Position numbers and translations under genes: made by a program
In this document: positions 1-64,000 of the stretch, piece by piece
How positions within the stretch are numbered: position 1 is the first letter of the stretch
Layout: the number at the start of each line of letters is the position of its first letter
The notes under the pieces: model-generated
The model's database searches: none
What the model saw: only the letters and a program-made list of their open reading frames with translations
Told to the model about the DNA's origin: nothing
Source: Chloroflexota bacterium
Lineage (GTDB): Bacteria > Chloroflexota > Anaerolineae > DTLA01
NCBI GenBank assembly: GCA_014360805.1
Contig: JACIWU010000006.1
Span: 8,199 to 72,198 of the forward strand
Direction of reading: 5' to 3'
Length of the DNA stretch: 64,000 nt

Positions 1-155
1 TCCTCTACGACCGCATCTGGGGCTACGACTTCGGCGGCGAGTCCAACATCCTGGAGGTGTACATCCGCTACCTGCGCGCCAAACTGGAGGCGGGCGGCGA
101 GCCTCGGCTCATCCACACCGTGCGGGGGGTTGGCTATGTCCTCCGCGAGGAGTAA
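1..155 (+). CDS. response regulator, C-terminal OmpR/PhoB-type winged-helix domain (5' partial, runs off window start)
   Basis: Frame from nt 3 reads [50 protein letters not shown], then TAA at 153-155. This is the typical trans_reg_C pattern. The stop lies 4 nt before the histidine kinase start. Confidence 0.85.
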
Positions 156-159
156 GGCC

Positions 160-1554
160 ATGCCCATTCGCGCGCGGCTGACCCTGTGGTACGTGGGACT
201 ACTGGCGTTTGTGCTACTGGTCTTTGACGTGGCCGTGTACGCGGTGCTGGCCTACCGCACCTACGCCGACGTGGACCGGCAGGTGCAGACCCTGGCCGAT
301 CAGATCGTCATATCCATTCGGGCCGAGAACAACCCCCTGTCGGTGCTGGTTTCGGGACGGGTACGCCTCCCGCCGATGGACGCTTTCGCCACGCCGGACA
401 CGTACTGGCAGATCGTTCGCGCCGATGGGATCATCGCAGCGCGCTCGGCCAATCTCGGCGACCAGAACCTGCCCCTGGACAGCGAGACCCTCCAGAAGAC
501 CGGCCAGGGCGAGACTGTGCTGGCCACCGTTCGGGCGGGCAACGCGCGCGTGCGCATCTTCAGCACGCCGCTGGTGGTGCTGCGCAACAACGTCGGCACG
601 GTGCAGGTGGGTGCGTCGCTCCAGAACGTGGACGCTACGCTTCGGCGGGTGGCGGGCCTGCTCACGGCCGGCTCGTTTTTGGCCATCCTGGCGGCGGGAA
701 TCGTGGGGTTCGTGCTGGCGCGGGCCGCCCTCCGCCCCATTGACCAGGTAACCCAGGCGGCGCTGCGCATCACCCGCGCCGAGGACTTGAGCCGCCGCCT
801 GCCCGAGCCAACCGTCCAGGACGAGGTGGGCCGCCTCACGGCCACCTTCAACGAGATGCTGGGCCGGCTGGAAGACCTGTTCCGCGCGCAGCAGCACCTG
901 GTGGCCGACGTGTCGCACGAATTGCGCACGCCCCTGACGACGATTCAGGGCAACCTGGACCTGCTGCGCCGCGGCGCGCTGGAAGACCCCGACGCCCGCC
1001 GCGAGGCCCTCCGCGCCATAGAGGCGGATATCGGCGCCATGTCGCGCCTGGTTACCGACCTGCTCCTGCTGGCCCAGGCCGATGCCGGCGTCAAACTGGA
1101 GTTCCAGCCGGTGGAATTGGACACCCTCCTGCTGGACGTGTACCGCCAGGCGCAAAGGCTCTCCCAGGGCGTCAAGGTGAAACTGGGCGAAGAGGACCAG
1201 GCGCTCGTCATGGGCGACCCCGACCGCCTCCGCCAGTTGCTGCTGAACCTCGTGGACAATGCGCTGAAGTACACGCCAACGGGCGGCGAGGTAACCCTGT
1301 CCCTCCAGCGCGAGCCCGGCTGGGTCTGCATCTCCGTCGCCGACACCGGCATCGGCATCCCGCCCGAAGACCTTCCGCACATCTTTGAGCGGTTCTATCG
1401 CTCGGACAAAGCGCGCACCCGCGGCAAAGGCGGGACGGGCCTCGGCCTGGCCATCGCCAAGTGGATCGCCGAGGCCCACAACGGGCGCATCATCGTGGAG
1501 AGCGCCCCCGGCAAGGGCAGCACCTTCACGGTCTGGCTCCCGTCGCCCGCCTGA
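160..1554 (+). CDS. sensor histidine kinase (TM-sensor-TM-HAMP-HisKA-HATPase_c)
   Basis: ORF 130..1554. I chose ATG 160 (MPIRARLTLWYVGLLAFVLLVF, N-terminal TM). H-box SHELRTPLTTIQG; ATPase boxes LVDNALKYT, DTGIGI, GGTGLGLAI. Confidence 0.9.
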   Translation: MPIRARLTLWYVGLLAFVLLVFDVAVYAVLAYRTYADVDRQVQTLADQIVISIRAENNPLSVLVSGRVRLPPMDAFATPDTYWQIVRADGIIAARSANLGDQNLPLDSETLQKTGQGETVLATVRAGNARVRIFSTPLVVLRNNVGTVQVGASLQNVDATLRRVAGLLTAGSFLAILAAGIVGFVLARAALRPIDQVTQAALRITRAEDLSRRLPEPTVQDEVGRLTATFNEMLGRLEDLFRAQQHLVADVSHELRTPLTTIQGNLDLLRRGALEDPDARREALRAIEADIGAMSRLVTDLLLLAQADAGVKLEFQPVELDTLLLDVYRQAQRLSQGVKVKLGEEDQALVMGDPDRLRQLLLNLVDNALKYTPTGGEVTLSLQREPGWVCISVADTGIGIPPEDLPHIFERFYRSDKARTRGKGGTGLGLAIAKWIAEAHNGRIIVESAPGKGSTFTVWLPSPA

Positions 1555-1566
1555 AACGGCACACCG

Positions 1567-1860
1567 TTAGTACGCCTGGTTGTCCATGACCACCGGCAGG
1601 AACCGCCGGAAGATGCGCACCAGCCCGTACCAGTAGCCCAGGTTCGCCTTGTAGTTGGCGCTTGTCATCGTGCCGATGACCGTCTGCCCTACGGTAAAGT
1701 GGGCCACGTAGTTGGACGACGTGGACGTGCCCCCGCCATTGCTCGTCCCTGGCGTGAACCAGTCCAGCCGGTAGTTGGACGACGTCATCGCCACGGCCCC
1801 CAGCGCCAGCGCCACGGCCACCACAAGGAGCAGCCCCATGCGCGCGAATCTGCGTCTCAT
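1567..1860 (-). CDS. small secreted/membrane-anchored protein with three SxNY repeats (97 aa), hypothetical
   Basis: ORF 1567..1992. I chose ATG 1860 (MRRRFARMGLLLVVAVALALGAVA), preceded by TAGGAGGG that overlaps the upstream gene stop. Repeats are SSNYRLDW, SSNYVAHF and SANYKANL. C-terminus is RRFLPVVMDNQAY. Confidence 0.6.
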   Translation of the reverse strand: MRRRFARMGLLLVVAVALALGAVAMTSSNYRLDWFTPGTSNGGGTSTSSNYVAHFTVGQTVIGTMTSANYKANLGYWYGLVRIFRRFLPVVMDNQAY

Positions 1861-1870
1861 GGCCGCCCTC

Positions 1871-3163
1871 CTAGTACAGGTGGTGATGGCCGAGTTGGAT
1901 GCGCACGCCGCCCAACTGGATGTAGGTACTGTCGTCGGCGAAGTACAAGTTGAAGTACAGGCCGAGAATGCCCTGGCTTGCCGACAGGACATTGTTCACC
2001 GCTAGCGTGTAGGACGTCGCCGTAGTGCTCTTGTGGTCAGTGAGATTAGAAACGAGAGTAACCCAGGAATCCGCTTTCGTTTGCTTTGTCAAGTATGTTG
2101 AGCTGATATACGCCTTACTCCCGTCCTCGCACTTGTAGTATACGGTTATGCTCTCAACGTCCACGGGCTGGCCGTACAACACGGCAGGCAGGACGATGGA
2201 GAGATACACCGTCTTGGAGCCCGGCTCGGACCCGCGCCATATTCTGACTGACCCGTTCGCATACACATCCCAGCGAGTGGTGTCACTACTCAGGTTCTTG
2301 ATGATCTGCGTGCCGGGGATGAAGATATACGAGTCGGCCTTGGTCTCAATGGAGCCGTTGTTGTTGATGCGGATTTCGTCCTCGCCGCCGTCCCCGCCAA
2401 ACCCCTTCAGCAGTAGCCCGGTACCCCGGTTATGGATGACCACCGAGGCGTCGCTGCTGTTGGCGTCCGCGTGAAGCGCAATACCGCTCGCGCCCCCCGC
2501 CTCCGCCTTCATCGCCGGCCCGCTCAACCCCGCGCCTTCACTCCACGCATACACGCCGATCCCGCCGCCGGAGTTCTCGCCCGACACCCCCGCGTGGTTG
2601 TTCGCGTCGCTGCGGCCGTGCACCGCGTCATGGCCCTTGCTGTACGCGTCCAGCCCCCAGCCGCTCCCGTGGTTGAACACGTTCAGGATCGCGCCGGTGG
2701 ACGTCTCGCTGATCACCGCCCCGGGCCGCAGGCTCCACGCGTATGGCACCGCGTAGATCTTCTGCCGAGGCGTCATCTCCGCATCGCTCCCCACCTTGAT
2801 ACCCAGCCACACCTGTCGCCCGTTCAGGTCTGAGGCCTCGCACCAATCCATGTACGCGTTGAACAACCCGTTGACTGCCGTAACATTGTCTGAGTCTGAA
2901 CACAGGGCTGTGCCGCCTGTCGCCGCGTCATACAAGGTCATCACGATGGTGCGCGTGCCGTTGATGGGGTTGCCGTTGCGGTCCAGCAACCGCCCCTGAA
3001 TGGGAATCACATCATCCAGCGAGGTTGCCACGCCCACGTCGCCTTGAGGCAGAACGTCGTCGTCCTCCCCTGGCCCCTGGGCCAGCGTCAACCCCACCGC
3101 TCCTGCCAAGACGAGAGCCGCCACGAGGAAAACCACACCCATGAGAATCCGCTTCCGTTCCAT
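1871..3163 (-). CDS. secreted tail-fibre-like / beta-rich surface protein, hypothetical (430 aa)
   Basis: ORF 1871..3325. I chose ATG 3163 (MERKRILMGVVFLVAALVLAGAVG signal), preceded by GAAAGGAG. N-terminal module is IPIQGRLLDRNGNPINGTRTIVMTLYDAATGGTALCSDSDNVTAVNGLFNAYM. The Gly-rich centre is followed by a visibly lower-GC 3' third. Confidence 0.7.
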   Translation of the reverse strand: MERKRILMGVVFLVAALVLAGAVGLTLAQGPGEDDDVLPQGDVGVATSLDDVIPIQGRLLDRNGNPINGTRTIVMTLYDAATGGTALCSDSDNVTAVNGLFNAYMDWCEASDLNGRQVWLGIKVGSDAEMTPRQKIYAVPYAWSLRPGAVISETSTGAILNVFNHGSGWGLDAYSKGHDAVHGRSDANNHAGVSGENSGGGIGVYAWSEGAGLSGPAMKAEAGGASGIALHADANSSDASVVIHNRGTGLLLKGFGGDGGEDEIRINNNGSIETKADSYIFIPGTQIIKNLSSDTTRWDVYANGSVRIWRGSEPGSKTVYLSIVLPAVLYGQPVDVESITVYYKCEDGSKAYISSTYLTKQTKADSWVTLVSNLTDHKSTTATSYTLAVNNVLSASQGILGLYFNLYFADDSTYIQLGGVRIQLGHHHLY

Positions 3164-3334
3164 GTCCCTACTCCTTTCGCTTTGTGGGGCGCAGTGCGCC
3201 TGGGTGGATACGCCGCACACGCGGCACACACGATTGGAGAAGCCGTTTGGAGTGAGTGGGGCGGGGCCATCTCGCCCCACAGGGGCGCAATATTCCGTAA
3301 TGAGGACGCAAAGAACCGCGGCCACTCTGAGCGT

Positions 3335-3363
3335 ATTCTAGCACAAAATCTCAACGCTTGCAA
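3335..3363 (-). promoter_or_regulatory. sigma-70-like promoter TTGCAA-17-TAGAAT (minus strand) for the 1871..3163 operon
   Basis: Reverse complement reads TTGCAA (3358-3363), a 17-nt spacer and TAGAAT (3335-3340). It lies about 170 nt upstream of ATG 3163. Confidence 0.45.
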
Positions 3364-3418
3364 GGCGGTTTTGGGTACGTCGCATCCTAACCTCGCCCCG
3401 CCCGCACGGGGAGAACAC

Positions 3419-3490
3419 GTAGGGCGGCTTTCCATAGCCGCCCGCCCGCCCCCTCGCCCCGCTTGCGGGCAGAGGGCTAGGGTGAGGGGC
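3419..3490 (+). repeat. REP-like family A unit (GTAGGGCGGCTTTCCATAGCCGCC hairpin plus CCCCTCGCCCCGCNTGCGGGNAGAGGG..GGTGAGG hairpin)
   Basis: GGGCGGCT/AGCCGCCC and CCCTCGCCCCGC/GCGGGCAGAGGG are inverted repeats. Near-identical units occur at 10935 and 11027, with partial copies elsewhere. Confidence 0.85.
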
Positions 3491-3578
3491 AGCCCGCCCG
3501 CCCCGCTCGCGATTTCCACGGACCCGGATTTATGCCTCCGACTCGGGTCCAAAGTTCATTGGCCGCGCCATTTGCATC

Positions 3579-3640
3579 GGTGCGACGCAGTTCCCGAAGT
3601 GCGTCGCAGATTGGTCGCCCACACGAGACGGAGTCGGATA
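3579..3640 (-). repeat. REP-like family C unit (GTGCGACGCA..TTCCCGAAG..TGCGTCGCA hairpin plus GGTCGCC..GACGGAG arm), inverted orientation
   Basis: It matches the reverse complement of the units at 25187-25256 and 38637-38702, and has the same orientation as 29883-29947. Confidence 0.8.
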
Positions 3641-3654
3641 TACCTCTTGTCCCA

Positions 3655-3683
3655 TTGACCTCCGCACCACCCGGTGCTATAAT
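3655..3683 (+). promoter_or_regulatory. sigma-70-like promoter TTGACC-17-TATAAT
   Basis: TTGACC at 3655-3660, a 17-nt spacer, TATAAT at 3678-3683. It lies 51 nt upstream of ATG 3734. Confidence 0.5.
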
Positions 3684-3733
3684 GGGCGCGTAGGGCTGCC
3701 CCCCGAAACCCGTGGCCCTGCGGAGTAGCGGCC

Positions 3734-4471
3734 ATGCGAACTCTGGACCTGAGCGCCTGGAGCCAGCAGCAACTGATGTACCTGCTGATCGCCACATTTC
3801 TCGCGATCATCCTCCTCATTGTGGCGTTGTTGATCTACCTGCGCCGGACGCGCCCGCAGCCGACAAGGACCGACAAGGGCGAGATGGCCCCGCCGCCCGA
3901 GATCGTGCTGCGGCGCCGCGGATGGGCAGGCCGCATGGAGGTGATCATCGGGGGGCGCACGTACCGGCGCATGAAGGATGTGGACGATGCGGCCACGCGT
4001 CGCGCGCTGATGTTGGCCGCCGGCGACCTCGTCGCGTTCGTTGAGCCGACGGCCACGCAGGCACCTCCGCCCAAGACCAGCCCGCCCACGGCAGCCGCCG
4101 AGGCGCCCAGCACCGGCAAGTACTACGCGCCGGCGCGGGAACTGGCCCAGCAGGCGTTTCTCGCCCAACTGGAGGCGGCCAACCTCGCCGCGCCTCCGAG
4201 TGGCGGCTGGCTGGCGGTGCTCGGCAGAGGGCTGGGTTCGCGCACCACGGGCGGGGCGGCCGGCTCTTTTGTAGAGGACATTGAGCAGATTATCCAGCGA
4301 AGGTGCAAGGAGCAAAGCATTGACATGTCCGTTCATCTCCGCACCGACGGACAAGGAATCGTGCGCGTGGAGGTGGACGGCGTCCTGTACGACAGCCCCG
4401 CCGACATTCCAGACATCGCCATCCGCGAGTTGATCCGTGCTGCCGTGGGAGAGTGGGAGGCGCGCTTCTAA
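3734..4471 (+). CDS. hypothetical single-pass membrane protein (245 aa)
   Basis: ORF with an N-terminal TM (LMYLLIATFLAIILLIVALLIYL), a Pro/Ala-rich linker and a C-terminal globular part. I recognise no family. Confidence 0.6.
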   Translation: MRTLDLSAWSQQQLMYLLIATFLAIILLIVALLIYLRRTRPQPTRTDKGEMAPPPEIVLRRRGWAGRMEVIIGGRTYRRMKDVDDAATRRALMLAAGDLVAFVEPTATQAPPPKTSPPTAAAEAPSTGKYYAPARELAQQAFLAQLEAANLAAPPSGGWLAVLGRGLGSRTTGGAAGSFVEDIEQIIQRRCKEQSIDMSVHLRTDGQGIVRVEVDGVLYDSPADIPDIAIRELIRAAVGEWEARF

Positions 4472-4543
4472 CCCCGCAGGCCCGTCCGACGGCGCCATGC
4501 TCAAAGCCCACTCCGGCTGCAGCCCAGTGAAAGGAGTAGGGAC

Positions 4544-7500
4544 ATGGGTACCGATATGTTGCGCCTACGCGGGCCCCGCGGCCGCATCGTGCTGGCCTGG
4601 GTGTCTGTCGCGGTGGGCGTCGCCCTGGTGCTGGGACTCGCCGCCGAAGCGATGAGTCCCCCCGCGCCGCAGGCCCCGGCCGAAGCGGAGATCGTGTTCC
4701 AGGAAGCGCCTCTTGCACCCCCCGAACCCTATGAGCCGCATCCCCAGGGCGGCTACATTCCTCCGCCGGTAAACCTCTCGCACTTCCACGCCACCTGGGA
4801 TGGCCCCGCCCCTGCGGCGAACCTATCGCGCTTTGACTGGCGCGAGCAGGGAAAGGTAACGTCGGTCAAAAACCAGAACCCCTGCGGCGCATGCTACGCC
4901 TTCGCCAGCATCGCCGCCTTTGAATCCAAACTCCTCATTGACAACGCAGGCACGTGGGATTTTTCGGAGAACAACGCCAAAGAGTGCGACTGGTATGCCG
5001 GCTCCTGCGGCGGTGGCAACTACTACCGCATGGCGAGTTTCTTCTCACAAGCCGGCACTGTGCTGGAATCGTGCGACCCCTACGTGCCTTCCGACGTGCC
5101 CTGCACCACGGGCTGCCCGTACCAGAAGACCCTGCTAGACTGGCGCATCGTCTCGGGCAACGCCATACCGGATACCAACACGCTGAAGAACTACATCATG
5201 ACCTACGGGCCGGTGATGACCACGATGTACGCGGGCAGTTCCAACAACGCCTGGCAGCGGGAATTCAGCGCCTACGACGGCAGTTACACGCTCTACTACA
5301 CCGGATCGGGCAACCCCAACCACGGTGTGCTCATCATCGGCTGGGATGACTCGCTACCGCACGCGGGCGGAACCGGCGCGTGGATCGTGAAAAACTCGTG
5401 GGGCACCAACTGGGGCGGGACGTGCGGCTTCGGCTCCGAGCGCGGCTACTTCACCATCGCCTACGGGTCGGCTAAGATCGGGGGGAATTCTGCTTTCATT
5501 TACGACTGGCAGAACTACGACACAAACGGCAGCATCCTATACTACGACGAAGCCGGATGGCAGGGCTCTTCTTGGGGTGTCGGAACTACCACCTTGTGGG
5601 GTCTTGCCAAATTCTACCCTCCCACGAACACAAATGTAACCCGCGTGGAGTTCTGGACGACCGACAGGACTACCGATGTGGATGTGTACCTGTACGGCGA
5701 CTTCAACGGGACAACGCTCAGCAACCTGTTGGCCCAGAAGTTGAACAACGCCTTCAACGAGCCGGGATACCATTCGGTTGCACTGGACGCGCCGGTGCCG
5801 GTCAGCGCCGGGGATGACGTGATCGCCGTGGTGAAGGTTACCAACCAATCCTACACGTACCCCGTGGCCTCCGACCGAGACGGGCCGCACGAGACCGGCC
5901 GCACGTATATCAGCGCCAACGGGACATCGTGGACCGACCTGGGCGCCAACCATTCGCAAGATGTGGCCATCCGCATCCGCACGACCGGGCAGGCGGCGAC
6001 CAGCCCCACGCCCACGCCCACGCGGACGGCAACGCCATCGGGCGGGGCGCCGGCGACCGGCCCGTGGTCGGGCACTACCAGCCGAGGCCAGCCCATGTCG
6101 TTTGACGTGCAGGGAGGCGGCGCGCAGTGGGCCAACTTCCGGCTGAAGACCGACTTCGTCGCGACCACCTGCGGCAACGCCACCGGCACCACCGAGATCA
6201 CGCTATACGGTCCGGGGAGCATTACCGGCGGGCAGTTCAGCGGGGGCACCAGCACCTTCTCGTTCACCGGCCAGTTCTCGTCACCGACGGCGGCCAGCGG
6301 GACTTACGCATTCACCAATCACCAGATCATCGTAGGGCTGCCGTATCCGCCCTACATTTGCTACTACTACCTGACCCAGTCGGGAACGTGGAGCGCGACG
6401 CCTGGGAGCGCGGGCACAGCAACGCCGACGCCGACGGCGACGCGGACCCCTACCCGCACACCCACGCGCACCCCGACGGCAACGCGGACGGCGACGCGGA
6501 CCCCTACCCGCACACCCACGCGCACGGCCACGCGAACTCCGACGCCGACGGCGACGCGCACGCCCACGCGCCGCCCGACGAACACCCCCGGCCCGTCGCC
6601 CACGTGGGTGCCTGGGGCACAGGCGCGGGTCTGGCTGCCCATCGCCTTCCGGGACTGGAATATGTCCGCCGCGCCCACGGCCACCGCCACGCGGACACCG
6701 ACGCGGACGCCAACTCCCGGCCAGCAGGTAATCCGGATTGGGGTGGCTGCCGATCTCAGTGGGCCAGCGGCCTATGTGGGATGGCCGCAGGTCAACGCTG
6801 TGCAACTGGCCATCAACCAGACGAATGCCGCCGGCGGCGTCCGCATCGGAGGAACGTCCTACCTTTTGGAACTGGTAGCCGCGGACAGCGCCTGCAACGG
6901 GGAACTGGCTCCAGGCGCAGCCAATGATCTGATCAACGCCGGGGTGGTTGCTGTGGTGGGACACACGTGCAGCGCCGAATCCATCGCCGCCCAGCCCATT
7001 TACTACGCTGCCGGTGTGCCTATGATCTCCCCTTCGTCCAGCAATCCGGAACTGACCCTGTTAGGCTACAACACGACCTTCCGAACAGTGCCCCATGATG
7101 GCACTCCGCCGACCCTCTTGGCAACCTACCTGCGCAACTCTGCAGGCCTGTCCCGAAGCGCCATCGTGGACAGCAGCCCGGCGGTGCCCTGGTGGGGCGA
7201 CTCCTACGCGGCGACCTTCACGGCGCTGGGCGGCACCATCACCAGCCGGCGCGCGGTGAACAGCACCGACGAATTCACGGCCACGCTGGCGGCTATCCAG
7301 GCGGAAAGCCCGGATGCCATCGCGAACCTGTCGCTCTCGGGGCCGGTGGAGGCCGGCCTGTTCAGCCAAATCGCCTGCGACCTGGGGATGACAGATGTGC
7401 CCGTCGGCTGGATGTCGCGGACGAACGACGAGTCGGTGTTGACCGACTACGCCAACACGGCCGGGGCGGCAGCCGAAGGCGACTACATCGCCATGTCGTT

Positions 7501-8485
7501 CCGACGCTTCCAGGACATGCCCGGCTGGCAGGGCTTCCTGGACGCTTACCTGGCTGCCGGGTTTCCCAACGAACCTGACCATCCAGGTGTCCACGGCGCG
7601 ATTGCCTATGATACCGCCCGCATCATCATCTCCGCCATGGTCCGGTCGCAGAGCACCAGCCCTGCCGTGATTCGGGATTTCATCGCCGCGACGAGCAACT
7701 ACGAGGGCGTGGTCGGCACCTATGTGGGCTTTGACGCTCACGGCGACGTCATCCCACAGTGGTCCTGGCTGGAGCAATACCGGAACGGGGCGTGGGTAGA
7801 GGTTGCCAGGGAACAGCCACCCGCGCCCACGGCCACCGCCACGCGGACACCGACGCGGACGCCAACAAGAACGCCGACGCGCACGCCAACCGCAACGCCC
7901 GGCGGAATGCCGCAAGGGCTGCATGTGCTGGACAACTACTCTCATTACGTGGACGAGATAGATTGGCTGCACATCGTGGGCGAGGTGTTCAACAACACGG
8001 CCAACGACTTCTGGCTGGTGGATGTTCCCATCGCATTCTACGATGGCAGCGGGCGGCTAATCACCGCGAATCTGGGATGGACGCCACTGGACGACCTGCC
8101 TGCGGGGGAGACAACCTGTTTCCACGCTCTTCTGCAGAACCCAACAGGGTGGGTGTACTACGAGTTCGGCCAGCCGGACGGTCTGGTGATGGGCGAGAAA
8201 TGGCCGAACCTGACATTCCTGTCGCACACCGGATCTGTGGACGCCTTTGGCCAGTACCACCTCACGGGGCAGGTGCGCAACGACCACGGCTCCACAGTAG
8301 AGTGGGTGCAGGTGGCGGGGACGTTGTACAACGCTCAGGGCATCGTGGTGGGGTGCGAGTCGGCCTTCACGGACCCGGAGGACCTCAACCCATCGCAGGT
8401 CGGTGCGTTTGACATCCCATTCTTTGGGCGCAATTACTCTGACGCTGCGTCGTACAAACTCCAGGCGGACGGCGACCCGCAGTAG
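4544..8485 (+). CDS. secreted multidomain protein: papain-like (C1) cysteine protease + beta domains + PT linkers + type-I periplasmic binding (LivK-like) domain + tandem FxLYD-like domains
   Basis: AAGGAG precedes ATG 4544, followed by a signal peptide. C1 triad context: [43 protein letters not shown]1 motif block: [37 protein letters not shown]...[30 protein letters not shown]. The C-terminus has two units with IAFYD and GTLYN motifs. Confidence 0.9.
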
Positions 8486-8521
8486 GCAAGCCCGCGATTC
8501 GCCACCAGTTCGGCATCCGCT

Positions 8522-8553
8522 AGCCACGTCCGGCCCTCCGGGCGTGGCTTTTT
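8522..8553 (+). terminator. intrinsic terminator
   Basis: 12-bp stem AGCCACGTCCGG / CCGGGCGTGGCT with a CCCT loop, followed by TTTT. It lies 37 nt after the stop at 8485. Confidence 0.8.
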
Positions 8554-8590
8554 CATGGGAACTGCGTTATAGTCTATGGCGTCGAGTGTT

Positions 8591-8619
8591 TTGACAGCCG
8601 GTCGCCCATAGGCTACACT
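8591..8619 (+). promoter_or_regulatory. sigma-70-like promoter TTGACA-17-TACACT
   Basis: TTGACA at 8591-8596 and TACACT at 8614-8619. GGAGG and ATG 8644 lie downstream. Confidence 0.5.
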
Positions 8620-8643
8620 CACCGCCGGAGGAATGGGATTCCC

Positions 8644-10899
8644 ATGGACAATCTCTTTCGTGCCCATCGGCGCCGATGGCAGCGAATCGGCGCCCTTGTT
8701 TGGGTTTGCCTCATCGTGGCGCTGGCCACCGCGCCCGGGGCCTCGGCCGCCGTGCAGCCGCTCTCCATCCGCCAAATCGCCGAGCAGGGCGATACCGGCA
8801 TCGTCGGCACCGTCGTCGGCCTGGCCCCGCATTGGAACGCCGCCCACACGCTCATCGTAACCACCGTTACCCTGCGCGTGGAGCATGTGCTGAAGGATAG
8901 CGCAGGGCGGATTTCCAATCAGCCCGAGGGCGTTCCCACCCAATACTCCTTTGACATTCCCGGCGGCGAGGTGGACGGGCTGGCCCTAGGCGTATCCGAC
9001 GTGGCCACGTTCAGCGTGGGTGATCGCGTCATCCTGTTCTTGCGGGACACCGACCTGCGCACCGTGGGCGGGTTCCAGGGCCGCTTCTGGGTGGACCGCG
9101 GGCGCGTGTACCGCGAAGACCTGGCGCCGATGCCGCTCGCCGACTTCCTGCGCGAACTCGCCGGCGTCCCCGGCGTGCGTGTCCCCGACGCGCTGTGGGC
9201 CGAAGCCAAGGCCGTGGACCTCACCGCCTCCGCGGCAGCGCCCGTCATCACGGGCATCACCCCCACCATCGGCCACGCGCACCAGGACGAACTGCGCAGT
9301 TCCGGCACGGGGTGCGCCGACACTTCCACGCTGGTTACCATCAACGGCTCCGGGTTCGGCGCAACCCAGGGCACCGGCCGCGTGGAATTCCTCCAGGTCG
9401 GCTCCCAACGAGTGCAGGGCTGCGTCGTGTCGTGGTCCGACTCGCAGATTCGCGTGCGCGTCCCGGGCGGGGCGTCTTCGGGGCCGGTTCGCGTCGTAAC
9501 GGCGGGCGGCACCAGCAACGCGGTGAACTTCACGGTAACCTACTCCTACGCGGGGGCCAAATGGCCCAAGGGCGCCTATCCTCAGCCCATGCCCAATTTC
9601 TATTATGTCAACCCAAACACGACCGACACCACCGACGAACTGGACGCCGTCCTGGCCGCCATGAACACCTGGAGCAGCGTGGCCGGAGCCGATTTCTTCT
9701 TCCGTGATGGCGGCACGACGACCAAATCCGACGCCACCGCCGACGGCCAGAACGTGATCTCGTGGGTCAACCGCGACACAGGCTCCATCGCCACCAACTA
9801 CTTCTGGTGGTACACATCAGACCCGCACACGATCATAGAGTCCGACATCGTGTTCAACGACCTGACCTACACCTGGAGCACCAACGGCGCGCCCGGCACC
9901 ATGGACGTCCAGAACATCGCCACCCACGAGTTGGGCCATTCGCTGGTGCTGCTGGACTTGTACGGCTCCCCCGACACGCACAAGACCATGTACGGGTTCG
10001 CCGGTGCGGGCGAGACCAAGAAGCGTTCCCTGGAAGCGGAAGATGAGGCGGCCATCGCGTATGTGTATCCGGCGGCCGCTACGCCAACGCCGACACTAAC
10101 CCCCACCCGCACGCCCACCGCCACCCGCACCCCCACGGCGACGGCTACGCCCACGCGCACGCCCACCGCCACCCGCACCCCCACGGCGACGGCTACGCCC
10201 ACGCGCCGCCCGACGAACACCCCCGGCCCATCGCCCACCTGGGTGCCCGGCGCGCAGGCGCGGCTATGGCTGCCAATCATCTTCCAACAGTGGAACCTGC
10301 CGCCGCCCACGCCCACACCCACGGCGACGCGAACGCCCACCATGACGCGCACCGCCACCCGCACGCCCACGCGCACACCCGCGCTGTCGGAACTGGCGCG
10401 CGACAACGGGGCAGCCGAGGGGTACAATGAGGCCTCCACATCGGGCGACGCCGTGGCCATCGTGCTGGAAGCCGCGCCCGCCCTGTACCCAATCCGGCCC
10501 GTGTCGGTGCGGGTGATGCTGTACCCCGTTGGCGGCGCGACGAGCGTTGTCGTGAAGCCGCAGATCTACGCCATGAGCGGGGGCACTCCCGGCCCCCTCC
10601 TGGCCGAAGGCGCTCCGCAGACGATCACAACCTTCCATCCGAACTGGGCCACCGTGGACCTCTCGTCGGCAGGACTCGTCTTGCTGAGTCCCCAGCCGGT
10701 GCTCGTCGCCATTCGCTACCAGAGCGGCACCGTGGGCACAACGCCGTCCGTTACCATGGACTCTTCGGCGATCATCCCAATAGGGGCGAACTTCTACGAC
10801 CGCGGCCTCGGTTGGGAAGAGCACTATGCGTTCTGGCAGTACCCCTGGAGCGTGGGCTACAACATGATCCGCCTGGTGGTGCAGACCAACGTGCAATGA
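8644..10899 (+). CDS. secreted zinc metalloprotease (metzincin/matrixin-like) with IPT/TIG domain, PT linkers and a C-terminal beta domain
   Basis: Signal/TM is [24 protein letters not shown]-like segment: PVITGITP...[10 protein letters not shown]...[17 protein letters not shown]. Zinc site [16 protein letters not shown], with KTMY as a Met-turn candidate. TRTPT linkers are present. Confidence 0.85.
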
Positions 10900-10934
10900 G
10901 CGCGGGCCGCCGTACCGCCTCCACCGCCGGACAC

Positions 10935-11003
10935 GCAGGGCGGCTTTCCATAGCCGCCCGCCCGTCCCCTCGCCCCGCCTGCGGGGAGAGGGTTAGGGTG
11001 AGG
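10935..11003 (+). repeat. REP-like family A unit
   Basis: GCAGGGCGGCTTTCCATAGCCGCCCGCCCGTCCCCTCGCCCCGCCTGCGGGGAGAGGGTTAGGGTGAGG, near-identical to 3419-3490. Confidence 0.85.
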
Positions 11004-11026
11004 AATGACCCGCGCACGCAAAACAT

Positions 11027-11109
11027 GTAGGGCGGCTTTCCATAGCCGCCCCGCTGTCCCCTCGCCCCGCTCGCGACGAAAGGGCCAGGGTGAGGGGTCG
11101 CCCTCACCC
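11027..11109 (+). repeat. REP-like family A unit ending in a GGGTGAGGG/CCCTCACCC hairpin
   Basis: Second tandem family A copy. The terminal 9-bp hairpin (11088-11109) overlaps the stop codon of the minus-strand YcxB-like gene and could act as its terminator. Confidence 0.8.
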
Positions 11110-11655
11110 TTCGCGGCGCAGTTTCGCCCGATCGCCCAGGGCGCGCCGCACGATCTCCCGAAAGCGTGCGACCTGCTCATCCGAGGCGAAGCACGTCTTG
11201 GGCAGGAAGACCGCCCCCTGGCGAGGCAGCAGCAACAGGAAATCGTGAGGCGTCTCCACCACTTTGGCGAACGTGTCCCACGTACCCGTCTGCTCGTTGC
11301 GCCCCCGATCCGAGGTAACGCGCTGCACGAACCCGTCGTCGGAGAAAACGTAGAAGATGCGCTCGTTGTTGGCGCGCTGGCGGGCGATGACGCGAGCGCC
11401 CTGCCGCCGCAGCGACAACCACAGCACCACCGGCACCAGCAGGAACAGCAGGATAGGAGCCTGGGCCAGCAGCGCCCGCCCGAACCCCATGGCCGCGGCG
11501 TCGCGTATGGCCAGGTACATCGCGTACACAATCGCCACTGCGGTCAGGGTGAGGATTGCGACAAATGTGGGTTGGGTGAACAGCAGGCGCGTGGTGGCGC
11601 GGATGTAATCCGTCAGGTCAAAGCGGAGTTCCACCTCTACGTTTTCGCTCGGCAT
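11104..11655 (-). CDS. YcxB-like membrane protein (183 aa)
   Basis: ORF 11104..11724. I chose ATG 11655, preceded by GGAGG. It has two central TM helices and a C-terminal WDTFAKVVETPHDFLLLLPRQGAVFLPK pattern typical of the YcxB family. Confidence 0.7.
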   Translation of the reverse strand: MPSENVEVELRFDLTDYIRATTRLLFTQPTFVAILTLTAVAIVYAMYLAIRDAAAMGFGRALLAQAPILLFLLVPVVLWLSLRRQGARVIARQRANNERIFYVFSDDGFVQRVTSDRGRNEQTGTWDTFAKVVETPHDFLLLLPRQGAVFLPKTCFASDEQVARFREIVRRALGDRAKLRREG

Positions 11656-11744
11656 GGGGCCTCCTACGGGCGATGTCCCTCGGCGGGGCAATGGCATTGT
11701 AGCAGCGCCGTCGCGGGGCGTCAATTCGCGTCCATGCCCGAAGT

Positions 11745-11773
11745 TTGGCTGCGCGGTCCATTGCCGCTATACT
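11745..11773 (+). promoter_or_regulatory. sigma-70-like promoter TTGGCT-17-TATACT, 6 nt before ATG 11780 (leaderless mRNA candidate)
   Basis: TTGGCT at 11745-11750 and TATACT at 11768-11773. The ATG starts at 11780 and no Shine-Dalgarno sequence is present. Confidence 0.45.
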
Positions 11774-11779
11774 TGCGCC

Positions 11780-12190
11780 ATGACGCAGGAACCCGACTAC
11801 TACGCCATTCTACAGGTGCACCCCAACGCCGAGCCGGAGGTGATTGACGCGGCCTATCGGCGGCTGGCGGCCAAGTATCACCCCGACGTGAACCCGAGTG
11901 CCGATGCCACGGCCCGCATGCAGCAGATCAACGAGGCGCACCGCGTGCTCAGCGACCCGTCGCTGCGCGCCGCCTACGACGCGCGCCGCGCCCGTGCGGT
12001 GTCGCGCCCCGCGCCGCCCGACGCCCCGCGCGCCGACCTGTGGCAGCAGGCGCGCAGCATCATTGGCTGGTTTCTGGTGCTGGTGCTGTTAGGGGAAATC
12101 TATCGGCGCGTGGGCGGCCGCGGCCTTCTGCTCATCCTCGTCCTCGGCGGCGTGTTCTATCTCCTCTGGAAGTCGCGCCGCATCTTCTAG
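11780..12190 (+). CDS. J-domain (DnaJ-like) protein with C-terminal membrane anchor (136 aa)
   Basis: DYYAILQVHPNAEPEVIDAAYRRLAAKYHPDVNP contains the HPD motif. Two C-terminal hydrophobic helices (IIGWFLVLVLLGEIY, LLLILVLGGVFYLLW). Confidence 0.85.
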   Translation: MTQEPDYYAILQVHPNAEPEVIDAAYRRLAAKYHPDVNPSADATARMQQINEAHRVLSDPSLRAAYDARRARAVSRPAPPDAPRADLWQQARSIIGWFLVLVLLGEIYRRVGGRGLLLILVLGGVFYLLWKSRRIF

Positions 12191-12198
12191 CCCCGCCG

Positions 12199-13104
12199 CT
12201 ACGACCAGAACCGCACCGCGTCCACCATGAACGTCTCAAAGTTGATGGTGCCGCGGTAGAACTGCAGGGAGTAGTAGGCAATGTCGGCGGCGCGTAGGCC
12301 CGGCGACGAGTCGGCGGGGAAGTTGACGAACCCCGCCCCCCACGGCGTGCCCCACTGCCACGTCAGGTAGTCGCCCGAAGCCAGGTTGCCCAGGATGAGG
12401 AAGTAGTACATGGGGTAGATGGGCACGGTGCTCCCAACCTGCGTGCGCACGCCCCCGATGCACTTGTACCCCTTGATGCCCGCGCCCGACATCTCAAACT
12501 CCGTGTAGTTGTCGGCGTCCCTCACCGAACGGAGCACGAATTTGGCGCTGGTGGCCGGATAGAAGAACACGAGCGCCATCTTGTAGCGCGGCAGTTTGCC
12601 CGGGTCCGTGCAGCGCAGTTCGGCGGGGTTCGGGTTCGCGCCGGTGGACTGCCAAACGTACAGCCAGTGTGGGTACATGCTCACGCTCCAGCCCGATCCG
12701 GTGGCCGCGCCGGGTTCCGCGGCCCATGCCCAGCCGTTGGCGCCGATGGGGCTGGCGGTGAACTCGGTGTCGTGGACGTTGGGCGACGACGGGGCGGCGA
12801 CGCGGTTGTACCATCGGGATGCGAGCGACGCCGGGCCGAAGGCATTGTCCAGGCGGTCGTGCGCGTGCTGAATGGTCTGATCGGGGCTGGCGAGGGCCGC
12901 GCGCGACGCGACGATCAGGGCCTGGTCGGGCGGGTCGGCCGGGTTGGCCCAGACCTCCACCAGCGCGCCCGGGGCGAGCATGGCGGCGTCCACGTGGGTC
13001 GCCACGCGCACCGACTCGGTGCGGCGGTCGGCGTCGCCCCAGTACTCTACCACGGCGACGCGCGCGTTGGCGTCAAATGAGCGCACGATGGCTTTGCGCA
13101 GCAC
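12199..13104 (-). CDS. hypothetical protein, beta-rich, no signal peptide (301 aa with the GTG start)
   Basis: ORF 12199..13290. The upstream part of the ORF runs into repeat DNA. The best start is GTG 13104, preceded by GGGGAGG at 5-nt spacing. A weak TTATCA-17-TACATT promoter lies at 13139-13167 (minus strand). I recognise no family. Confidence 0.55.
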   Translation of the reverse strand: MLRKAIVRSFDANARVAVVEYWGDADRRTESVRVATHVDAAMLAPGALVEVWANPADPPDQALIVASRAALASPDQTIQHAHDRLDNAFGPASLASRWYNRVAAPSSPNVHDTEFTASPIGANGWAWAAEPGAATGSGWSVSMYPHWLYVWQSTGANPNPAELRCTDPGKLPRYKMALVFFYPATSAKFVLRSVRDADNYTEFEMSGAGIKGYKCIGGVRTQVGSTVPIYPMYYFLILGNLASGDYLTWQWGTPWGAGFVNFPADSSPGLRAADIAYYSLQFYRGTINFETFMVDAVRFWS

Positions 13105-13227
13105 GGCAGCCTCCCCGATGGGATTCCACGGTAGCCGCAATGTAGCGCAGCCCATCGGGCTTGATAAGGGCGACGGGGTCAGAAGCCGAAGGCGCATGGG
13201 TTTGCCCGTAGGTTCGCCCGACGCGGA

Positions 13228-13298
13228 AACATCAGGCTGAACGGGCCAAGCCCTGCGGGCTGGCGTCATCCACGAATAACACGAATCCACACGAAGGG
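13228..13298 (+). repeat. family B element (CATCRGGCTGAACGGGCNAAGCCCTGCGGGCTGG arm plus ATCCACGAATAACACGAATCCACACGAA units)
   Basis: The same two-part arrangement occurs at 17421-17530. CACGAA/CGCGAA unit copies also occur at 20436, 20986, 27886, 32707, 38765, 59180 and 59289. Confidence 0.8.
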
Positions 13299-13359
13299 TG
13301 TTGGGCCTGCCCGCAGGGGCGACCCGCGGGTCCCCCTGCGCGGTGCGCCGCGCAAACGC

Positions 13360-13477
13360 CCCTCACCCTAGCCCTCTCCCGCGGCGGGAGAGGGAACGAC
13401 AGCCCGCCCGCTCGCACGCGCCACCCCCTTCTCTCCCCGCCTGCGGGGAGAGAAGGGGGCCAGGGGGATGTGAGGGG
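13360..13477. repeat. two GC-rich palindromic units of the family A 3' type
   Basis: CCTCACCCTAGCCCTCTCCCGCGGCGGGAGAGGG lies at 13360-13394. CCCCCTTCTCTCCCCGCCTGCGGGGAGAGAAGGGGGCCAGGGGGATGTGAGGGG lies at 13424-13477 and is near-identical to 27809-27862. Confidence 0.8.
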
Positions 13478-13493
13478 TTCCCGCCCCCGTGCC

Positions 13494-15686
13494 CTACCGC
13501 CCCGCCTTCGCGCGCACCTCTGCCAGATACGCGGCGTCCTTCTCCGCGTCGGGGTGGCCGATGGCCTGCTCGTAGTCCACGCGCACCTGCATCAACTCCG
13601 CGGCGCGGGCGTAGTCGCCTCGCTGTTCCGCCAGCAAGCCCAAGTTCCATGAATGAATGCTTTGATTACGCTGGTCTCCGATTTCTTTGGCTATGGCAAT
13701 TGCACGTTCGTAGAGCGGTATCGCTTTCTCTGCCTCCCCTAGCCTTTGGTAGGCGATGGCAAGGCAGCCGAGGGCGTTGCCTTCCCCGCGGCGGTCCCCG
13801 ATCTCGCGGGCAATGGCCAGACGCTGCTCGTAGAACGCAATGGCGCGGCGGGGGTCCCCCAGGTCGGCGTAGGCCAGCCCCAGGTTGCCGAGGGCCGCCC
13901 CTTCCCCGCAGCGGTCCCCGGTCTCGCGGGCGATGGCCAGGTGCTGCTCGTAGAACCCGATGGCGCGGCGGGGGTCCCCCAGGTCGGCGTAGGCCAGCCC
14001 CAGGTTGCCGAGGTGAGCCCCTTGCGCCCGTTTGTCCCCCAGATGCCGCGCCGCCTCCAGCGCCGCCTCCAGCACCGGTATCCGCTCCCTCGGCGTCATC
14101 CGCAAATCCAGCACGTAGGCCATCCTGCTGGCGAAGTCGCTCAGCCACCGCGCGGCCGCCTTGTCGTAGGGGCGAGCCGCCGGCCCGCCCCTACCGAAGA
14201 TTTCCTTCATCCACGCCCAAGCCGCCCGCAGGTGCGGCAGCGCCGCGTCAAACCGCCGCAACCCCTCCACGGCGTCGGTCTTGTACAGGTCGTCGGCCGC
14301 GCTGCCCGCCGCCAGGTAGTATGCGGCATGGCGGCGCCGCGCCCCGTCCAACCCCTCCGGCGGCTCGGCCAGCGCGTACTCCCGCAGCAGGTCGTGCAGG
14401 GCGTAGGTCCCCTTCGCCTCGTCGTACTCCACCAGCGACCACCGGTACAGTTCGGTCAGGGCGTCGCGGGTTTCGTCGTCGGGCAGCGGGACCGGAACCC
14501 GTTGCCCCGCAAGCGCGGACACCAGTTGCGCTACCACGTCGCGCAACTCCTGCGGCACTTCCTCGCCCAGATCGGGCAGTTCGGATGGAAACTCCCCTTC
14601 CTTGCCCCACACCGCGGCGGCGGCCTGCCGCTCAAACGGCGCGGGGAACACCCCGAGCAGCCGCCACCGCCGGGCCAGCGCCGGCGACTGCTTCTCCAAC
14701 TGCCGCACGCTCACCTCCAACGACGCCCGCACGCTCCCCTCGCCTTCCGCGTCCAGATGCTTCAGCCGCTCCGCCTCCAGCGCCGCGATGTATTCCTCCA
14801 CCGGCCACGTGCGATTCTGCACCAGAAACGACGCCGCGATGCGCAGCGCCAGCGGCAGGCGCCCGCACAGGTCCGCGATCCTCGCCACCTGCTCGTCCGT
14901 AACCGCGCGCCCGCCCGCCTTCAGGATGCGGCGGATCAGGTCCCCCGCGTCCTTCGGCGACAGGACGTCCAGGTTCTTGTCCAGGCACGCCCCGTGCAGG
15001 GCGAACCGCCGCCGCGACGTTACGACGACGGCCCACCCCGCGGGCGGCGGAAGGAGCGGCCGCACCTGGGCGGCGTCGGCGGCGTTGTCCAGCAGCAGGA
15101 ACCCGCGCGCGCCGGCCATGACCTGCCGGCACAGCGCCTGGAGTTCGCCGAGCGAGTCGGGGAGTTTGGCCGCCGGCGCGAAGGCGCGGACCACCTCGGC
15201 CAGGACCTGCTCGGGGGTCTTGGGCGCGTCGCCGACCTGGAGGGCGATCTCCAGTTGGGCGTCGGGGTAGTCGGCGGCGAGGAGTTGGCCCACCTTGCGG
15301 GCCAGTTCGGTCTTGCCGATGCCGCCCATGCCGCGCAGGCCGGATATGAGGGCCGAGTCGCAGCGGCCATCGGGCTTGAGGGCGGCGGTGAGTTCGGCGA
15401 TGTCGGCTGTGCGGCCGGTGAAGTCGGCCACCGGCGCGCCGAGGGTGTAGAGGGTGGGCGGGAACAGCCATTCCAGCGCCTCTTTCGTCAGGACTATGTC
15501 CCCGGTGAGGATGGTGCTGCCCTCCGCGTCGCCTGCGATGGCCACGCTGCGTTGTCCCCCAGCCACGGCCAGGCGGATGACACCTTTGCCTTTGGCCTCC
15601 TGCAACAGGCGAAGATCGTCCTCTGTAGCCTGCCTGCGGTTCAGGCGTTCCAGCGCCTCGCGGATGGCCGATGCGATGTCTGCCAT
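13494..15686 (-). CDS. NLR-like STAND NTPase: short N-terminal beta-motif + NB-ARC + TPR repeats (730 aa)
   Basis: GGAGG precedes ATG 15686. Walker A GMGGIGKT, Walker B FLLLDNA, GRLPLAL (GLPL-type motif). C-terminal TPR units such as LGNLGLAYADLGDPRRAIGFYEQHLAIARETGD are repeated. N-terminal residues ~44-66 read QRSVAIAGDAEGSTILTGDIVL. Confidence 0.9.
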   Translation of the reverse strand: MADIASAIREALERLNRRQATEDDLRLLQEAKGKGVIRLAVAGGQRSVAIAGDAEGSTILTGDIVLTKEALEWLFPPTLYTLGAPVADFTGRTADIAELTAALKPDGRCDSALISGLRGMGGIGKTELARKVGQLLAADYPDAQLEIALQVGDAPKTPEQVLAEVVRAFAPAAKLPDSLGELQALCRQVMAGARGFLLLDNAADAAQVRPLLPPPAGWAVVVTSRRRFALHGACLDKNLDVLSPKDAGDLIRRILKAGGRAVTDEQVARIADLCGRLPLALRIAASFLVQNRTWPVEEYIAALEAERLKHLDAEGEGSVRASLEVSVRQLEKQSPALARRWRLLGVFPAPFERQAAAAVWGKEGEFPSELPDLGEEVPQELRDVVAQLVSALAGQRVPVPLPDDETRDALTELYRWSLVEYDEAKGTYALHDLLREYALAEPPEGLDGARRRHAAYYLAAGSAADDLYKTDAVEGLRRFDAALPHLRAAWAWMKEIFGRGGPAARPYDKAAARWLSDFASRMAYVLDLRMTPRERIPVLEAALEAARHLGDKRAQGAHLGNLGLAYADLGDPRRAIGFYEQHLAIARETGDRCGEGAALGNLGLAYADLGDPRRAIAFYEQRLAIAREIGDRRGEGNALGCLAIAYQRLGEAEKAIPLYERAIAIAKEIGDQRNQSIHSWNLGLLAEQRGDYARAAELMQVRVDYEQAIGHPDAEKDAAYLAEVRAKAGR

Positions 15687-15728
15687 AGCGCGCCTCCTGT
15701 CAAGCGCAGGTCGGAGCGTGCTGCGCCC

Positions 15729-16040
15729 CTAACGCTTGTCTTTGATGTTGCCCGTTACGATGGTGCTCCCCTTCACGTCGCCCGCGATGGCGACGCTGCG
15801 GTCGCCTTCGGCGTGGGCCTTCCGCTCTGCATCCCGCCGCGCTCGGGCAGCGCGCCTGGCGGACGGCAACCGCGCGATGATCAGCCCGACGCCGGCCAGG
15901 CCGATAAGAGCCAGCACCGGCCACACCCATCCGAATTCCTCGGGCAGGAATCCGTAGGACGCCAGCGCGCCCAGAAGGCCTACCAGGGCGATGCCCGCCT
16001 TGACCCAGTCCGCTACAGAACCCCACTCTTTGTCGTCCAT
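15729..16040 (-). CDS. two-TM mini-protein (103 aa) whose C-terminus carries the same motif as the NLR N-terminus; putative membrane effector
   Basis: Complete ORF ending 42 nt upstream of the NLR start, same strand. Hydrophobic helices are GIALVGLLGALASYGF and VWPVLALIGLAGVGLIIA. The C-terminus reads DRSVAIAGDVKGSTIVTGNIKDKR. Confidence 0.75.
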   Translation of the reverse strand: MDDKEWGSVADWVKAGIALVGLLGALASYGFLPEEFGWVWPVLALIGLAGVGLIIARLPSARRAARARRDAERKAHAEGDRSVAIAGDVKGSTIVTGNIKDKR

Positions 16041-16057
16041 GGCCTACCCCCCGTACC

Positions 16058-16133
16058 GGCGGCTAGGGATAGCCGCCCTACGACTACGACTCGCCGACCG
16101 CTGACGGCTATCGGCTATCGTCCGACCGCTGCC
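16058..16133 (-). repeat. family A hairpin (inverted) plus family D (GACCGCTGAC-type) units in the 5' UTR of the mini-protein/NLR operon
   Basis: GGCGGCTAGGGATAGCCGCCCTAC at 16058-16081 is the reverse complement of the GTAGGGCGGCT..AGCCGCC type. CGCCGACCGCTGACGGCTATCGGCTATCGTCCGACCGCTG lies at 16092-16133. Confidence 0.7.
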
Positions 16134-16136
16134 CCC

Positions 16137-16166
16137 ATTCTACCCCACCCCCGCGCGGCGCGTCAA
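16137..16166 (-). promoter_or_regulatory. sigma-70-like promoter TTGACG-18-TAGAAT (minus strand) for the mini-protein/NLR operon
   Basis: Reverse complement: TTGACG (16161-16166), an 18-nt spacer, TAGAAT (16137-16142). It lies about 95 nt upstream of ATG 16040. Confidence 0.45.
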
Positions 16167-16186
16167 GGCGCATTTGCGCACGCGCA

Positions 16187-16215
16187 TTGACACGCGCACA
16201 GCCCTGCGCTACAAT
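16187..16215 (+). promoter_or_regulatory. sigma-70-like promoter TTGACA-17-TACAAT
   Basis: TTGACA at 16187-16192 and TACAAT at 16210-16215. GAAGGAGG and ATG 16263 lie downstream. It is divergent from the minus-strand promoter 20 nt away. Confidence 0.5.
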
Positions 16216-16262
16216 GGCGCCGGCACCCAACGGACGACGTTTACCCCGCGAAGGAGGCGACC

Positions 16263-17312
16263 ATGGACGATGTGTACGAGCACCTGGCCGACGCGCTGAA
16301 CCGCTTGCCCAACGGCTTCCCCCGAACGGCCACCGGCGTGGAACTGCGCATTCTGCAGAAGATCTTTGCCCCCGAAGAGGCGGCACTGGCTGCGCGACTC
16401 ACGGGCGAGATGGAGCCGGTGGACGCCATCGCCGCGCGGGTGGGGCTGCCCGAGGAGACGGTGCTGCCGGCGCTCAAGGCCATGGCGCGGCGCGGCCTGG
16501 TCTGGGGCGACAAGCACGAGGGCGAGCGCCGCTTCCGCCTGGCGCCGTTCGTCGTGGGCATCTACGAGGGGCACCTGGAGCGGATGGATCACGAGTTCGC
16601 CCACCTGTTTGAGGAGTACATGGCGGCAGGCGGCACGGCGGGCATCATGGGGGTTCAGCCGGCGCTCCATCGCGTGGTGCCGGCGCGGGGCGCGGCCAAG
16701 ACCGAATGGATTCTGCCCTACGATGACGTGAAGGCACTGCTCATGGACGGCAAGACGTTCCGCGTGCGCGACTGCATCTGCCGCGTGCAGCAGAAACTCA
16801 TCGGCAAGGGGTGCGACAAGCCGCTGCACACGTGCCTGGTCTTCTACTCCATCCCGCTGCCGCCCGAGCCGAACGACATCACCCTGGACGAGGCGCTGGC
16901 CCTGCTGGACATGACCGAGGCGGCGGCGCTGGTGCACACCGTGAGCAACGTGGCGAAGGGCGTGAGTTACGTGTGCAACTGCTGCGGGTGCTGCTGCGGC
17001 ATCCTGCGGGGCATCACCGAGTACGGCCTGGCCGATTCGGTGGCCGCGGCCAACTACTACGCGGTGGTGGACGAGATCGCCTGCACCGGCTGCGGCATCT
17101 GCGAAAGCCGCTGCCAGGTGGGGGCCATTGCCGTCGGCGACGCGGTGGCCGCCGTGGATCGGGCGCGGTGCATCGGGTGCGGTCTGTGCGCCAGCGGCTG
17201 CCCCGAGGGGGCCGTCGCGCTGCACCTGAAGCCCGAGGCGGAGATCGTCCACCCGCCCGAGGACTTCGCGGCGTGGGAGCGGGCACGGCTGCGCAATCGC
17301 GGCATGGCGTGA
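16263..17312 (+). CDS. 4Fe-4S dicluster domain protein with N-terminal winged-helix-like region (349 aa)
   Basis: Cys clusters CNCCGCCCG, CTGCGICESRC and CIGCGLCASGCP. A good SD precedes the start. Confidence 0.85.
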   Translation: MDDVYEHLADALNRLPNGFPRTATGVELRILQKIFAPEEAALAARLTGEMEPVDAIAARVGLPEETVLPALKAMARRGLVWGDKHEGERRFRLAPFVVGIYEGHLERMDHEFAHLFEEYMAAGGTAGIMGVQPALHRVVPARGAAKTEWILPYDDVKALLMDGKTFRVRDCICRVQQKLIGKGCDKPLHTCLVFYSIPLPPEPNDITLDEALALLDMTEAAALVHTVSNVAKGVSYVCNCCGCCCGILRGITEYGLADSVAAANYYAVVDEIACTGCGICESRCQVGAIAVGDAVAAVDRARCIGCGLCASGCPEGAVALHLKPEAEIVHPPEDFAAWERARLRNRGMA

Positions 17313-17420
17313 GCCGATGCCCGGCACGGGCCGAACGAGGCCATCGCCCAACCGGTCTGTGCGGCGCTGGCGGAGCGGGAGATGCCGAAGGCGCGGGGGT
17401 GGCGCGCCCGCCCGACGCTG

Positions 17421-17553
17421 AAGCATCGGGCTGAACGGGCGAAGCCCTGCGGGCTGGCCGCAGGGCGAGGGTTTAGCCCTGTCCGGGGCCGGCGTCATCC
17501 ACAAATGACACGAATCAGCACGAATGGGGTGGGGTGAGGACAGACCCCACCCT
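17421..17553 (+). repeat. family B element with 5' arm, followed by a GGGGTGGGGT..ACCCCACCC hairpin
   Basis: AAGCATCGGGCTGAACGGGCGAAGCCCTGCGGGCTGG ... GTCATCCACAAATGACACGAATCAGCACGAATGGGG, parallel to 13228-13298. Confidence 0.8.
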
Positions 17554-17676
17554 CTTGGGGAAGCGGAAGGCGCGGGGGTGGGGTGCGCCCGCGGGTGCGA
17601 GGTCTTTCGGCGTCCCGTGCTTCTCGCAATGTGGGTTACCAACAGACTTTGAGTCGGCATCGCCGGGCCGGTGAGT

Positions 17677-17705
17677 TTGACCGAAGTCTCGCGATACGCT
17701 ATTAT
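17677..17705 (+). promoter_or_regulatory. sigma-70-like promoter TTGACC-17-TATTAT
   Basis: TTGACC at 17677-17682 and TATTAT at 17700-17705. GAGGGAGGG and ATG 17733 lie downstream. Confidence 0.45.
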
Positions 17706-17732
17706 CGGCGCATATTTCACAGAGGGAGGGAG

Positions 17733-18758
17733 ATGCCAGCGCCCGAACCCGCTTGCGATTTGCCCATCCTCCTACTCCATGACGTTGATCCGACGCTCTC
17801 GCCCTCGGACCTGAATCAGGTTCTTGCGGATGTCAACGCGCTGGAGAGTGCCTTGCGTGAACAGGGCCATTCGGTAGTGAACGTGCCTGTCCGCGATGCC
17901 GATTTGGCAGCGCGTCTCCGAGATTTTGCCCCCAATGAATTCCTGGTCTTCAACTGGTGCGAATCGCTCCCCGACGTACCCCACAGCGAGGCTTTGGTGG
18001 CGGAGGTGTTGGAGCGCCAGGGGTACACGTACACGGGTTCCCCGCCCGACGTGCTGGCGCGGAGTTGGGAGAAGCATGGGGTCAAAACGCTGTTGTGCAA
18101 AGCGGGTGTGCCTACCCCCGTGTGGCGCGTCTATGACTCGGATCGGCTGGATGGTTGGCATCGTTTTCCTGCCATCGTCAAGCCGGCACGGGAGCACTGC
18201 AGTTTGGGCGTAACTCCCCAGGCCGTCGTTGTGAACGCCGAGGAGTTGCGGCGACGAATCGCTTACGTGCTGGATACGTTCCACCAGCCTGCCCTCGTGG
18301 AAGACTTCATTGACGGGCGCGAGTTGCACGTGTCCCTCTGGGGCAACGGTCGCATTGAGATGCTGCCTCCCGCCGAGATGGATTTCAGCAAGTTCACGGA
18401 CATGCGCGACCGCCTCTGTTCCTACGACTCCAAGTTCACGCCGGGCACGCGACCTTACGAGGAGATAGGGCTGAAGGTGCCGGCGCCTCTGGTCGCGCAG
18501 GAGTATGCGTGTCTTCGCCGAACCTGCCTGCTGGCCTATCGGGCGCTCGGCTGTCGCGACTACGCGCGGCTGGACATTCGGCTGCGCGACGGCACATTCT
18601 ACGTGCTGGACGTGAACCCAAATCCGGACATCAGTGGAGAGACCTCCACCGTGTACGCGGCCAAGGAAAGGGGCTACACGTACGGTGCGATGCTCAGCCG
18701 CATCGCGAACCTGGCTACGCATCGTCATCCGCTCTTTGGCGCGGCACGCCGGCACTGA
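17733..18758 (+). CDS. ATP-grasp enzyme, D-alanine--D-alanine ligase family (341 aa)
   Basis: ORF 17583..18758; I chose ATG 17733 after GAGGGAGGG. Motifs: FPAIVKPAREHCSLGV, ALVEDFIDGRELHVSLWGNG, RDYARLDIRLRDGTFYVLDVNPNPD. Confidence 0.85.
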   Translation: MPAPEPACDLPILLLHDVDPTLSPSDLNQVLADVNALESALREQGHSVVNVPVRDADLAARLRDFAPNEFLVFNWCESLPDVPHSEALVAEVLERQGYTYTGSPPDVLARSWEKHGVKTLLCKAGVPTPVWRVYDSDRLDGWHRFPAIVKPAREHCSLGVTPQAVVVNAEELRRRIAYVLDTFHQPALVEDFIDGRELHVSLWGNGRIEMLPPAEMDFSKFTDMRDRLCSYDSKFTPGTRPYEEIGLKVPAPLVAQEYACLRRTCLLAYRALGCRDYARLDIRLRDGTFYVLDVNPNPDISGETSTVYAAKERGYTYGAMLSRIANLATHRHPLFGAARRH

Positions 18759-18985
18759 CGGCTTGGCGAGAGTCGCCTGCTCGGTTGGGGCGGGCACAGG
18801 GTTCGGTTGATTCGGCGCCACTTGACGGTGGGCCTGCGCGCCATGCGCAAGGTGGCACTCGGCATCTGGAGAGCGCGCGCTGCCCCCCATGTCGCCCTGG
18901 GTTCTTGTTAGGGGGCGCATCGGGTTCCGCATTCCTGGCTGGCGGAACTGCGCATCTTCTCGTTTGCAGAAGGGAGGTCATTGGC

Positions 18986-20449
18986 ATGAGTGTGAATCCC
19001 TATCGCCTGCCCGAAAAGGGCATCCCCAAAGATGAAGTTCTGGCCGCCATGCGGGCGCTGCGCGACAAGGACGTGAAGTGGCAGGACGGCCGCCTGTTCA
19101 GTCTCGTGTACTACGCTGGCGAGGAGATTACCGACGTGCTCAAGGAGGCGGCGCTGCTGTTCTTCTCCGAGAACGGCCTGAACCCGTCGGTCTTCCCCAG
19201 CCTGCGCCAGATGGAGGCCGAGGTGGTGGCCATGAGCGCCGACCTGCTGGGGGGCGACGAGCAGACCGTGGGCAACATGACTTCCGGCGGGACGGAAAGC
19301 ATCCTGCTGGCGGTGAAGGCGGCGCGAGAATGGGCGCGGGTCCACCGCCCCGACATCCGCCAGCCCGAGATGGTCCTGCCGCTGACGGCGCACCCGGCCT
19401 TTGAGAAGGCGGCGCACTACTTTGACGTCCGACCGGTGCGCACGGCCATCGGGCCCGACTTCCGCGCCGATGTGGAAGCGGCGCGCGCGGCCATCACCCC
19501 CCGCACCATCCTCATGGTGGGATCGGCACCCGCCTATCCCTTCGGCGTCGTGGACCCCATCGCCGACATGGCCGCCATCGCCCAGGAGCGCGGCATCCTG
19601 TTCCACGTGGACGCGTGCGTGGGCGGGTTCATGCTGCCCTTTGTGCGCAAGTTGGGCTATCCCGTGCCCGACTTTGACTTCCGCGTGCCGGGCGTTACGT
19701 CCATCTCGGCGGATTTGCACAAGTACGGCTACTGCGTCAAGGGGGCGTCGGTGATCCTGTACCGCGACGCCGCGCTGCGCCGCCACCAGTTTTTCGCCTA
19801 CACCGATTGGCCCGGCGGCATCTACGCCTCGCCGACGATGGCGGGGACGCGCCCCGCGGGGCCGATTGCGGCGGCGTGGGCCATCCTGCACTACCTGGGC
19901 GAGGAGGGCTACATGGCGCTGGCGGCCCTGGTGATGGACACCGTGGGAAGAATCCGCGCGGGCGTGGAGGCGATTCCGGGCCTGCGGGTGCTGGGCCAGC
20001 CGCACATGAGCATCATGGCGCTGGCATCCGATACGGTGAACATCTACGAGGTGGGCGATGAGATGGCGCTGCGCGGGTGGCACCTGGACCGTCAGCAGTT
20101 CCCGCCCAGTCTGCATGTAACGGTGATGCCGGTGCACGCGGAGGTGGCCGATGCGTTCCTGCGCGACTTGGCCGAGGCGACCGACGCGGCGCGGCGCATC
20201 AGCGCGGCCAAGGTGCGCGACCGGCTGCTGGTGGGCCTGGCCGGCGCGGCGACGCGGCTGCTGCCCGAAACGTGGGTGAGCCGCCTTATGACGGGGGCGT
20301 CGGCGCTCATGGGCAAGAGCGCGGGGTCGGCTACGGGGCGCTCGGCGGCGATGTACGGCATGATGGGCACGCTGCCCAATCGCGGCGACCTGCGCGAGTT
20401 GGTGCTGGACGTGCTGGACGGCCTCACCCGCGCGGGTAACCGCGAATAA
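18986..20449 (+). CDS. PLP-dependent group II decarboxylase-fold enzyme, sphingosine-1-phosphate-lyase-like (487 aa)
   Basis: ORF 18509..20449; I chose ATG 18986 after GGGAGG. The PLP-lysine block ISADLHKYGYCVKGASVILY closely follows the SPL-type pattern (ISADxHKYGxxxKGxSxxLY). GGTESILLAVKAAREWA is also present. Confidence 0.8.
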   Translation: MSVNPYRLPEKGIPKDEVLAAMRALRDKDVKWQDGRLFSLVYYAGEEITDVLKEAALLFFSENGLNPSVFPSLRQMEAEVVAMSADLLGGDEQTVGNMTSGGTESILLAVKAAREWARVHRPDIRQPEMVLPLTAHPAFEKAAHYFDVRPVRTAIGPDFRADVEAARAAITPRTILMVGSAPAYPFGVVDPIADMAAIAQERGILFHVDACVGGFMLPFVRKLGYPVPDFDFRVPGVTSISADLHKYGYCVKGASVILYRDAALRRHQFFAYTDWPGGIYASPTMAGTRPAGPIAAAWAILHYLGEEGYMALAALVMDTVGRIRAGVEAIPGLRVLGQPHMSIMALASDTVNIYEVGDEMALRGWHLDRQQFPPSLHVTVMPVHAEVADAFLRDLAEATDAARRISAAKVRDRLLVGLAGAATRLLPETWVSRLMTGASALMGKSAGSATGRSAAMYGMMGTLPNRGDLRELVLDVLDGLTRAGNRE

Positions 20450-21019
20450 CGCGAATGGACGCGAAGGGATGAAGGGCAGAGGGAGCCGCAAATGACGCGA
20501 ATTGACGCGAAACATCGGGCTACCGTAACCGCGAATGAACGCGAATTCAGGGGGAAGAGAGTGTGACTGACCTGTTGCTCAAAGATGAGGTATACGCCAT
20601 TGTTGGCGCAGCCATGGAAGTGTACAACGAACTGGGTTCGGGGTTTCTGGAGCCGGTCTATCAGGAAGCCATGGAGTGGGAATTGGCGCGGAGACGTATT
20701 CCCTACGAAGCACAGAAGGAGATCAACATCTTGTATAAGGGCCATGCTCTGCGCAAAACCTATGTTGCCGACCTGGTTGTCTATGGCCAAATCATCGTTG
20801 AGATCAAGGCCGTTGCTCAACTGACCGCGGTTGAGGAAGCGCAACTTCTCAACTATTTGAAAGCAACCGGGCTGGAGGTGGGACTGCTGATGAACTTCCA
20901 TGCACCGCACAAGTTGGAATGGAGGCGTATGGTAAGAACACAGAGAGCCCTGCCTCACCGCTCCTCCACATCCTAACTCCTGACCCATTCGCGTGGATTC
21001 GCGTTATTCGCGGTTATCG
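20436..21019. mobile_element. GxxExxY gene cassette bracketed by family B inverted repeats (MITE-like / cassette-like unit, no transposase)
   Basis: A 20-nt perfect inverted repeat TAACCGCGAATAACGCGAAT lies at 20437-20456, with its reverse complement at 20997-21016. About 29 of 32 nt match over the longer arms. The interior looks lower in G+C than the flanks. Confidence 0.55.
20563..20976 (+). CDS. GxxExxY family protein (PD-(D/E)XK-like fold; 137 aa)
   Basis: GTG start at 20563. GFLEPVYQEAMEWEL carries the GxxExxY signature. ADLVVYGQIIVEIKAV and QLLNYLKATGLEVGLLMNF are typical of the family. Confidence 0.85.
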   Translation: MTDLLLKDEVYAIVGAAMEVYNELGSGFLEPVYQEAMEWELARRRIPYEAQKEINILYKGHALRKTYVADLVVYGQIIVEIKAVAQLTAVEEAQLLNYLKATGLEVGLLMNFHAPHKLEWRRMVRTQRALPHRSSTS

Positions 21020-21039
21020 TACCTTATAAGGAGGCGGAG

Positions 21040-22473
21040 ATGACGACAACACAGGAGAGGCCGCTGTCGCGGCTGGTGAAACTGGTCTACGGTTCGGGCG
21101 AGTGGAGTTACGCGTCCTTTGGAACCCTGCGGCAAATCTTCTACGCCATCTTTCTGACCGATGTCGTGGGGCTGGACGCGCGGCTGGCGTCGTTCGCGGC
21201 GCTGCTCGGCATCATCTGGGATGCGGTGAACGACCCACTGGTGGGCGTGCTGAGCGACAAGGTGCGGTCGCGGTGGGGGCGGCGCAGGCCGTTCCTGTTG
21301 TGGTTTGCCGTCCCATTCGGGCTGGGGTTCCTGGCGTTGTGGTGGGCGCCGCCGTGGAAGAGCCAGGCCGCGCTGTTCATCACCGTCATGCTGGCCTACA
21401 TGCTCAGCGACACGTTCCAGACCCTGGTGTCGGTGCCCTACGCGGCGCTGACGCCGGAGATCGCGCCCGACTACGACGAGCGCACCAGCGTTACCGGCTA
21501 CCGCATGTTCTTCAATCTGCTGGCGTCGCTGGTAACCGCCGTGGCGGGGCCGATGGTGGTGAAGAGCACGTTGGCGGCGGGCGGCACGCTCCAGCAGGGC
21601 TACATCACCGTCGCGGCGATGTTCGGCGGGCTGGCAGTCATCCCGTGGCTGCTCATCTTCGCCGTCGTCCGCGAGAAGCCGCGCACCCCCGCCCAACTGG
21701 CCGAGACGATCTCGTTCCGCGAGTCGGTGCGCTCGGCCTGGGCCAACATCCCCTTCCGCTTCGCCACCGGCATCTACATGCTCAACTGGATCACCTTTGA
21801 CCTGGTGGCGCTCATGTTGCCCTTCTTCCTCACGTACTGGGTGTCGCAGGGCAACCTGGTGGCGTCGCTGGACTTCCTGGGCGGGCCGATGGCCATTGAG
21901 TCGGTGGTGTTGGGGCTGCTGCTCATCACGGCGGTGGTATCGCTGCCGTTCTGGACGTACCTGGCGCGGAAACTGTCCAAGCGCACGGCCTACATCATCG
22001 CCATGGCGTTCTGGGCCGTGGTGCAATTGGTTACGCTGCTGGTGCGGCCCTTCCAGACCACATTCGTGCTGGCGCTGGCGGTGATGGCAGGCATCAGCGT
22101 GGGGACGGCGCACGTGTTGCCCGATGCCATCTTCCCCGACGTGCTGGAGTGGGACGAACTGCGCACGGGCAAGCGGCGCGAGGGGATTTACTACGGCATC
22201 AAGAACTTCGTGCGGAAACTGGCGGGCGCGGCGGCTATCTTCCTGGCGCTCCAGGTGCTGGGCTGGTTTGGCTATCGCAACCCGCCCGAGGGGGTTACGC
22301 AATTCGCGCAACCGGCGTCGGCGCTGGGGGCCATTCGGTTCATGCTGGGGCCGATGGGCGCAATCCTGCTCGCCTGCGCGATTGTGATGGCGTGGTTCTA
22401 TCCCCTGACGCGGGAGCGCCACGCCCGCATCCGGCGGCTGCTGGCCAAACGCAAGGCCCGCATGGGGGCGTAG
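21040..22473 (+). CDS. MFS transporter, glycoside-pentoside-hexuronide (GPH):cation symporter family (477 aa)
   Basis: AAGGAGG precedes ATG 21040. The N-terminal block GIIWDAVNDPLVGVLSDKVRSRWGRRRPFLL is a GPH/MelB-type signature. About 12 hydrophobic segments. Confidence 0.9.
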   Translation: MTTTQERPLSRLVKLVYGSGEWSYASFGTLRQIFYAIFLTDVVGLDARLASFAALLGIIWDAVNDPLVGVLSDKVRSRWGRRRPFLLWFAVPFGLGFLALWWAPPWKSQAALFITVMLAYMLSDTFQTLVSVPYAALTPEIAPDYDERTSVTGYRMFFNLLASLVTAVAGPMVVKSTLAAGGTLQQGYITVAAMFGGLAVIPWLLIFAVVREKPRTPAQLAETISFRESVRSAWANIPFRFATGIYMLNWITFDLVALMLPFFLTYWVSQGNLVASLDFLGGPMAIESVVLGLLLITAVVSLPFWTYLARKLSKRTAYIIAMAFWAVVQLVTLLVRPFQTTFVLALAVMAGISVGTAHVLPDAIFPDVLEWDELRTGKRREGIYYGIKNFVRKLAGAAAIFLALQVLGWFGYRNPPEGVTQFAQPASALGAIRFMLGPMGAILLACAIVMAWFYPLTRERHARIRRLLAKRKARMGA

Positions 22474-22488
22474 GGCCCAATCCGCGAA

Positions 22489-22539
22489 GGGCACGGATGG
22501 GCGGCAAAGGCGTTCCAGTCGCGTGCCGCCGCCGTGCCC
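22489..22539. terminator. long GC-rich hairpin between convergent genes (bidirectional terminator candidate)
   Basis: GGGCACGG (22489-22496) pairs with CCGTGCCC (22532-22539), with an inner GCGGCA/TGCCGC pairing. No clear U-tract. Confidence 0.35.
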
Positions 22540-22540
22540 A

Positions 22541-23398
22541 TCAGCGCGCCTTCCACTCGGCGGAATCCGGATAGAACAGCGGCTGGCCAGCAATGGTGAA
22601 CTCCAGAAGCCGCGCCTGGGTCTCCGCCGACGTGAGCCAGTCCACGAACTTCATCGCCAGGTCGTGCTTCACGTTGGGATGTTTGGCGGGGTTGACGGCG
22701 ATGACGCCGTAGGGATTCCGCAAGGTCGGGTCGGGGTTCTTGTCCGGCGTCTCGCCGCCGACGAAGATCGCCAGGTTCAGTTTGTCGCGCATGGACAGGT
22801 AGGTGCCGCGATCGGCCAGCGTGTACGCGCCTTTCTCGCCGGCGAACAGGAGCGTGTCGCCCATTCCCTGGCCCAGCGAGAAGTACCAGCCCGAAGCCGG
22901 GTCGGGCGTGATTCCGGCGGCCCGCCAGATGGCCTTTTCCTTGGCTTCGGTGCCAGAGCCGTCGCCTCGGGACGCGAAGGGGGCTTGCGCCTGGGCGATG
23001 CGGGCGAAAGCCTCGGCGGCGGTCGCGCTGCCCCCGACGCGGGCGGGGTCTGACCGCGGCCCTACGAGGATGAAGTCGTTGTACATCACATCCCTGCGGC
23101 TGACGCCATCGCCGTTGGCCACGAAAGCCTCCTCCTGGGCGCGGGCGTGGACCAGCACCACGTCGGCGTCGCCCTTGGCGGCGATAGCCAGCGCCTGGCC
23201 CGTGCCCACGGCGATAATCTGCACGTCGCAGTTGTACTTCGCCTCAAAGTCGGGCAGGAGAAAGTCCAGCAGGCCCGAGTCGGCGGTGCTGGTGGTGGTG
23301 GCGAGGACGAGTTTCTGGGGCGGCGTGGCCGCGCCGCAGCCGTGAAGCGCCAGCAGGATTGCGAGGACAATCGCGAACGGCGCGCATCTGATCCGCAT
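22541..23398 (-). CDS. tupA: tungstate ABC transporter substrate-binding protein (285 aa)
   Basis: ORF 22541..23488; I chose ATG 23398 after GGGAGGG. It has a lipoprotein-like signal (LLALHGCGA). ATTTSTADSGLLDFLLPDFE...IAVGTGQALAIAAKGDADVVLVHA...VMYNDFILVGP is the TupA-type pattern. Confidence 0.8.
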   Translation of the reverse strand: MRIRCAPFAIVLAILLALHGCGAATPPQKLVLATTTSTADSGLLDFLLPDFEAKYNCDVQIIAVGTGQALAIAAKGDADVVLVHARAQEEAFVANGDGVSRRDVMYNDFILVGPRSDPARVGGSATAAEAFARIAQAQAPFASRGDGSGTEAKEKAIWRAAGITPDPASGWYFSLGQGMGDTLLFAGEKGAYTLADRGTYLSMRDKLNLAIFVGGETPDKNPDPTLRNPYGVIAVNPAKHPNVKHDLAMKFVDWLTSAETQARLLEFTIAGQPLFYPDSAEWKAR

Positions 23399-23414
23399 GG
23401 CCGGGACCCTCCCG

Positions 23415-24146
23415 CTAGTACACCATGTCCCCGCGCACAAAGGCGCGCGTGCGGGGGTCTTTCGGCGACTCAAAAAACGTCTCGGCATCGGCGGTCTCCA
23501 CGCACTCGCCGTCCAGCAGGAACATAACCCGATCGGCCAGGCGGCGGGCCTGGAAGACGTTGTGCGTAACCAGGACGACCGTTGTGTGATTGTGGTGGCG
23601 CAAACGCTTCAGCGCGTCCTCTATCACCGACACGTTGTACGGGTCCAAGTTGGCCGTCGGCTCGTCCAGCAGGAGCACCTCGGGTTCCAGCACCAGCGCG
23701 CGAGCCAGGGCCACGCGCTGGAGTTCGCCGCCCGACAGAGTGTGCGCTGCCGCGTGGGCCATGTGGGCCAGCCCCACCATCTCCAGCGCCTGCTCCACCC
23801 GCGCGCGCACGTTGTCGGCTCGGCGGGCGCGCAGGCCGTAGGCCACGTTGTGGAAAACGCTGGCGGTCAGCAGGAGCGGGCGCTGGAAGACCATCGTAAC
23901 GCGCCGTCGCAGGTTCAGGGGCGGCGGCCAGCGCACCGGTTCTGACCTCCCGCCGAAGTACAGCACGCCCTCGGTGGGCGGCTCCAGCAGCGCCAGCACC
24001 CGCAACAGGGTGCTCTTGCCCGCGCCGCTGGGCCCCACGATGCCCAGGAGGTCGCCCGCGTTGACGGTGAGTTGGCCCACGCGCAGGACGGTGCGCCGAC
24101 CGTAGATGACCCGCAGGTTCTCGCCCTGATACACCCACTCGCTCAT
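23415..24146 (-). CDS. tupC: ABC transporter ATP-binding protein (243 aa)
   Basis: Walker A GPSGAGKST, signature LSGGELQRVALARAL, Walker B LLLDEPT. The ATG overlaps the permease stop (ATGA). Confidence 0.85.
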   Translation of the reverse strand: MSEWVYQGENLRVIYGRRTVLRVGQLTVNAGDLLGIVGPSGAGKSTLLRVLALLEPPTEGVLYFGGRSEPVRWPPPLNLRRRVTMVFQRPLLLTASVFHNVAYGLRARRADNVRARVEQALEMVGLAHMAHAAAHTLSGGELQRVALARALVLEPEVLLLDEPTANLDPYNVSVIEDALKRLRHHNHTTVVLVTHNVFQARRLADRVMFLLDGECVETADAETFFESPKDPRTRAFVRGDMVY

Positions 24147-24850
24147 GTGGTCTTTCCCTGGAGGCGGAGCATGAGGACGTTGCTCAGAAACGACAACAGG
24201 AGCAGGATGAGCGCCAACGCGATGGCCAGGCTGAAGTTGCCGCGTCGGGTCTCCAGGACGATGGCCGTGGTGAGGACGCGGGTGGAGCCCTGGATGTTGC
24301 CGCCAACCAGCATGACCGCGCCCACCTCCGAGATAATGCTCCCGAAGCCCGCGATGATGGAGACGATAACGCCAAATCGGGCCTCACGCAGCACGGCCAG
24401 GGTCGCCTGCCAATGGGTCGCGCCCAGGGAGATCAACTGCTGGCGCAGGTTGGGGTCCACGCCCTTGACGGCGGCCATGGTGAACCCGGCCACCAGCGGG
24501 AACGCGATGATGACCTGGGCCACGACCATGGCGCCGACGGTGAACAGGCGCGGCAGCCACGGGGCATTGAGGCTACCCAGGGGGCCGCTCTGCGACAGGA
24601 GAAGGTACACGAACAGCCCCACCACGACGGGCGGGAACCCCATGCCCGTGTAGAGGAGCGCCACCATGAGCCTGCGGCCCACGAAGCGCGAGAACCCCAG
24701 CCACGCGCCCAGCGGGATGCCGATGGTGGCGCTGAGGAGCAGGGCCGTGCCCGACACGCGCAGCGATACGGCCACAATCTGCAGCACCTCGGGGTCCAGG
24801 TGCCACAAGAGCAGGACGGCCTGTTTGAGCCCCTCCCAAATCTCGTTGAT
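24143..24850 (-). CDS. tupB: ABC transporter permease (about 235 aa); start codon uncertain, possibly non-canonical ATC
   Basis: Five or six TM segments and an EAA-like loop (AVKGVDPNLRQQLISLGAT). No ATG/GTG/TTG lies near the expected N-terminus (INEIWEGLKQAVLLLWHLDPEV). GAGGGAGG sits 6 nt upstream of ATC at 24848-24850. Confidence 0.75.
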   Translation of the reverse strand: MNEIWEGLKQAVLLLWHLDPEVLQIVAVSLRVSGTALLLSATIGIPLGAWLGFSRFVGRRLMVALLYTGMGFPPVVVGLFVYLLLSQSGPLGSLNAPWLPRLFTVGAMVVAQVIIAFPLVAGFTMAAVKGVDPNLRQQLISLGATHWQATLAVLREARFGVIVSIIAGFGSIISEVGAVMLVGGNIQGSTRVLTTAIVLETRRGNFSLAIALALILLLLSFLSNVLMLRLQGKTT

Positions 24851-24942
24851 GGCGTACCTCCCTCGGCGGGACCTGGCGTCGCGGGTTGGGCGAATGCAGG
24901 ATTCGCCCCCTGCGGCGCTTCGGATTCCCTCGGTCTCTCCGC

Positions 24943-24979
24943 GCAAAACGAATCGGCTGCCCGGAAAGAGCAGCCGACA
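24943..24979 (-). terminator. intrinsic terminator in the tupBCA leader (riboswitch expression platform candidate)
   Basis: Minus-strand RNA has a 9-bp stem GUCGGCUGC / GCAGCCGAU with loop UCUUUCCGG, followed by UCGUUUUG. Confidence 0.6.
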
Positions 24980-24994
24980 TGGACAAAGGGCTGC

Positions 24995-25120
24995 GGTTCT
25001 CCTTTCCGAGCACGGGGGGCGTGGGTGTTTCCACCCGCACCGTTGGCCCGAGGGGTTGCCCCCTGGGCGCTGCGGCTGCGCGCCATGGGCCGTCGCCTTT
25101 AGGCCGCGCAGCTCGGAGAG
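24995..25120 (-). promoter_or_regulatory. Moco (molybdenum/tungsten cofactor) riboswitch candidate
   Basis: The minus-strand RNA starts CUCUCCGAGC and closes with GCUCGGAAAGGAGAACC (P1 CUCCGAGC/GCUCGGAG-like). Internal hairpins are GCUGCGCG..CGCGCAGC, GGGG-GCAA-CCCC and GGGUG-GAAA-CACCC. Its position upstream of a tungstate transporter is the classic context. The motif match is from memory, not a covariance model. Confidence 0.5.
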
Positions 25121-25148
25121 CCTGGCCGATATTCGGTTCTTCGCGGCA

Positions 25149-25177
25149 AATATACCACAGGTTGGGAACGCTGGCAA
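25149..25177 (-). promoter_or_regulatory. sigma-70-like promoter TTGCCA-17-TATATT (minus strand) for the riboswitch-tupBCA transcript
   Basis: Reverse complement: TTGCCA (25172-25177), a 17-nt spacer, TATATT (25149-25154). Confidence 0.45.
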
Positions 25178-25186
25178 GTACAGGCT

Positions 25187-25256
25187 GATTTGGATTCGGT
25201 TCCGTCTTTTGTTGGTGACCAAGGTGCGACGCACTTTCGGAAGTGCGTCGCACCTG
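25187..25256 (+). repeat. REP-like family C unit
   Basis: GGATTCGGTTCCGTCTTTTGTTGGTGACCAAGGTGCGACGCACTTTCGGAAGTGCGTCGCACCT contains a perfect 15-bp hairpin AGGTGCGACGCACTT/AAGTGCGTCGCACCT. Confidence 0.85.
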
Positions 25257-25308
25257 TCCTATGGCGCGACCCACAGACTTTGGAACCGAATCTACAGGCT
25301 CTCACGAT

Positions 25309-25338
25309 TTGACGGTGCCTGCGGGCGTTCGCTAGAAT
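25309..25338 (+). promoter_or_regulatory. sigma-70-like promoter TTGACG-18-TAGAAT
   Basis: TTGACG at 25309-25314 and TAGAAT at 25333-25338. It lies about 170 nt upstream of ATG 25513. Confidence 0.4.
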
Positions 25339-25512
25339 GGATTTAGCCGCCGACGGCACCTCGGCGGGCAAGGATGGGCGCCGAAACCATGCGCTTCAAC
25401 GCGGAGCACACCGCGACCGCGGAGAATCCTCGTTTGTCCTCTTTGCGGTCTCCGCGCGGTCAGCGGTGAGAGGCATCTGTGGCTACTGTTCTTCAGCAAA
25501 GGAGGGAATGCC

Positions 25513-26793
25513 ATGAGCCAAGATTCTCGGTTGGTGGGCGCGCGCACCAAAGAGGAAGTCCTGAACCTCTTCGCACGGCATGTATCCTCGGGCAAGGTCC
25601 GCTTCTTCCGCGACACCGGTATTGAGTTTGCCCTGGGCAGGCGCGAAGGGCCCTACCTTTGGGATCTGGCGGGCGAGAAGCGGCTGATTGACTGCCACTG
25701 CAACGGTGGCGTGTTCAACCTGGGCCACCGAAACCCCGAAATCATCGCGACCCTGGAGCGTAGCCTGCGTGAATTGGACATCGGCAACCATCACCTTATC
25801 AGCGAGCAGCGGGCGGTGCTGGCCGAGCGTCTGGCGCAGCTGGCCCCCGGCAATCTGGCGTATACGGTCTTCGCGGTGGGCGGCGGCGAGGCGGTGGATT
25901 TGGCCATCAAGGTGGCGCGCGGGTACACGCGGCGGCCCAACATCATCTCGGCCAAAGGCGGATACCACGGCCACACCGGCCTGGCCCTGGCCGCGGGCGA
26001 CGAGAAGTACCGCGCACCCTTCGGCCCCATGCCGCCCGGATTCTATCAGGTCCCGTTCAACGACATCGCCGCCCTGGAGCAAGCGGTGAACGAGGAGACC
26101 GCCGCGGTCATTTTTGAGACGGTCCCCGCCACCTACGGTATGCCGATCGCCGACAAGGATTACTTCGCCCAGGTCCGCGCGTTGTGCGACCGGGCCGGCG
26201 CGCTGATGATCGTGGACGAGATCCAGGCGGGGCTGGGCCGCACGGGCAAACTCTGGGGCATCCAGCATTTCGGCGTGGAGCCGGACATCATGGTCATCGG
26301 CAAAGGGCTATCGGGCGGCATCTACCCCATCGCGGCGACGTGTTTCCGCGCAGAGTTGGAGGCCGTTTTCCATAAGGATCCGTTCATCCACATTTCCACC
26401 TTTGGCGGGGCCGAGGTGGGGTGCCCGGTGGCCCTCAAGGTGCTGGAGATCAGTTCCGCCCCCGCTTTCCTGCGCCATGTGGAGGAGATGGCCGGCATCT
26501 TCGCCGAGGGGTTCGCTCGGCTGAAGGAGAAGCATCCCGCCGTCTTGGTGCGGTTGCGCCAGTTGGGGATGATGATGGGGATAGAGATGGTCAACCCGTA
26601 CTGCGGGCCGCTTTTCTCCAAGGCGGCCTACGAGGCCGGGCTGCTGTCGGTGTATGCCTACAACGACACGCGCGTTGCCCAGTTCCTGCCGCCTCTCACC
26701 ATAGACCGCCCGCTGGCCGAGGAGATTCTCCAGCGGGTGGATGCGGCCCTTTCAGGTGTGGAAGCGTTCCTGCAAGGAGGCGCCCATGACTGA
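25513..26793 (+). CDS. class-III (omega) aminotransferase, PLP-dependent (426 aa)
   Basis: AAAGGAGGG precedes the ATG. Motifs: GGVFNLGHRNPEI, GGGEAVDLAIKVAR, GGYHGHTG, MIVDEIQAGLGRTGKLW, VIGKGLSGG. Confidence 0.9.
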   Translation: MSQDSRLVGARTKEEVLNLFARHVSSGKVRFFRDTGIEFALGRREGPYLWDLAGEKRLIDCHCNGGVFNLGHRNPEIIATLERSLRELDIGNHHLISEQRAVLAERLAQLAPGNLAYTVFAVGGGEAVDLAIKVARGYTRRPNIISAKGGYHGHTGLALAAGDEKYRAPFGPMPPGFYQVPFNDIAALEQAVNEETAAVIFETVPATYGMPIADKDYFAQVRALCDRAGALMIVDEIQAGLGRTGKLWGIQHFGVEPDIMVIGKGLSGGIYPIAATCFRAELEAVFHKDPFIHISTFGGAEVGCPVALKVLEISSAPAFLRHVEEMAGIFAEGFARLKEKHPAVLVRLRQLGMMMGIEMVNPYCGPLFSKAAYEAGLLSVYAYNDTRVAQFLPPLTIDRPLAEEILQRVDAALSGVEAFLQGGAHD

Positions 26794-27763
26794 CCTGGAC
26801 ATAGATTTGGAACTGCTCCGGGCTTTTGAAGCCGGCTTGGACCCGCGTCATCCGGAGCGCAGCGCCATACCCGCCAGGGTGCTGGGCTACGGTGAGATCA
26901 GCACCACCCTGGAGATCGGCACCGAGAGCCAGCGGCACGTGGCCTACAAGCGCCTGCCCATGTTCCGCACGGCGGAGGAGGCCGCCGCGTATCAGGCGCT
27001 CCACGACGACTACGTGAACACGCTTCGGGAGCGCATTGGCCTGCGGGTTGTGGCCGACAAGGCCGTGTCGTTCGTGGACCGGCGCAGCGGGCGCGTGGTG
27101 GTGTACATCGCGCAGCAGAAGTTGCCGCCCGACGCCATCGGCCACCGCGCGATGCAGATGCTCTCGCTGGATGACGTGCAGAGACTGGTTCAGGCCGTCT
27201 TGGCCGAGGCGAAGCGAGTGTTTGACTTCAACCGCCGGCACCAGGGCGAACTGGAGTTGGGCCTGGACATTCAGATATCCAACTGGGCCATCGCGGGGTT
27301 TGATCCCCGCCAGCCGCACCTGGGCGATCCGATTGAACTGATCTACTTTGACACCAGTTCGCCCATGATGCGGCGCGGCGGCGTGGAACAACTGAACCCC
27401 GAGATTTTCCTGCGAAGCGCGCCCTCGTTCCTGGTCTGGATTCTCCGCCTGCTGTTCCTGGAAGATGTGATGACCCGCTACTATGACTTCCGCAAGGTGG
27501 CCGTGGACCTGGTGGCGAATTTCTACAAGGAGCAGCGGGGTGAGTGGGTTCCGGCGGTAACCGACGCGGTCAACGGGTTCTTCGCGGCGTGGGATGGCGG
27601 GGGCACGATACGGCCGCTCACGGTGAAGGAGGTCAGCGCGTACTATCGGGAGGACGCGTTGATTTGGCGGCTGTACCTGGCGTTTCGCAAGGTGGACCGG
27701 GCGCTGCATCTGGCGCTGGGGCGCGAGTACCCGTACATCCTGCCGGCGAAAATCCGGCGATGA
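26786..27763 (+). CDS. hypothetical protein, translationally coupled to the aminotransferase (325 aa)
   Basis: ORF 26741..27763. ATG 26786 overlaps the upstream stop by 8 nt. I assign no confident family; a kinase-like fold is possible. Confidence 0.65.
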   Translation: MTDLDIDLELLRAFEAGLDPRHPERSAIPARVLGYGEISTTLEIGTESQRHVAYKRLPMFRTAEEAAAYQALHDDYVNTLRERIGLRVVADKAVSFVDRRSGRVVVYIAQQKLPPDAIGHRAMQMLSLDDVQRLVQAVLAEAKRVFDFNRRHQGELELGLDIQISNWAIAGFDPRQPHLGDPIELIYFDTSSPMMRRGGVEQLNPEIFLRSAPSFLVWILRLLFLEDVMTRYYDFRKVAVDLVANFYKEQRGEWVPAVTDAVNGFFAAWDGGGTIRPLTVKEVSAYYREDALIWRLYLAFRKVDRALHLALGREYPYILPAKIRR

Positions 27764-27808
27764 TGCGGGCGGCACCCCCTTACCCTGGCCCGGCGCTCGT
27801 GGCCGTTT

Positions 27809-27933
27809 CCCCCTTCTCGCCCCGCGTGCGGGGAGAGAAGGGGGCTAGGGGGATGTGAGGGGTTCACCTCCGCGGATGTGCGGCCGTGCTTTTCGTGGCT
27901 TTCGCGCCCTTTCGTGTCCTTCGCGATCCGAAT
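27809..27933. repeat. family A-type palindrome (27809-27862) plus inverted family B CGCGAA/CACGAA units (27886-27933)
   Basis: CCCCCTTCTCGCCCCGCGTGCGGGGAGAGAAGGGGGCTAGGGGGATGTGAGGGG is near-identical to 13424-13477. CTTTTCGTGGCTTTCGCGCCCTTTCGTGTCCTTCGCGAT is the reverse-complement unit type. Confidence 0.8.
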
Positions 27934-28075
27934 GCCCTCCGCGCAGGGTGGGTGCGCAGCAAATCCGTCGTTCTCCGCGTGCACGGTGGTGGAAATCCCA
28001 GGCACGCCGCGCGGGAGTTCACCGCGCATGTGCAACTCTCACCCTGGCGCTCTGGCGGCAGGAAAGGGGAGGGCG

Positions 28076-29695
28076 CTAGCCGGACGGCACGGCGAAGAAC
28101 CAGTCAAAGTCCGCGTTGACGCCGGGATCGCTGAAGTCCATGTTGCCGTTCCAGCCCCCCAGCCCGACTCTGGGCGATGTCATCGTGTCGGCGATGAGCG
28201 AGCCGAAGTACGTCCAGTTCTGTCCGTTGGCGCTGATGTATCCCGTGTACTGACTGCCGCGGCGCACCAGCCGCAGGTACATGACCGGGTAGGGCGGCGC
28301 GGGCAACGTCGTCTCCTGGTAGTACGAGAAGTCGTGCCCGGGCTTACGCTTGGCCAGGACGAGCACCCGCGTCCCGTTCTCGTAGCGCACGGTCAGTTTC
28401 ACGTAGTGGTTGGACTCCTGGTAGACCACCAGGCCCGCTTCGTGCTTGTTCCGCGCCGGCGTCCAGTCCAGTGCGGTGCGGATGTCAAAATTGGGCGTCG
28501 GGAACTGTTGTAGCAGGATGCTCCGCGCCGTGTCGTTGAAGTTGAGTTCGCCGATGTCGGTCTTGATGCGCAGGTAACCGGAGCGCTCGGTCAGGCTCCA
28601 TTTGCTCATAGCCGGGCGCAGCCACTGCCAGCGCGTGTTGAGCACCGATGACGAGAAGTGATCGTACTTGTCAAACGGCTGGATGTTCAGACTGTAGGGC
28701 ACGGTGTTGCTGGAGTCCCCATGCCCGTACACGTGGAACACGTAGTACCCCGACTGGTTGACCACGTACCAGCCCTCTTCGGCGCCGGTCCCCTCGTGGT
28801 CTATGGATGCCACCGACTCACCATCGGGGTTGAAGATTTCCAGACCCAAATCCAGCGTGGGGTGGTACAGCGTCAGCGTTACGAACTTGGTGTCGTCAAT
28901 CCAGACGCCGTAGAAGTCCTCGTCGGTTGGCGTGCAGATGTACGCGTCGGCTAGGCTGATGGGCACGCCCAGGAAGCCCGCCGCCATGTCGTAGGTGTCG
29001 TTGGGTTCGTATGGATCGTTGCACGGCACCGGCGTGGGCGTGCGGGTGCGGGTTGGGGTGCGGGTGGGCGTGGCGCTGGGCGTGAGCGTGGCGGTGGGCG
29101 TGTGTTCGGGCGTGGGCGTGTAGGTCAGCGCCGTGAAGTCCAGGATGCGCACCGAGTAGCCGTAGTAGTGCCGCCATTGTACCTGCATCGGCAAGAACGT
29201 GTAGCCCTCTTTCTCCGGCCAGACAGTTACGGTCTCGTCGCCTGGGATGGGCTGGAAGGGCGACTGGTAGAAGCCGTTGGCGTCGGTCGTGGCGACGGGC
29301 GTGGGCTGGTAGGATGCGAAGCGGCGGTAGATGGTAACGCCGGGCAGGCCTGGGCCGGTTTCGTCATTCAGGCGCACGTACCCCTGGACGACCAGCCCGG
29401 GCGCCTGGGTGGGCGTGGCAGTGGGGGTGCGGGTGGGTGTGGCGCTCGCCGTGGTGGTAGGCGCGACCGTTGGGGTGCGGGTGGATGTGGGCGTCTGGGT
29501 CGGGGCGGTTGTGGGCATGCGAGTTGGGGTGCGGGTGGGCGTGGCGGTGGGGGCTACGCCGCGCTGGACGGCGACGCACGGGAGATACGCCCGCGGCGTT
29601 CGGGATGCGACTGCGGGGGTCGCTGCCCGAACGCTGACGGCCACCACACCGATGGCGACTGCCAGTATTCCGATGATGACTGCGCGCTGTCTCAC
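28076..29695 (-). CDS. secreted protein: PT linkers + carboxypeptidase-regulatory-like domain + PPC (pre-peptidase C-terminal)-like domain + concanavalin A-like (DUF1349-like) domain (539 aa)
   Basis: GTG start at 29695 after GAGGAGGG. N-terminal TM, then PRAYLPCVAVQRG and TPTRTPT linkers. The YEPNDTYDMAAGF...YSLNIQ block is PPC-like. The C-terminal WQWLRP...GYLRIKT...VYQESNHYVKL...GYISANGQNW pattern is lectin/glucanase-like. Confidence 0.8.
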   Translation of the reverse strand: MRQRAVIIGILAVAIGVVAVSVRAATPAVASRTPRAYLPCVAVQRGVAPTATPTRTPTRMPTTAPTQTPTSTRTPTVAPTTTASATPTRTPTATPTQAPGLVVQGYVRLNDETGPGLPGVTIYRRFASYQPTPVATTDANGFYQSPFQPIPGDETVTVWPEKEGYTFLPMQVQWRHYYGYSVRILDFTALTYTPTPEHTPTATLTPSATPTRTPTRTRTPTPVPCNDPYEPNDTYDMAAGFLGVPISLADAYICTPTDEDFYGVWIDDTKFVTLTLYHPTLDLGLEIFNPDGESVASIDHEGTGAEEGWYVVNQSGYYVFHVYGHGDSSNTVPYSLNIQPFDKYDHFSSSVLNTRWQWLRPAMSKWSLTERSGYLRIKTDIGELNFNDTARSILLQQFPTPNFDIRTALDWTPARNKHEAGLVVYQESNHYVKLTVRYENGTRVLVLAKRKPGHDFSYYQETTLPAPPYPVMYLRLVRRGSQYTGYISANGQNWTYFGSLIADTMTSPRVGLGGWNGNMDFSDPGVNADFDWFFAVPSG

Positions 29696-29751
29696 GACGA
29701 TCCCTCCTCACCCAGCGGCCAACGCAGGCCGCGCGTCCACGGTCTTACCCC

Positions 29752-29781
29752 ATTCTAGTGGACATTAGGGATCGGGGGCAA
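29752..29781 (-). promoter_or_regulatory. sigma-70-like promoter TTGCCC-18-TAGAAT (minus strand)
   Basis: Reverse complement: TTGCCC (29776-29781), an 18-nt spacer, TAGAAT (29752-29757). It lies 57 nt upstream of GTG 29695. Confidence 0.4.
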
Positions 29782-29823
29782 TGGGAAAAAAGGCCTGTCG
29801 TGAGGGGCAAAACCCGACCGAAT

Positions 29824-29852
29824 TTGGCCGCTTTTGCGCGTGCGGGTATAAT
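29824..29852 (+). promoter_or_regulatory. sigma-70-like promoter TTGGCC-17-TATAAT
   Basis: TTGGCC at 29824-29829 and TATAAT at 29847-29852. The ~190-nt leader to ATG 30040 contains family C and D repeats. Confidence 0.45.
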
Positions 29853-29882
29853 GGCTGTGGGATGTATTGCGGAGAATGGGCA

Positions 29883-30022
29883 CAGGTGCGACACGCTTCC
29901 GAAAGCGCATCGCGCCTTGGTCGCCAACACAAGACGGAGCCGAATCCGCGAGGGCTTGTTTGCACTCGCGCGCTTCGCCGACATCGGTACTGACCGCTGA
30001 CGGCTGCGCGGCCAGCCGTCGG
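29883..30022. repeat. family C unit (inverted, 29883-29947) and family D unit with GACGGCTG/CAGCCGTC hairpin (29987-30022)
   Basis: CAGGTGCGACACGCTTCCGAAAGCGCATCGCGCCTTGGTCGCCAACACAAGACGGAGCCGAATCC, then GTACTGACCGCTGACGGCTGCGCGGCCAGCCGTCGG. Confidence 0.8.
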
Positions 30023-30039
30023 CAAGGCCAAAGGAGAAC

Positions 30040-31074
30040 ATGGACATGAACGAAATAGATCGGCGCGAATTCATCCGCCGGATGATCCTGCTGGCGTTGG
30101 GCGCGACGGCGGCATCGTCGGGGCTGGCGCGGTGCGGTTCCCCGTCCGTGCCGACGGCCGCGCCCACCATCCCGCCGCTGGCAACCGCCACCCCCATGTC
30201 CACGCTGCCAGCGGCCACAGCGGCAGGCCCTACGCCGACGGGGCAGCCCCCTGCGCCCGCTACGGGCGACGCCTACCTGGCCGTGGCGCGCGGCGACAGC
30301 CCCACGGCCCTGGTGCAGGCGGCCATCCGCGCCATCGGCGGCATTGAGCGCTTCGTGAAGCCGGGCGCCGATGTCATCATCAAGCCCAACATCTGCGTGG
30401 CCTATCACGGGCCGGAGTACGCGGCCACTACCAACCCTGAAGTCGTGGGCGCGCTGGTGGCGCTGTGCCTGGGCGCGGGAGCCAGGCGCGTGCGCGTGAT
30501 GGACAACCCCTTCGGCGGCAGCCCCGAAGCCGCCTATGCCCGCAGTGGCGTCGCCGACGCGGTGAAAGCCGCCGGCGGCCAGATGGAAATCATGTCCGAG
30601 ATGAAGTACGCGACCGCCCCCATCCCGCAGGGCAAAGACCTGAAGCAAATCCGTATCTACCGCGACGCGCTGGATGCCGACGTGTTCATCAACGTGCCCA
30701 TCGCCAAGGATCACGGCCTGGCGCGGCTGACGCTGGGGATGAAGAATCTTCTCGGCGTCATCTGGGACCGCCCCGCCATGCACCGCAACATGGGCCAGCG
30801 CATCGCCGAACTGACGAGCCTGGTGCGCCCCACGCTGACGGTTGTGGACGCCGTGCGCATCCTCATGGCCAACGGCCCCACGGGTGGCAACCTGGCCGAC
30901 GTGAAGCAGACCAACACGATCATCGCCAGCGCCGACATCGTTGCCGCCGACGCCTACGCCACGTCGCTGTTCGGGCTGACGCCGACGGACGTGTCGTACA
31001 TCCCCGCCGCCGCGAAGATGGGCCTGGGGACGATGGACCTGGCGGGCGTGAGGGTGGAAGAAATCGGCGTATAG
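30040..31074 (+). CDS. DUF362 domain protein with twin-arginine signal (344 aa)
   Basis: The Tat motif DRREFIRR is followed by a hydrophobic stretch and a Cys. VKPGADVIIKPNICVAY and NVPIAKDHGLARLTLGMKNLLGV are typical of DUF362. Confidence 0.85.
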   Translation: MDMNEIDRREFIRRMILLALGATAASSGLARCGSPSVPTAAPTIPPLATATPMSTLPAATAAGPTPTGQPPAPATGDAYLAVARGDSPTALVQAAIRAIGGIERFVKPGADVIIKPNICVAYHGPEYAATTNPEVVGALVALCLGAGARRVRVMDNPFGGSPEAAYARSGVADAVKAAGGQMEIMSEMKYATAPIPQGKDLKQIRIYRDALDADVFINVPIAKDHGLARLTLGMKNLLGVIWDRPAMHRNMGQRIAELTSLVRPTLTVVDAVRILMANGPTGGNLADVKQTNTIIASADIVAADAYATSLFGLTPTDVSYIPAAAKMGLGTMDLAGVRVEEIGV

Positions 31075-31185
31075 CGACCAGCCATCAGCGATCAGCAATC
31101 AGCCACCAGCCCCTGGCAGCAAACTGCGTGCTGACCGCTGACCTGCTGATGGCTAACGGCCAATGGCTAACGGCTGACCGCCACT
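31075..31185 (+). repeat. family D repeats (CAGCGATCAGCAATCAGCC / CTGACCGCTGACCTGCTGATGGCTAACGGC units)
   Basis: A run of related ~10-12-nt units (GCTGACCGCTGAC, GGCTAACGGC x2, GCTGACCGCC). Related copies lie at 16092-16133 and 29987-30010. Confidence 0.7.
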
Positions 31186-31200
31186 GGTTTGGAGAGTGCG

Positions 31201-32706
31201 ATGACCGCAAAGACTTGGCGACGCGCGCGGCAAGCGGTGCAGATTCTGGCGGCGGTTCTGTTCGTGTACCTGCTCCTGGGCACGCGGCAGGGCCTGCCGA
31301 CCTTCCTGCCCCACGACCTGTTCTTCCGCCTGGACCCGCTGGTGGGCGTTGCGGCGATGCTGGCTGGCAGGCGCTGGATCGCGGCGTTGGCGCTGGGGTT
31401 GGCGACCCTCGCGCTGGCGGTGCTGGCCGGGCGGGCCTGGTGCGGGTGGCTGTGCCCCCTCGGAGCGGCGCTGGACTGGACGCGGCCGCGCCTGTCCCGC
31501 GAGGGCGACCCCCGCGGCAACTGGCGTAGCGCCAAGCATGGCCTGCTGCTGGTCATCCTGTTCGCCGCGCTCCTGGGCAACCTCACCCTGCTGGTGCTGG
31601 ACCCGCTCACGATTCTGTTCCGCACGATGGCCGCGGCGGTCTTGCCCGCCGTCAATGCGCTGCTCACGGCGGCGGAATCGGCGCTATATGCCATCGGGCC
31701 TTTACAGAGACCGCTGGAGTGGGTGGACCGCGTGCTGCGGGGCGCGGGCTTGGTGGGCGGGGAGCCGGCGTTCCAGCAGGGCGTTGTGCTGGCGCTGGTG
31801 TTCGCGGGCGTCCTGGCGCTGAATGCGGTTCGCCCGCGCTTCTGGTGCCGCTACCTGTGCCCGCTGGGGGCGCTGCTGGGTCTCGTGTCCAAGGTCTCGT
31901 TCCTGCGACACCATGCGGATGCCGACGCCTGCGTGGCCTGCGGCAAGTGCGCCCGCGCCTGTCCCACCGGCACGGTGGACCCCGCGCGCGGCTACGCGGC
32001 CGACCCGTCCGAATGCACGTTGTGCCTGGACTGCGCGGCGGTCTGCCCGACGAATGCCGTGGCGTTCCGATGGCATCTTGTTCCGGCGGGCTGGCGCGAG
32101 TATGACCCGTCGCGACGGCAGGCGCTCCTGTCGCTGGGCGTGGCGGTGGCGGGCGTGGGCCTGTTGCGCGCCGCGCCTGCTGCCAGGCGAGACCATCCGC
32201 GCCTCATCCGTCCACCTGGGGCGCGCGAGAACGGCCTGCTGGACAAGTGCATCCGCTGCGGCGAGTGCATGAAGGTCTGCCCCACGTCGGGCCTGCAGCC
32301 GAGCCTGGACGTGGCCGGGCTGGAGGGGCTGTGGACGCCAGTGCTGGTGCCGCGCCTGGGCTACTGCGACTACTCGTGCCATTCGTGCGGCCAGGCCTGC
32401 CCCACGGGCGCCATCCCGCCCCTGTCGCTGGACGACAAGCGGCGGGCGGTCATCGGCGTGGCCTACATTGACGAGAACCGCTGCATCCCCTGGGCCGATG
32501 GCGCGGACTGCATCGTGTGCGAGGAGATGTGCCCCGTGCCCGACAAGGCCATCCAACTGGACGTGCAGACGGTGGCACGGCCCGACGGCACGGTGGCCGA
32601 GGTACGCCGCCCGCGGGTGATCCGCGAGCGGTGCATCGGGTGTGGCATCTGCGAGTACAAGTGCCCGCTCAACGGCGAGGCGGCGATACGGGTGTACGCG
32701 CCGTAG
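31201..32706 (+). CDS. membrane-bound polyferredoxin, NapH/MauN-like 4Fe-4S binding protein (501 aa)
   Basis: ORF 31189..32706; ATG 31201 follows GGAGAG. Several TM helices with CGWLCPLG and FWCRYLCPLG motifs. Multiple CxxCxxCxxxCP clusters (CVACGKCARACP, CIRCGECMKVCP, CIGCGICEYKCP). Confidence 0.85.
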   Translation: MTAKTWRRARQAVQILAAVLFVYLLLGTRQGLPTFLPHDLFFRLDPLVGVAAMLAGRRWIAALALGLATLALAVLAGRAWCGWLCPLGAALDWTRPRLSREGDPRGNWRSAKHGLLLVILFAALLGNLTLLVLDPLTILFRTMAAAVLPAVNALLTAAESALYAIGPLQRPLEWVDRVLRGAGLVGGEPAFQQGVVLALVFAGVLALNAVRPRFWCRYLCPLGALLGLVSKVSFLRHHADADACVACGKCARACPTGTVDPARGYAADPSECTLCLDCAAVCPTNAVAFRWHLVPAGWREYDPSRRQALLSLGVAVAGVGLLRAAPAARRDHPRLIRPPGARENGLLDKCIRCGECMKVCPTSGLQPSLDVAGLEGLWTPVLVPRLGYCDYSCHSCGQACPTGAIPPLSLDDKRRAVIGVAYIDENRCIPWADGADCIVCEEMCPVPDKAIQLDVQTVARPDGTVAEVRRPRVIRERCIGCGICEYKCPLNGEAAIRVYAP

Positions 32707-32852
32707 GGCATTTGGGCATTCACGAATACAGCGGATTGGGCGAAGGGAAACGGAATTCGCGAAATGCGGGGCAGCGCGCGGGCCACACACCTCACCCCCG
32801 GCCTTCGGCCTCCCCCTCTCCGCCAGCGGAGAGGGGGAACGAGGGGGTGAGG
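32707..32852. repeat. family B-like units (32707-32765) and a nested palindrome CCTCACCCCC...GGGGGTGAGG (32790-32852)
   Basis: CATTCACGAATACAGCGGATTGGGCGAAGGGAAACGGAATTCGCGAAATG. The inner hairpin is CCCCCTCTCCGC-CAGC-GGAGAGGGGG inside the outer stem CCTCACCCCC/GGGGGTGAGG. Confidence 0.75.
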
Positions 32853-32888
32853 TCGGCATCATCGCACGGGGCGGCGCGGCGCACCGCC

Positions 32889-34067
32889 CTAGATGATCCC
32901 CATCTCCTTGCCGACTTTCGCGAAGATGTCCAGCACGCGGTCCATCTGCTCGTCGGTGTGGGTGGCCATGTAACTGGTGCGCAGCAGGGCCATGCCGGGC
33001 GGGACCGCCGGCGAGATGACCGGGTTGGTGTAAACGCCCGCCGCGAACAGTGCCTTCCACGTCATGAACGTTTTCATGTCGTCGCCGATGATGATGGGGA
33101 TGATGGGCGTCTGGGTGTCGCCGACGTTGAACCCCAGCGCCTTGTACCCCTTGCGCATCTTCTCGGCGATGGCCATGAGGCGCTGGCGGCGTTCCGGCTC
33201 GGTCTGCATGATTTCCAGCGCCGCCATGGCCGCCGCGGCGTTGGCCGCCGGGATGCTGGCGCTGAAGATGAGCGACCGCGCCGTGTGCTTGATGTAGTCA
33301 ATGACCGTGGCCTTGCCCGCGATGAACCCGCCCAGCGAGGCAAACGACTTGCTGAACGTCCCCATGATTAGGTCGGCGTCGTCGTCCATGCCGAAGTGAG
33401 CCGCCGTGCCGCGCCCCTCGCCCAGGACGCCGACGGAGTGCGCGTCGTCCACCATCAGGCGCGCCCCGTACTTCTTGCAGATGGGGACGATCTCCGGCAG
33501 CGGCGCGATGTCGCCCCCCATGCTGAAGACGCCGTCCACAACCACCAACGTGCCCGCGTCCTCGGGCAGCGACGCCAGCACCCGCTCCAGGTCGGCCATG
33601 TCGTTGTGGCGGAAGCGCTTCATCTCGCCGAACGCCAGTTTGCACCCGTCCACGATGCTGGCGTGGTCGTCGCGGTCGGTGATGACGAAGTCGCCCCGCC
33701 CCACCAGCGCCGAAATCGTGCCCACGTTGGTCTGATAGCCGGTGCTGAAGACCAGCGCTGCCTCCTTGCGCATGAAGGCCGCCAGCCGCCGCTCCAACTC
33801 CTCGTGGAGTTCCAGCGTGCCGTTGAGGAAGCGCGACCCCGTGCACGACGTGCCGTAGCGCCGGATGGCGTCCAGCGCCGCCTCGCGCACCTTGGGGTGC
33901 GTCGTCAGACCCAGGTAGTTGTTGGAGCCGATCATGATAAGCCGGTGGCCGTTGATGACCACCTCCGTCCCCTCGGTGTCCTGCAGTGGAATGAAGTACG
34001 GATAATACCCTGCCTTTCGTGCGTCGGCTGCCTGCGTAAAGGCTTCACACTTTGCGAAGATGTCCAT
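32889..34067 (-). CDS. alpha-oxoamine synthase, serine-palmitoyltransferase-like (392 aa)
   Basis: ORF 32889..34136; I chose ATG 34067 after GGGGGAG. Motifs: [25 protein letters not shown] (SPT-type rather than the BioF or KBL type), [22 protein letters not shown] (PLP lysine). Confidence 0.8.
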
Positions 34068-34159
34068 ATTTCTCCCCCAATACGGTCTATCTCGGAGCGT
34101 ACTCCGCTCACTCCCGAAAACCCGCCCGCGCCCCAACGGTTACGGCGGTGAGGCGCGGC

Positions 34160-35542
34160 TCATTCCACGGGCCAGCGGGGCCTCACCTGCACGCCTGCGC
34201 GCGCGTAGAGCGCCTGGGCCCGCGCCCGCGCCGTGCGCATCACCCGCTCCTCGTCCAGCGTGAGCACGCGCCCGTCGCGCACCACCGCCTTGCCGTCAAT
34301 GACCACCAGCCGCACATCGGCGCCCGTCGCGCAGTGCACGACCGTGGACACGGGATTCGGCGACGGCGTGAGGTGCGGCTTGTTCATGTCCACCACCACG
34401 AAATCTGCCTTCTTGCCCACTTCCAGCGAGCCGATTTCGTCCTCCCAGCCCAGCGCCCTGGCCCCATTGATGGTGGCCATCTCCAGCGCGGTCTCGGCGG
34501 GCACGGTCTGCGGATCCAGCAGCCGCGCCTTCTGGAGATAGCACACCCAGCGCAGGTCGCGCAGCAGGTCGTAGGTGTTGTTGCTTGGCCCGCCGTCGCA
34601 CCCGACGGTAACGTTCACGCCTGCCTCCACCATCTCGGCGATGCGGGCAAACCCCGACGCGAGTTTGGAGTTGGACGCGGGGTTGTGGGTAACGTGGGTG
34701 CCCGTCTCGGCCAGCAGGCGAATCTCGTCGTCGTCCACCCAGATGACGTGGGCCAGCACGCGGCGCGGCCCCAGCAGGCCCACATCCTGGGCGAACTCCA
34801 CGGGCCTGCGCCCGTAGGTGCCCAGCAGGAATTCGCGGTCGGCGCGCACCTCGGCCAGGTGCACCGTGATGCCCATGCCGCGCTCGTCGGCCAGGCGCGC
34901 GATCTCGCGGTACAGGTCCGGACTTACGCCGCCCGGCGTCCTGGGGCCGAACCACACTTGCACGCGGCCGTCGCCCGCGCCGTTCCATCGGTCAAAGGCG
35001 TCCAGCGCCTGGCGCAGGCTCACGTCGCGGTCCTCGCGCATCCCTGGGTACATCCAGTCGTCCTTGGAGGCGTAGGTGGCCGTATCCATGACGATCTTGG
35101 ACAGGACGCCGCGCATGCCCGACTGGACGAGCGCCTCGGCGATGCCGTCCAGGCCGTAGCGCCCGGCGAGCATGCATTCCAGGAACGCGGTCGTGCCCGA
35201 CTTGAGCATCTCCACCATGCAGAGTTCGGCGCTGGCGCGGCCATCGGCTTCGTCGTAGTTGCCCTGGAGCACCCAGACGCGCTTGCCCAGCCACTCTATG
35301 AGTTCCAGGTCGTCGGCGCAGCCGCGGATCATGGCCTGGGCCAGGTGCACGTGGGTATCCACCAGGCCGGGCAACACCACGTCTCCGCGCAGGTCTTCGC
35401 GGGGCTCGTCGGGGAAGGCCTGGGCCAACTCGTAGGACTTGCCCACCGCGGCGATGCGCCCGTCCCGCACCAGGATGGCGCCGTCCTCCAGAATGCGGCG
35501 GGCCTTGTCCACCGTGATCAGCGTGCCGTGTTCAAAAATCAT
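34160..35542 (-). CDS. amidohydrolase, MtaD / TRZ-ATZ family (methylthioadenosine/SAH deaminase-like; 460 aa)
   Basis: ORF 34160..35671; I chose ATG 35542 after GGAGGGAG. Motifs: LPGLVDTHVHLAQAMIRGCADDLELIEWL, HLAE, GTHVTHNPASNSKLASG, VGCDGG. Confidence 0.85.
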   Translation of the reverse strand: MIFEHGTLITVDKARRILEDGAILVRDGRIAAVGKSYELAQAFPDEPREDLRGDVVLPGLVDTHVHLAQAMIRGCADDLELIEWLGKRVWVLQGNYDEADGRASAELCMVEMLKSGTTAFLECMLAGRYGLDGIAEALVQSGMRGVLSKIVMDTATYASKDDWMYPGMREDRDVSLRQALDAFDRWNGAGDGRVQVWFGPRTPGGVSPDLYREIARLADERGMGITVHLAEVRADREFLLGTYGRRPVEFAQDVGLLGPRRVLAHVIWVDDDEIRLLAETGTHVTHNPASNSKLASGFARIAEMVEAGVNVTVGCDGGPSNNTYDLLRDLRWVCYLQKARLLDPQTVPAETALEMATINGARALGWEDEIGSLEVGKKADFVVVDMNKPHLTPSPNPVSTVVHCATGADVRLVVIDGKAVVRDGRVLTLDEERVMRTARARAQALYARAGVQVRPRWPVE

Positions 35543-35697
35543 GGTGCTCCCTCCATTGGGTATGCGGACGGCAAACGATGTGGGCATTGTAGGCAAAGCG
35601 CACCCGAGGGTCAAATCGGCGAGGGTATGGGAGCGCGCAAGGCGCGAGGGGAGCCGTTCCGCGCCTGTCATCCTGGTCGGATCGCGGGGGGGCGGCG

Positions 35698-36174
35698 CTA
35701 CAACTTCATGATCTCCTCAACCTCAAGGGTTACCGCGCGGGCCGAAATCGCGATTTCCCTCGCCGCCAGCACCATGCCCCCCAGCACCAGCGCCATCCCC
35801 GCCAGGAACGCCACCAGCGCCGCCGCGTTCAGGACTCCTGTCGCCCAGAACAGGCTTGCGGCGATGATGAATGCGTCCACCACGAAGACGATGACCGCCG
35901 CGAACAGGCTGTACACGGCGTTGCGCTGAATCCGAACGCGGAGCACCAGGTCGGGCATTTGGCGCTCAATGGCTGCGAGCCTCACGTCGGCCACCGGCTC
36001 ACCGAGCTTGGGCAGGAGGTCCAGCCGCTCGCGGGCCAGCGCCCGCATGCGGTCGTTGATGCGCCCGTAGCGGTTCTGCATGCCCAGCAGCAAAAGCCCG
36101 CACGCCGAAATCATCACAGCCGGGGCCAGGATCGTCTGAATGGCCCGCGCCGACTCCTCAATGGGGAATTGCAT
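35698..36174 (-). CDS. DUF2721-like membrane protein (158 aa)
   Basis: GGAGGG precedes the ATG. LAPAVMISACGLLLLGMQNRYGRINDRMRAL plus two C-terminal TM helices match the DUF2721 pattern. Confidence 0.7.
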   Translation of the reverse strand: MQFPIEESARAIQTILAPAVMISACGLLLLGMQNRYGRINDRMRALARERLDLLPKLGEPVADVRLAAIERQMPDLVLRVRIQRNAVYSLFAAVIVFVVDAFIIAASLFWATGVLNAAALVAFLAGMALVLGGMVLAAREIAISARAVTLEVEEIMKL

Positions 36175-36340
36175 CTTCGTCCCTCCGTTCTATCTCATCG
36201 CCGGTCTGTGCCGACTCCCCGCCTGCGGGGCGGGCAAAATCGCAAGGGCGAACGCAAGGTTCGCCCTTGCGCCGCCTGTAGCTCACCAGGCCCCCAGCAC
36301 CAGCACTCCTTCGCGCCACGATGGGATTCGCGGATGCGGC

Positions 36341-36877
36341 CTACCGCGGGGTGGACAGGGGGCGAAACGCCGACGTATACGTTACGCCCAGATAGGGCCG
36401 CTGAGGGTCGTCGGGGTGCTGGCCCAGGGTAACCTCCACGGTCCTCTCCTCGCCGTCGCGGCGATAGGTGATGCGAACCTCGTCGCCGGGTTTGTACTTG
36501 CGGACGATGTCGGCCAGGTCGGTGGCCAGGGTTACGCGCTCGTCGTTGACGGCCACGATGATGTCGCCGGCGCGCAGGCCCGCCTTATCGGCGGGGGTGC
36601 CGGGCGTTACCGCGGTCAGCAGCGCGCCGAACCCGGGGATCTCCACCCGCGGCGGGGTGAAGGGCGTGCGCTCGGGCGTTGGCGTCGGGGCCACGCCTTG
36701 CTGCGGCAGTCGCTGGCTCAGGGTGCTCCACTCGTCCCGCGCCACCGTCCGCGCCTGTTCTCGTCCCACGAAATATCCGGCCACGCCGCCCGCGACGGCG
36801 CCAAGGATCAGGCTCAGCAGGACGCCCGCAACCGCGATGATCCCAACAATCACGTAGATTTTGGTTTTATCGCTCAT
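36341..36877 (-). CDS. membrane-anchored PDZ domain protein (178 aa)
   Basis: N-terminal TM, Pro/Thr linker, and PDZ core GALLTAVTPGTPADKAGLRAGDIIVAVNDERV...PGDEVRITYRRDGEERTVEVTL. Confidence 0.8.
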   Translation of the reverse strand: MSDKTKIYVIVGIIAVAGVLLSLILGAVAGGVAGYFVGREQARTVARDEWSTLSQRLPQQGVAPTPTPERTPFTPPRVEIPGFGALLTAVTPGTPADKAGLRAGDIIVAVNDERVTLATDLADIVRKYKPGDEVRITYRRDGEERTVEVTLGQHPDDPQRPYLGVTYTSAFRPLSTPR

Positions 36878-36973
36878 ACGTCCCTCCGCTTTTCCTGTGG
36901 ATTGTCGCCAATGCAGGAAAAGTATAACACAGGAACGTTAAAAACAGGTTAGAGCGGGGCGGGGCCTGGGGTT

Positions 36974-37600
36974 CTACGGCAGCAGTCGCGGCCCCAGCGC
37001 CTGGAGGAACAACGCCGGATGACGGGTGCGGATGCCGTCCGCGCCTTTCTCTATCCACTCGTGGATTTCCTCGCGGGTGTCCAGCACGCCGACGTACACG
37101 CGGACGCGCTTGTCCCACGAGAGGAGCATGACTTCCTCGTCGGCGACCTTCGGCCCGCAGACCAGAGCGTCCACCACCAGGCGCTGGATGAAGTCCTTGG
37201 CGGTTTCGGGGTCCTCGGTCTCCAGCGCGATAGCGATGCGGTGATCCGACAGCGCCGTTACCTGCATAACCCCGACGTGCCGCGCGATGAAGGTGAAGCG
37301 GGGACTCAGGTTGGTTTCAACGCCCAGGTTGATGATGGGCATGGCGGCCAGGCTGTCGGGGACGTGGATGTGGATGCCCAGGTGGGGCGGCAGAATCTGC
37401 AGGAGGCGCGCCAGGGGCACCGGGCCCTGCCGCGTTACGATGGCCAGGTCTTTGGTGGTGGGCTGAACCAGGGAGCATTCCACGGCGTCCACGTGCTCGG
37501 CGATGCCGTCGTTGGCGCCGCCGAGTTCCAGCCAGGGCGCGTAGGCGTGGAGCAGCGCGATGCAGGCGATGTCGTCGGGCGCGCGGCGTTTAGTGTGCAT
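36974..37600 (-). CDS. hypothetical protein (208 aa)
   Basis: Complete ORF. ATG 37600 overlaps the ROK gene end by 11 nt, with a GGAGG 9 nt upstream. There is only weak C-terminal resemblance (GADGIRTRHP) to GDPD-type TIM barrels, so no function is assigned. Confidence 0.5.
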   Translation of the reverse strand: MHTKRRAPDDIACIALLHAYAPWLELGGANDGIAEHVDAVECSLVQPTTKDLAIVTRQGPVPLARLLQILPPHLGIHIHVPDSLAAMPIINLGVETNLSPRFTFIARHVGVMQVTALSDHRIAIALETEDPETAKDFIQRLVVDALVCGPKVADEEVMLLSWDKRVRVYVGVLDTREEIHEWIEKGADGIRTRHPALFLQALGPRLLP

Positions 37601-38564
37601 AGCGTGCGGCCTCCGAGAATGCCAGGGCGGCAGCCCCCAGGAGGCCCGCGTCGTCTCCCAGGGCGGCGGGGACGATGTCCACGCCCTTGCGGAAGGCCAG
37701 GGGGGCGCGCGCGTCCACCGTCTGGCGGATGGGGCCGAACAGGAGGTCGCCGGCGAAACTCACGCCGCCGCCGATGACCACGCGGCCGGGGTTCAGGATG
37801 TGCAGGAGATTCACGATGCCGACGCCGATGTAGAAACCCGCCTGGGCCAGGAGTTCCACGGCCAGCGCGTCGCCTGCCTTGGCCGCGTCGGTTACGATGT
37901 GGGCGGTGATGGCCTCCGGGTCGCGGCCCGGCGTCAGGTCCAGGATGCGGGTGGGGCGGCCCTCGGCGATGGCGGCGCGGGCGTTGCGGGCGATGGCCGG
38001 GCCTGCGGCCAGCGCCTCCAGGCAGCCGATGTTGCCGCAGTTGCAGCGGGGGCCGTGGGCTTCCAGCGTCATGTGGCCGATCTCGCCGGCGTAGCCGTTC
38101 TCGCCCCAGTAGAGTTGGTTCTCTATGATGATGCCGCCGCCGATGCCGGTGCTGATGGTGAGATACACCAGGTTGGCGAAGCCGCGCCCCGCGCCGTAGC
38201 GGTGCTCGCCGACGGCGGCGGCGTTGGCGTCGTTTTCCACGATGGTGGGCAGGCTGGTGGCCCGGGCGATGCGGTCGCGCAAGGGGTACATCTCAAAGCC
38301 GGGGAGGTTGGGGCATTCAATGATGATGCCCGTGCGCGGCTGGAGTGGGCCGGGCGCGCCGATGCCGATGGCTTGCACGCGGCACGTTGGGTTCTGCTGG
38401 ATGGCCTCGCCGATGAGTTGAATCATGCGGGCGACAACGTGCTCCGCGCCCAGGTGGGCTTCGGTTGCCGTCTTGGCGCGGAACAGGATGCGGCCATCGG
38501 CGGTGCAGACGGCGGTGCGGAGGTGCGTTCCCCCCAGGTCCACGGCGATCACGGCGGATTCCAT
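37590..38564 (-). CDS. ROK family sugar kinase (glucokinase-like; 324 aa)
   Basis: ORF 37590..38768; I chose ATG 38564 because the upstream part is repeat DNA. Motifs: AVDLGGTHLR, ENDANAAAVGE, ISTGIGGGII, and the zinc motif GHMTLEAHGPRCNCGNIGCLE. Confidence 0.9.
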   Translation of the reverse strand: MESAVIAVDLGGTHLRTAVCTADGRILFRAKTATEAHLGAEHVVARMIQLIGEAIQQNPTCRVQAIGIGAPGPLQPRTGIIIECPNLPGFEMYPLRDRIARATSLPTIVENDANAAAVGEHRYGAGRGFANLVYLTISTGIGGGIIIENQLYWGENGYAGEIGHMTLEAHGPRCNCGNIGCLEALAAGPAIARNARAAIAEGRPTRILDLTPGRDPEAITAHIVTDAAKAGDALAVELLAQAGFYIGVGIVNLLHILNPGRVVIGGGVSFAGDLLFGPIRQTVDARAPLAFRKGVDIVPAALGDDAGLLGAAALAFSEAARYAH

Positions 38565-38636
38565 GCGTTTCTCCCAAGTTGCTTTGTTGGGTGAAGTATA
38601 CCACGGGGGCGGGGGTGGGTCAACCGAGTTGTTGCG

Positions 38637-38795
38637 GTGGTTCGGTTCCGTCTGATGTTGGCGACCAAGGCGCGACGCACTTCCGGAGGTGAGTCGCACC
38701 TTGGGAACCTGCCCCCTGCCTCTGGCGGCTATGGGAAGCCGCCCTACGTGTCTACATTTATTCTCCATTCGTGTGGATTCATGTTATTCGTGGAT
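38637..38795. repeat. composite repeat island: family C (38637-38702), GGAACCTGCC unit plus inverted family A hairpin (38703-38750), inverted family B (38765-38795)
   Basis: GGTTCGGTTCCGTCTGATGTTGGCGACCAAGGCGCGACGCACTTCCGGAGGTGAGTCGCACCT; GGCGGCTATGGGAAGCCGCCCTAC; CCATTCGTGTGGATTCATGTTATTCGTGGAT. Confidence 0.8.
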
Positions 38796-38943
38796 AGTCC
38801 ACGCCCCCTTCTTCTGGTACGGAAATTGCACAAAACGGGTGGGAGTCGTGCACCTTCCGACGGCGGGGGCACGTTGCCGTGGCACTGCGCCCCGATCCTG
38901 GCCTTTCCTGGCGGGCGATTGGCCGGGCAAGTTGACAAGGTTA

Positions 38944-38973
38944 TTGACAAGTGCTAGAAAAAGGTTGTATAAT
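38944..38973 (+). promoter_or_regulatory. strong sigma-70-like promoter TTGACA-18-TATAAT in a locally AT-rich patch, upstream of the giant gene
   Basis: TTGACA at 38944-38949 and TATAAT at 38968-38973. This implies a 5' UTR of about 255 nt before ATG 39235. Confidence 0.5.
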
Positions 38974-39234
38974 ACATAATGTAACGAGGAGTCTGATGCT
39001 CTGGGGCCTTGTCGCACCATGCGGCTGGGCCGGCTGCCTTTCGGCGCGAGAGAGGCGGTTGGCGCATGGGCGAGAAGGTGGCACCCCGCCGCTTGTTTCC
39101 ACAAAAACGATAACAACCGAAGAAAGCGCCGAGGCACGAAGGCGCGAGTTCGTGCATGGGCGGGAAGTCCGGCGGAAAGCGCTGCGGCTTCGTTTTGCCC
39201 TATGCGCAGACCAGTGCGTACAAGGAGGCCTGTC

Positions 39235-42200
39235 ATGAGGAAGGCAACATGGTTGGGCGTGGTTGTACTCGTAGCGCTTGCGCTGGCGGTCGGGATGGGG
39301 TTGGCGGTGTGGCCCGCCCATGCGGCGCCCGGCATCCTGCTGGTGAAGACCTCCGATGCTGGCGGAACGGCTGTGCCGGGCCAGGTCATCCAGTACACTA
39401 TCTGGATCACGAACACCGACCCGGGGCCCGTTACGCTGGAGGTGCGCGATGACCTGCCGTCGCAGGTGCAGTACATCGGCGGCAGCGCCGTGGCCGCCTC
39501 GCCTCTGACGTATGCCGACGACTTCGGCGTGGTCAGTTGGTCCAACAACACCGGTACGGCCAACTGGGCCGGGCCGTGGGTGGAGACCAACGATGCCATC
39601 GGCCCCCACATCGGCGACCTCGTGATTGAGAATGACGCTGGAAGTTATCGCCTGCGCATGCGCGCCGCCAACAAGTCCGTGGAACGCCCCGCTGACACCT
39701 CCACCATGATCCAGCCCACGCTGCGCTTTATCCGCAAGTTGTGGTCGGTGGAGACGAACGACTGGTTCTACCTGGACGTGTACGATGGCGGAGTGTGGCA
39801 CAATGCCGTCATGTCCTGGAGCGTAGGCTCCACGCAGGATGTTTACGTTGCCGAGGAAGTGAACCTCACCCCCTATAAGGCCTCCAATCTTGCGATTCGG
39901 TTCCGCACGGGCTCGTCCGTGAGCACCGGCGATGTCATGTACGTGGACGATGTGGAGATTTACGACAAGGGCACCGCCCTGGCAGCGCCGCCGGTTATGA
40001 CGACCAGCCTGGTGGTGGAAGCGGGCGCGGCGAAGGTGGTGCGCCTGTCGGCCGTGGTCCTGCAGCCCCTGTCTGGCGGCACCCTCATGACGAACACCGC
40101 CACCGTGAAGAGCGGCGCTGTTGTGCTGGCGACGGCCCAGGTTACCGACGTGCTCCAAGCGCCGATCCTGGCGATCACCAAGCAGGCCGTTCCCGCTGTC
40201 GTAGAAGCGGGCGAGCGCATCACCTACACGGTGCGGGTTACCAACACCGGCACCACGACGGCCAACAATGTGTCCATCTACGACCCGGTGCCGGCGAACA
40301 CGTCCTACGTGGGCGGGAGCGTGCAGTTGACCGGGTTCTTGCCTGAGGGCGCGCCTTCAATCGGGCCACGCGCCACGCTGTGGGACTCGGAGCACGCGAG
40401 CCTGGTGCGCGCGCGGCTCGCCCCGAGCATTGAGATTGCGGGCGTGGGCGCGCCGCCGTGGATTTTGACCGGCCACACCCTGGCCCCCGGCCAGGCGGTT
40501 ACCGTTACGTTTGAGGTGCAGTCGCAGGCCCCGCTGACCAACGGCCTGACCATAACCAATACGGCCTCGGTAACGTGCACGCAGATCATCACGCCGGTTT
40601 CGGCGTCGGCGTACACGACCGTGCACAGCAGCCCCTCGCTGACCATCACCAAGTCCTCGCAGATTGTGGGCACGCCGCCGCTGAACCCCGACGACACGCT
40701 GCGCTACGTCATCACGCTGACCAACTCGGGCAACGGCAACGCCACGGGCACGGTGGTGAGCGACACGCTGCCTGCGAACACAACGTTTGTGCCCGGCAGC
40801 GTGGTGATTTCGCCGTCTTCTGCAGGCGGCACGCCGGGAACCCCGCCCAACATCGCCACGGGGATCTCTGTGCCTGGCATGGGCGGCTCGGTAACCGTGC
40901 AGTTTGACGTCAAGGTGGACAAGCCCCTGCAGAACGGCACGGTGATCACCAACACCGCCGCGACTCGCTGCACCGAGGACGCGACCTGGCAGGTCTCGTC
41001 GCCGGTTACGAATACCGTCGTCAGCGCGCCCTACGTGGTGGCGACCAAGTCGGCCCAGGACATGACGGGCGGCGCGCCGCTGCGCCCGGGCGACGTGCTA
41101 AGTTACACCGTCGTGATGACCAACGTGGGCACCATGAACTACTACAACCTGGGGCACAACGAGTTCGTGGACATCCTGCCCCTCACCTACGCCTCGTATG
41201 TGGCGGGTTCGCATACGGCGTCTAGTGGCACTATCACTTTCGGGACCGACCGCGTCCGCTGGAACGGCGACCTGCTGGTGGGCCAGCCGGTTACGCTGTC
41301 GTTCGCCATTCAGTTGAGCACCCCACTGACCAACGGCCTGACCATCACCAACACTGGCGAGGTGCGTTACGACAGCGACGGCGACGGCGACTACGACGGG
41401 CTGGACATCCCCGCGCAGACCAATGCCGTCGTCAGCACGATCACGGCCTCGCCCAACATCGTGGTTACGAAGACCTCGGCGGACATGACCGGAGGCGCGC
41501 CGCTGCAGCCCGGCGACCAGTTGCGCTACGAGATCGTCTTCACCAACACGGGCGACATGGACGCGGTGGACATGGTGCTGACCGACACCATCCCCGCGAA
41601 CACGACGTTCGCGATTGCGGGCGCCGTTCCTGGCGGCGGGACGCTGGTCTCCACCAGTCCGGTGCTGCGCATTGAGGGTATTGACCTGGCGGCGGGGGCT
41701 TCGGCGTCGTTCGCGTTCCGCGTGAACCTGGACAGCGTCATCACGGTGGGCACGTCCATCACCAACCGCGCCTACATCCTCTACGACAGCGACGGCGTGG
41801 GCGGCAACGACACGCTGGCGCAGTCCAATCTCGTCTCCGACGCGGTAACCAGTTCGCCGCAGTTCACGCTGACCAAGCAGGCGCACAGCGCAACGATTGT
41901 GCCCGGCCAGCCGGTAACGTATACCATCGTCCTGACGAACACGGGCGATGCCCCCGCCACAGGCGTCGTCGTGAGCGACACGCTGCCGCCGCAACTCACC
42001 TTCGTGCCGGGCAGCGTAACGATTGCGCCGGCCTCGGCAGGCGGGACGGCCGGGACGCCGCCGCAGATCGCCACGGGCATCAGTGCGCCCGTGGGCCAGC
42101 CGATTACGGTTACCTTCCGGGCCACCCTGGCGCGCCCGCTGGACAACGGCACCGTCATCACCAACACGGCGGGCGTCTGGTGCGCCGAGAACGCAACGCC

Positions 42201-45200
42201 CGTTGCCAGCGCGCCTGCAACCTTCACCGTTGCGAGCGCGCCGGCGGTGGCAGGCGTGAAGACCATGCAGGACCTGAACGGCGCGCCGCTGCGCCCCGGC
42301 GACCAGGTGCGCTACACCCTCATCGTAACCAACACCGGCACCATGGACCAGGGCGACTACTCGGGCAACGAGATTCGCGACGCCCTGCCCACGTACACGT
42401 CGTTCGTGAGCGGGACCCTGTTTGCCTCGTCGGGCACGGCCACCTACGACAGCGTGAACCGGCGCGTCCTGTGGAACGGCCCGCTGCCGGTGGACCAGCC
42501 GGTTACCATCGTGTTTGACGTGCTGCTGGATAACGCCATCCCCAACGGCACGGTCATCCAGAACCGCGGGCGGCTGTACTGGGACGATGACGGCGACAAG
42601 GCCAACAACCGCACCACTTACACGCCCTACGCCTCGGGCACGGTGCTGAGCGCGCCGCTGATGGTGGCGCACAAGACCTCGCTGGACCTGAACGGCGGCG
42701 TGTTTGAGCCTGGCGACGTCATCAGTTACACCGTCGTCATCACCAACATCGGCAACATGGATCAGCCGGACATTCCGTCGCACTTTGAGTTCTACGACCC
42801 CATCTTCCCGGGGCTCACCTACAAGCCTGGGACAGCGACCCAGCCTTGGGGGACGTGGGGCATTGACGGAACGTCGGTGAAGTGGACAGGCCCCATCACC
42901 GTGGGCGTGCCGCTCACGCTCACGTGGGCGATGGACGTGGGCGTCCTCAGCCACGGCACGGTGGTTACCAACGCCGCCGAAATCCGCTACGACAGCGACG
43001 CCGACGGCGACTGGGATGCCAATGATGTTGTCGTTACGACCAACATGACCCAGGACACGATTTACTATCTGTCCTCGCTGTACGCGACCAAGATATCCGA
43101 GGATATGACGGGCGGAGCGCCGCTGGAACCGAACGACGTCATCCGCTACACCGTCATCATCACCAACACGGGCAACCGTCCTGTTGCGGGCGCGGTCTTC
43201 ACCGACTCGGTGCCCGCGAATACGACGTTCCTGGACGTGCCCACCATTCCGGGCGGCGCGGTCAACGAGAGCACCTCGTCGCAGGTGAAAATCTCCAACA
43301 TCTCCATCCCGGCCAATGGCGGCAGCGTTACGATTCAGTTCCGCGTGCGGGTGAACCTGCCGCTGTGGGATGGCACGGTCATCAGCAACCAGGGCTACGT
43401 GCGCTACGACCGCGACGGCCTGGGCACCTACGAGATGATCCCCACCGACGACCCGCGCACGCCCGCCCTGAACGACCCGACGCAGGACACGGTAACCTCG
43501 GCGCCGTCGCTGGTGGTGACCAAAACCGCCCAGGACATGGACGGGGGCAATCTGCGCCCGGGCGATGTGCTGAGTTACACACTGATCATCACCAACACCG
43601 GCACCGAGAACGCGGTCAACGTCGCGGTAACCGACCCCGTACCGGCGAACACCACCTTCGTGCCCGGCAGCGTTACTCGCGAGCCGGCGTCGGCAGGCGG
43701 GACGCTGGGCGCGCCGCCGAATCTGGTGTCGGGCATGGTGATCACGGCGCAGACGTCGGTTACGCTGACGATGGCCGTGCAACTGGACACGCCGCTGGAC
43801 AACGGCACGCTGATTACCAATACCGCGACTGTGAGCGCCGACCGCCTGTCGCCCATCACGGCGACGGTAACGAATACGGTTACCAGCGCGCCCATCGGCA
43901 ACGTGGCCAAGATAGGCACGGACGTGAACGGCGGCAATGTGGTGCCCGGAGACCGCCTGGACTTCCAGGTGGTGCTGTGGAATACCGGCGACATGAACCA
44001 GGGCGACAACGCGTACGACGAGTTCTGGGATGTCCTGTCGCCCAACGTAACGCTGGTGCCGGGCACCCTGGCGTCCACGTCGGGGACGGCGACGTACAAT
44101 TCCGGCGAGCACCGCATTGAGTGGAACGGCCCGGTCAACGTGGGCCAGCCGGTTACCATTACCTACAGCGCCGACGTGAACCTGCCGCTGAACAACGGCA
44201 CCAGCATCCAGAATACCGCCTACTTCACCTATGACGGCGACGGCGACGGCGTCAACGAGACAACCGTAACGTCGTCGGCGAACTTCACGGTAGTAAGCGC
44301 GCCGTTTGTGGTTGCGCACAAGTCGTCGCTGGACGTGAACGGCTACCCGCTGCGCCCCGGCGACATCCTCAGTTACACCGTCGTCTTGACCAATGTCGGG
44401 ACGATGGACTACCTGAACCTGGGCCACCACGAATTCGTGGACATCCTGCCGCTCGCGAATGCCACCTATGTGGCCGGTTCGCACACGGCCTCCAGCGGCA
44501 CCATCACGTTCGCTACCGACCGCGTCCGCTGGGACGGCGACCTGCTAGTGGGCCAGCCGGTAACCCTGACCTTCGCCATCCAGTTGAACACGCCGCTGCC
44601 CAACGGGACGGACATCGTGAACCAGGGCGAGTGCCGCTACGATAGCGATGGCGATGGCGACTACGACGCTTCGGACACCCTTGCTTACACCAATACCGTG
44701 ACGGACACGGTTACCAGCGCCGCCGTGATAGAGATAACGAAGTACTCCGAGGACATGACCGGAGGCGCGCCGCTGCAGCCCGGCGATGAACTGCGCTACA
44801 CCATCAACTTCACCAACACCGGCGACATGGACGCGGTGGACATGGTGCTCACCGACACCATCCCCGCGAACACGACGTTCGCGATTGCGGGCGCCGTTCC
44901 TGGCGGCGGGACGCTGGTCTCCACCAGTCCGGTGCTGCGCATTGAGGGTATTGACCTGGCGGCGGGGGCTTCGGCCCAGTTCCGCTTCCGCGTTACGCTG
45001 GACAGCGTGATCCCCGTGGGCACGTCCATCGTCAACCGCGCCTACATCCTGTACGACGCCGACGGCAACGGCTCCATGGAGTCGCTGCGGCAGTCCAACG
45101 AGGTGGTAGACCCGGTTACCAGCGCGCCTGTGCTGGCCATCAGTAAGTCGGCGACAGACGTGAACGGCGCGCCGCTGGTGCCCGGCGACACGCTGCGCTA

Positions 45201-48200
45201 CACCCTGACCATCAACAACACGGGCAACGCGCCCGCGGAGCAGACGGTCATCAGCGACACGCTGCCGGCCAACACCACCTGGGCCGACAACATCACCATC
45301 AACCCGCCGTCGGCCGGCGGGACGCCCGGCACGCCGCCCAACATCGTAACCGACCTCACGGTGCCGGTGGGCACGCCGGTTACGGTAACCTTTGACGTAA
45401 CGGTGAACCGCCCGACGCCCAACGGGACGATCATCCGCAACCGCGCCGACGTTTCGGCGTTGGGCGCGCCCACGCCCGTGCTCAGCAACCAGGTCTCGCG
45501 GACGGTCTCCGCGCCGGTGTTTGACATCAGCAAGGTCAGCGAACCGATGACGGTAACCCCCGGCTCGCTGATGACCTACACGATTTACATCACGAACACG
45601 GGCCCCGTGGCCGCCAATGACTTGAGCGTGGTGGACACCCTTGCGCCCTACGTAACCTACGTGCCCGACAGCGCGGGCCTGAAGGTGCCCACCGTTTACG
45701 CCGACGACTTTGAGTCCAACACCTACAGCGGCAACACCGGCAATACCGACTTCGCCAGCAACTGGGTGGAGTCGGGGGATGATGCCTCATCCTCGTCAGG
45801 GAACATCCTTCTGATTTCCAACTTGGGCAGCAGGCGGCTGCGGCTGAACGGCAACGGGACTAGCGCCATGTACATCCGCCGCAACGTGGGGGATGTGCTC
45901 CCGTTCACCGCGCCGCATGTAGCGTTTGACGCTCGGGCCGTAAGTCTTGAGGCGGGCGACACCTTCCGCTTTGATGTGTACGATGGCGCCGCATGGCAGA
46001 TCGTCTACACATGGAGCGGCCCGCTCAGTGAGGCGGGCTACACGACCCGAGACTTTGACATCAGCGGCTACGCGAGCGCCGACCTGCGCATCCGCTTCTG
46101 GGTGAGCAGCGCGAACGACAGCGGCGATTACCTGTACGTGGACAACGTGCGCGTGTACGACGCGGGCACGCCCATTGACCCGCCGCCCAACCTCCTGTCG
46201 GGCTACATGCTGAATGCGGGCGAGGCGATCACGCTCACGTTCAACGTAACGGCTACGTCGCCGCTGACCAACGGCCTGTCCATCGTCAACGAGGCCGGCG
46301 TGTACTGCTACGAACTGCCCGTGCCGCAGTACGTAACGGCCACGAGCACCGTGGACAGCAGCGTGAGTTTGGCCGCCACGAAGACGAGCATTGACCTGAA
46401 TGGCGGCGATGTAACCCCCGGCGACACGCTGCGGTACCAGGTGGTGCTGACGGCCACCGGAGCGGGCATCGCCACGAACACGAGCATCGTGGACCCGCTG
46501 CCGGCCAACACCACCTGGCAGGACAACGTAACGGTTACGCCGCCGGGCGGGGTGGCCGGCTCGCCGCCCAACGTGCTCACCGGCCTGTCGGTGCCGGGCG
46601 GCTCCACGGTAACGGTTACCTATGACGTGCAGGTGAACGCGCCGCTGGCCGAGGGCACGGTCATCACCAACACGGCCACCATCAGCAGCCCGGACATCCC
46701 GGCCGCCCTGACCACCACGGTAACGGACACGGTGCACACGGCGGCGCTGGCCATCTCCAAGGCTGCGGATTCGTCGCCCATTGTGGCGGGCGGGGTGGTA
46801 ACGTACATCATCACCGTGCAGAATACGGGCGCTACGACCGCCACCAACGTGGTCGTAACCGACACGCTGCCGCCGGAAGTTACGTACATCCCCGGCTCCA
46901 CGCTCATCGCCAGCGCCTTCACCTACGCCGATGACTTTGGCTCCGGCGACTACAGCGGCAGCACCGGCACGCAGCCCTGGGCGGGCGCGTGGACAGAGTC
47001 GCCCGCCGACGGTGGGCCGCTGTCGGGCGACATCACCGTCGTGTCCGAGAGCGGGAGTTTGCGCCTGCACGTGAGCGGCACCAGCAAGACCATCCGCCGC
47101 CAGGCCGACATCCGCAGCATGTTCTACCCGGTGCTGGAGTTTGACCGCAAACTGGTGGGCATGGAGAGCGGCGACACTTTCACGCTGGAACTGTACAACG
47201 GCAGCACGTGGACGACCGTGCGCTCGTGGAACGGGCCGGCGGATGAGTCCGGCTACACGCACGAGGTGGTGGATCTCAGCGGCTACAAGGCCAGCAACTT
47301 CCGCCTGCGGTTCGGCAGCGGCCCGGCCAACGCCGCCGATGATCATCTGTACGTGGACAACGTGATCATCTACGACACCGGCGTGCCCGGTAATGCGCCG
47401 CCGGTGCTCACCGATACCCTGTCCATCGGGCCGGGGATGGCGATGAACGTGTCGTTCCAGGGTAACGTCGCCAGCCCGCTGGACAACGGCTCCACCATCA
47501 CGAACCACGCGGGCGCCAGCAGCCAGCAGACGCCGACGCCGGTCCTGGCGCAACTGGTGTCCACGATTTCCAGCGCGCCGGACGTGCAGGTTACCAAGAC
47601 CTCGTTTGACCCCAGCGGCTACCCGCTGCGGCCCGATGAGGTGCTCAACTACACCATCGTCCTCAACAACGTGGGCACGATGAACCAGCACGACAACCCT
47701 GGGTTTGAACTGCTGGACGTCATCCCGACCAACACGACGTATGTGCCTGGGAGTCTGTTCTTCACGTCGGGTTCGGGCGCGTACAACGCCGGCTTGAATC
47801 GCATAGAGTGGGACGGCGCGGTGAACGTGGGCCAGCCGGTAACGGTGTCTTTCTCGGTGCGGACCAACCCGCTCCTGGTGAACGGCACGCCCATCTACAA
47901 CCTGGCGGTGCTGAACTACGACACCGACGGCGACAACACCAACGACGGCACGCGCGCCAGCCCGGTGATTGACCTCATCACCAGCGCGCCGTTCGTGGTG
48001 GCGCACAAGACCTCGGTGGACGTGGACGGCGCGCCGCTGCGCCCCGGCGAGATCATCTCCTACACGGTGGTCTTCACCAACGTGGGAGACATGGATCAAC
48101 TAGACAAGCCCGGCGCCGAGTTCCTGGATGACATACCCGCCAACACGACCTACATCACGGGCAGCAAGTGGGCGTCTTCTGGCTCGGTAACGTACAACAG

Positions 48201-51200
48201 CACGTACAATCGCATCGCCTGGAACGGCAACCTGCCGGTGGGCGTGCCCGTAACAGTGAAGTTCGCCGTGCAGTTGGACAACCCGCTGCCCAACGGGACG
48301 GCCATCGTGAACACGGGCCGCGCCTTCTACGACGCGGACGGCGACGGGACGACCAACGAGGCGGTGGCGCTGGCCGGGCCGATTACCGACACGGTTACCA
48401 GCGCGCCGCGGATTGAGATCACCAAGGATGCGGTGGATGTGAACGGCGCGCCGCTGGAACCCGGCGACGTGCTGGCCTACGACATCACCATCACCAACTC
48501 GGGCAACATGAACGCCGTGGACATGGTGTTCACCGACACCATCCCGGCGCACACCAGTTACCTGTCGGTGGAGAACCTGCCCGCCGGCGCGGTGCTGGCG
48601 GCGACCTCGCCCGAGTTGCGCATCACCAACCTCAACGTGAACGCCGGCACGGCGGTTACCTTCCGCGTGAACGTAACGCTGGACCTGCCGCTGCCCAACG
48701 GCACCGTCATCAGCAACCAGGGCATGCTGGCCTACGACGCCGACGGCGATGGCAGCAATGAGTCGCTGGCGCCGACGGACGACCCGACCACGCCCGCCAT
48801 CAACGACCCAACGGTGCGGACGGTGGTCAGCGGGCCGGTGCTGGTGGTTACCAAGACCTCCAGCGACCTGAACGGCGCGCCGCTCGGTCCAAACGACTTG
48901 CTGCAGTACCAGGTGGTCATCCGCAACGATGGCAAGGCCGATGCGACCAGCGTCGTGGTGAGCGACACCGTGCCTGCCTTCACCACATGGCAGGACGCGG
49001 TAACGATTGACCCGGCGTCGGCTGGCGGCGTCATCGGCGCTCCGCCGCTCATCGTATCGGGCATGACGGTGGGGGCGCAGCAGTCGGTAACGCTGACCTA
49101 CCGCGTGCAGGTGAGCGCGGGCGTGGTGGACGGGACGCCCATCGTCAACCGCGTGCAGGTGCAGTGCGCCGAAGATCCGACCTGGCGCACCGCCGTGCTC
49201 ACGGATACCGCCTACGCGCCGGTGCTCCAGATATCCAAGATTGGCGAGCCGAACCCGGTGGAGGCGGGCGCAGTCCTGACCTACACGATCCTCGTGTCCA
49301 ACACGGGCGGCTACCCCACCGGCAACGTCTCGCTGGCCGACACGCTGCCCGCCCAGGTGGCCTACGTGCCAGGCTCTACGGTGCTGGCGGTTACCACCAC
49401 CTACGCCGACGACTTTGAGAGCATGACCTACAGCGGCAGCACCGGCACCCACGCCTGGGCCAGCAACTGGGTGGAATCGCCCGGCGACGGCGGCCCGCTG
49501 GCGGGCGACGTGGGCATCCTCAGCGAATCGCTGAGCCGCAGGCTCCACGTGAGCGGGGCCAGCAAGTACGCATGGCGGCAGGCCGACCTGATGCCGTTCC
49601 TGAAGCCCACCCTGCGGTTTGATCGCAAGTTGGTGAGCCTGGATGGGCCGAGCGACTACTTCCGCGTGGAAATCTGGAACGGCGTGGCGTGGACGCCGCT
49701 GCAGACCTGGACCGGGCCTGCAGACGACGGCGCGTACTACACCGAGACCTTTGACCTCTCGGCGTTCATCGTGAGCGGCGCGCGCATCCGCTTCCGCAGC
49801 GGCCCGTCCAACAGCGTGGACGATCACCTGTACGTGGACAACGTGATGATCTACGACGCGGGCGTGCCGGGCGGCGCGCCGCCGGTGCTGGCGACCGGCC
49901 TGACGCTCCAGCCGCGCACCACGCTGCGGGCCACGTTCCAAGTGCAAGTGAACAGCCCGCTGCCCAACGGCACGACGCTGGTCAACAGCGCGTCGGTAAC
50001 CAGTCAGCACTTCCCGACGCCCATCGTCGCCACGATGATGAACACGGTGCACTCCGCGCCGAATATCCAGGTGGACAAGACCTCCCTGGATGTGAACGGC
50101 GGGTTGCTGGCGCCCTATGACGTGCTGCGGTATCAGGTGGTCATCCGCAACACGGGCAACGCCGACGCCACGAATGTGAACCTGACGGATGAACTGCCGG
50201 CCTACACGACATGGGTCGGCAACGTGAGCATCTCGCCCGTGTCGGCGGGCGGCATCCCGGGCACGCCGCCCAACGTGGCCACCGGCATGACCGTGCGCGG
50301 CGGCGAGAGCGTAACGGTAACCTACGAGGTGCGGGTCATGCGGCCGGTCATAGACGGCACCGACATCGTGAACACGGCCAGCGTGAGCAGCCTGCAAGCG
50401 CCCGGCCCGTTCACCGATACCATCACCGACACGGTGCACTCGCCCACGCTGCTCATCGGCAAGGGCGGCACGCCGCAGCCGGTGGACGCGGGCGAACTCG
50501 TTACCTACACCATCGCCATCACCAACTCGGGCACGCTGACCGCAACCGGCGTGGTGGTGAGCGACACGCTGCCGCCGCAGATCACCTACGTGCCGGGCAG
50601 TTCCACCTGGAGGCTTGGCGCGACCTACGCCGACACGTTCTCCATCTACAGTTACTCGGAGAACGACGGCACGGTCAACTGGACGAGCAACTGGAACGAG
50701 CAGAACGACGACGGCCTGCCGACCTCGGGCGACGTCGGCATGGTCTGGGACTTGGGGAGCCTGCGGCTGAGCGTGCGGAACGCCAACCGCGCCATCTGGC
50801 GGCAGGCGAACATCAACTACTTCTACCAGCCCAGGGTGCGGTTTGACCGCCGCATCGTGGGGCTGGAGGCGGGCAAGGCCTTCTACCTGGACGTGTACAA
50901 CGGCTCGGTCTGGCAAGTCGCGCAGACCTGGTTCGGGCCGCTGGACGAGGCCGACTACACGACTATCGTCGTGGATCTCACTCCGTACAAGTCCACGGCC
51001 ACCCGGATTCGCTTCCGCGCCGGCACGACGCTGGACTCGGCGGACACGATGTACGTGGACAATGTGGAAATCTACGACGAGGCGCAGGCCGGCGGGTCGC
51101 CCGGCAGCCTGGTAACGGGTGCCACGATCCCGCCCGGCGCGAGCCTGGTGGTGCAGTTGACGGGCCGCGTCGCAAGCCCGCTGCCCAACGGGACCACGCT

Positions 51201-54200
51201 GCCCAACACCGGCTGGGTGCGCTGCACCGAGTGGCCCGATGCCGTGTCGTCCACGTTCAATACGCAGGTGCACAGCACGACGGTGCTGCAGGTTACTAAG
51301 GCGTCGCAGGACGTGAACGGCGGCGATTTGCAACCGGGCGACGTGCTGCGCTATCGCCTGACGGTGGAGAACGCGGGCAACCAGAATCAGGCGGATAACC
51401 CGGGCAACGAACTGGTGGACGTCATCCCAGTCAACACGACCTACGTGCCCGGCTCGGCCACGGCTACCAGCGGCGTGGTCATCTACAACGCGGGCATGAA
51501 CCGCATAGAGTGGAACGGCGCGGTGAACGTGGGCACGCCGATAGAGGTAACCTTTGACGTGCAGGTGAACAACGGCCTGGCCAACGGCACCGTCATCGCC
51601 AACCACGCCACGTCGTACTACGACGCCGACGGCGATGGCTCCAACGAGTCCACGGTGGACAGCAACACGACCGAGGATACCGTCGTGAGCCGCGTTACCA
51701 TCGTCGCCACGAAGGTGTCCGAGGACCTGAACGGCGGGCTGCTGGAGCCGGGCGACACCCTGCGCTACACCATCGGCATCACCAACACCGGCAGCATGGA
51801 TCAGCCCGATTCGCCCGCGCACGAGTTGCAGGACGAGTTGCCGGCGCACACGCACTACGTGCCCGGGTCGCTGTCGGCCACGAGCGGGACCGCGCTGTTC
51901 GTGGAAGGCACCACTATCCAATGGGACGGCGCGCTGCCCGCCGGTGGGGCCGTAACCATCCAGTTCTCGGTTACGGTAGACGAGGGCACGCCCAACAACA
52001 CCGTCATCTCCAACCAGGGCTGGGTGTTCTACGACAGCAACGGCGACGGCCAGGTCAACGAGGACGACACGCCCAAGGTAACCGACGATCCGCGCGTGCC
52101 TGGACCCGACAACCCGACCGAGGACCGCGTGGGCTACGCGCCGCTGCTGCAGGCGACGAAGATCTCCGTTGACCAGAACGGCGGGTTCCTGGAGCCGGGC
52201 GACATCTTGGTATACACCATCGTCCTGCACAACATCGGCAACGCCGCCCTGGTGAACAACGTGGATCCCGAGTTCCTGGACAACATCCCGGCCAATACGA
52301 CCTACCTCGTGGGCACGGCGAGCTGGACGGTGGGTTCGGTAACGCTGAACCCGACCAACACGCAACTGCGCTGGGATGGCACGCTCAACCCCGGCCAGGC
52401 GACGGCCATCACCTTCCAGGTGCAACTGGATTCGCCGCTGGCCCACATGACGCAGATTTGCAACCAGGGCACCGTGTACTACGACGGCGACGGCGACGGC
52501 ACCAACGAGTCCACCGTGCCCACAGACGACCCGCGCACATCGGAGAAGGACGACGCGACCTGCGACACGGTGGTGAGCGGGCCGATCCTGAGCGTGGACA
52601 AGTCGTCCGAGGACGTGGACGGCGGCCAGTTGCTGCCCAGGGACATGCTGCGCTACACCGTAACCATCAGCAACACGGGCAACGACGCCGCCACCAACGT
52701 GGCCATCAGCGACACCCTGCCGCCGGAGGTAACGTGGTTTGACAGCGTGTCGGTCAACCCGCCGTCGGCCGGCGGCACGCCTGGCGACCCGCCGATGGTG
52801 GTAACCGGCATGACAGTCCCGGCGGGGCAGACCGTAACGGTGAGTTATCTGGTGCGGGTGAACAGCCCGCTGCCCAACGGCACGGTCATCACCAACACGG
52901 CGGAGGTCTCGGCCGACAGGATTGAGCCGGTCTCGGCGACGGTTACGGACGTCGTGGCCAGCGACCACATCCTGGCGCTGAGCAAGACCGCATCGCCCAA
53001 GCCGGTGCAAGCGGGCGACCTGCTGACCTACGCCATTGCCTACGAGGTCATCGGCGACGAGCCGGCGCCGCTGGCGGTCATCACCGACCGCGTGCCCGCG
53101 AACACCGAGTTCGTGGACGCGAGCGACGGCGTTACGCCGGTGGGCGGGGTGCTGGTGTGGAACCTGGGGACGCTGCCCGCGCCCGCGACGGGCGAGGTAA
53201 CCTTCACGGTGCGGGTGAACACGCCGCTGCCGCGCGGTACGGCAATCGCCAACACCGCGTACTTCCGCGACCAGGACGGGCGCAGCGCCTCGGCCACCGA
53301 CACCACGCTGGTAACCAGCGACCACAGCCTGGCGCTGGCGAAGCTGGACCTGGTGGATCCGGTGCAGGCGGGCGAATTGCTGACCTACACGCTGACGGTG
53401 GAGGCTACGGGCAACGAACCCGCGACCAACGTCATCGTCTCCGACGGCATCCCCGCCGGCACGACGTTCCACTCGGCCAGCGGCGGCGATTCCATGGAGT
53501 CGCCGCCTGTGGGCCAGCCCGGCATGGTGCGCTGGACGCTGAACACGGTGAACCCGGGCGAGCCGGCGGTGGTAACGTTGACCGTGCGGGTGGACCTGTC
53601 GGTGCCCAATGGCACCAGCATCCTCAACTGGGCCAGCGCCCTGGACGATCAGGGCAAGGGCGCGACGGCCTCGGCGTCCACCCTCGTGGAGAATACCGAC
53701 GTGAGCATCGCCAAGACGGTGGAGCCGGCCACGGTCAAGTCGGGCGATGTCCTCACCTACACCATCGCCTACATGAACGCAGGGCCCGCCGCGGCGCTCA
53801 ACGTGCGCATCACCGACACGCTGCCCTCGGGCCTGACGTTCGGCGGCGTGGTGCACGCGGAGCCGGGCGTGGTCGGGCCGTCGCAGGTGGGCCAGGACTT
53901 CATCTGGTCGGTGGGCACGCTGCCGGCGGGCGCCAGCGGCACGCTGGTGTTCACGGCGACGGTGGACCCCACGGGCGAAACCGAGCGCACGCTCACCAAC
54001 GTGGCGGTCATCGGCACGAGCACCGCCGAGCGGAACTACGGCAACAACACCGCAACGGCCAGCAACACGCTGCGCCAGCAGATCAACGTGCGGGTGAACA
54101 AGCAGTCGTCGGCGGGCGGGTTGGTGCAGCCCGGCGCGGAGATTCAGTACACCGTAACGGTGGAGAACATCGGCGATGGCATCGTGTCGGGCCTGACGAT

Positions 54201-55548
54201 TTCGGACACGGTGCCGGCCAACACGACCTTCGTGCCCGGCAGCATCACGCTGGATCCGCCCGGCGCGGGCACGCCTGGGTTCACGCCGCCCACGCTGGCG
54301 AGCAACGTGTCCATCCCGATGGGCGGGAGCGTAACGGTGCGCTATCGGGTGCGCGTGGCGGCCCCGCTGGCCAACAACACGCCCATCGTCAACACCGCCG
54401 AGGCCAGGGATGGCGGGCTGCCCGTGCCGGTGCAAGCGAGCATCACCGACCTGGTGCAGAGCAGCCACACGCTCAGCCTGCTGAAGTTGGACACGCCTGA
54501 CCCGGTGCAGGCCGGCGGGCTTCTGACCTACACGGTGCAGTACCAGGTCATGGGGAACGAGCCTGCCAACGGCGTGGTGCTCACGGATACGCTGCCTGCC
54601 AACGTAGTGGTGCAGAGCATCAGCGGCGGTGGCGTGCAGAGCGGCAACCAGATCACCTGGGACCTGGGCAACCTGGCGCCGCCCGCCACAGGCAGTGTGA
54701 GTGTCGTGGTGCGGGTGAACTCGCCGCTGCCCAACGGCACGGTGCTGGTGAACCGCGCCACCATCGCCGACGCGCAGGGCGCTACGGCCAACGCGACGGC
54801 GTCCACGACGGTGCAGAGCGCCCCGGCGTTCCGCGTCTCCAAGTTGGCGCCGGCGACGGTGCGGGCGGGCGACATCCTGACCTACACCATCGTCTTCACC
54901 AACACCGGCAACGCCTATGCCACATCGGTGGTCATCACCGACCGCATCCCGGCGAATACCGAATGGCATTCGGGCGGGCACTCGCACACGGCCACCGAGG
55001 TGCGGTGGAACGTGGCCAGCATGGCTCCGGGCATCACGGGTTACGCGGTCTTCTCGGTGCGGGTGCTGCCCGACACGCCGGTCGGGACCGTGATCCTGAA
55101 CAGCGACTACGGCGTGCGGTCGGCGGAACTGCCCGCGGCCACGGGCGGCGCTCCGCTGGCGGTAACCGTAGCGCCGCCCACGGGCATCACGCTGGAGTAC
55201 TTCCGGCTGCGGCGCGTGGGGCCATCGGTGGAACTGGAATGGCGCACGGCCACCGAGATCAACAACCGCGGGTTCAACGTGTACCGCGGCACGACGGACA
55301 ACTTTGACGAGGCGGTGCGCTTGAACAGCGAGTTGATTCCGGGTCAGGGGCGTGGTCTGGCCGGCGGCGCGACCTACACGTTTACCGATACGGGCGTGGA
55401 ACCCGGCCACACGTACTACTACTGGCTGGAGGACATTGACCTGTACAACAACGTGCAGGCGCGCATGCTCCGCTCCATCGGCGTGTACGCGTACATCCCG
55501 GACGAGGCCCGCAAGTACACGGCGCGGCTGCCGTTCGTGTGGCGCTAG
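39235..55548 (+). CDS. giant secreted surface protein (~5437 aa) built from DUF11-type (conserved repeat domain) Ig-like repeats with five nested jelly-roll inserts and a C-terminal FN3-like domain
   Basis: ORF 39019..55548. ATG 39235 follows AAGGAGG (39222-39228) and gives the signal peptide MRKATWLGVVVLVALALAVGMGLAVWPAHA. By my manual count, about 34 repeats carry the pattern L.Y.I.[VI].N.G...A..V...D.[LIV]P.NT.[FYW].PGS. The C-terminus ends WRTATEINNRGFNVYRG...YYYWLEDID...ARLPFVWR. Confidence 0.9.
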   Translation: MRKATWLGVVVLVALALAVGMGLAVWPAHAAPGILLVKTSDAGGTAVPGQVIQYTIWITNTDPGPVTLEVRDDLPSQVQYIGGSAVAASPLTYADDFGVVSWSNNTGTANWAGPWVETNDAIGPHIGDLVIENDAGSYRLRMRAANKSVERPADTSTMIQPTLRFIRKLWSVETNDWFYLDVYDGGVWHNAVMSWSVGSTQDVYVAEEVNLTPYKASNLAIRFRTGSSVSTGDVMYVDDVEIYDKGTALAAPPVMTTSLVVEAGAAKVVRLSAVVLQPLSGGTLMTNTATVKSGAVVLATAQVTDVLQAPILAITKQAVPAVVEAGERITYTVRVTNTGTTTANNVSIYDPVPANTSYVGGSVQLTGFLPEGAPSIGPRATLWDSEHASLVRARLAPSIEIAGVGAPPWILTGHTLAPGQAVTVTFEVQSQAPLTNGLTITNTASVTCTQIITPVSASAYTTVHSSPSLTITKSSQIVGTPPLNPDDTLRYVITLTNSGNGNATGTVVSDTLPANTTFVPGSVVISPSSAGGTPGTPPNIATGISVPGMGGSVTVQFDVKVDKPLQNGTVITNTAATRCTEDATWQVSSPVTNTVVSAPYVVATKSAQDMTGGAPLRPGDVLSYTVVMTNVGTMNYYNLGHNEFVDILPLTYASYVAGSHTASSGTITFGTDRVRWNGDLLVGQPVTLSFAIQLSTPLTNGLTITNTGEVRYDSDGDGDYDGLDIPAQTNAVVSTITASPNIVVTKTSADMTGGAPLQPGDQLRYEIVFTNTGDMDAVDMVLTDTIPANTTFAIAGAVPGGGTLVSTSPVLRIEGIDLAAGASASFAFRVNLDSVITVGTSITNRAYILYDSDGVGGNDTLAQSNLVSDAVTSSPQFTLTKQAHSATIVPGQPVTYTIVLTNTGDAPATGVVVSDTLPPQLTFVPGSVTIAPASAGGTAGTPPQIATGISAPVGQPITVTFRATLARPLDNGTVITNTAGVWCAENATPVASAPATFTVASAPAVAGVKTMQDLNGAPLRPGDQVRYTLIVTNTGTMDQGDYSGNEIRDALPTYTSFVSGTLFASSGTATYDSVNRRVLWNGPLPVDQPVTIVFDVLLDNAIPNGTVIQNRGRLYWDDDGDKANNRTTYTPYASGTVLSAPLMVAHKTSLDLNGGVFEPGDVISYTVVITNIGNMDQPDIPSHFEFYDPIFPGLTYKPGTATQPWGTWGIDGTSVKWTGPITVGVPLTLTWAMDVGVLSHGTVVTNAAEIRYDSDADGDWDANDVVVTTNMTQDTIYYLSSLYATKISEDMTGGAPLEPNDVIRYTVIITNTGNRPVAGAVFTDSVPANTTFLDVPTIPGGAVNESTSSQVKISNISIPANGGSVTIQFRVRVNLPLWDGTVISNQGYVRYDRDGLGTYEMIPTDDPRTPALNDPTQDTVTSAPSLVVTKTAQDMDGGNLRPGDVLSYTLIITNTGTENAVNVAVTDPVPANTTFVPGSVTREPASAGGTLGAPPNLVSGMVITAQTSVTLTMAVQLDTPLDNGTLITNTATVSADRLSPITATVTNTVTSAPIGNVAKIGTDVNGGNVVPGDRLDFQVVLWNTGDMNQGDNAYDEFWDVLSPNVTLVPGTLASTSGTATYNSGEHRIEWNGPVNVGQPVTITYSADVNLPLNNGTSIQNTAYFTYDGDGDGVNETTVTSSANFTVVSAPFVVAHKSSLDVNGYPLRPGDILSYTVVLTNVGTMDYLNLGHHEFVDILPLANATYVAGSHTASSGTITFATDRVRWDGDLLVGQPVTLTFAIQLNTPLPNGTDIVNQGECRYDSDGDGDYDASDTLAYTNTVTDTVTSAAVIEITKYSEDMTGGAPLQPGDELRYTINFTNTGDMDAVDMVLTDTIPANTTFAIAGAVPGGGTLVSTSPVLRIEGIDLAAGASAQFRFRVTLDSVIPVGTSIVNRAYILYDADGNGSMESLRQSNEVVDPVTSAPVLAISKSATDVNGAPLVPGDTLRYTLTINNTGNAPAEQTVISDTLPANTTWADNITINPPSAGGTPGTPPNIVTDLTVPVGTPVTVTFDVTVNRPTPNGTIIRNRADVSALGAPTPVLSNQVSRTVSAPVFDISKVSEPMTVTPGSLMTYTIYITNTGPVAANDLSVVDTLAPYVTYVPDSAGLKVPTVYADDFESNTYSGNTGNTDFASNWVESGDDASSSSGNILLISNLGSRRLRLNGNGTSAMYIRRNVGDVLPFTAPHVAFDARAVSLEAGDTFRFDVYDGAAWQIVYTWSGPLSEAGYTTRDFDISGYASADLRIRFWVSSANDSGDYLYVDNVRVYDAGTPIDPPPNLLSGYMLNAGEAITLTFNVTATSPLTNGLSIVNEAGVYCYELPVPQYVTATSTVDSSVSLAATKTSIDLNGGDVTPGDTLRYQVVLTATGAGIATNTSIVDPLPANTTWQDNVTVTPPGGVAGSPPNVLTGLSVPGGSTVTVTYDVQVNAPLAEGTVITNTATISSPDIPAALTTTVTDTVHTAALAISKAADSSPIVAGGVVTYIITVQNTGATTATNVVVTDTLPPEVTYIPGSTLIASAFTYADDFGSGDYSGSTGTQPWAGAWTESPADGGPLSGDITVVSESGSLRLHVSGTSKTIRRQADIRSMFYPVLEFDRKLVGMESGDTFTLELYNGSTWTTVRSWNGPADESGYTHEVVDLSGYKASNFRLRFGSGPANAADDHLYVDNVIIYDTGVPGNAPPVLTDTLSIGPGMAMNVSFQGNVASPLDNGSTITNHAGASSQQTPTPVLAQLVSTISSAPDVQVTKTSFDPSGYPLRPDEVLNYTIVLNNVGTMNQHDNPGFELLDVIPTNTTYVPGSLFFTSGSGAYNAGLNRIEWDGAVNVGQPVTVSFSVRTNPLLVNGTPIYNLAVLNYDTDGDNTNDGTRASPVIDLITSAPFVVAHKTSVDVDGAPLRPGEIISYTVVFTNVGDMDQLDKPGAEFLDDIPANTTYITGSKWASSGSVTYNSTYNRIAWNGNLPVGVPVTVKFAVQLDNPLPNGTAIVNTGRAFYDADGDGTTNEAVALAGPITDTVTSAPRIEITKDAVDVNGAPLEPGDVLAYDITITNSGNMNAVDMVFTDTIPAHTSYLSVENLPAGAVLAATSPELRITNLNVNAGTAVTFRVNVTLDLPLPNGTVISNQGMLAYDADGDGSNESLAPTDDPTTPAINDPTVRTVVSGPVLVVTKTSSDLNGAPLGPNDLLQYQVVIRNDGKADATSVVVSDTVPAFTTWQDAVTIDPASAGGVIGAPPLIVSGMTVGAQQSVTLTYRVQVSAGVVDGTPIVNRVQVQCAEDPTWRTAVLTDTAYAPVLQISKIGEPNPVEAGAVLTYTILVSNTGGYPTGNVSLADTLPAQVAYVPGSTVLAVTTTYADDFESMTYSGSTGTHAWASNWVESPGDGGPLAGDVGILSESLSRRLHVSGASKYAWRQADLMPFLKPTLRFDRKLVSLDGPSDYFRVEIWNGVAWTPLQTWTGPADDGAYYTETFDLSAFIVSGARIRFRSGPSNSVDDHLYVDNVMIYDAGVPGGAPPVLATGLTLQPRTTLRATFQVQVNSPLPNGTTLVNSASVTSQHFPTPIVATMMNTVHSAPNIQVDKTSLDVNGGLLAPYDVLRYQVVIRNTGNADATNVNLTDELPAYTTWVGNVSISPVSAGGIPGTPPNVATGMTVRGGESVTVTYEVRVMRPVIDGTDIVNTASVSSLQAPGPFTDTITDTVHSPTLLIGKGGTPQPVDAGELVTYTIAITNSGTLTATGVVVSDTLPPQITYVPGSSTWRLGATYADTFSIYSYSENDGTVNWTSNWNEQNDDGLPTSGDVGMVWDLGSLRLSVRNANRAIWRQANINYFYQPRVRFDRRIVGLEAGKAFYLDVYNGSVWQVAQTWFGPLDEADYTTIVVDLTPYKSTATRIRFRAGTTLDSADTMYVDNVEIYDEAQAGGSPGSLVTGATIPPGASLVVQLTGRVASPLPNGTTLPNTGWVRCTEWPDAVSSTFNTQVHSTTVLQVTKASQDVNGGDLQPGDVLRYRLTVENAGNQNQADNPGNELVDVIPVNTTYVPGSATATSGVVIYNAGMNRIEWNGAVNVGTPIEVTFDVQVNNGLANGTVIANHATSYYDADGDGSNESTVDSNTTEDTVVSRVTIVATKVSEDLNGGLLEPGDTLRYTIGITNTGSMDQPDSPAHELQDELPAHTHYVPGSLSATSGTALFVEGTTIQWDGALPAGGAVTIQFSVTVDEGTPNNTVISNQGWVFYDSNGDGQVNEDDTPKVTDDPRVPGPDNPTEDRVGYAPLLQATKISVDQNGGFLEPGDILVYTIVLHNIGNAALVNNVDPEFLDNIPANTTYLVGTASWTVGSVTLNPTNTQLRWDGTLNPGQATAITFQVQLDSPLAHMTQICNQGTVYYDGDGDGTNESTVPTDDPRTSEKDDATCDTVVSGPILSVDKSSEDVDGGQLLPRDMLRYTVTISNTGNDAATNVAISDTLPPEVTWFDSVSVNPPSAGGTPGDPPMVVTGMTVPAGQTVTVSYLVRVNSPLPNGTVITNTAEVSADRIEPVSATVTDVVASDHILALSKTASPKPVQAGDLLTYAIAYEVIGDEPAPLAVITDRVPANTEFVDASDGVTPVGGVLVWNLGTLPAPATGEVTFTVRVNTPLPRGTAIANTAYFRDQDGRSASATDTTLVTSDHSLALAKLDLVDPVQAGELLTYTLTVEATGNEPATNVIVSDGIPAGTTFHSASGGDSMESPPVGQPGMVRWTLNTVNPGEPAVVTLTVRVDLSVPNGTSILNWASALDDQGKGATASASTLVENTDVSIAKTVEPATVKSGDVLTYTIAYMNAGPAAALNVRITDTLPSGLTFGGVVHAEPGVVGPSQVGQDFIWSVGTLPAGASGTLVFTATVDPTGETERTLTNVAVIGTSTAERNYGNNTATASNTLRQQINVRVNKQSSAGGLVQPGAEIQYTVTVENIGDGIVSGLTISDTVPANTTFVPGSITLDPPGAGTPGFTPPTLASNVSIPMGGSVTVRYRVRVAAPLANNTPIVNTAEARDGGLPVPVQASITDLVQSSHTLSLLKLDTPDPVQAGGLLTYTVQYQVMGNEPANGVVLTDTLPANVVVQSISGGGVQSGNQITWDLGNLAPPATGSVSVVVRVNSPLPNGTVLVNRATIADAQGATANATASTTVQSAPAFRVSKLAPATVRAGDILTYTIVFTNTGNAYATSVVITDRIPANTEWHSGGHSHTATEVRWNVASMAPGITGYAVFSVRVLPDTPVGTVILNSDYGVRSAELPAATGGAPLAVTVAPPTGITLEYFRLRRVGPSVELEWRTATEINNRGFNVYRGTTDNFDEAVRLNSELIPGQGRGLAGGATYTFTDTGVEPGHTYYYWLEDIDLYNNVQARMLRSIGVYAYIPDEARKYTARLPFVWR
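39507..39972 (+). other. jelly-roll (MAM/LamG-like by pattern) insert module 1 of 5 (approximate bounds)
   Basis: TYADDFGVVSWSNNTGTANWAGPWVETND ... FYLDVYDGGVWHNAV ... IRFRTGSSVSTGDVMYVDDVEIYDKG. Confidence 0.6.
41017..41860 (+). repeat. intragenic duplication, copy 1 (two DUF11-type repeats)
   Basis: Protein segment VVSAPYVVATKS...VTSSP is paralogous to copy 2. The core 41551-41705 differs at a single nt from 44821-44975. Confidence 0.85.
44290..45130 (+). repeat. intragenic duplication, copy 2
   Basis: VVSAPFVVAHKS...VTSAP. The offset between identical cores is 3270 nt, which is in frame. Confidence 0.85.
45694..46167 (+). other. jelly-roll insert module 2 of 5 (approximate bounds)
   Basis: VYADDFESNTYSGNTGNTDFASNWVESGDD ... 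FRFDVYDGAAWQIVYTWSGP ... LRIRFWVSSANDSGDYLYVDNVRVYDAG. Confidence 0.6.
46918..47382 (+). other. jelly-roll insert module 3 of 5 (approximate bounds)
   Basis: FTYADDFGSGDYSGSTGTQPWAGAWTESPADGGPLSGD ... FTLELYNGSTWTTVRSWNGP ... FRLRFGSGPANAADDHLYVDNVIIYDTG. Confidence 0.6.
49395..49863 (+). other. jelly-roll insert module 4 of 5 (approximate bounds)
   Basis: TTYADDFESMTYSGSTGTHAWASNWVESPGDGGPLAGD ... FRVEIWNGVAWTPLQTWTGP ... RIRFRSGPSNSVDDHLYVDNVMIYDAG. Confidence 0.6.
50620..51084 (+). other. jelly-roll insert module 5 of 5 (approximate bounds)
   Basis: ATYADTFSIYSYSENDGTVNWTSNWNEQNDDGLPTSGD ... FYLDVYNGSVWQVAQTWFGP ... RIRFRAGTTLDSADTMYVDNVEIYDEA. Confidence 0.6.
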
Positions 55549-55565
55549 CACAATAAGAACAGTCG

Positions 55566-55601
55566 GCGGGGGCGGCGGTGCGTGAGGCTGTCCGCCCCCG
55601 C
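55566..55601 (+). other. GC-rich stem-loop between the giant gene and the C25 peptidase gene
   Basis: 10-bp stem GCGGGGGCGG / CCGCCCCCGC with a 16-nt loop and no U-tract. It could be an mRNA-stabilising or partial terminator element. Confidence 0.4.
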
Positions 55602-55650
55602 GGCTCATCTGGGGCTTGTTCTCATCGCGGCTCCCGACGGAGAGAGGCTC

Positions 55651-58600
55651 ATGAATCGGAAGGTAGCACTGGGTTGCCTGGTAGCGGTGCTGTTGCTGGG
55701 CGCGGTTACGGCGCAGGGGGCGCACCCCGAACCCACCTGGGGGCAGGAGCCGATGCCCGAGGTGCGTCTGGTTTCGGGCGACGCCGAGACGATCGTGTTG
55801 GACATCCTGACACCGCGCCCGACGGTGCGTGAGGTGCAGGTTGGGGGTGAGACCTGGCACGAGGTGCGGGTGGCCGGGCTTGCGACGGCTGCGGAGCCGG
55901 GTGCGCCGCAACTGCCCGTGCAAACGGTCATGCTGGGCATTCCGCCAGGGGCCACGTGGCAGGTGCAGTTGGAGAGCACCGACCGCGTGCTTCTGGAGGG
56001 GCCATACCGCGTAGCGCCAGCGCCCTCGGTTCGCGTCGCGCGCGCTGGCCGGGCCGACGACGGGGCGTTCGCCTACGAGGAGATGATGCTCCCCGATGCC
56101 CGCGTCTACGGCGCTCCCACCTACTATCCCGCCGAGGTCGTGGAAGAGGCCGGCAGCGGCTATCTCCGCGACCAGCGGTTTCTTTCCCTTCGCATTTATC
56201 CCGTGCGTTATCAGGCGGCCAGCGGACAGTTGGAGTGGTACGCGCGGATGCGGGTGCGCGTGCACTTGGTCGGCGCCGACCTGGCGGCGTGCGACGGCGA
56301 GCAGGACGGCTACTTTGAGCCGGTGCTCCGCGCCGCCATCCTCAACTATGAACAGGCGAAGGCATGGCGTTCGCGCGAACCTTCCACCGTCGCGGCGCAG
56401 ACCGGGCCTATCTGCGGCATCGGCCCGCAGTACAAGGTCATCGTCGGCGCCGAGGGCCTGCACGAGATTACCTACGCGGACCTGGTAGGGGCGGGCTTCC
56501 CCGTTACCTCGGTGGACCCCGCGCGGCTCACCATGTGCTTCATGGGCCAGGAAGTGGCCATCCAGGTTGTCGGGCAGGAAGACCACATCTTCAACCCGAG
56601 CGACCGCATCCTGTTCTACGCAGTTGTGCCGAGCAGCCGATACACGAACACCGGCACGTACTGGTTGAGTTTCGGCGCGGCGGATGGGAAGCGGATGCAG
56701 ACGAAGAGTGGGGCCGTCAGCCCGGCGACGCCCTACGCCCCGACGCATACGGTTACGGCCGTCGCCGAGCGGTCGCTGGAATATGATAGCAAGTACGCCT
56801 CGCCCAAGGGCGATCACTGGTTCTGGGATACCCTTCACTGGCTGGACGTTGCGCCGTACACGCCGCGCTCCTACGCGCTCCAGTTGACCGAGCCGCCCGC
56901 CGGAGTCGCCAACGCGGTCCTGCGCGTTGGGCTTCAGGGGCGCGACGCCAACTTGCACGAATTGAACTTCACGTTCAACGGCCTTTCGCTGGGCAGCCGG
57001 CAGTGGGCAGGCGAGGAGTATCGGTCGCTCTCGTTCCTCGTCCCGACAACGGCGCTGCGCCTGGGGGCCAACACGCTGACCCTCTCCAGCAAGGACCGTG
57101 GCGCGACGTTGGACTACGTGTGGCTGGATTTCTTCAGCGTGGAGTACAGCGCGCGCAATGTGGCCGCCGACGGCCGGTCCCTCGCGTTCAGGGGGCAGGC
57201 AGGACCGGCCCGCTACTGGATCACCGGCTTCGCCGAGGGGGATGTGTCGGTATACGACGTTTCGGACTCGCGTAATCCCGTGCAGATCACCGGCATCCCG
57301 ACCGAGACGGTTCGCTGGGTGCGGCTGCCGTCGGTCTGGAAGCGGAGCGGCGCAGGCGCGGCGGAAGTCGGCGTCGCCGCGGGCCAGGAGGACGCATCGG
57401 CCCAGGCGGCTGCGACGGTGTACGGCGTGGCGTTCCAGGGGAATGAGGCGTCGGCGCCGAGATACTGGGTGGGCGCGTCCGGCGCGGTGAGGCGGCCGCT
57501 GTCCATCGCGGCCGATCCCGTTACGAACTGGCGCTCGCCGGCCCTGGGCGCGGACTATCTCATCCTCACCGACCCATCGCTGGCTGCCGAGGCCAATCGC
57601 CTTGTGGCCTATCACCAGGACCAGGGGCTTCAGCCGCTCGTGGTGTACGTGCAGGACATCTACGACGAGTTCAACTACGGCCAGGCGGATCCCGGCGCCA
57701 TTCGCGCCTTCTTGCAGTACGCCTATGACCAGTGGAGCATGAAGCCGTCCTACGTGCTCCTGCTGGGCGATGGCAGTTACGACTTCCTGGACTACAAGGG
57801 CTTCGGCGCGGGGCAGATGGTTCCGCCGTTCCTGGCTCCGGTGGACAAGACCATGGGCGAGACGGCCACCGACCACCGGTATGTGGCCGTGCACGGCGAC
57901 GACGTGCTCCCCGACATGTACATCGGCAGGCTGCCCGCCGCGACGCCGGCCCAGGCGAAGACCATGGTGGACAAGATTCTCCAGTACCCGACCGCGCCCG
58001 GCGCGGGCACGTGGGACAGGGAGATTATCCTGGTGTCGGACAAGCCCGATGCTCCCAACTACAACAACTTCATCCAGGCGTCCGATGAGATGTACGAGTG
58101 GCTGGGGATCGTGGCCCCTGCCTACGCGCGAACCCGCGTGTACTACAACCCCGGCGTCAGCGGCGTGCCGTGGATTCACGGCACAATCGCGGCGGCCAGG
58201 GCGGCCCTGTTCTCCGAGTTCAACCAGGGCGCGCTGTTCTGGAACTTCATGGGGCATGCCTCCGAGCACCAGTGGGTGGCCGACCGCCTGCTCCACGTGG
58301 ACGATGTGCCGGCCCTGGCCAACGGCGCGCGCCTGCCGGTGCTCCTGGAGATGACCTGCCAGACCGGGCAATTCCACCTGCCGGTGGCGTCGCCAACCCA
58401 GGAATGCCTGGCCGAGCAGTTGATTCGCCACGCGGGCGGGGGCACCGTGGCCAGTTGGTCCTCCACCGGATGGGGGATGGCGACGGGCCACGATGTCATG
58501 CAGCAGGGGTTCTACGACGCCGTGTTTGCGCAGGGGATTCGGCAGTTGGGTCCCGCGGTGGCTATTGGCACGGTTTGTGCATACAACGCAGGGTACAGCG

Positions 58601-58653
58601 ACCTGGTGGATACGTTTGTGTTGTTTGGCGACCCTGCGCTGTTCGTGCGTTAG
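55651..58653 (+). CDS. peptidase C25 family (gingipain/PorU-like cysteine peptidase) with propeptide-like N-terminal domain (1000 aa)
   Basis: ORF 55582..58653. ATG 55651 follows GGAGAGAGG and gives the signal MNRKVALGCLVAVLLLGAVTAQGA. Catalytic-domain blocks: YLILTD...VVYVQDIYDEFNYGQ, YVLLLGDGSYD, DMYIGRLP, His block FMGHASEHQW, Cys block LLEMTCQTGQF. Confidence 0.85.
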   Translation: MNRKVALGCLVAVLLLGAVTAQGAHPEPTWGQEPMPEVRLVSGDAETIVLDILTPRPTVREVQVGGETWHEVRVAGLATAAEPGAPQLPVQTVMLGIPPGATWQVQLESTDRVLLEGPYRVAPAPSVRVARAGRADDGAFAYEEMMLPDARVYGAPTYYPAEVVEEAGSGYLRDQRFLSLRIYPVRYQAASGQLEWYARMRVRVHLVGADLAACDGEQDGYFEPVLRAAILNYEQAKAWRSREPSTVAAQTGPICGIGPQYKVIVGAEGLHEITYADLVGAGFPVTSVDPARLTMCFMGQEVAIQVVGQEDHIFNPSDRILFYAVVPSSRYTNTGTYWLSFGAADGKRMQTKSGAVSPATPYAPTHTVTAVAERSLEYDSKYASPKGDHWFWDTLHWLDVAPYTPRSYALQLTEPPAGVANAVLRVGLQGRDANLHELNFTFNGLSLGSRQWAGEEYRSLSFLVPTTALRLGANTLTLSSKDRGATLDYVWLDFFSVEYSARNVAADGRSLAFRGQAGPARYWITGFAEGDVSVYDVSDSRNPVQITGIPTETVRWVRLPSVWKRSGAGAAEVGVAAGQEDASAQAAATVYGVAFQGNEASAPRYWVGASGAVRRPLSIAADPVTNWRSPALGADYLILTDPSLAAEANRLVAYHQDQGLQPLVVYVQDIYDEFNYGQADPGAIRAFLQYAYDQWSMKPSYVLLLGDGSYDFLDYKGFGAGQMVPPFLAPVDKTMGETATDHRYVAVHGDDVLPDMYIGRLPAATPAQAKTMVDKILQYPTAPGAGTWDREIILVSDKPDAPNYNNFIQASDEMYEWLGIVAPAYARTRVYYNPGVSGVPWIHGTIAAARAALFSEFNQGALFWNFMGHASEHQWVADRLLHVDDVPALANGARLPVLLEMTCQTGQFHLPVASPTQECLAEQLIRHAGGGTVASWSSTGWGMATGHDVMQQGFYDAVFAQGIRQLGPAVAIGTVCAYNAGYSDLVDTFVLFGDPALFVR

Positions 58654-58741
58654 GGAACGCCAGGGGGCAGGGGCGCGAAACCTGCCTCTCGGCGAGATTA
58701 GAGATTGGCCCCAGGGTAGTGCCTTTAGGGAGGAAAGGGAG

Positions 58742-59191
58742 ATGTACATCATGAACCGCAATAGACTGGCTCTGGCGGGGCTTGTGCTGTTGATGGGCCT
58801 GTTGGCGTTGGCCCTGGCGCCGGAAAGCCCGCCTGCGGGCACGGCGCTGGCGTTGGGGTTCACGTCCACGCCGACGTTCACGCCCGAGGCCCCAACGGCG
58901 ACACCCGTCCCGCCCACGGCAACGGCCACACCTGTGCCGCCCACGGCCACGGCGACGGCTGTCCCGCCGACCGCCACGAGCGTGCCGACCATCGCGCCAC
59001 AGCCCACGCAGCCGCCCGCGCCGCAGCCGACGCAGCCGCCTGCGCCGGAGCCGACCGCCACGCCGGTCGCCGCGCCGTCCAAGTCGGTGCCGAAGACCGG
59101 ATCGGGCCTGTTGGGTATCGTGGTGGCCGGGGCGCTGGCCGTGATCCTGGTAGGCGTCCGGAAGGCCCGCACGCGCGCTATCCACGAATAA
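58742..59191 (+). CDS. small Pro/Thr-rich surface protein with sortase-type tripartite signal VPKTG-TM-RKAR (149 aa)
   Basis: GGGAGGAAAGGGAG precedes ATG 58742. It has a signal peptide and TPVPPTATA / PQPTQPPA repeats, then SVPKTG (59087-59101), GLLGIVVAGALAVILVG and RKARTR. The stop codon lies inside a family B repeat. Confidence 0.7.
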   Translation: MYIMNRNRLALAGLVLLMGLLALALAPESPPAGTALALGFTSTPTFTPEAPTATPVPPTATATPVPPTATATAVPPTATSVPTIAPQPTQPPAPQPTQPPAPEPTATPVAAPSKSVPKTGSGLLGIVVAGALAVILVGVRKARTRAIHE

Positions 59192-59400
59192 CACGAATCC
59201 GCACGAATGGGGAATAGGTGTAGACCCGTAGGGCGGCTTTCCATAGCCGCCGGAAGGGACAGGTATGGAAACCTGCCCCTACGGTTGCCATCCACGAATA
59301 ACGCGAATGCGCACGAATGGGGAATGGATACGTAGGGCGGCTTTCCATGGCCGCCGGAGGGAGGGGGCAGGTGTGGGAACCTGCCCTCCTCGTTTCCACC
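59180..59400 (+). repeat. tandem composite repeat: two copies of [family B ATCCACGAATAAC(A/G)CGAAT..GCACGAATGGGGAAT + family A GTAGGGCGGCTTTCCAT(A/G)GCCGCC + GGCAGGT.TGG.AACCTGCC hairpin]
   Basis: Copy 1 spans about 59180-59285 and copy 2 about 59289-59390. Each contains the same three sub-elements in the same order. Confidence 0.85.
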
Positions 59401-59436
59401 GAGAAGGGCACGGGCACTACCGCCCTGTTGCCAGAT

Positions 59437-59465
59437 TTGCGCGGTCGGTTCAAGTGTGCTATAAT
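59437..59465 (+). promoter_or_regulatory. sigma-70-like promoter TTGCGC-17-TATAAT for rpsO
   Basis: TTGCGC at 59437-59442 and TATAAT at 59460-59465. TAAGGAGG and GTG 59514 lie downstream. Confidence 0.5.
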
Positions 59466-59513
59466 GCGGCCAGAAAGGGTTTGATTTGAGCCATGAGCGT
59501 TAAGGAGGACAGC

Positions 59514-59783
59514 GTGCCGCTCACGAAGTCTGAGAAAGACAACATCATCCAGCAATATCACATGCATCCGGCCGACACCGGTTCGCCCGAGGTGCAGATT
59601 GCGCTGTTGACCACTCGCATCAATCAGTTGATTGAGCACCTGAAGGTGCACAAGCACGACGAGCACTCCAGGCGAGGGCTGCTGAAACTGGTTGGGCAGA
59701 GGCGTCGCCACCTGGCCTATCTGAGCCGCAAGGACGTCAATCGCTATCGGGCGATTGTGGATCGGCTTGGCTTGCGCAAGTAA
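59514..59783 (+). CDS. rpsO: 30S ribosomal protein S15 (89 aa)
   Basis: ORF 59493..59783. GTG 59514 lies 5 nt after TAAGGAGG and gives the canonical length. [48 protein letters not shown] is the S15 signature. Confidence 0.95.
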
Positions 59784-59816
59784 ATGGCGCCGGTCATCTC
59801 TCTATACGTTTTGGCG

Positions 59817-59854
59817 AAACGAGTAGATGAGCACCACACAGCATCTACTCGTTT
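59817..59854 (+). terminator. rpsO-pnp intergenic stem-loop (attenuator / RNase processing hairpin candidate)
   Basis: 13-14-bp stem AAACGAGTAGATG / CATCTACTCGTTT with a 12-nt loop and no U-tract. A hairpin at this position is a known feature of rpsO-pnp operons. Confidence 0.55.
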
Positions 59855-60026
59855 GACATTCTAGCGCAGGAGGTGTACAAAACTCAAGCGAAAAGACGGC
59901 TGAAACCCTGACAATATGATTTCACCCTGGGGCGGATGGTACAGGAATTGGGGAGTACCTCTCACTCGGTGGGGGATAGTCCCCAGTCCCTGACCTCCGT
60001 ACCCAGGAAACTTACGGAGGTTAGAA

Positions 60027-62225
60027 TTGAATACAGTACACAGATTTACAGCCAAAGTGGGCGAACACGACATCATCGTGGAGACGGGATTGCTCGCCCA
60101 GCAGGCCGGCGGCGCGGTTACAGTGCGCTGCGGCGACACCATGATTTTGGCGACGGCGACCGCATCCAAGGAGCCGCGCGAGGGCGTGGATTTCTTCCCC
60201 CTCACCGTGGACTATGAGGAGCGGCTCTACGCCGCAGGACGTATCCCCGGCGGGTTCTTCAAGCGAGAGGGCAGGCCCTCGGAAGAAGCCATTCTCCTGT
60301 GCCGATTGACGGATCGGCCGCTGCGCCCCTTGTTCCCCAAGGGATTCCGCAACGACGTGCAGATCATCGTTACGGCCCTTTCTGCCGACCAGGAGAACTA
60401 CCTGGACATCCTGTCCATCATCGGCGCGTCGGCGGCCCTCACCATCTCCGACATTCCCTTCCAGGGGCCGGTGGGTGCGGTACGCGTGGGCTACATAGAC
60501 GGCCGCTTCGTCTTCAACCCCACCGCCAGCGAGATGGCCAACAGCGAGATGGACTTGCGCCTGGCGGGTACCGCCGACGCGGTCCTCATGGTGGAAGCGG
60601 GGGCCGACGAAGTGCCCGAAAGCCTCATGCTGGATGCGATCCGCGCGGGCCACGAAGCCATGCAAGACGTGATCCGCATGCAGAACGAGATGGCCGCGGC
60701 CATCGGGAAGCCCAAGCGCGATTTCACGCTGCACGCGGTGCCCGAGGAGACGCGCCAATGGACGCTGGAGCAAATCGGCGACCGAATCCACCAGATTCTG
60801 ACGGCGGGCCTGTCCAAGGAGGAGCGAAACACCGCCCTGGACAACCTGGCGGCGGAGTTGGTGGAGAAGGCGGGCGAGCAGTTCGGGGCCGCCGATGTGA
60901 AAGAGGTGTTTGAGGAGACCCTGCGGGCCGCCATGCGCGCCCAGGTGCTGGACAAAGGCATCCGCGTGGACGGGCGTGGGCTGCGCGACATCCGCCCCAT
61001 CTCGTGCCAGGTCGGCCTGCTGCCTCGCGCTCATGGGTCCGGGCTGTTCACGCGGGGCGAGACACAAGTGCTCACCATCGCCACGCTGGGGACAAGCGCC
61101 GACGAACAGATTTTGGACACGGTGGCGACCGTAGGGGCAAAGCGCTACATGCATCACTACAACTTCCCGCCCTACAGTACAGGCGAAGTGAGACCGTTGC
61201 GCGGGCCCGGCCGCCGCGAGGTGGGCCACGGCGCGCTGGCCGAGCGGGCGTTGCTGCCCGTCATCCCGCCGCAAGAGAGGTTCCCCTACACCATCCGCCT
61301 GGTGTCCGAAGTCCTTTCGTCCAACGGCTCCACGTCCATGGCGTCGGTGTGCGGGAGCACGCTGGCACTGATGGACACGGGCGTCCCCATCAAGGCACCG
61401 GTCGCGGGCGTCGCCATGGGTCTTATCAAGGAGGGCGACCGCTACGCAGTCCTGACCGACATCCTGGGGATGGAAGATCACCTGGGCGACATGGACTTCA
61501 AAGTGGCCGGCACCCGCGAGGGCGTAACGGCCTTGCAGATGGACATCAAGGTCAAGGGTCTGGACTACAACATCCTGGATCAGGCGCTGCAGCAGGCGCA
61601 CGAGGCCCGCATGTACATCCTGGACAGGATGCTGGAGGTCATAGACAAGCCTCGCTCTAGCCTGTCGCCCTTCGCGCCGCGCATCGTCATGGTGAAGATC
61701 CCGCAGGAGAAGATCGGCGCGCTCATCGGCCCGGGCGGCAAGACCATCCGCAGCATCCAGGAGCAGACCGGCGCCAAGATAGATGTGGAAGAGGACGGCA
61801 CGGTGTACATCTCCGCGCTGGAAGGCCCCGGCGGGATGGAGGCCGAACGCATGGTTCGCGCCCTGACCGAGGAGGCTACCATCGGCAAAATCTACACCGG
61901 CAAGGTTGTCCGCACGACGGACTTCGGCGCCTTCGTGGAGATTCTGCCGGGGACCGACGGCCTGGTGCACATCTCGCAGTTGGCCGATTACCGCGTTCCC
62001 AGCGTGGAGGACGTGGTCAAGGTCGGCGACGAGATCATGGTGATGGTCATTGACATAGACAAGGACGGCAAGATCAAGTTGTCGCGGCAGGCCGTGCTGG
62101 AAGGCTGGACGGCGGAGGAAGCCAGGGCGCGCGACCGCAAGCCGAGCGGCGGCCCGAGGCCCGGCGGCGACCGGCCCCGTTCCGGCGGCGACCGCCGCGG
62201 AGGCAGACCCCCGCAGAGGCGATAG
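60027..62225 (+). CDS. pnp: polyribonucleotide nucleotidyltransferase (PNPase; 732 aa)
   Basis: TTG start at 60027, 6 nt after [36 protein letters not shown], two RNase PH domains, KH ([12 protein letters not shown]) and S1 ([18 protein letters not shown]) domains, and an Arg/Gly tail. Confidence 0.95.
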
Positions 62226-62229
62226 GCCC

Positions 62230-62799
62230 ATGATGGAAGACGACGCTCCAGGATTGCCTGAATCGCCAACCGAACCGCCGCAGCAGCGCGCCGGGGCGGG
62301 CTGGTTCCGAGAGTTGTTGGAGACGGTCCTTCCCGCCGTGCTGCTGGCGCTCGTCATCAACCTGTTCCTGGCCCAGGCCACGCGGGTCTTCGGCCAGAGC
62401 ATGGAGCCCAACCTGCACACCGACCAGCGCATCGTGGTGGAGAAACTGTCGTATCGGTTCCACCTGCCGCGGCGAGGGGACGTGGTGGTGCTCAAGTTGC
62501 CCCGCGACCCGTCGGAGTTGCTTATCAAGCGCGTGATCGCGCTTCCGGGCGAGACGGTGGAAATCCGCGATGGCGCGGTCTGGATAGACGGCCAGCCGCT
62601 GGACGAGCCTTACCTGGCGCAGCCCACGGCGGGCCAGATGGCCCCGCTCACGGTGCCCGAAGGGCATGTGTTCGTCCTCGGCGACAACCGAGGCTACAGC
62701 AACGATTCGCGTGCCTTTGGGCCGGTGCCGCTGGAAAACATCCTGGGGCATGCCTGGCTTTCCTACTGGCCGCCTAACGCCATCGGGTTTGTGGACTAG
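62230..62799 (+). CDS. lepB: signal peptidase I (S26; 189 aa)
   Basis: Ser box GQSMEPNL, Lys box IKRVIALPGE, GDNRGYSNDSR box, N-terminal TM. Confidence 0.9.
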   Translation: MMEDDAPGLPESPTEPPQQRAGAGWFRELLETVLPAVLLALVINLFLAQATRVFGQSMEPNLHTDQRIVVEKLSYRFHLPRRGDVVVLKLPRDPSELLIKRVIALPGETVEIRDGAVWIDGQPLDEPYLAQPTAGQMAPLTVPEGHVFVLGDNRGYSNDSRAFGPVPLENILGHAWLSYWPPNAIGFVD

Positions 62800-62809
62800 G
62801 CGGTGAACA

Positions 62810-62839
62810 ACAAGCGCCCGCCCCGTGGTGGGCGCTTGT
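62810..62839 (+). terminator. stem-loop after lepB (weak terminator candidate)
   Basis: 10-bp stem ACAAGCGCCC / GGGCGCTTGT with a 10-nt loop and no U-tract. Confidence 0.35.
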
Positions 62840-62859
62840 GCTACCTTCGGTGAGTTCGC

Positions 62860-64000
62860 ATGGCCGAGCAGAAGTGGAGCGACAGAACAAAGCAGTGGGT
62901 ATTGGCGGGGATTATCGTTCTCACCGCCGTGGCGTTCTACCAGTTCCGGCGCATCCTCACGCCGGTAGTGCTGGCGCTCATCCTCGCCTACGTGCTGAAC
63001 CCCGCCGTGTCGTTTTTGCACCGCAGGCTGCGCGTGCCACGTACGCTGGCGGCGCTGCTGGTCTTGCTCATCCTGCTGGGCCTCATCGCCCTTGTGCCCA
63101 TCCTCATCATCCCCGCGCTGGTGGATCAGGTGCGGGGGCTCAACCTGAACATCCAGCAGATGCTGGATGCGGCCATCTCGTTCCTCAAAGGCCCTATCGT
63201 CATCGCGGGCTTCACCGTTGAGACGGCCCAACTGTACGAGCAACTATCCTCGTCGTTGCAGTCCATGCTCTCCTCAATCGCCACGTCATCCGTGAGCCTG
63301 CTCCTGAACGTCGCCTCCGGCCTGGCGTGGTTCGTCCTCGTCCTGGTGCTGGCGTTCTGGTTCGTGAAGGATGCGCCCTACATCCGCGAGAAGGTCATGG
63401 GGTTGGCCCCCGTGCGCTACCAGCGGGACATGCGGCTGCTCCTGGTGCAGGTGGTGCGCGTCTGGCAGGCGTTCTTCCAGGGACAGTTGATCCTGTGCCT
63501 GGTGGTGGGCGTGGCCGTGGCGGTGGTCATGGCCATTGTCGGCCTGCCCTATGCGCTGCTGATGGGCCTCATCGCCGGCGTGCTGGAACTCATCCCCAAC
63601 GTGGGACCCACGCTCGCCGCCGTGCCGGCCGTTGTGGTGGCGCTCGTGAGCGGCTCCAGTTACCTGCCGCTGACGCCGTTCTGGTTCGCGGTACTGGTGG
63701 CGGGGCTGTACGTTCTCATCCAGCAGGTGGAGAACAACGTGCTGGTCCCGCGCATCATGGGCTATAGCCTGAACCTGCACCCGCTGGTGGTGCTTTTGGG
63801 CGTGCTCATGGGCGCGAGCATGGCCGGGGTGCTGGGCATCTTCCTGGCCGCGCCGACACTGGCCACGCTCCGGGTCATCGGCAGGTACGTGTACCGGAAA
63901 TTGCTGGACCAGGAGCCTTTCCCCGAGGTGGAGCCAAGGCCCACCGCGCCAGAACCACCCATCGGAGCATTACGGCGGGATGTAGTGAAGGCGGTACTCT
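62860..64000 (+). CDS. AI-2E family transporter (PerM/UPF0118-like), 3' end beyond the window
   Basis: Not in the ORF track because no stop lies inside the window. My manual translation from ATG 62860 reads MAEQKWSDRTKQWVLAGIIVLTAVAFYQFRRILTPVVLALILAYVLNP... It has about 8 TM segments and the motifs GVLELIPNVGP and QQVENNVLVPRIMG. Confidence 0.8.
   Translation, partial: MAEQKWSDRTKQWVLAGIIVLTAVAFYQFRRILTPVVLALILAYVLNPAVSFLHRRLRVPRTLAALLVLLILLGLIALVPILIIPALVDQVRGLNLNIQQMLDAAISFLKGPIVIAGFTVETAQLYEQLSSSLQSMLSSIATSSVSLLLNVASGLAWFVLVLVLAFWFVKDAPYIREKVMGLAPVRYQRDMRLLLVQVVRVWQAFFQGQLILCLVVGVAVAVVMAIVGLPYALLMGLIAGVLELIPNVGPTLAAVPAVVVALVSGSSYLPLTPFWFAVLVAGLYVLIQQVENNVLVPRIMGYSLNLHPLVVLLGVLMGASMAGVLGIFLAAPTLATLRVIGRYVYRKLLDQEPFPEVEPRPTAPEPPIGALRRDVVKAVL

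Follow-up and report, generated by a model that had tools for sequence, protein, structure and literature searches.

What is the function of a gene pair in which a large NLR-like protein and a small putative membrane protein carry copies of the same short motif? The pair lies on the minus strand of the 64-kb stretch of DNA analyzed here (64,000 nucleotides, hereafter the window), and consists of a gene for a 103-aa effector candidate followed by a gene for an NLR-like STAND NTPase of 730 aa. Because the NLR and the 103-aa membrane protein share a motif of a published family, the pair is most likely a switch for cell suicide or defence, of a kind that is known but with an unusual integral-membrane executioner. 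More specifically, we lean towards 'amyloid signalling' of the BASS type, with the two genes forming an NLR/effector module coupled by a BASS6/EAD10 motif. The motif itself is not new, and its family, the adaptor domain and the underlying principle have all been published before.

The effector candidate gene (15729–16040, minus strand, as are all features below unless stated otherwise) is an ORF read from the sequence. Its product combines a two-TM hairpin, an Arg-rich linker and a C-terminal motif. Two hydrophobic segments (~aa 9–33 and 36–61) exceed a Kyte-Doolittle value of 1.6 over 19 residues; TM helix 1 is predicted at 15948–16004 (~aa 13–31) and TM helix 2 at 15870–15935 (~aa 36–57; hydropathy peak 2.22). 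ORF and hydropathy agree with the sequence-only reading from which this study started, which had described two hydrophobic helices and an Arg/Ala linker. Within the effector family, G21, G24, S28 and G30 are invariant in TM helix 1, and so is GWVWPVLAL in the TM helix 2 region. The Arg/Ala-rich linker RLPSARRAARARRDAERKAHAEG (15804–15869, aa 58–79), probably cytoplasmic, brings eight basic residues after TM2. By the positive-inside rule these residues would keep the C-terminal tail in the cytoplasm, and a topology with both ends cytoplasmic (N-in/C-in) is predicted. The BASS6-like/EAD10-beta motif of the effector, DRSVAIAGDVKGSTIVTGNI, follows at 15744–15803 (aa 80–99). Since the protein ends in ...RSVAIAGDVKGSTIVTGNIKDKR, four residues (KDKR) lie beyond the motif RSVAIAGDVKGSTIVTGNI; a C-terminal motif is present, as had been claimed, but it does not form the very end of the protein. 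The protein has no family in Pfam, NCBIfam or PADLOC, where it gave only a weak LeoBC match over the TM region (E = 0.0015). A PDB sequence search returned three weak, unrelated matches (best E = 0.11), none of them to a Bell- or Babybell-type chain.

The window has a G+C content of 66% and is full of spurious long ORFs. A small ORF without family annotation might be another of these, and its similarity to the NLR a chance match or the leftover of a partial duplication. Such a functionless similarity is very improbable. Homologues of the 103-aa protein form only three clusters among 5.8e9 proteins, each of exactly 103 aa, and the pair, its motif and this length are retained in three other lineages (four in all). 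The dN/dS ratio of the small ORF is 0.13–0.31 at a dS of 0.6–1.15, where synonymous sites approach saturation. Hence, the small ORF, which the sequence-only reading required to be conserved in relatives, is a conserved gene under purifying selection. It always lies 40–49 nt 5' of the NLR orthologue (L001, L002–4, L005–10), and both partners retain the motif in every lineage. Moreover, dozens of unrelated genomes contain the same arrangement, and the functionless explanation is effectively refuted.

The two motif copies themselves point in the same direction. Effector residues 81–99 (nt 15744–15800) and NLR residues 46–64 (nt 15495–15551) are identical at 15 of 19 positions; this identity had been noted before, within ranges slightly wider than the exact ones given here. 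BLASTP widens the match to 19 of 27 residues (E = 7e-8), and in the six reading frames of the 64 kb the motif pattern occurs at these two places only. Motif sharing within the pair is far above chance. At the DNA level, the two 57-nt stretches agree at 79% of positions, with synonymous differences in 6 of the 15 codons for identical residues. Because synonymous differences separate the DNA copies, the motifs do not stem from a recent DNA duplication, and their identity has been maintained at the protein level.

The NLR gene (13494–15686) starts 42 nt downstream of the small gene on the same strand, a distance that measurement reproduced, and encodes an EAD10-type – NB-ARC – TPR architecture. 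Its EAD10-type N-terminal domain (15492–15668, aa 7–65) comprises a helical hairpin and a beta part with the NLR-side motif RSVAIAGDAEGSTILTGDI (15495–15551, aa 46–64). The related rung IRLAVAGG precedes this motif (aa 37–44), as reported earlier, and proves to be a conserved element of the domain, with the consensus G-x-I-x-x-A-x-G ahead of RSVAIGGD; in relatives, rung-like units are duplicated on the NLR side. The NB-ARC domain (14706–15362, aa 109–327; PF00931, E = 3e-8) contains the Walker A sequence GMGGIGKT, and the C-terminal TPR sensor region (13497–14099, ~aa 530–730) matches TPR_12, TPR_7, TPR_10 and other models (E to 6e-26), so both domain assignments of the sequence-only reading stand. 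Part of the TPR region consists of 120-nt repeats (13780–14013, period 120 nt, 93% matches). The profile search found neither an enzymatic nor another effector domain in the NLR. In the PADLOC search the NLR was matched by generic TPR models only, and neither protein was recognized as a defence component, be it of the antiviral STAND (Avs) type or of another PADLOC family. An AfsR/SARP-type regulator was considered for the NLR and rejected: the NCBIfam AfsR model scores 210 bits against a cut-off of 1430, and its alignment spans AfsR 290–570 (NLR aa 81–361), i.e., the NB-ARC/TPR part, whereas the DNA-binding domain of AfsR is absent and the N-terminus is of the EAD10 type instead.

The small gene and the NLR gene apparently form one operon. 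Their 42-nt spacer (15687–15728) holds the Shine-Dalgarno sequence of the NLR (AGGAGG, 8 nt before the ATG) and a hairpin that extends from the stop codon. This hairpin is strong in L001 and L002 (z -4.5 and -2.7), where compensatory changes preserve it, and weak in the window (z -0.9). Upstream of the pair, the proposed promoter TTGACG-18-TAGAAT was recovered at 16137–16166 as a sigma-70-like consensus match (10/12 positions; 0.2 expected in shuffles), and as such is a putative promoter. A divergent promoter match was seen on the plus strand at 16187–16215. The 5' leader contains a heptanucleotide tandem repeat (16105–16120) with 2.3 copies here and ~9 at the corresponding position of L006, a strain that is 96% identical. 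Similarity of the locus to its relatives breaks at 16101–16105.

To which family does the shared motif belong? We compared sampled motifs of Table S2 of Dyrka et al. (2020, bioRxiv 10.1101/2020.01.06.895854) with our own beta-motif profile, rather than using the published pHMMs. The profile was built from remote relatives only, and the window motifs score 39–44 bits against it (39.4 for the effector, 43.6 for the NLR). All 12 sampled BASS6 motifs (3.4–28.3 bits, four of them above 20 bits) rank above the 23 motifs from nine other BASS classes (≤2.9 bits). By this profile comparison, the motif is specifically BASS6-like among ten published BASS classes, with a spacing that differs by 1–2 residues. 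At the same time, profile matches identify it with the beta half of the Pfam domain EAD10 (PF19954). EAD10 scores 17.8 bits against the full NLR and 22.3 bits against aa 1–92, at a gathering threshold of 24.1. However, the scan of 19 sequences gave matches in 12, namely the query N-terminus and 11 of 18 phmmer relatives (best E = 1.1e-11). Since relatives of the NLR N-terminus match EAD10, the NLR N-terminus likely belongs to EAD10 by transitivity. Its predicted fold, small, non-enzymatic and mixed alpha+beta in the AF2 model, resembles EAD10. In the family of the small protein, hhalign aligns 29 columns with the profile of remote EAD10-type N-termini (96.8% probability, E = 2e-10), which cover the EAD10 beta half without the helical hairpin. 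The Pfam EAD10 model matched neither the 103-aa protein nor the Bell-like partners at related loci. The EAD10 literature that we searched contains no statement of a BASS-type motif in EAD10, nor of a TM-hairpin partner.

The motifs may work in two ways. Kaur et al. (2020, PMC7159879) modelled their definition of EADs on Death-fold domains, regarding them as adaptors for homotypic coupling, and described EAD10 as an adaptor on a core NTPase and an adjacent effector that 'primarily recruits effectors'. Possibly, the module is the same but its two proteins meet in a non-amyloid, stoichiometric contact, by EAD10-type homotypic or beta-augmentation binding such as Kaur et al. proposed for EADs, and without self-propagating templating. 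The NLR oligomer would then cluster a fixed number of hairpin proteins, or would itself be recruited to the membrane. We consider this possible but rather doubtful. In line with it, the NLR N-terminus is probably an EAD10 domain, whose helical hairpin is well predicted, and all-in-one fusions at related loci (Bell-like–motif–NB-ARC in L014, a 2TM–motif–NB-ARC remnant in L022) show that the motif can be used as an intramolecular linker. Yet, the 103-aa protein has only the beta half and no helical hairpin, which makes a globular domain–domain contact unlikely. Furthermore, the beta half is specifically BASS6-like, and in Dyrka et al. (2020) the classes tested, BASS1 and BASS3, formed prions and fibrils; BASS6 was not one of them. 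The duplicated rung-like units of relatives recall beta-solenoid amyloid motifs, and the motif is predicted to be disordered in both monomers. The latter is based on two AF2 models of monomers, which are of low confidence (pLDDT 59 and 66) with shallow alignments. For the 103-aa protein, helices are predicted at 3–28 and 39–57, followed by a low-confidence helix at 59–88; for the NLR N-terminus, helices at 2–16 and 22–33 (pLDDT 76–87) precede short strands of low confidence at 40–42 and 47–49, and the motif region at 43–61 stays below pLDDT 50. In both proteins the motif has a pLDDT <50 next to predicted flanking helices, which would fit a conditionally folding segment. Hence, amyloid-type coupling is the reading that we prefer.

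Pairs of a small protein and a STAND NTPase coupled by this motif are general across genomes. We retrieved 42 loci from Chloroflexota, Actinomycetota, Acidobacteriota, Planctomycetia and one cyanobacterium, mostly in MAGs of Anaerolineae, Chloroflexia, Actinomycetes and Acidobacteriota, and found motif ORFs in 41 of them. The closest relatives of the NLR N-terminus come from Anaerolineae/Chloroflexota MAGs. The window-derived query also retrieved Nonomuraea L052, a bona fide actinobacterial locus of the BASS6 type. The motif occurs at the C-terminus of 32 small proteins, and at least 19 strict collinear pairs consist of a small protein followed directly by a STAND NTPase with an N-terminal motif copy; in 15 of these pairs the two genes are separated by -4 to +38 nt. 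This is the distribution for which the sequence-only reading had proposed to test its motif, and it supports its proposal of a BASS-type NLR–effector pair. The 28 large motif proteins (the NLR of the window and 27 others) show NB-ARC (10), NACHT (5), nSTAND5 (3) and AAA_16 (12) domains. The fusions of L014 and L022 join these same building blocks in one protein, which likewise speaks for the coupling.

The usual small motif proteins of these loci have a Bell-like N-terminal domain with one weak hydrophobic segment. A Bell-like domain was rejected for the window effector, whose two TM segments are strong, as opposed to the single weak one; hhalign of the N-terminal 78 aa of its family against 12 Bell-like N-termini of related loci gave a probability of 0.4%. 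As judged from these profiles, the usual Bell-like domain is replaced in the window by an unrelated two-TM hairpin, in agreement with the minimal two-TM effector proposed at the outset. The hairpin as a partner is known from four lineages only. Within these lineages, the flanking genes vary and no other gene accompanies the pair consistently. In the window the pair sits among housekeeping-type genes; its immediate neighbours include no defence gene, and no defence island is recognizable at the locus. In a related strain, the pair adjoins a second NLR paralogue, whose N-terminal domain is different.

An alternative is that the 103-aa protein is not the executioner but anchors the NLR to the membrane, regulates it negatively or acts as its sensor, with the true output elsewhere. 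For instance, it might tether the NLR to the membrane for surveillance of the envelope, or keep the NLR N-terminus sequestered. This would be consistent with a protein that is probably inserted permanently in the membrane, unlike Bell or HeLo, with the 2TM–motif–NB-ARC fusion of L022, which resembles a membrane-anchored NLR, and with the second NLR paralogue. Nevertheless, we find an anchor or regulator unlikely. The NLR lacks an effector domain, and the pair is not accompanied by any further conserved gene. The proteins with the same position and motif at related loci are Bell-like, a class shown to act as executioner in Bab/Agp. Furthermore, NLRs as a rule use their C-terminal repeats for sensing and their N-terminal domain for signalling to effectors.

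If the 103-aa protein is the executioner of an amyloid-type module, the switch may work as follows. The hairpin protein would reside in the cytoplasmic membrane, and with both of its ends on the cytoplasmic side the motif tail would be exposed there. The TPR region would bind a ligand, probably of phage or other non-self origin, and this would cause NTP-dependent oligomerization of the NLR, which would gather the N-terminal motifs into a stacked cross-beta nucleus. This nucleus would template the identical motif on the hairpin protein and thereby its polymerization. The clustered hairpins, rich in small-xxx-small patterns and of holin-like topology, could then breach the membrane, with death or growth arrest as a result. 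Bell, Babybell and HeLo executioners are soluble helical bundles with one hydrophobic helix that is hidden until activation; an effector that is already inserted in the membrane would need a different, speculative activation logic. This counts against the model, and so do the low confidence of the AF2 models, the GD to TGD spacing of the motif, the lack of a recognizable defence island at the locus and the lack of recognition by PADLOC.

With class II holins and pinholins, the window effector shares its small size, two TM helices, a topology that is probably N-in/C-in, and a C-terminal tail that is cytoplasmic and highly basic. As in these proteins, its lethality would depend on oligomerization in the membrane. 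In PHROG, two of the three effector family members matched phrog_14607 (holin/anti-holin), but these matches are non-significant (E = 0.042 and 0.014) and probably driven by composition. Unlike holins, the window effector has no phage context, and its C-terminus carries a motif that matches the NLR.

In EAD10 systems, as in the window, a small non-enzymatic alpha+beta adaptor at the N-terminus of a STAND NTPase recurs on the adjacent gene product, in the window as its beta half, and effector recruitment is predicted (Kaur et al., 2020, PMC7159879; Kaur et al., 2021, PMC8195603). The window differs in that the partner has the EAD10 beta half only and the NLR falls just below the Pfam gathering threshold.

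For Bab/Agp (BASS11) of E. coli, amyloid control of an Abi system has been shown by experiment (Ibarlosa et al., 2024, bioRxiv 10.1101/2024.11.07.622273). Similar to the window, it pairs a membrane-targeting protein of ~100 aa that has a C-terminal amyloid motif and an adjoining large TPR sensor that has the same motif at its N-terminus; the N-terminal position of BASS11 in TGP proteins can also be taken by EAD10. However, its motif is described as a member of another family. Its sensor is TPR-GreA/B-C-PIN instead of an NB-ARC NTPase, its effector is a Babybell, soluble and built of five helices with one hydrophobic helix hidden, instead of a two-TM hairpin, and it resides in prophage defence hotspots instead of among housekeeping-type genes. 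Identity with Bab/Agp (BASS11-TGP) was rejected, since the NLR has no GreA/B-C or PIN match and the effector is not Bell-like.

The fungal NWD2/HET-S system (HRAM, HeLo) follows the same logic, in which an N-terminal NLR motif templates the C-terminal motif of an adjacent membrane-targeting protein. Rung-like pseudo-repeats occur in both systems, but motif and effector fold are unrelated, and HET-S has two pseudo-repeats on the effector side whereas the extra rungs of the window system are on the NLR side.

BASS6 Bell/NLR pairs share with the window the adjacency and collinearity of a small gene immediately 5' of an NLR, the NB-ARC + TPR receptor, and a common motif of ~20–25 aa, G-[ED]-R-S-V-A-[IV]-x-G-D...I-x-T-G-D, at the effector C-terminus and the NLR N-terminus. 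Pairs of the BASS type are described from multicellular or filamentous prokaryotes. Published bass_06 examples are GERSVAVgGDNSGTISTGDGA and GARSVAVaGDNHAHIFTGDGV (Dyrka et al., 2020, Table S2). The spacing from GD to TGD is 7 residues in the window and 5–6 in the published actinobacterial examples, and the window host is apparently non-actinobacterial. The NLR-side motif (46–64) lies inside a full EAD10-type domain instead of at the extreme N-terminus, and the effector has a two-TM hairpin instead of a Bell-like domain. Dyrka et al. (2020) also reported non-Bell effectors (hydrolase, TIR2, CHAT, cyclase), and hence a Bell domain is typical of such pairs but not obligatory.

The window has a G+C content of 66% and contains many spurious ORFs, and therefore the gene status of the 103-aa ORF at 15729–16040 (minus strand) was put to the test. 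Searches of 5.8 billion proteins found homologues of the small protein in only three clusters, at 96, 77 and 70% identity, all of exactly 103 aa, and a metagenome scan with the small-protein alignment returned no new contigs, only two already known. On every contig long enough, an NLR orthologue with the same motif lies 40–49 nt downstream of the small gene, so that the small ORF is conserved in relatives together with its neighbour. Pairwise dN/dS ratios of 0.13–0.31 at dS values of 0.6–1.15 show that the ORF is clearly under purifying selection. The flanking genes change by lineage (amylase and AP-endonuclease, PFK, miaA, or a ferredoxin-like gene), which indicates that the small gene and the NLR gene travel as a unit.

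The NLR gene encodes 730 aa (13494–15686, minus strand) and is separated from the small gene by a spacer of 42 nt, with AGGAGG located 8 nt ahead of its ATG. The promoter claimed upstream of the pair, TTGACG-18-TAGAAT at 16166–16137 (minus strand), is indeed present with a 10/12 consensus match, where 0.2 such matches are expected by chance, and stands as a sequence match only. A second, divergent promoter-like match is found at 16187–16215. Downstream of the promoter-like site, the leader of the small gene carries a 7-nt tandem repeat (CGGCTAT / AGCCGAT; 16105–16120), with 2.3 copies in the window versus ~9 in a 96%-identical strain (locus L006, 172–252). Strain-to-strain similarity breaks exactly at this heptamer repeat, which could be an expression switch varying by copy number. 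A hairpin of 11 bp begins at the stop codon of the small gene (UAGGGGCGA...UCGCCCCUA; 15687–15731). It is also found at two loci with orthologues of the pair (L001, 3080–3105, and L002, 3592–3617), whose inner stems differ by compensatory changes (z –4.5 and –2.7); the window has a weaker version (z –0.9). Possibly, this hairpin sets the effector:NLR expression ratio.

The small protein starts with MDDKEW, followed by two hydrophobic stretches, RLPSARRAARARRDAERKAHAEG and then DRSVAIAGDVKGSTIVTGNI-KDKR. NLR residues 46–64 read RSVAIAGDAEGSTILTGDI, with VIRLAVAGGQ just ahead. In line with the sequence-only reading, which proposed that both proteins share a 19-aa motif, 15 of the 19 residues are identical, and BLASTP extends the match to 19/27 (E=7e-8). 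When all six frames of the window were scanned with a regular expression, the motif pattern turned up only at nt 15744–15800 and 15495–15551. The motif might be shared because of a recent partial duplication or gene conversion, and the two DNA copies are indeed 79% identical. However, the codons differ synonymously at 6 of the 15 identical positions, which rules out this explanation and argues that motif identity has been kept at the protein level.

EAD10, an effector-associated domain in Pfam, matched NLR residues 7–65 below its cut-off of 24.1 bits, scoring 17.8 bits over the whole protein and 22.3 bits when residues 1–92 were scanned alone. With residues 1–92 as query, phmmer was run exhaustively against 1.84 billion representatives and returned 18 true relatives, several of which are NB-ARC/TPR proteins (P0004, a spurious repeat-protein match, was left out). 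EAD10 was matched by 12 of the 19 N-termini (query plus 18 relatives), down to E=1e-11. The consensus of the relatives, L..ALERL..G.....D...LQ.A..AG.I..A.G.RSVAIGGDA.G..I.TGD, places a helical hairpin ahead of three rung-like h-x-h-x-G-[DG] units, and shows that the 'related rung' noticed earlier in the NLR is a conserved part of the EAD10-type domain. EADs have been defined as adaptors that occur on a core NTPase as well as on the effector next to it, and EAD10 is listed as a mixed alpha+beta, effector-recruiting domain (Kaur et al., 2020, PMC7159879). Of EAD10, the small protein carries just the beta half (29 columns, 96.8% probability in a profile-profile comparison).

Published BASS6 pairs include GERSVAVgGDNSGTISTGDGA / GARSVAVaGDNHAHIFTGDGV and ATGFRSVAVGGDVGVAITGDGAR (Dyrka et al., 2020, Table S2). 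A beta-motif profile built from remote relatives only, with the window family left out, scored 43.6 bits for the NLR motif and 39.4 bits for the small-protein motif of the window. All 12 BASS6 examples scored from 28.3 down to 3.4 bits, versus at most 2.9 bits for all 23 examples of the other nine BASS classes. These scores point to a window motif that is BASS6-like in sequence, with BASS6 apparently corresponding to the beta half of EAD10. An earlier BASS6 profile made from 19 heterogeneous Table S2 sequences gave the window motifs ~4 bits, no better than noise among six-frame ORFs, as it was too short and combined two sub-types. A PDB sequence search with the EAD10 alignment, the small-protein family and the Bell-like N-termini of related partners gave nothing meaningful; its weak matches (de novo TIM barrels and the rice Pik HMA domain; E 0.01–0.1) were judged to be chance. 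In relatives, the NLR-side motif region is lengthened by duplicated rung-sized units, with AQAKAEGR[IS]VLAV occurring twice in L001 (3131–3619) and LTGDIT twice in L002 (3634–3930). These duplications resemble the pseudo-repeats of beta-solenoid amyloid motifs.

With a window-derived pattern based on a 6-sequence alignment, a scan that covered each GTDB species by one genome yielded 42 confirmed loci. The hosts comprise Anaerolineae, Chloroflexia, Thermoflexia, Ardenticatenaceae, Actinomycetes, Gaiellaceae, Nonomuraea, Acidobacteriota, Planctomycetia and one cyanobacterium. An ORF scan with the motif profile located the motif at the C-terminus of 32 small proteins of these loci, typically as TVTASGERSVAIGGxVSGSxIITGD. 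Strict collinear pairs, in which the downstream protein has at least 400 aa and an N-terminal motif copy, occur at at least 19 loci, with gaps of mostly –4 to +38 nt. The large motif-bearing proteins (n=28, the window NLR plus 27 others) contain NB-ARC (10), NACHT (5), nSTAND_NTPase5 (3) and AAA_16 (12) domains. Across the 42 loci the motif occupies STAND N-termini and the C-termini of adjacent small proteins, rather than being scattered over unrelated proteins. BASS6-type pairs are therefore common in groups far from Actinobacteria, above all in MAGs of Chloroflexota and Acidobacteriota, and two literatures that seem to use different names for the same element, EAD10 and BASS6, are now connected.

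Nearly all small partners at the related loci share the N-terminal domain MD...L...V..FL.PFLPYLLK.GEKAAEE.GKK.G.EAWE.AK.LW.KL, for which there is no Pfam model. In these partners, which are 135–160 aa long, residue 2 is acidic and a single N-terminal helix is moderately hydrophobic; all of these features are published Bell-domain hallmarks. In contrast, the small protein of the window is shorter, with 79 residues ahead of the motif, and almost none of the Bell-like partners reach the hydropathy of its two strong TM segments (up to 2.22). Comparison by hhalign found no relationship between the small protein and the Bell-like domain (0.4% probability). AF2 predicts helices at residues 3–28, 39–57 and 59–88 and an unstructured motif in the small protein, at low confidence, as holds for both AF2 monomer models (pLDDT 59 and 66). 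Judged from sequence, the usual Bell-like domain appears to be replaced in the small protein by a two-TM hairpin, which is rare and known in four lineages. Eight basic residues follow the second TM segment of the small protein, from which we infer that both termini should be cytoplasmic and the motif in the same compartment as the NLR.

The sole other combination of TM helices and motif was found in a Thermoflexia MAG (L022, DUEL01000062, 668–1243). A single ORF at this locus encodes two TM helices and a BASS6-like motif, after which an NB-ARC domain begins (FTGREKELEE...). The ORF is truncated, with a frame shift leading onto a TPR end, and has an IS200-like transposase as neighbour. It is a singleton, since a homologue search returned only itself, and resembles what is left of a membrane-anchored NLR with all parts in one protein. 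Another locus, L014 (4579–5214), has a single protein fusing the Bell-like domain, the motif and NB-ARC. Both fusions support a functional link between membrane-targeting module, motif and NOD. At L021 (1730–2272) and L024 (4585–5238), a Bell-like domain and motif lead into a conserved C-terminal extension of ~70 aa (...VESSM..VGYD....L.VVF.SGRVYCYEDVPPEV...), such that the Bell-like protein does not end at the motif.

The NB-ARC and TPR regions attributed to the NLR were recovered by Pfam as NB-ARC (aa 109–327) and several TPR families. A role as AfsR-like regulator can be ruled out, as the NLR is without a DNA-binding domain. Compared to its 95%-identical orthologues at L005–L007, the window NLR has ~40 extra residues (around aa 360–400, ...EFPSELPDLGEEVPQELRDVVAQLVSALAGQRVPVPLP...), and nucleotide similarity is interrupted exactly at the corresponding nt 14485–14606. 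The TPR region is encoded at 13780–14013 by 120-nt repeats that are 93% identical, and TPR copy number varies among relatives (730 aa in the window versus 968 aa in a paralogue at L005). At L005, in a closely related strain (10355–13974), a scaffold N-gap past NLR residue 150 is followed by this 968-aa paralogue, with a DDE transposase adjoining. Its NB-ARC is ~95% identical and its 175-aa N-terminal domain is unrelated, without a Pfam match or relationship to the Bell-like domains and the small protein. This arrangement suggests domain swapping at the N-terminus between NLR paralogues, or assembly collapse. A 363-aa ORF 204 nt downstream of the NLR (12199–13290, minus strand) was rejected as a third component, since it has no Pfam match and similarity to related strains stops at 13482; in those strains the ORF is not conserved beside the pair.

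The neighbours of the pair encode a ferredoxin-like protein, an ATP-grasp enzyme, a PLP decarboxylase, a DnaJ protein and a YcxB-like protein; no defence island is visible among them, and PADLOC recognised neither the small protein nor the NLR, both of which count against a role in defence. The 64-kb window contains no rRNA or tRNA. It does contain a Moco (molybdenum-cofactor) riboswitch (Rfam RF01055) at 24983–25130 (minus strand), with 57.4 bits, above the gathering score of 36. An ORF of 5509 aa (39019–55548, plus strand) with at least 25 DUF11 repeats and DUF7927, DUF7507 and DUF7619 domains probably encodes a huge surface protein. The overlapping minus-strand ORFs (41098–44484, 45796–48099 and 48100–59295) have no Pfam matches and are probably spurious. 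A 1313-aa protein (4544–8485, plus strand) has an unusual combination of a papain-family peptidase C1, a lectin-like domain and a Peripla_BP_6 / ANF receptor domain, the latter of the periplasmic-binding-protein type.

The proposal of a BASS/Bell-type pair with a minimal two-TM effector is supported in silico by the motif class, the pair arrangement and the non-Bell effector, and the locus is most likely a BASS6/EAD10-coupled NLR–effector pair. Since the NLR has no output domain besides EAD10, the motif-bearing membrane protein, putatively co-transcribed, is its obvious output. By analogy, the BASS/HET-S/Bab paradigm offers the best-supported model for the pair. Ligand binding would drive NLR oligomerisation, the oligomer would nucleate a cross-beta stack of N-terminal motifs, which in turn would template the tail of the effector. 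As the effector is probably in the membrane beforehand, activation would have to proceed by clustering of hairpins, akin to holins, and not by release of a buried helix. Alternatively, the two proteins might meet through a globular adaptor contact. We favour beta-strand templating, because the small protein is without the helical half of EAD10, the motif is predicted by AF2 to be disordered in both monomers, and the NLR-side rungs are duplicated in relatives. The joint reading, in which the NLR gates a pre-inserted holin-like two-TM hairpin via polymerisation of its cytoplasmic tail and EAD10 equals BASS6, is put forward tentatively, with rather more doubt than confidence.

The pair adds no new principle, as its logic, motif class and adaptor domain are known from earlier publications. 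According to Dyrka et al. (2020, bioRxiv 10.1101/2020.01.06.895854), BASS1 and BASS3 form prions and fibrils. For Bab/Agp (BASS11), a function in Abi has been demonstrated by experiment (Ibarlosa et al., 2024, bioRxiv 10.1101/2024.11.07.622273). If the proposed mechanism is right, a 103-aa membrane protein and one NLR would be among the smallest amyloid-signalling cell-death modules known, with an executioner pre-positioned in the membrane, and the question would move from helix release to how tail polymerisation turns harmless hairpins into a lesion. If EAD10 and BASS6 are one element, prion-like templating would operate in EAD10-coupled conflict systems of Chloroflexota, Actinomycetota, Acidobacteriota and others. 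Under the joint reading, BASS-type signalling would not be restricted to soluble helical-bundle executioners, and the two-TM hairpin would represent a distinct, minimal class of amyloid-triggered membrane effector.

Follow-up and report, generated by a model that had tools for sequence, protein, structure and literature searches.

In bacteria with a type IX secretion system (T9SS), PorU cuts off a C-terminal sorting domain (CTD) and transpeptidates the cargo onto a surface acceptor, PorU being both cargo and sortase of its own system. To our knowledge, neither the T9SS nor A-LPS is to be expected in Chloroflexota. LapA/LapG of Pseudomonas likewise pairs the gene of a giant repeat adhesin with that of a cysteine protease dedicated to it, which could govern retention of the adhesin at the surface; LapG, which belongs to another protease family, is periplasmic and acts on an N-terminal retention module of the adhesin under c-di-GMP control via LapD. 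Sortase signals of the LPXTG type are known in SPKTG/PPKTG-type variants in Clostridia. NCBIfam further lists a "YLP-box putative sorting motif" (NF050076 sort_motif_YLP; NF053834 ultrashort_CTERM), a motif with no known enzyme and no mention found in the literature searched. CLIPPER is an isopeptide domain described from the stalks of fibrillar adhesins (PMC12617251).

Results

The DNA analysed here, referred to as the window, is a stretch of 64,000 nucleotides, and its host is an uncultured Chloroflexota bacterium that carries the label Anaerolineae or Caldilineae. Three of its genes encode a giant secreted fibrillar-adhesin-type protein (5437 aa; 39235..55548, + strand), a PorU-like C25 cysteine peptidase (1000 aa; 55651..58653, + strand) and a small Pro/Thr stalk protein (149 aa; 58742..59191, + strand). 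An earlier note on this DNA had placed the three co-directional genes behind one strong promoter, and this description held: the sigma-70-type site TTGACA-18 nt-TATAAT (38944..38973, + strand) has 12 of 12 consensus matches, shuffles of the region contain 0.2 sites of this form, and the gaps following the giant and the C25 gene are exactly 102 and 88 nt. Between promoter and giant gene lies a 5' leader of about 260 nt (38974..39234, + strand), with AAGGAGG ahead of the start at 39235 and no Rfam family at gathering score. Each gene is preceded by a Shine-Dalgarno-like sequence and no terminator-like sites were found between them; the giant, the C25 peptidase and the small protein are best explained as one surface-protein operon.

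The giant protein begins with a Sec-type signal peptide, followed by a long tandem stalk of CLIPPER/CLIPPER_2/DUF7619-type Ig domains, and in this respect resembles the described fibrillar adhesins. Pfam matches comprise DUF11/CLIPPER (E 1e-120 to 1e-147), DUF7507/7927/7619 and the isopeptide-forming RrgB domain, and a custom HMM counted 40 CLIPPER-like repeats. Five modules of about 150 aa each (YADDF...YVDNVxIYD) are inserted in the stalk, an arrangement consistent with the putative binding modules interspersed in such adhesins. The giant differs from them in its extreme length, in a C-terminus that is not an LPXTG, OmpA-like, T9SS CTD or archaeosortase signal, and in the strict coupling of its gene to a C25 peptidase gene.

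The stalk is followed by a C-terminal FN3 domain, a 'pre-anchor' module (aa 5320-5409; 55192..55461, + strand; 100 bits with a custom HMM), which has no Pfam or NCBIfam family match. It is modelled by AF2 with a pLDDT of 80-92, and its structural matches are FN3 folds, e.g. the FN3 domains of PelI and Ihog. Library-wide, the custom FN3 profile matched 48,070 clusters, a count that is an upper bound because the profile also covers part of the upstream CLIPPER domain. Behind this domain the protein closes with a disordered tail of 28 aa, RMLRSIGVYAYIPDEARKYTARLPFVWR (55462..55545, + strand; pLDDT < 50), the last residues of which are ...ARLPFVWR*. The pattern Y[IY]P[DE][ED]...RLPxxW[RK]* is kept in all loci with the three genes, and the last seven residues (55525..55545, + strand) constitute, by PSSM and conservation, a divergent YLP-box-like C-terminal tag, which ranks in the top 0.3-1.3% of null C-termini with a PSSM derived from 53 canonical tags. 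The very last residues of the giant follow the YLP-box in reading x-L-P-hydrophobic-hydrophobic-x-[KR] and in standing behind an FN3 domain with a flexible linker, and many canonical YLP-box proteins in related loci are built alike; unlike the YLP-box, the giant has Arg where an aromatic or aliphatic side chain would precede LP, and Trp at +3. In canonical tags the Lys/Arg is followed by 0-6 further residues. Curated YLP-box models gave no match to the giant tail at E<=5, and Pfam and NCBIfam models gave no hit. The earlier view of a giant lacking any recognisable anchor is thus correct as far as curated models are concerned, but not in its wider sense, as the C-terminus proves to be a recurrent module of FN3 domain and short LP-containing tail. 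The tails found behind FN3 domains include YLP-like tags, PTAVTLS with a TM segment and RRRR, T9SS CTDs and others.

The C25 peptidase carries a signal peptide, a propeptide-like N-terminal domain (Propeptide_C25, aa 30-235), Ig-like domains and a catalytic domain (Peptidase_C25, aa 636-997, Pfam E 1e-89), an architecture shared with PorU. The His and Cys blocks had been reported as intact, and both His869 (GHASEH; 58255-58257, + strand) and Cys903 (MTCQTG; 58357-58359, + strand) indeed align with the catalytic residues of RgpB and PorU. Searched with the AF2 model (pLDDT 83, pTM 0.84), Foldseek ranks latent PorU (6ZA2, E 3e-29, 852 columns) first and the gingipains behind it. Scores against the NCBIfam PorU and PorU2 models are 270.6 bits (PorU cut-off 420) and 206 bits, both sub-cut-off, and Chloroflexota members reach 258-308 bits with the PorU model. 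Outside Chloroflexota, the nearest relatives exceed the PorU cut-off or come close to it and bear T9SS CTDs, among them a KSB1 homologue (locus L040), which passes the equivalog cut-off with 423.8 against 420 bits. The enzyme is PorU-like in fold and in nearest relatives, and of the initial description as PorU/gingipain-like the former half is retained and the latter dropped. PorU, too, has the Asp that aligns with the S1 residue Asp163 of RgpB, which makes the specificity of the C25 enzyme unreadable from sequence.

As in PorU, most C25 relatives bear the C-terminal tag of their own system. In the Chloroflexota relatives, however, this is a YLP-box of about 7 residues, often after an FN3 domain, in place of the 80-aa CTD of the T9SS relatives; some carry a dockerin instead, and the adjoining cohesin protein ends in a YLP-box. 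No T9SS CTD was found in either the giant or the C25 peptidase of the present locus. The peptidases of this clade lack any C-terminal tag and have instead an internal, disordered, clade-specific loop insertion (aa 557-587; 57319..57411, + strand; pLDDT < 50), which is missing in distant homologues. The loop starts with RLPSVWKR (57322-57345, + strand), mirroring the C-terminal tag of the giant, RLP[FS]VW[RK]*, and across all six reading frames of the window RLP.VW occurs just twice, in the C25 loop and at the giant end. Of 12 close homologues, 10 retain RLPS[VI]W[KRA]R, with the remaining loop variable; in relatives at 59-62% identity the loop motif is degenerate (RLPSVPKQFKR, RLPAATRDH), although the giants retain their tail. 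The loop motif would fit a pseudo-substrate or an autoprocessing site.

The small stalk protein is composed of a signal peptide, a Pro/Thr linker with a conserved GFTSTPTFTPE (58856-58888, + strand), VPKTG (aa 116-120; 59087-59101, + strand), a TM segment and the basic end RKARTR. Its family (12 clusters) has [LM]GFTSTPTxT[PA]...[VI]PKTG[SA]G, the TM segment and a basic end in common, with VPNTG in one copy (locus L089). The likeness to sortase/LPXTG anchoring lies in the order of xPxTG, hydrophobic segment and basic end, and in the constancy of [VI]P[KN]TG[SA]G throughout the family, in which the linker is variable. The sortase-type signal that had been proposed is accordingly present in its elements, but scores 11.4 bits against the LPXTG_anchor model TIGR01167, below the cut-off of 15.9, and is plausible solely from its three-part shape. 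Neither the genes of the 64-kb window nor the visible flanks of related loci yielded a sortase gene, and the TM segment by itself could suffice to hold the stalk protein. Small VPxTG proteins of this kind are confined to one clade, where they lie downstream of the giant and C25 genes wherever the context is visible.

At least 10 assemblies, all of them MAGs or metagenome contigs, preserve the order giant, C25 peptidase and small VPxTG protein, at C25 identities from 94% down to 59%. The check on co-occurrence in relatives proposed by the earlier note is therefore positive, and this with changed flanks, the downstream neighbour being PNPase in the present locus and MutS in relatives. Across the wider set, the FN3 domain is present in 63 of 86 C25 loci (73%; custom HMM), 89 of 90 FN3 hits lie on the C25 strand (all 89 loci searched, three duplicates included), and 35 of the 76 separate FN3 ORFs are situated within 500 nt of the C25 gene. 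Tag ends were seen in 48 of 2328 same-strand frames, compared to about 3 expected by chance, and 39 of these 48 belong to C25 or FN3 proteins. In about a dozen distant loci the C25 protein itself contains fused CLIPPER repeats, and separate proteins that combine CLIPPER with FN3 adjoin C25 in 11 loci, five of which fall outside the clade with the three genes. Other FN3-tailed neighbours are diverse (M14 carboxypeptidase, beta-propeller protein, SpaA-like protein). In the reverse direction, a C25 gene is found in 4 of 17 FN3-centred metagenome loci of at least 15 kb (24%).

Discussion

The reading favoured here, if tentatively, is that the PorU-type peptidase processes or attaches the giant via its C-terminal module. 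The giant would be exported by the Sec route, after which the C25 enzyme may recognise the FN3-plus-tail module and either mature the giant or attach it at the cell surface. The VPKTG/TM end would hold the stalk protein in the envelope, where it may act as a local partner, as a tether for the peptidase or as an acceptor; a tether role would agree with the putative loss of its own C-terminal tag by the peptidase of this clade, while attachment of the giant onto the stalk protein might conceivably take place. What the sequences show is the gene content, its synteny across relatives, a PorU-like enzyme, an FN3 fold and a motif common to tail and loop; we infer that the giant is the substrate, where it would be cut, that it might be transpeptidated and what the stalk protein does. 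In favour of this reading are also the replacement of the CTD by a YLP-box in Chloroflexota relatives and the enrichment of the tag in C25 and FN3 proteins. The scheme of the earlier note is supported in part, since synteny, PorU likeness and the links to FN3 and CLIPPER speak for it, although the giant is not devoid of a C-terminal signal and the enzyme fails the PorU cut-off. The degenerate loop motif of the relatives at 59-62% identity speaks against the favoured reading. As the giant ends exactly at the motif Arg, there is no leaving group for transpeptidation at that point, and a cut, if there is one, must fall upstream of it.

The same lack of a leaving group behind the terminal Arg or Lys also suits a protease acting in processing or release without transpeptidation, which would trim the tail or FN3 domain, cut between stalk domains or shed the adhesin, the stalk protein only positioning the enzyme. 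This rather unlikely alternative would resemble, by analogy, gingipain polyprotein processing or the release of LapA by LapG, even if the LapG-family protease, the N-terminal retention module and LapD control are all absent from the present locus. It is consistent with the intact catalytic dyad and propeptide-like domain, with the tight synteny with the giant, with the 0-6 residues after Lys/Arg in canonical tags, which are compatible with trimming, and with RLPSVWKR as a possible autoprocessing site; however, architecture and nearest relatives point to PorU, the sortase-type member, and not to gingipains, and the sequence gives no substrate specificity. A purely nutritional secreted protease, located beside a large surface protein by accident, is very improbable. 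Degradative proteases do occur among C25 enzymes, the gingipains being an example, and other secreted peptidases are encoded in the window (a C1-family fusion, 4472-8482, and a matrixin-like protein, 8524-10896), but a gene order maintained at 59-94% identity though the flanks change, the PorU-like architecture, the motif common to tail and loop and the same-strand link to FN3-tailed proteins argue against it.

It is also unlikely that a separate YLP-box/FN3 sorting machinery, with its genes elsewhere, serves both the giant and the C25 peptidase as clients, in which case their adjacency would reflect co-regulation and the real substrates of the peptidase would be other proteins or environmental polymers. 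Most Chloroflexota C25 homologues are themselves YLP-tagged, some with an FN3 domain as well, and both the choice of tails behind FN3 and the diversity of FN3-tailed neighbours are in line with such a scheme. FN3-tailed and YLP-tagged proteins also occur without a C25 gene within 10 kb, so that the peptidase could be one more cargo of a system encoded elsewhere. A tag on C25 does not exclude an enzyme role, however, since PorU is cargo and sortase at once, and the strict conservation of the three genes, the C25 loop that mimics the giant tail and the 24% of larger FN3-centred loci with a C25 gene, compared to about 1% by chance (our estimate, assuming one to three C25 genes per genome of about 5 Mb), speak for a closer relation. 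Taken with the preferred reading of a peptidase that processes or attaches the giant, the conserved trio points to an uncharacterised route of surface-protein processing or anchoring in bacteria in which no type IX secretion system is expected.

Gene arrangement and genomic surroundings

The three genes of the trio, encoding a giant CLIPPER/DUF11 adhesin, a C25 peptidase and a small stalk protein, are co-directional, are separated by gaps of 102 and 88 nt and are each preceded by a Shine-Dalgarno-like sequence, while no terminator-like sites were found between them. They lie behind a TTGACA-18-TATAAT promoter (38944-38973) that matches the consensus at 12/12 positions, compared to 0.2 such sites in shuffles of the region. 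The single strong promoter and tight spacing described in the earlier note are thus both found. The leader of the giant gene, ~260 nt from promoter to start codon (38974-39234), is unusually long, and shows no match to a riboswitch or other RNA family at the Rfam gathering score. The genes flanking the trio have housekeeping functions (ROK kinase, PNPase and signal peptidase I).

Elsewhere in the window, a Moco (molybdenum/tungsten cofactor) riboswitch is found at 24983-25130 on the reverse strand (57.4 bits, gathering score 36). As it precedes genes for an ABC-transporter permease (frame 24143-25258) and a PBP-like binding protein (22541-23608), these genes probably constitute a molybdate or tungstate uptake operon. 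An unusual domain combination is seen in a secreted 1337-aa fusion protein (4472-8482, forward strand), which joins a papain-family peptidase (C1), a lectin-like domain, a Peripla_BP_6/ANF-receptor ligand-binding domain and two C-terminal FxLYD domains; it is followed by a protein with TIG and matrixin-like metalloprotease domains (8524-10896), similar to the myxosortase-dependent metalloprotease family. An NB-ARC + TPR (STAND-type NTPase) gene (13497-15728, reverse strand) adjoins genes for secreted proteins lacking a family match (12202-13362, 1874-3337 and 3683-4468).

The giant adhesin and its C-terminal module

The giant (39235-55548, forward strand, 5437 aa) carries a signal peptide and matches to DUF11/CLIPPER, DUF7507, DUF7927 and DUF7619. 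When the protein was searched in two halves, DUF11 was significant in 13 + 16 stretches (Pfam), TIGR01451 scored 467 and 458 bits and the isopeptide-domain model RrgB_K2N_iso_D2 154 and 118 bits, and our own HMM counts 40 CLIPPER-like repeats. DUF11 has recently received the name CLIPPER and been shown to be an isopeptide-bonded domain that builds the stalks of fibrillar adhesins, and the Lys/Asn/Asp isopeptide triads are missing from some DUF11 domains (PMC12617251). With its signal peptide and tandem CLIPPER-type Ig domains as the predicted stalk, the giant classifies as a fibrillar adhesin. Five related modules of ~150 aa are interspersed among the CLIPPER domains, at 39511-39966, 45697-46122 (approximately), 46924-47376, 49402-49857 and 50626-51078, corresponding to aa 93-244, 2155-2296 (approximately), 2564-2714, 3390-3541 and 3798-3948. 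They share the pattern YADDF...W..W.E....GD........RL.......R.A.....P.L.F.R......D.F.L..Y.G..W.......GP......Y.....L..Y.....R.RF.......D..YVDNV.IYD, their sole match is a weak one to choice-of-anchor J, and they are candidate ligand-binding domains.

The last 118 residues of the giant comprise an FN3 domain and a disordered 28-aa tail. The domain is modelled with pLDDT 80-92 and by Foldseek matches FN3 domains such as those of PelI and Ihog; a T9SS-CTD-like fold (CTD, the C-terminal domain of T9SS cargo) was considered for it and ruled out, as Foldseek returns ordinary FN3 domains. The tail pattern Y-[IY]-P-[DE]-[ED]-...-R-L-P-x-x-W-[RK]* is kept in every trio locus. The giant had been described as lacking any recognisable anchor. 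This holds in so far as Pfam and NCBIfam searches of the tail, and likewise of the small protein, returned no family; the end of the giant is nevertheless a recurrent module, an FN3 domain followed by a short tail that contains LP.

The YLP-box is an ultrashort C-terminal tag, named "YLP-box putative sorting motif" in NCBIfam (NF050076, NF053834), which assigns it no enzyme; no mention of it was found in the accessible literature. Canonical tags pass the curated models (17.2 against a cut-off of 15 at the related C25 locus L020, 11.4 against 10 at L075), whereas the last 150 aa of the giant match neither model at E<=5. The terminal RLPFVWR fits the canonical form, hydrophobic-L-P-hydrophobic-hydrophobic-x-[KR] located behind a linker in the final ~13 residues, at 5/7 positions. 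On a PSSM built from 53 canonical tags and compared with null C-termini it scores 5.3, a value reached by 0.26% of the null set (rank top 0.3-1.3%), and the tails of the other trio loci score -1.3 to 5.8. The canonical cases share this setting of an FN3 domain with a short tail. Since the curated models fail while the PSSM rank lies in the top 0.3-1.3%, we call RLPFVWR a divergent YLP-like tail and not a member of the YLP-box.

The C25 peptidase is related to PorU

The second gene (55651-58653, forward strand) encodes a 1000-aa protein with Propeptide_C25 (PF08126, E 1.3e-15, aa 30-235) and Peptidase_C25 (PF01364, E 1.4e-89, 301 bits against a cut-off of 23, aa 636-997) domains, which stops directly after the catalytic domain (PALFVR*). 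Its His and Cys blocks are intact, as reported earlier: His869 is invariant and Cys903 present in 17/18 aligned homologues, and in the alignment they correspond to the His of GHG(S/G) and the Cys of (A/T)C in RgpB and PorU. The AF2 model (pLDDT 83, pTM 0.84) has as its best PDB match latent PorU (6ZA2 chain B, E 3.4e-29, 852 aligned columns, TMq 0.42), followed by gingipain catalytic domains and pro-domains. As judged from this model, the enzyme is PorU-like, not gingipain-like, so that only the first half of the earlier PorU/gingipain-like label is retained; nor is it a PorU equivalog, as it scores 270.6 bits on the NCBIfam model NF033707, below the cut-off of 420. No T9SS CTD (TIGR04183-type, Por_Secre_tail) was matched on the C25 protein, the giant or its tail. 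Cleavage specificity could not be read from the S1 pocket: the Asp that the enzyme has at the position of RgpB Asp163 occurs in PorU too, which is not known to cut after Arg.

Scanning one genome per species returned more than 532 relatives, and by their labels 70 of the best 80 loci belong to Chloroflexota lineages (Anaerolineae, Caldilineales, Thermoflexales, Ardenticatenaceae, Herpetosiphonaceae). The other Chloroflexota members score 258-308 bits on NF033707 and lack a CTD. The relatives from KSB1 (L040, 423.8 bits, which passes), Cytophagia (416.9) and Zixibacteria (387.8) all bear T9SS type A CTDs (TIGR04183 matches), and by sequence the closest relatives beyond Chloroflexota are real or near-real PorU proteins. 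A T9SS is not known from Chloroflexota, and nothing relevant on C25 or PorU in Chloroflexi/Chloroflexota was found in the accessible literature.

Conservation of the trio and a loop that copies the adhesin tail

C25 homologues with about 93% to 59% identity, from at least 10 independent assemblies (Anaerolineae, Caldilineae or Chloroflexota MAG labels), all lie between a giant CLIPPER protein (5434-5437 aa where complete) and a small protein of 122-149 aa. The downstream flank varies, with MutS in several assemblies and PNPase in the window, so that the three genes move as one unit. The gene neighbourhood, on which the earlier proposal depended, is thus conserved among relatives, within one clade; beyond this clade another gene follows the C25 gene.

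All the small proteins belong to one tight family (12 clusters) with a signal peptide, a variable Pro/Thr linker, a TM segment and a basic end, in which [LM]GFTSTPT[FY]TP is conserved near the mature N-terminus and [VI]P[KN]TG[SA]G is invariant. The 149-aa member in the window shows the three-part signal VPKTG-SGLLGIVVAGALAVILVGV-RKARTR (xPxTG, hydrophobic segment, basic tail). The sortase-type end attributed to it is therefore present in its architecture, although the score on the LPXTG anchor model TIGR01167 (11.4 bits, E 0.41) falls below the cut-off of 15.9. No sortase domain was found among the scanned ORFs of the window or in the visible flanks of the related loci L003 and L171.

In the trio clade the C25 protein has lost the C-terminal tag and gained an insertion of ~30-45 aa in a loop of an Ig-like domain, an insertion which is absent from distant homologues. 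In the window this insertion (aa 557-587) is predicted to be disordered (pLDDT <50) and opens with RLPSVWKR, the C-terminal motif of the giant, which ends in RLPSVWR* in L001, L003 and L009. Across the six frames of the window, RLP.VW occurs at two sites only, the C25 loop and the end of the giant. The loop motif is kept in 10/12 close homologues while the remaining loop drifts, and becomes degenerate at 59-62% identity. Such a pattern fits a latency element or pseudo-substrate, a site of self-cleavage that yields a giant-like C-terminus, or a receptor-binding tag shared by the two proteins.

Association of C25 genes with FN3 domains and YLP-box tags

The FN3 domain and the tag are both linked to C25 genes well beyond the trio clade. 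In 1.45 Mb around C25 genes the FN3 profile finds 90 copies, 89 of them on the strand of the C25 gene; the domain occurs in 63/86 C25 loci, with 11 copies forming part of the C25 protein; among 76 separate FN3 ORFs, 35 lie <=500 nt from a C25 gene. In the reverse test, 13 of 79 metagenome loci centred on the FN3 domain hold a C25 gene, as do 4/17 FN3-centred loci of >=15 kb (drawn from the 79 plus L091), the metagenome scan having used a narrow FN3 alignment. By our own estimate, which assumes one or a few C25 genes per genome, this is well over tenfold above chance. On the basis of stop-to-stop frames, the tag terminates 48/2328 same-strand frames compared to 7/2311 on the opposite strand, with ~3 expected by chance; C25 and FN3 proteins account for 39 of the 48. 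Among Chloroflexota C25 homologues, 28 end in [YF]LP[LIV][IV]x[KR] followed by 0-6 residues by the strict pattern, and more do so with looser variants.

The proteins brought together in these loci are diverse. In ~12 distant loci the C25 protein includes fused CLIPPER repeats, placed before its YLP-box, and in 11 loci, five of them outside the trio clade, the C25 gene has as a neighbour a separate CLIPPER protein with the FN3 domain at its end. Proteins with LTD, DUF11 and FN3 domains (Pfam) lie upstream of C25 in several Anaerolineae-type loci, and the FN3 tail was also seen on neighbouring proteins of the M14 carboxypeptidase, SpaA-like and beta-propeller types. In some C25 homologues the C-terminus is a dockerin, and the genes that follow code for cohesin proteins ending in VYLPLILKDW* (L004, 8315-11997; L018, 9956-16983); as these cohesin proteins carry a canonical YLP-box, this suggests that dockerin-type C25 enzymes may be held on a YLP-tagged scaffold through the cohesin-dockerin pair. 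Roughly one in four distant C25 loci (L004, L005, L019, L027, L048, L060 and about 20 others) also hold a same-strand cassette of ScmC-like/HprK-like, PqqD, radical-SAM (SPASM), S24-like peptidase and NTP_transf_5 genes, which resembles a SynChlorMet-type peptide-maturation system. The window lacks this cassette, which was therefore ruled out as part of the trio module.

The FN3 profile matches 48,070 clusters at E<=1e-3, an upper bound, as the profile also covers part of the upstream CLIPPER domain. The members tested match no curated Pfam or NCBIfam family, and 18 diverse FN3-like domains gave marginal Pfam matches only (e.g. fn3 at E 0.025 in one sequence). The domain is nearly always close to the C-terminus, and in T9SS phyla it precedes the T9SS CTD. 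It is followed by alternative tails: the hydrophobic-LP-hydrophobic-hydrophobic-x-[KR] tag, PTAVTLS with a TM segment and RRRR, a few residues only, or other short motifs. The commonest ending is three-part (VSVDF..PTAVTLS..(A)LPWLW, TM segment, RRRR), and two further short tails, PRxRxLPxRPRPAPxP and ATPR[WL]IYGxG[KR], also recur; these endings are found at L055, L062, L083, L086, L093, L120, L126, L129 and the FN3-centred metagenome loci P0092-P0215. Curated sorting-signal models (NCBIfam or Pfam) had no match on P0113, P0100, P0133, P0091 and the A5 domains.

Possible roles of the C25 enzyme

In P. gingivalis, PorU, itself a CTD protein, strips the CTD from its cargo proteins and, by transpeptidation, couples them to A-LPS (PMC10202324). 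The Chloroflexota clade repeats the same logic with different parts: the enzyme usually bears the lineage's own C-terminal tag, as PorU bears a CTD, and is encoded beside proteins with an FN3-plus-tag C-terminal module. We tentatively favour, at somewhat less than even probability, a role of the C25 enzyme on the C-terminal module of the giant, with the small anchored stalk protein as its local partner. The strict placement of the enzyme between these two proteins and the motif common to its loop and the giant are among the observations to be set against a generic protease, a reading we consider very improbable. The reaction itself may be transpeptidation or plain processing. The giant ends in the basic residue of the tag itself, and as transfer at this residue would leave no leaving group, the cut would have to be upstream, for instance close to the conserved YIPDEARKY or ahead of the FN3 domain. 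The foremost of the rivals, though we regard it as unlikely, is a protease that processes or sheds the giant with no transfer step. Slightly less probable still is that the giant and the C25 protein are both cargo of another sorter; the tags and FN3 copies on C25 proteins themselves can be read in this way, although PorU is likewise a CTD protein.

A wider and decidedly speculative extension of the favoured role is that PorU-type C25 enzymes are the missing sorting enzymes for FN3/YLP-box surface proteins in Chloroflexota, with a two-enzyme relay in the trio clade. A sortase would fix the small VPKTG stalk protein to the wall, the C25 enzyme would join the processed C-terminus of the giant to the stalk protein, for instance at its N-terminal GFTSTPTFTPE region, or to another wall acceptor, and the RLPSVWKR loop would act as a pseudo-substrate keeping the enzyme latent. 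The attachment of the giant onto the stalk protein, put forward in the earlier note, is improbable to the same degree; its support is that the synteny is strict and that a motif at the N-terminus of the stalk protein is conserved.

C25/PorU sortases, CLIPPER adhesins, LPXTG-type anchors and the curated YLP-box motif are known separately. Apparently undescribed in the accessible literature are a PorU sister clade spread through a phylum that lacks T9SS tags, the close genomic association of this sister clade with an uncurated FN3 'pre-anchor' domain and with the YLP-box, and a compact trio in which a loop of the enzyme copies the tail of the adhesin. In the sister clade an ultrashort tag stands in for the T9SS CTD, often preceded by an uncurated FN3 family of up to about 48,000 protein clusters. 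The trio offers a compact and tractable three-gene test case, in which an enzyme and its candidate substrate share a recognisable motif. Chloroflexota are common in activated sludge, digesters and sediments. If C25 enzymes do sort YLP-box proteins, an orphan signal that exists only as a putative NCBIfam motif would gain a mechanism, and this would help to explain how filamentous Chloroflexota display giant adhesins.
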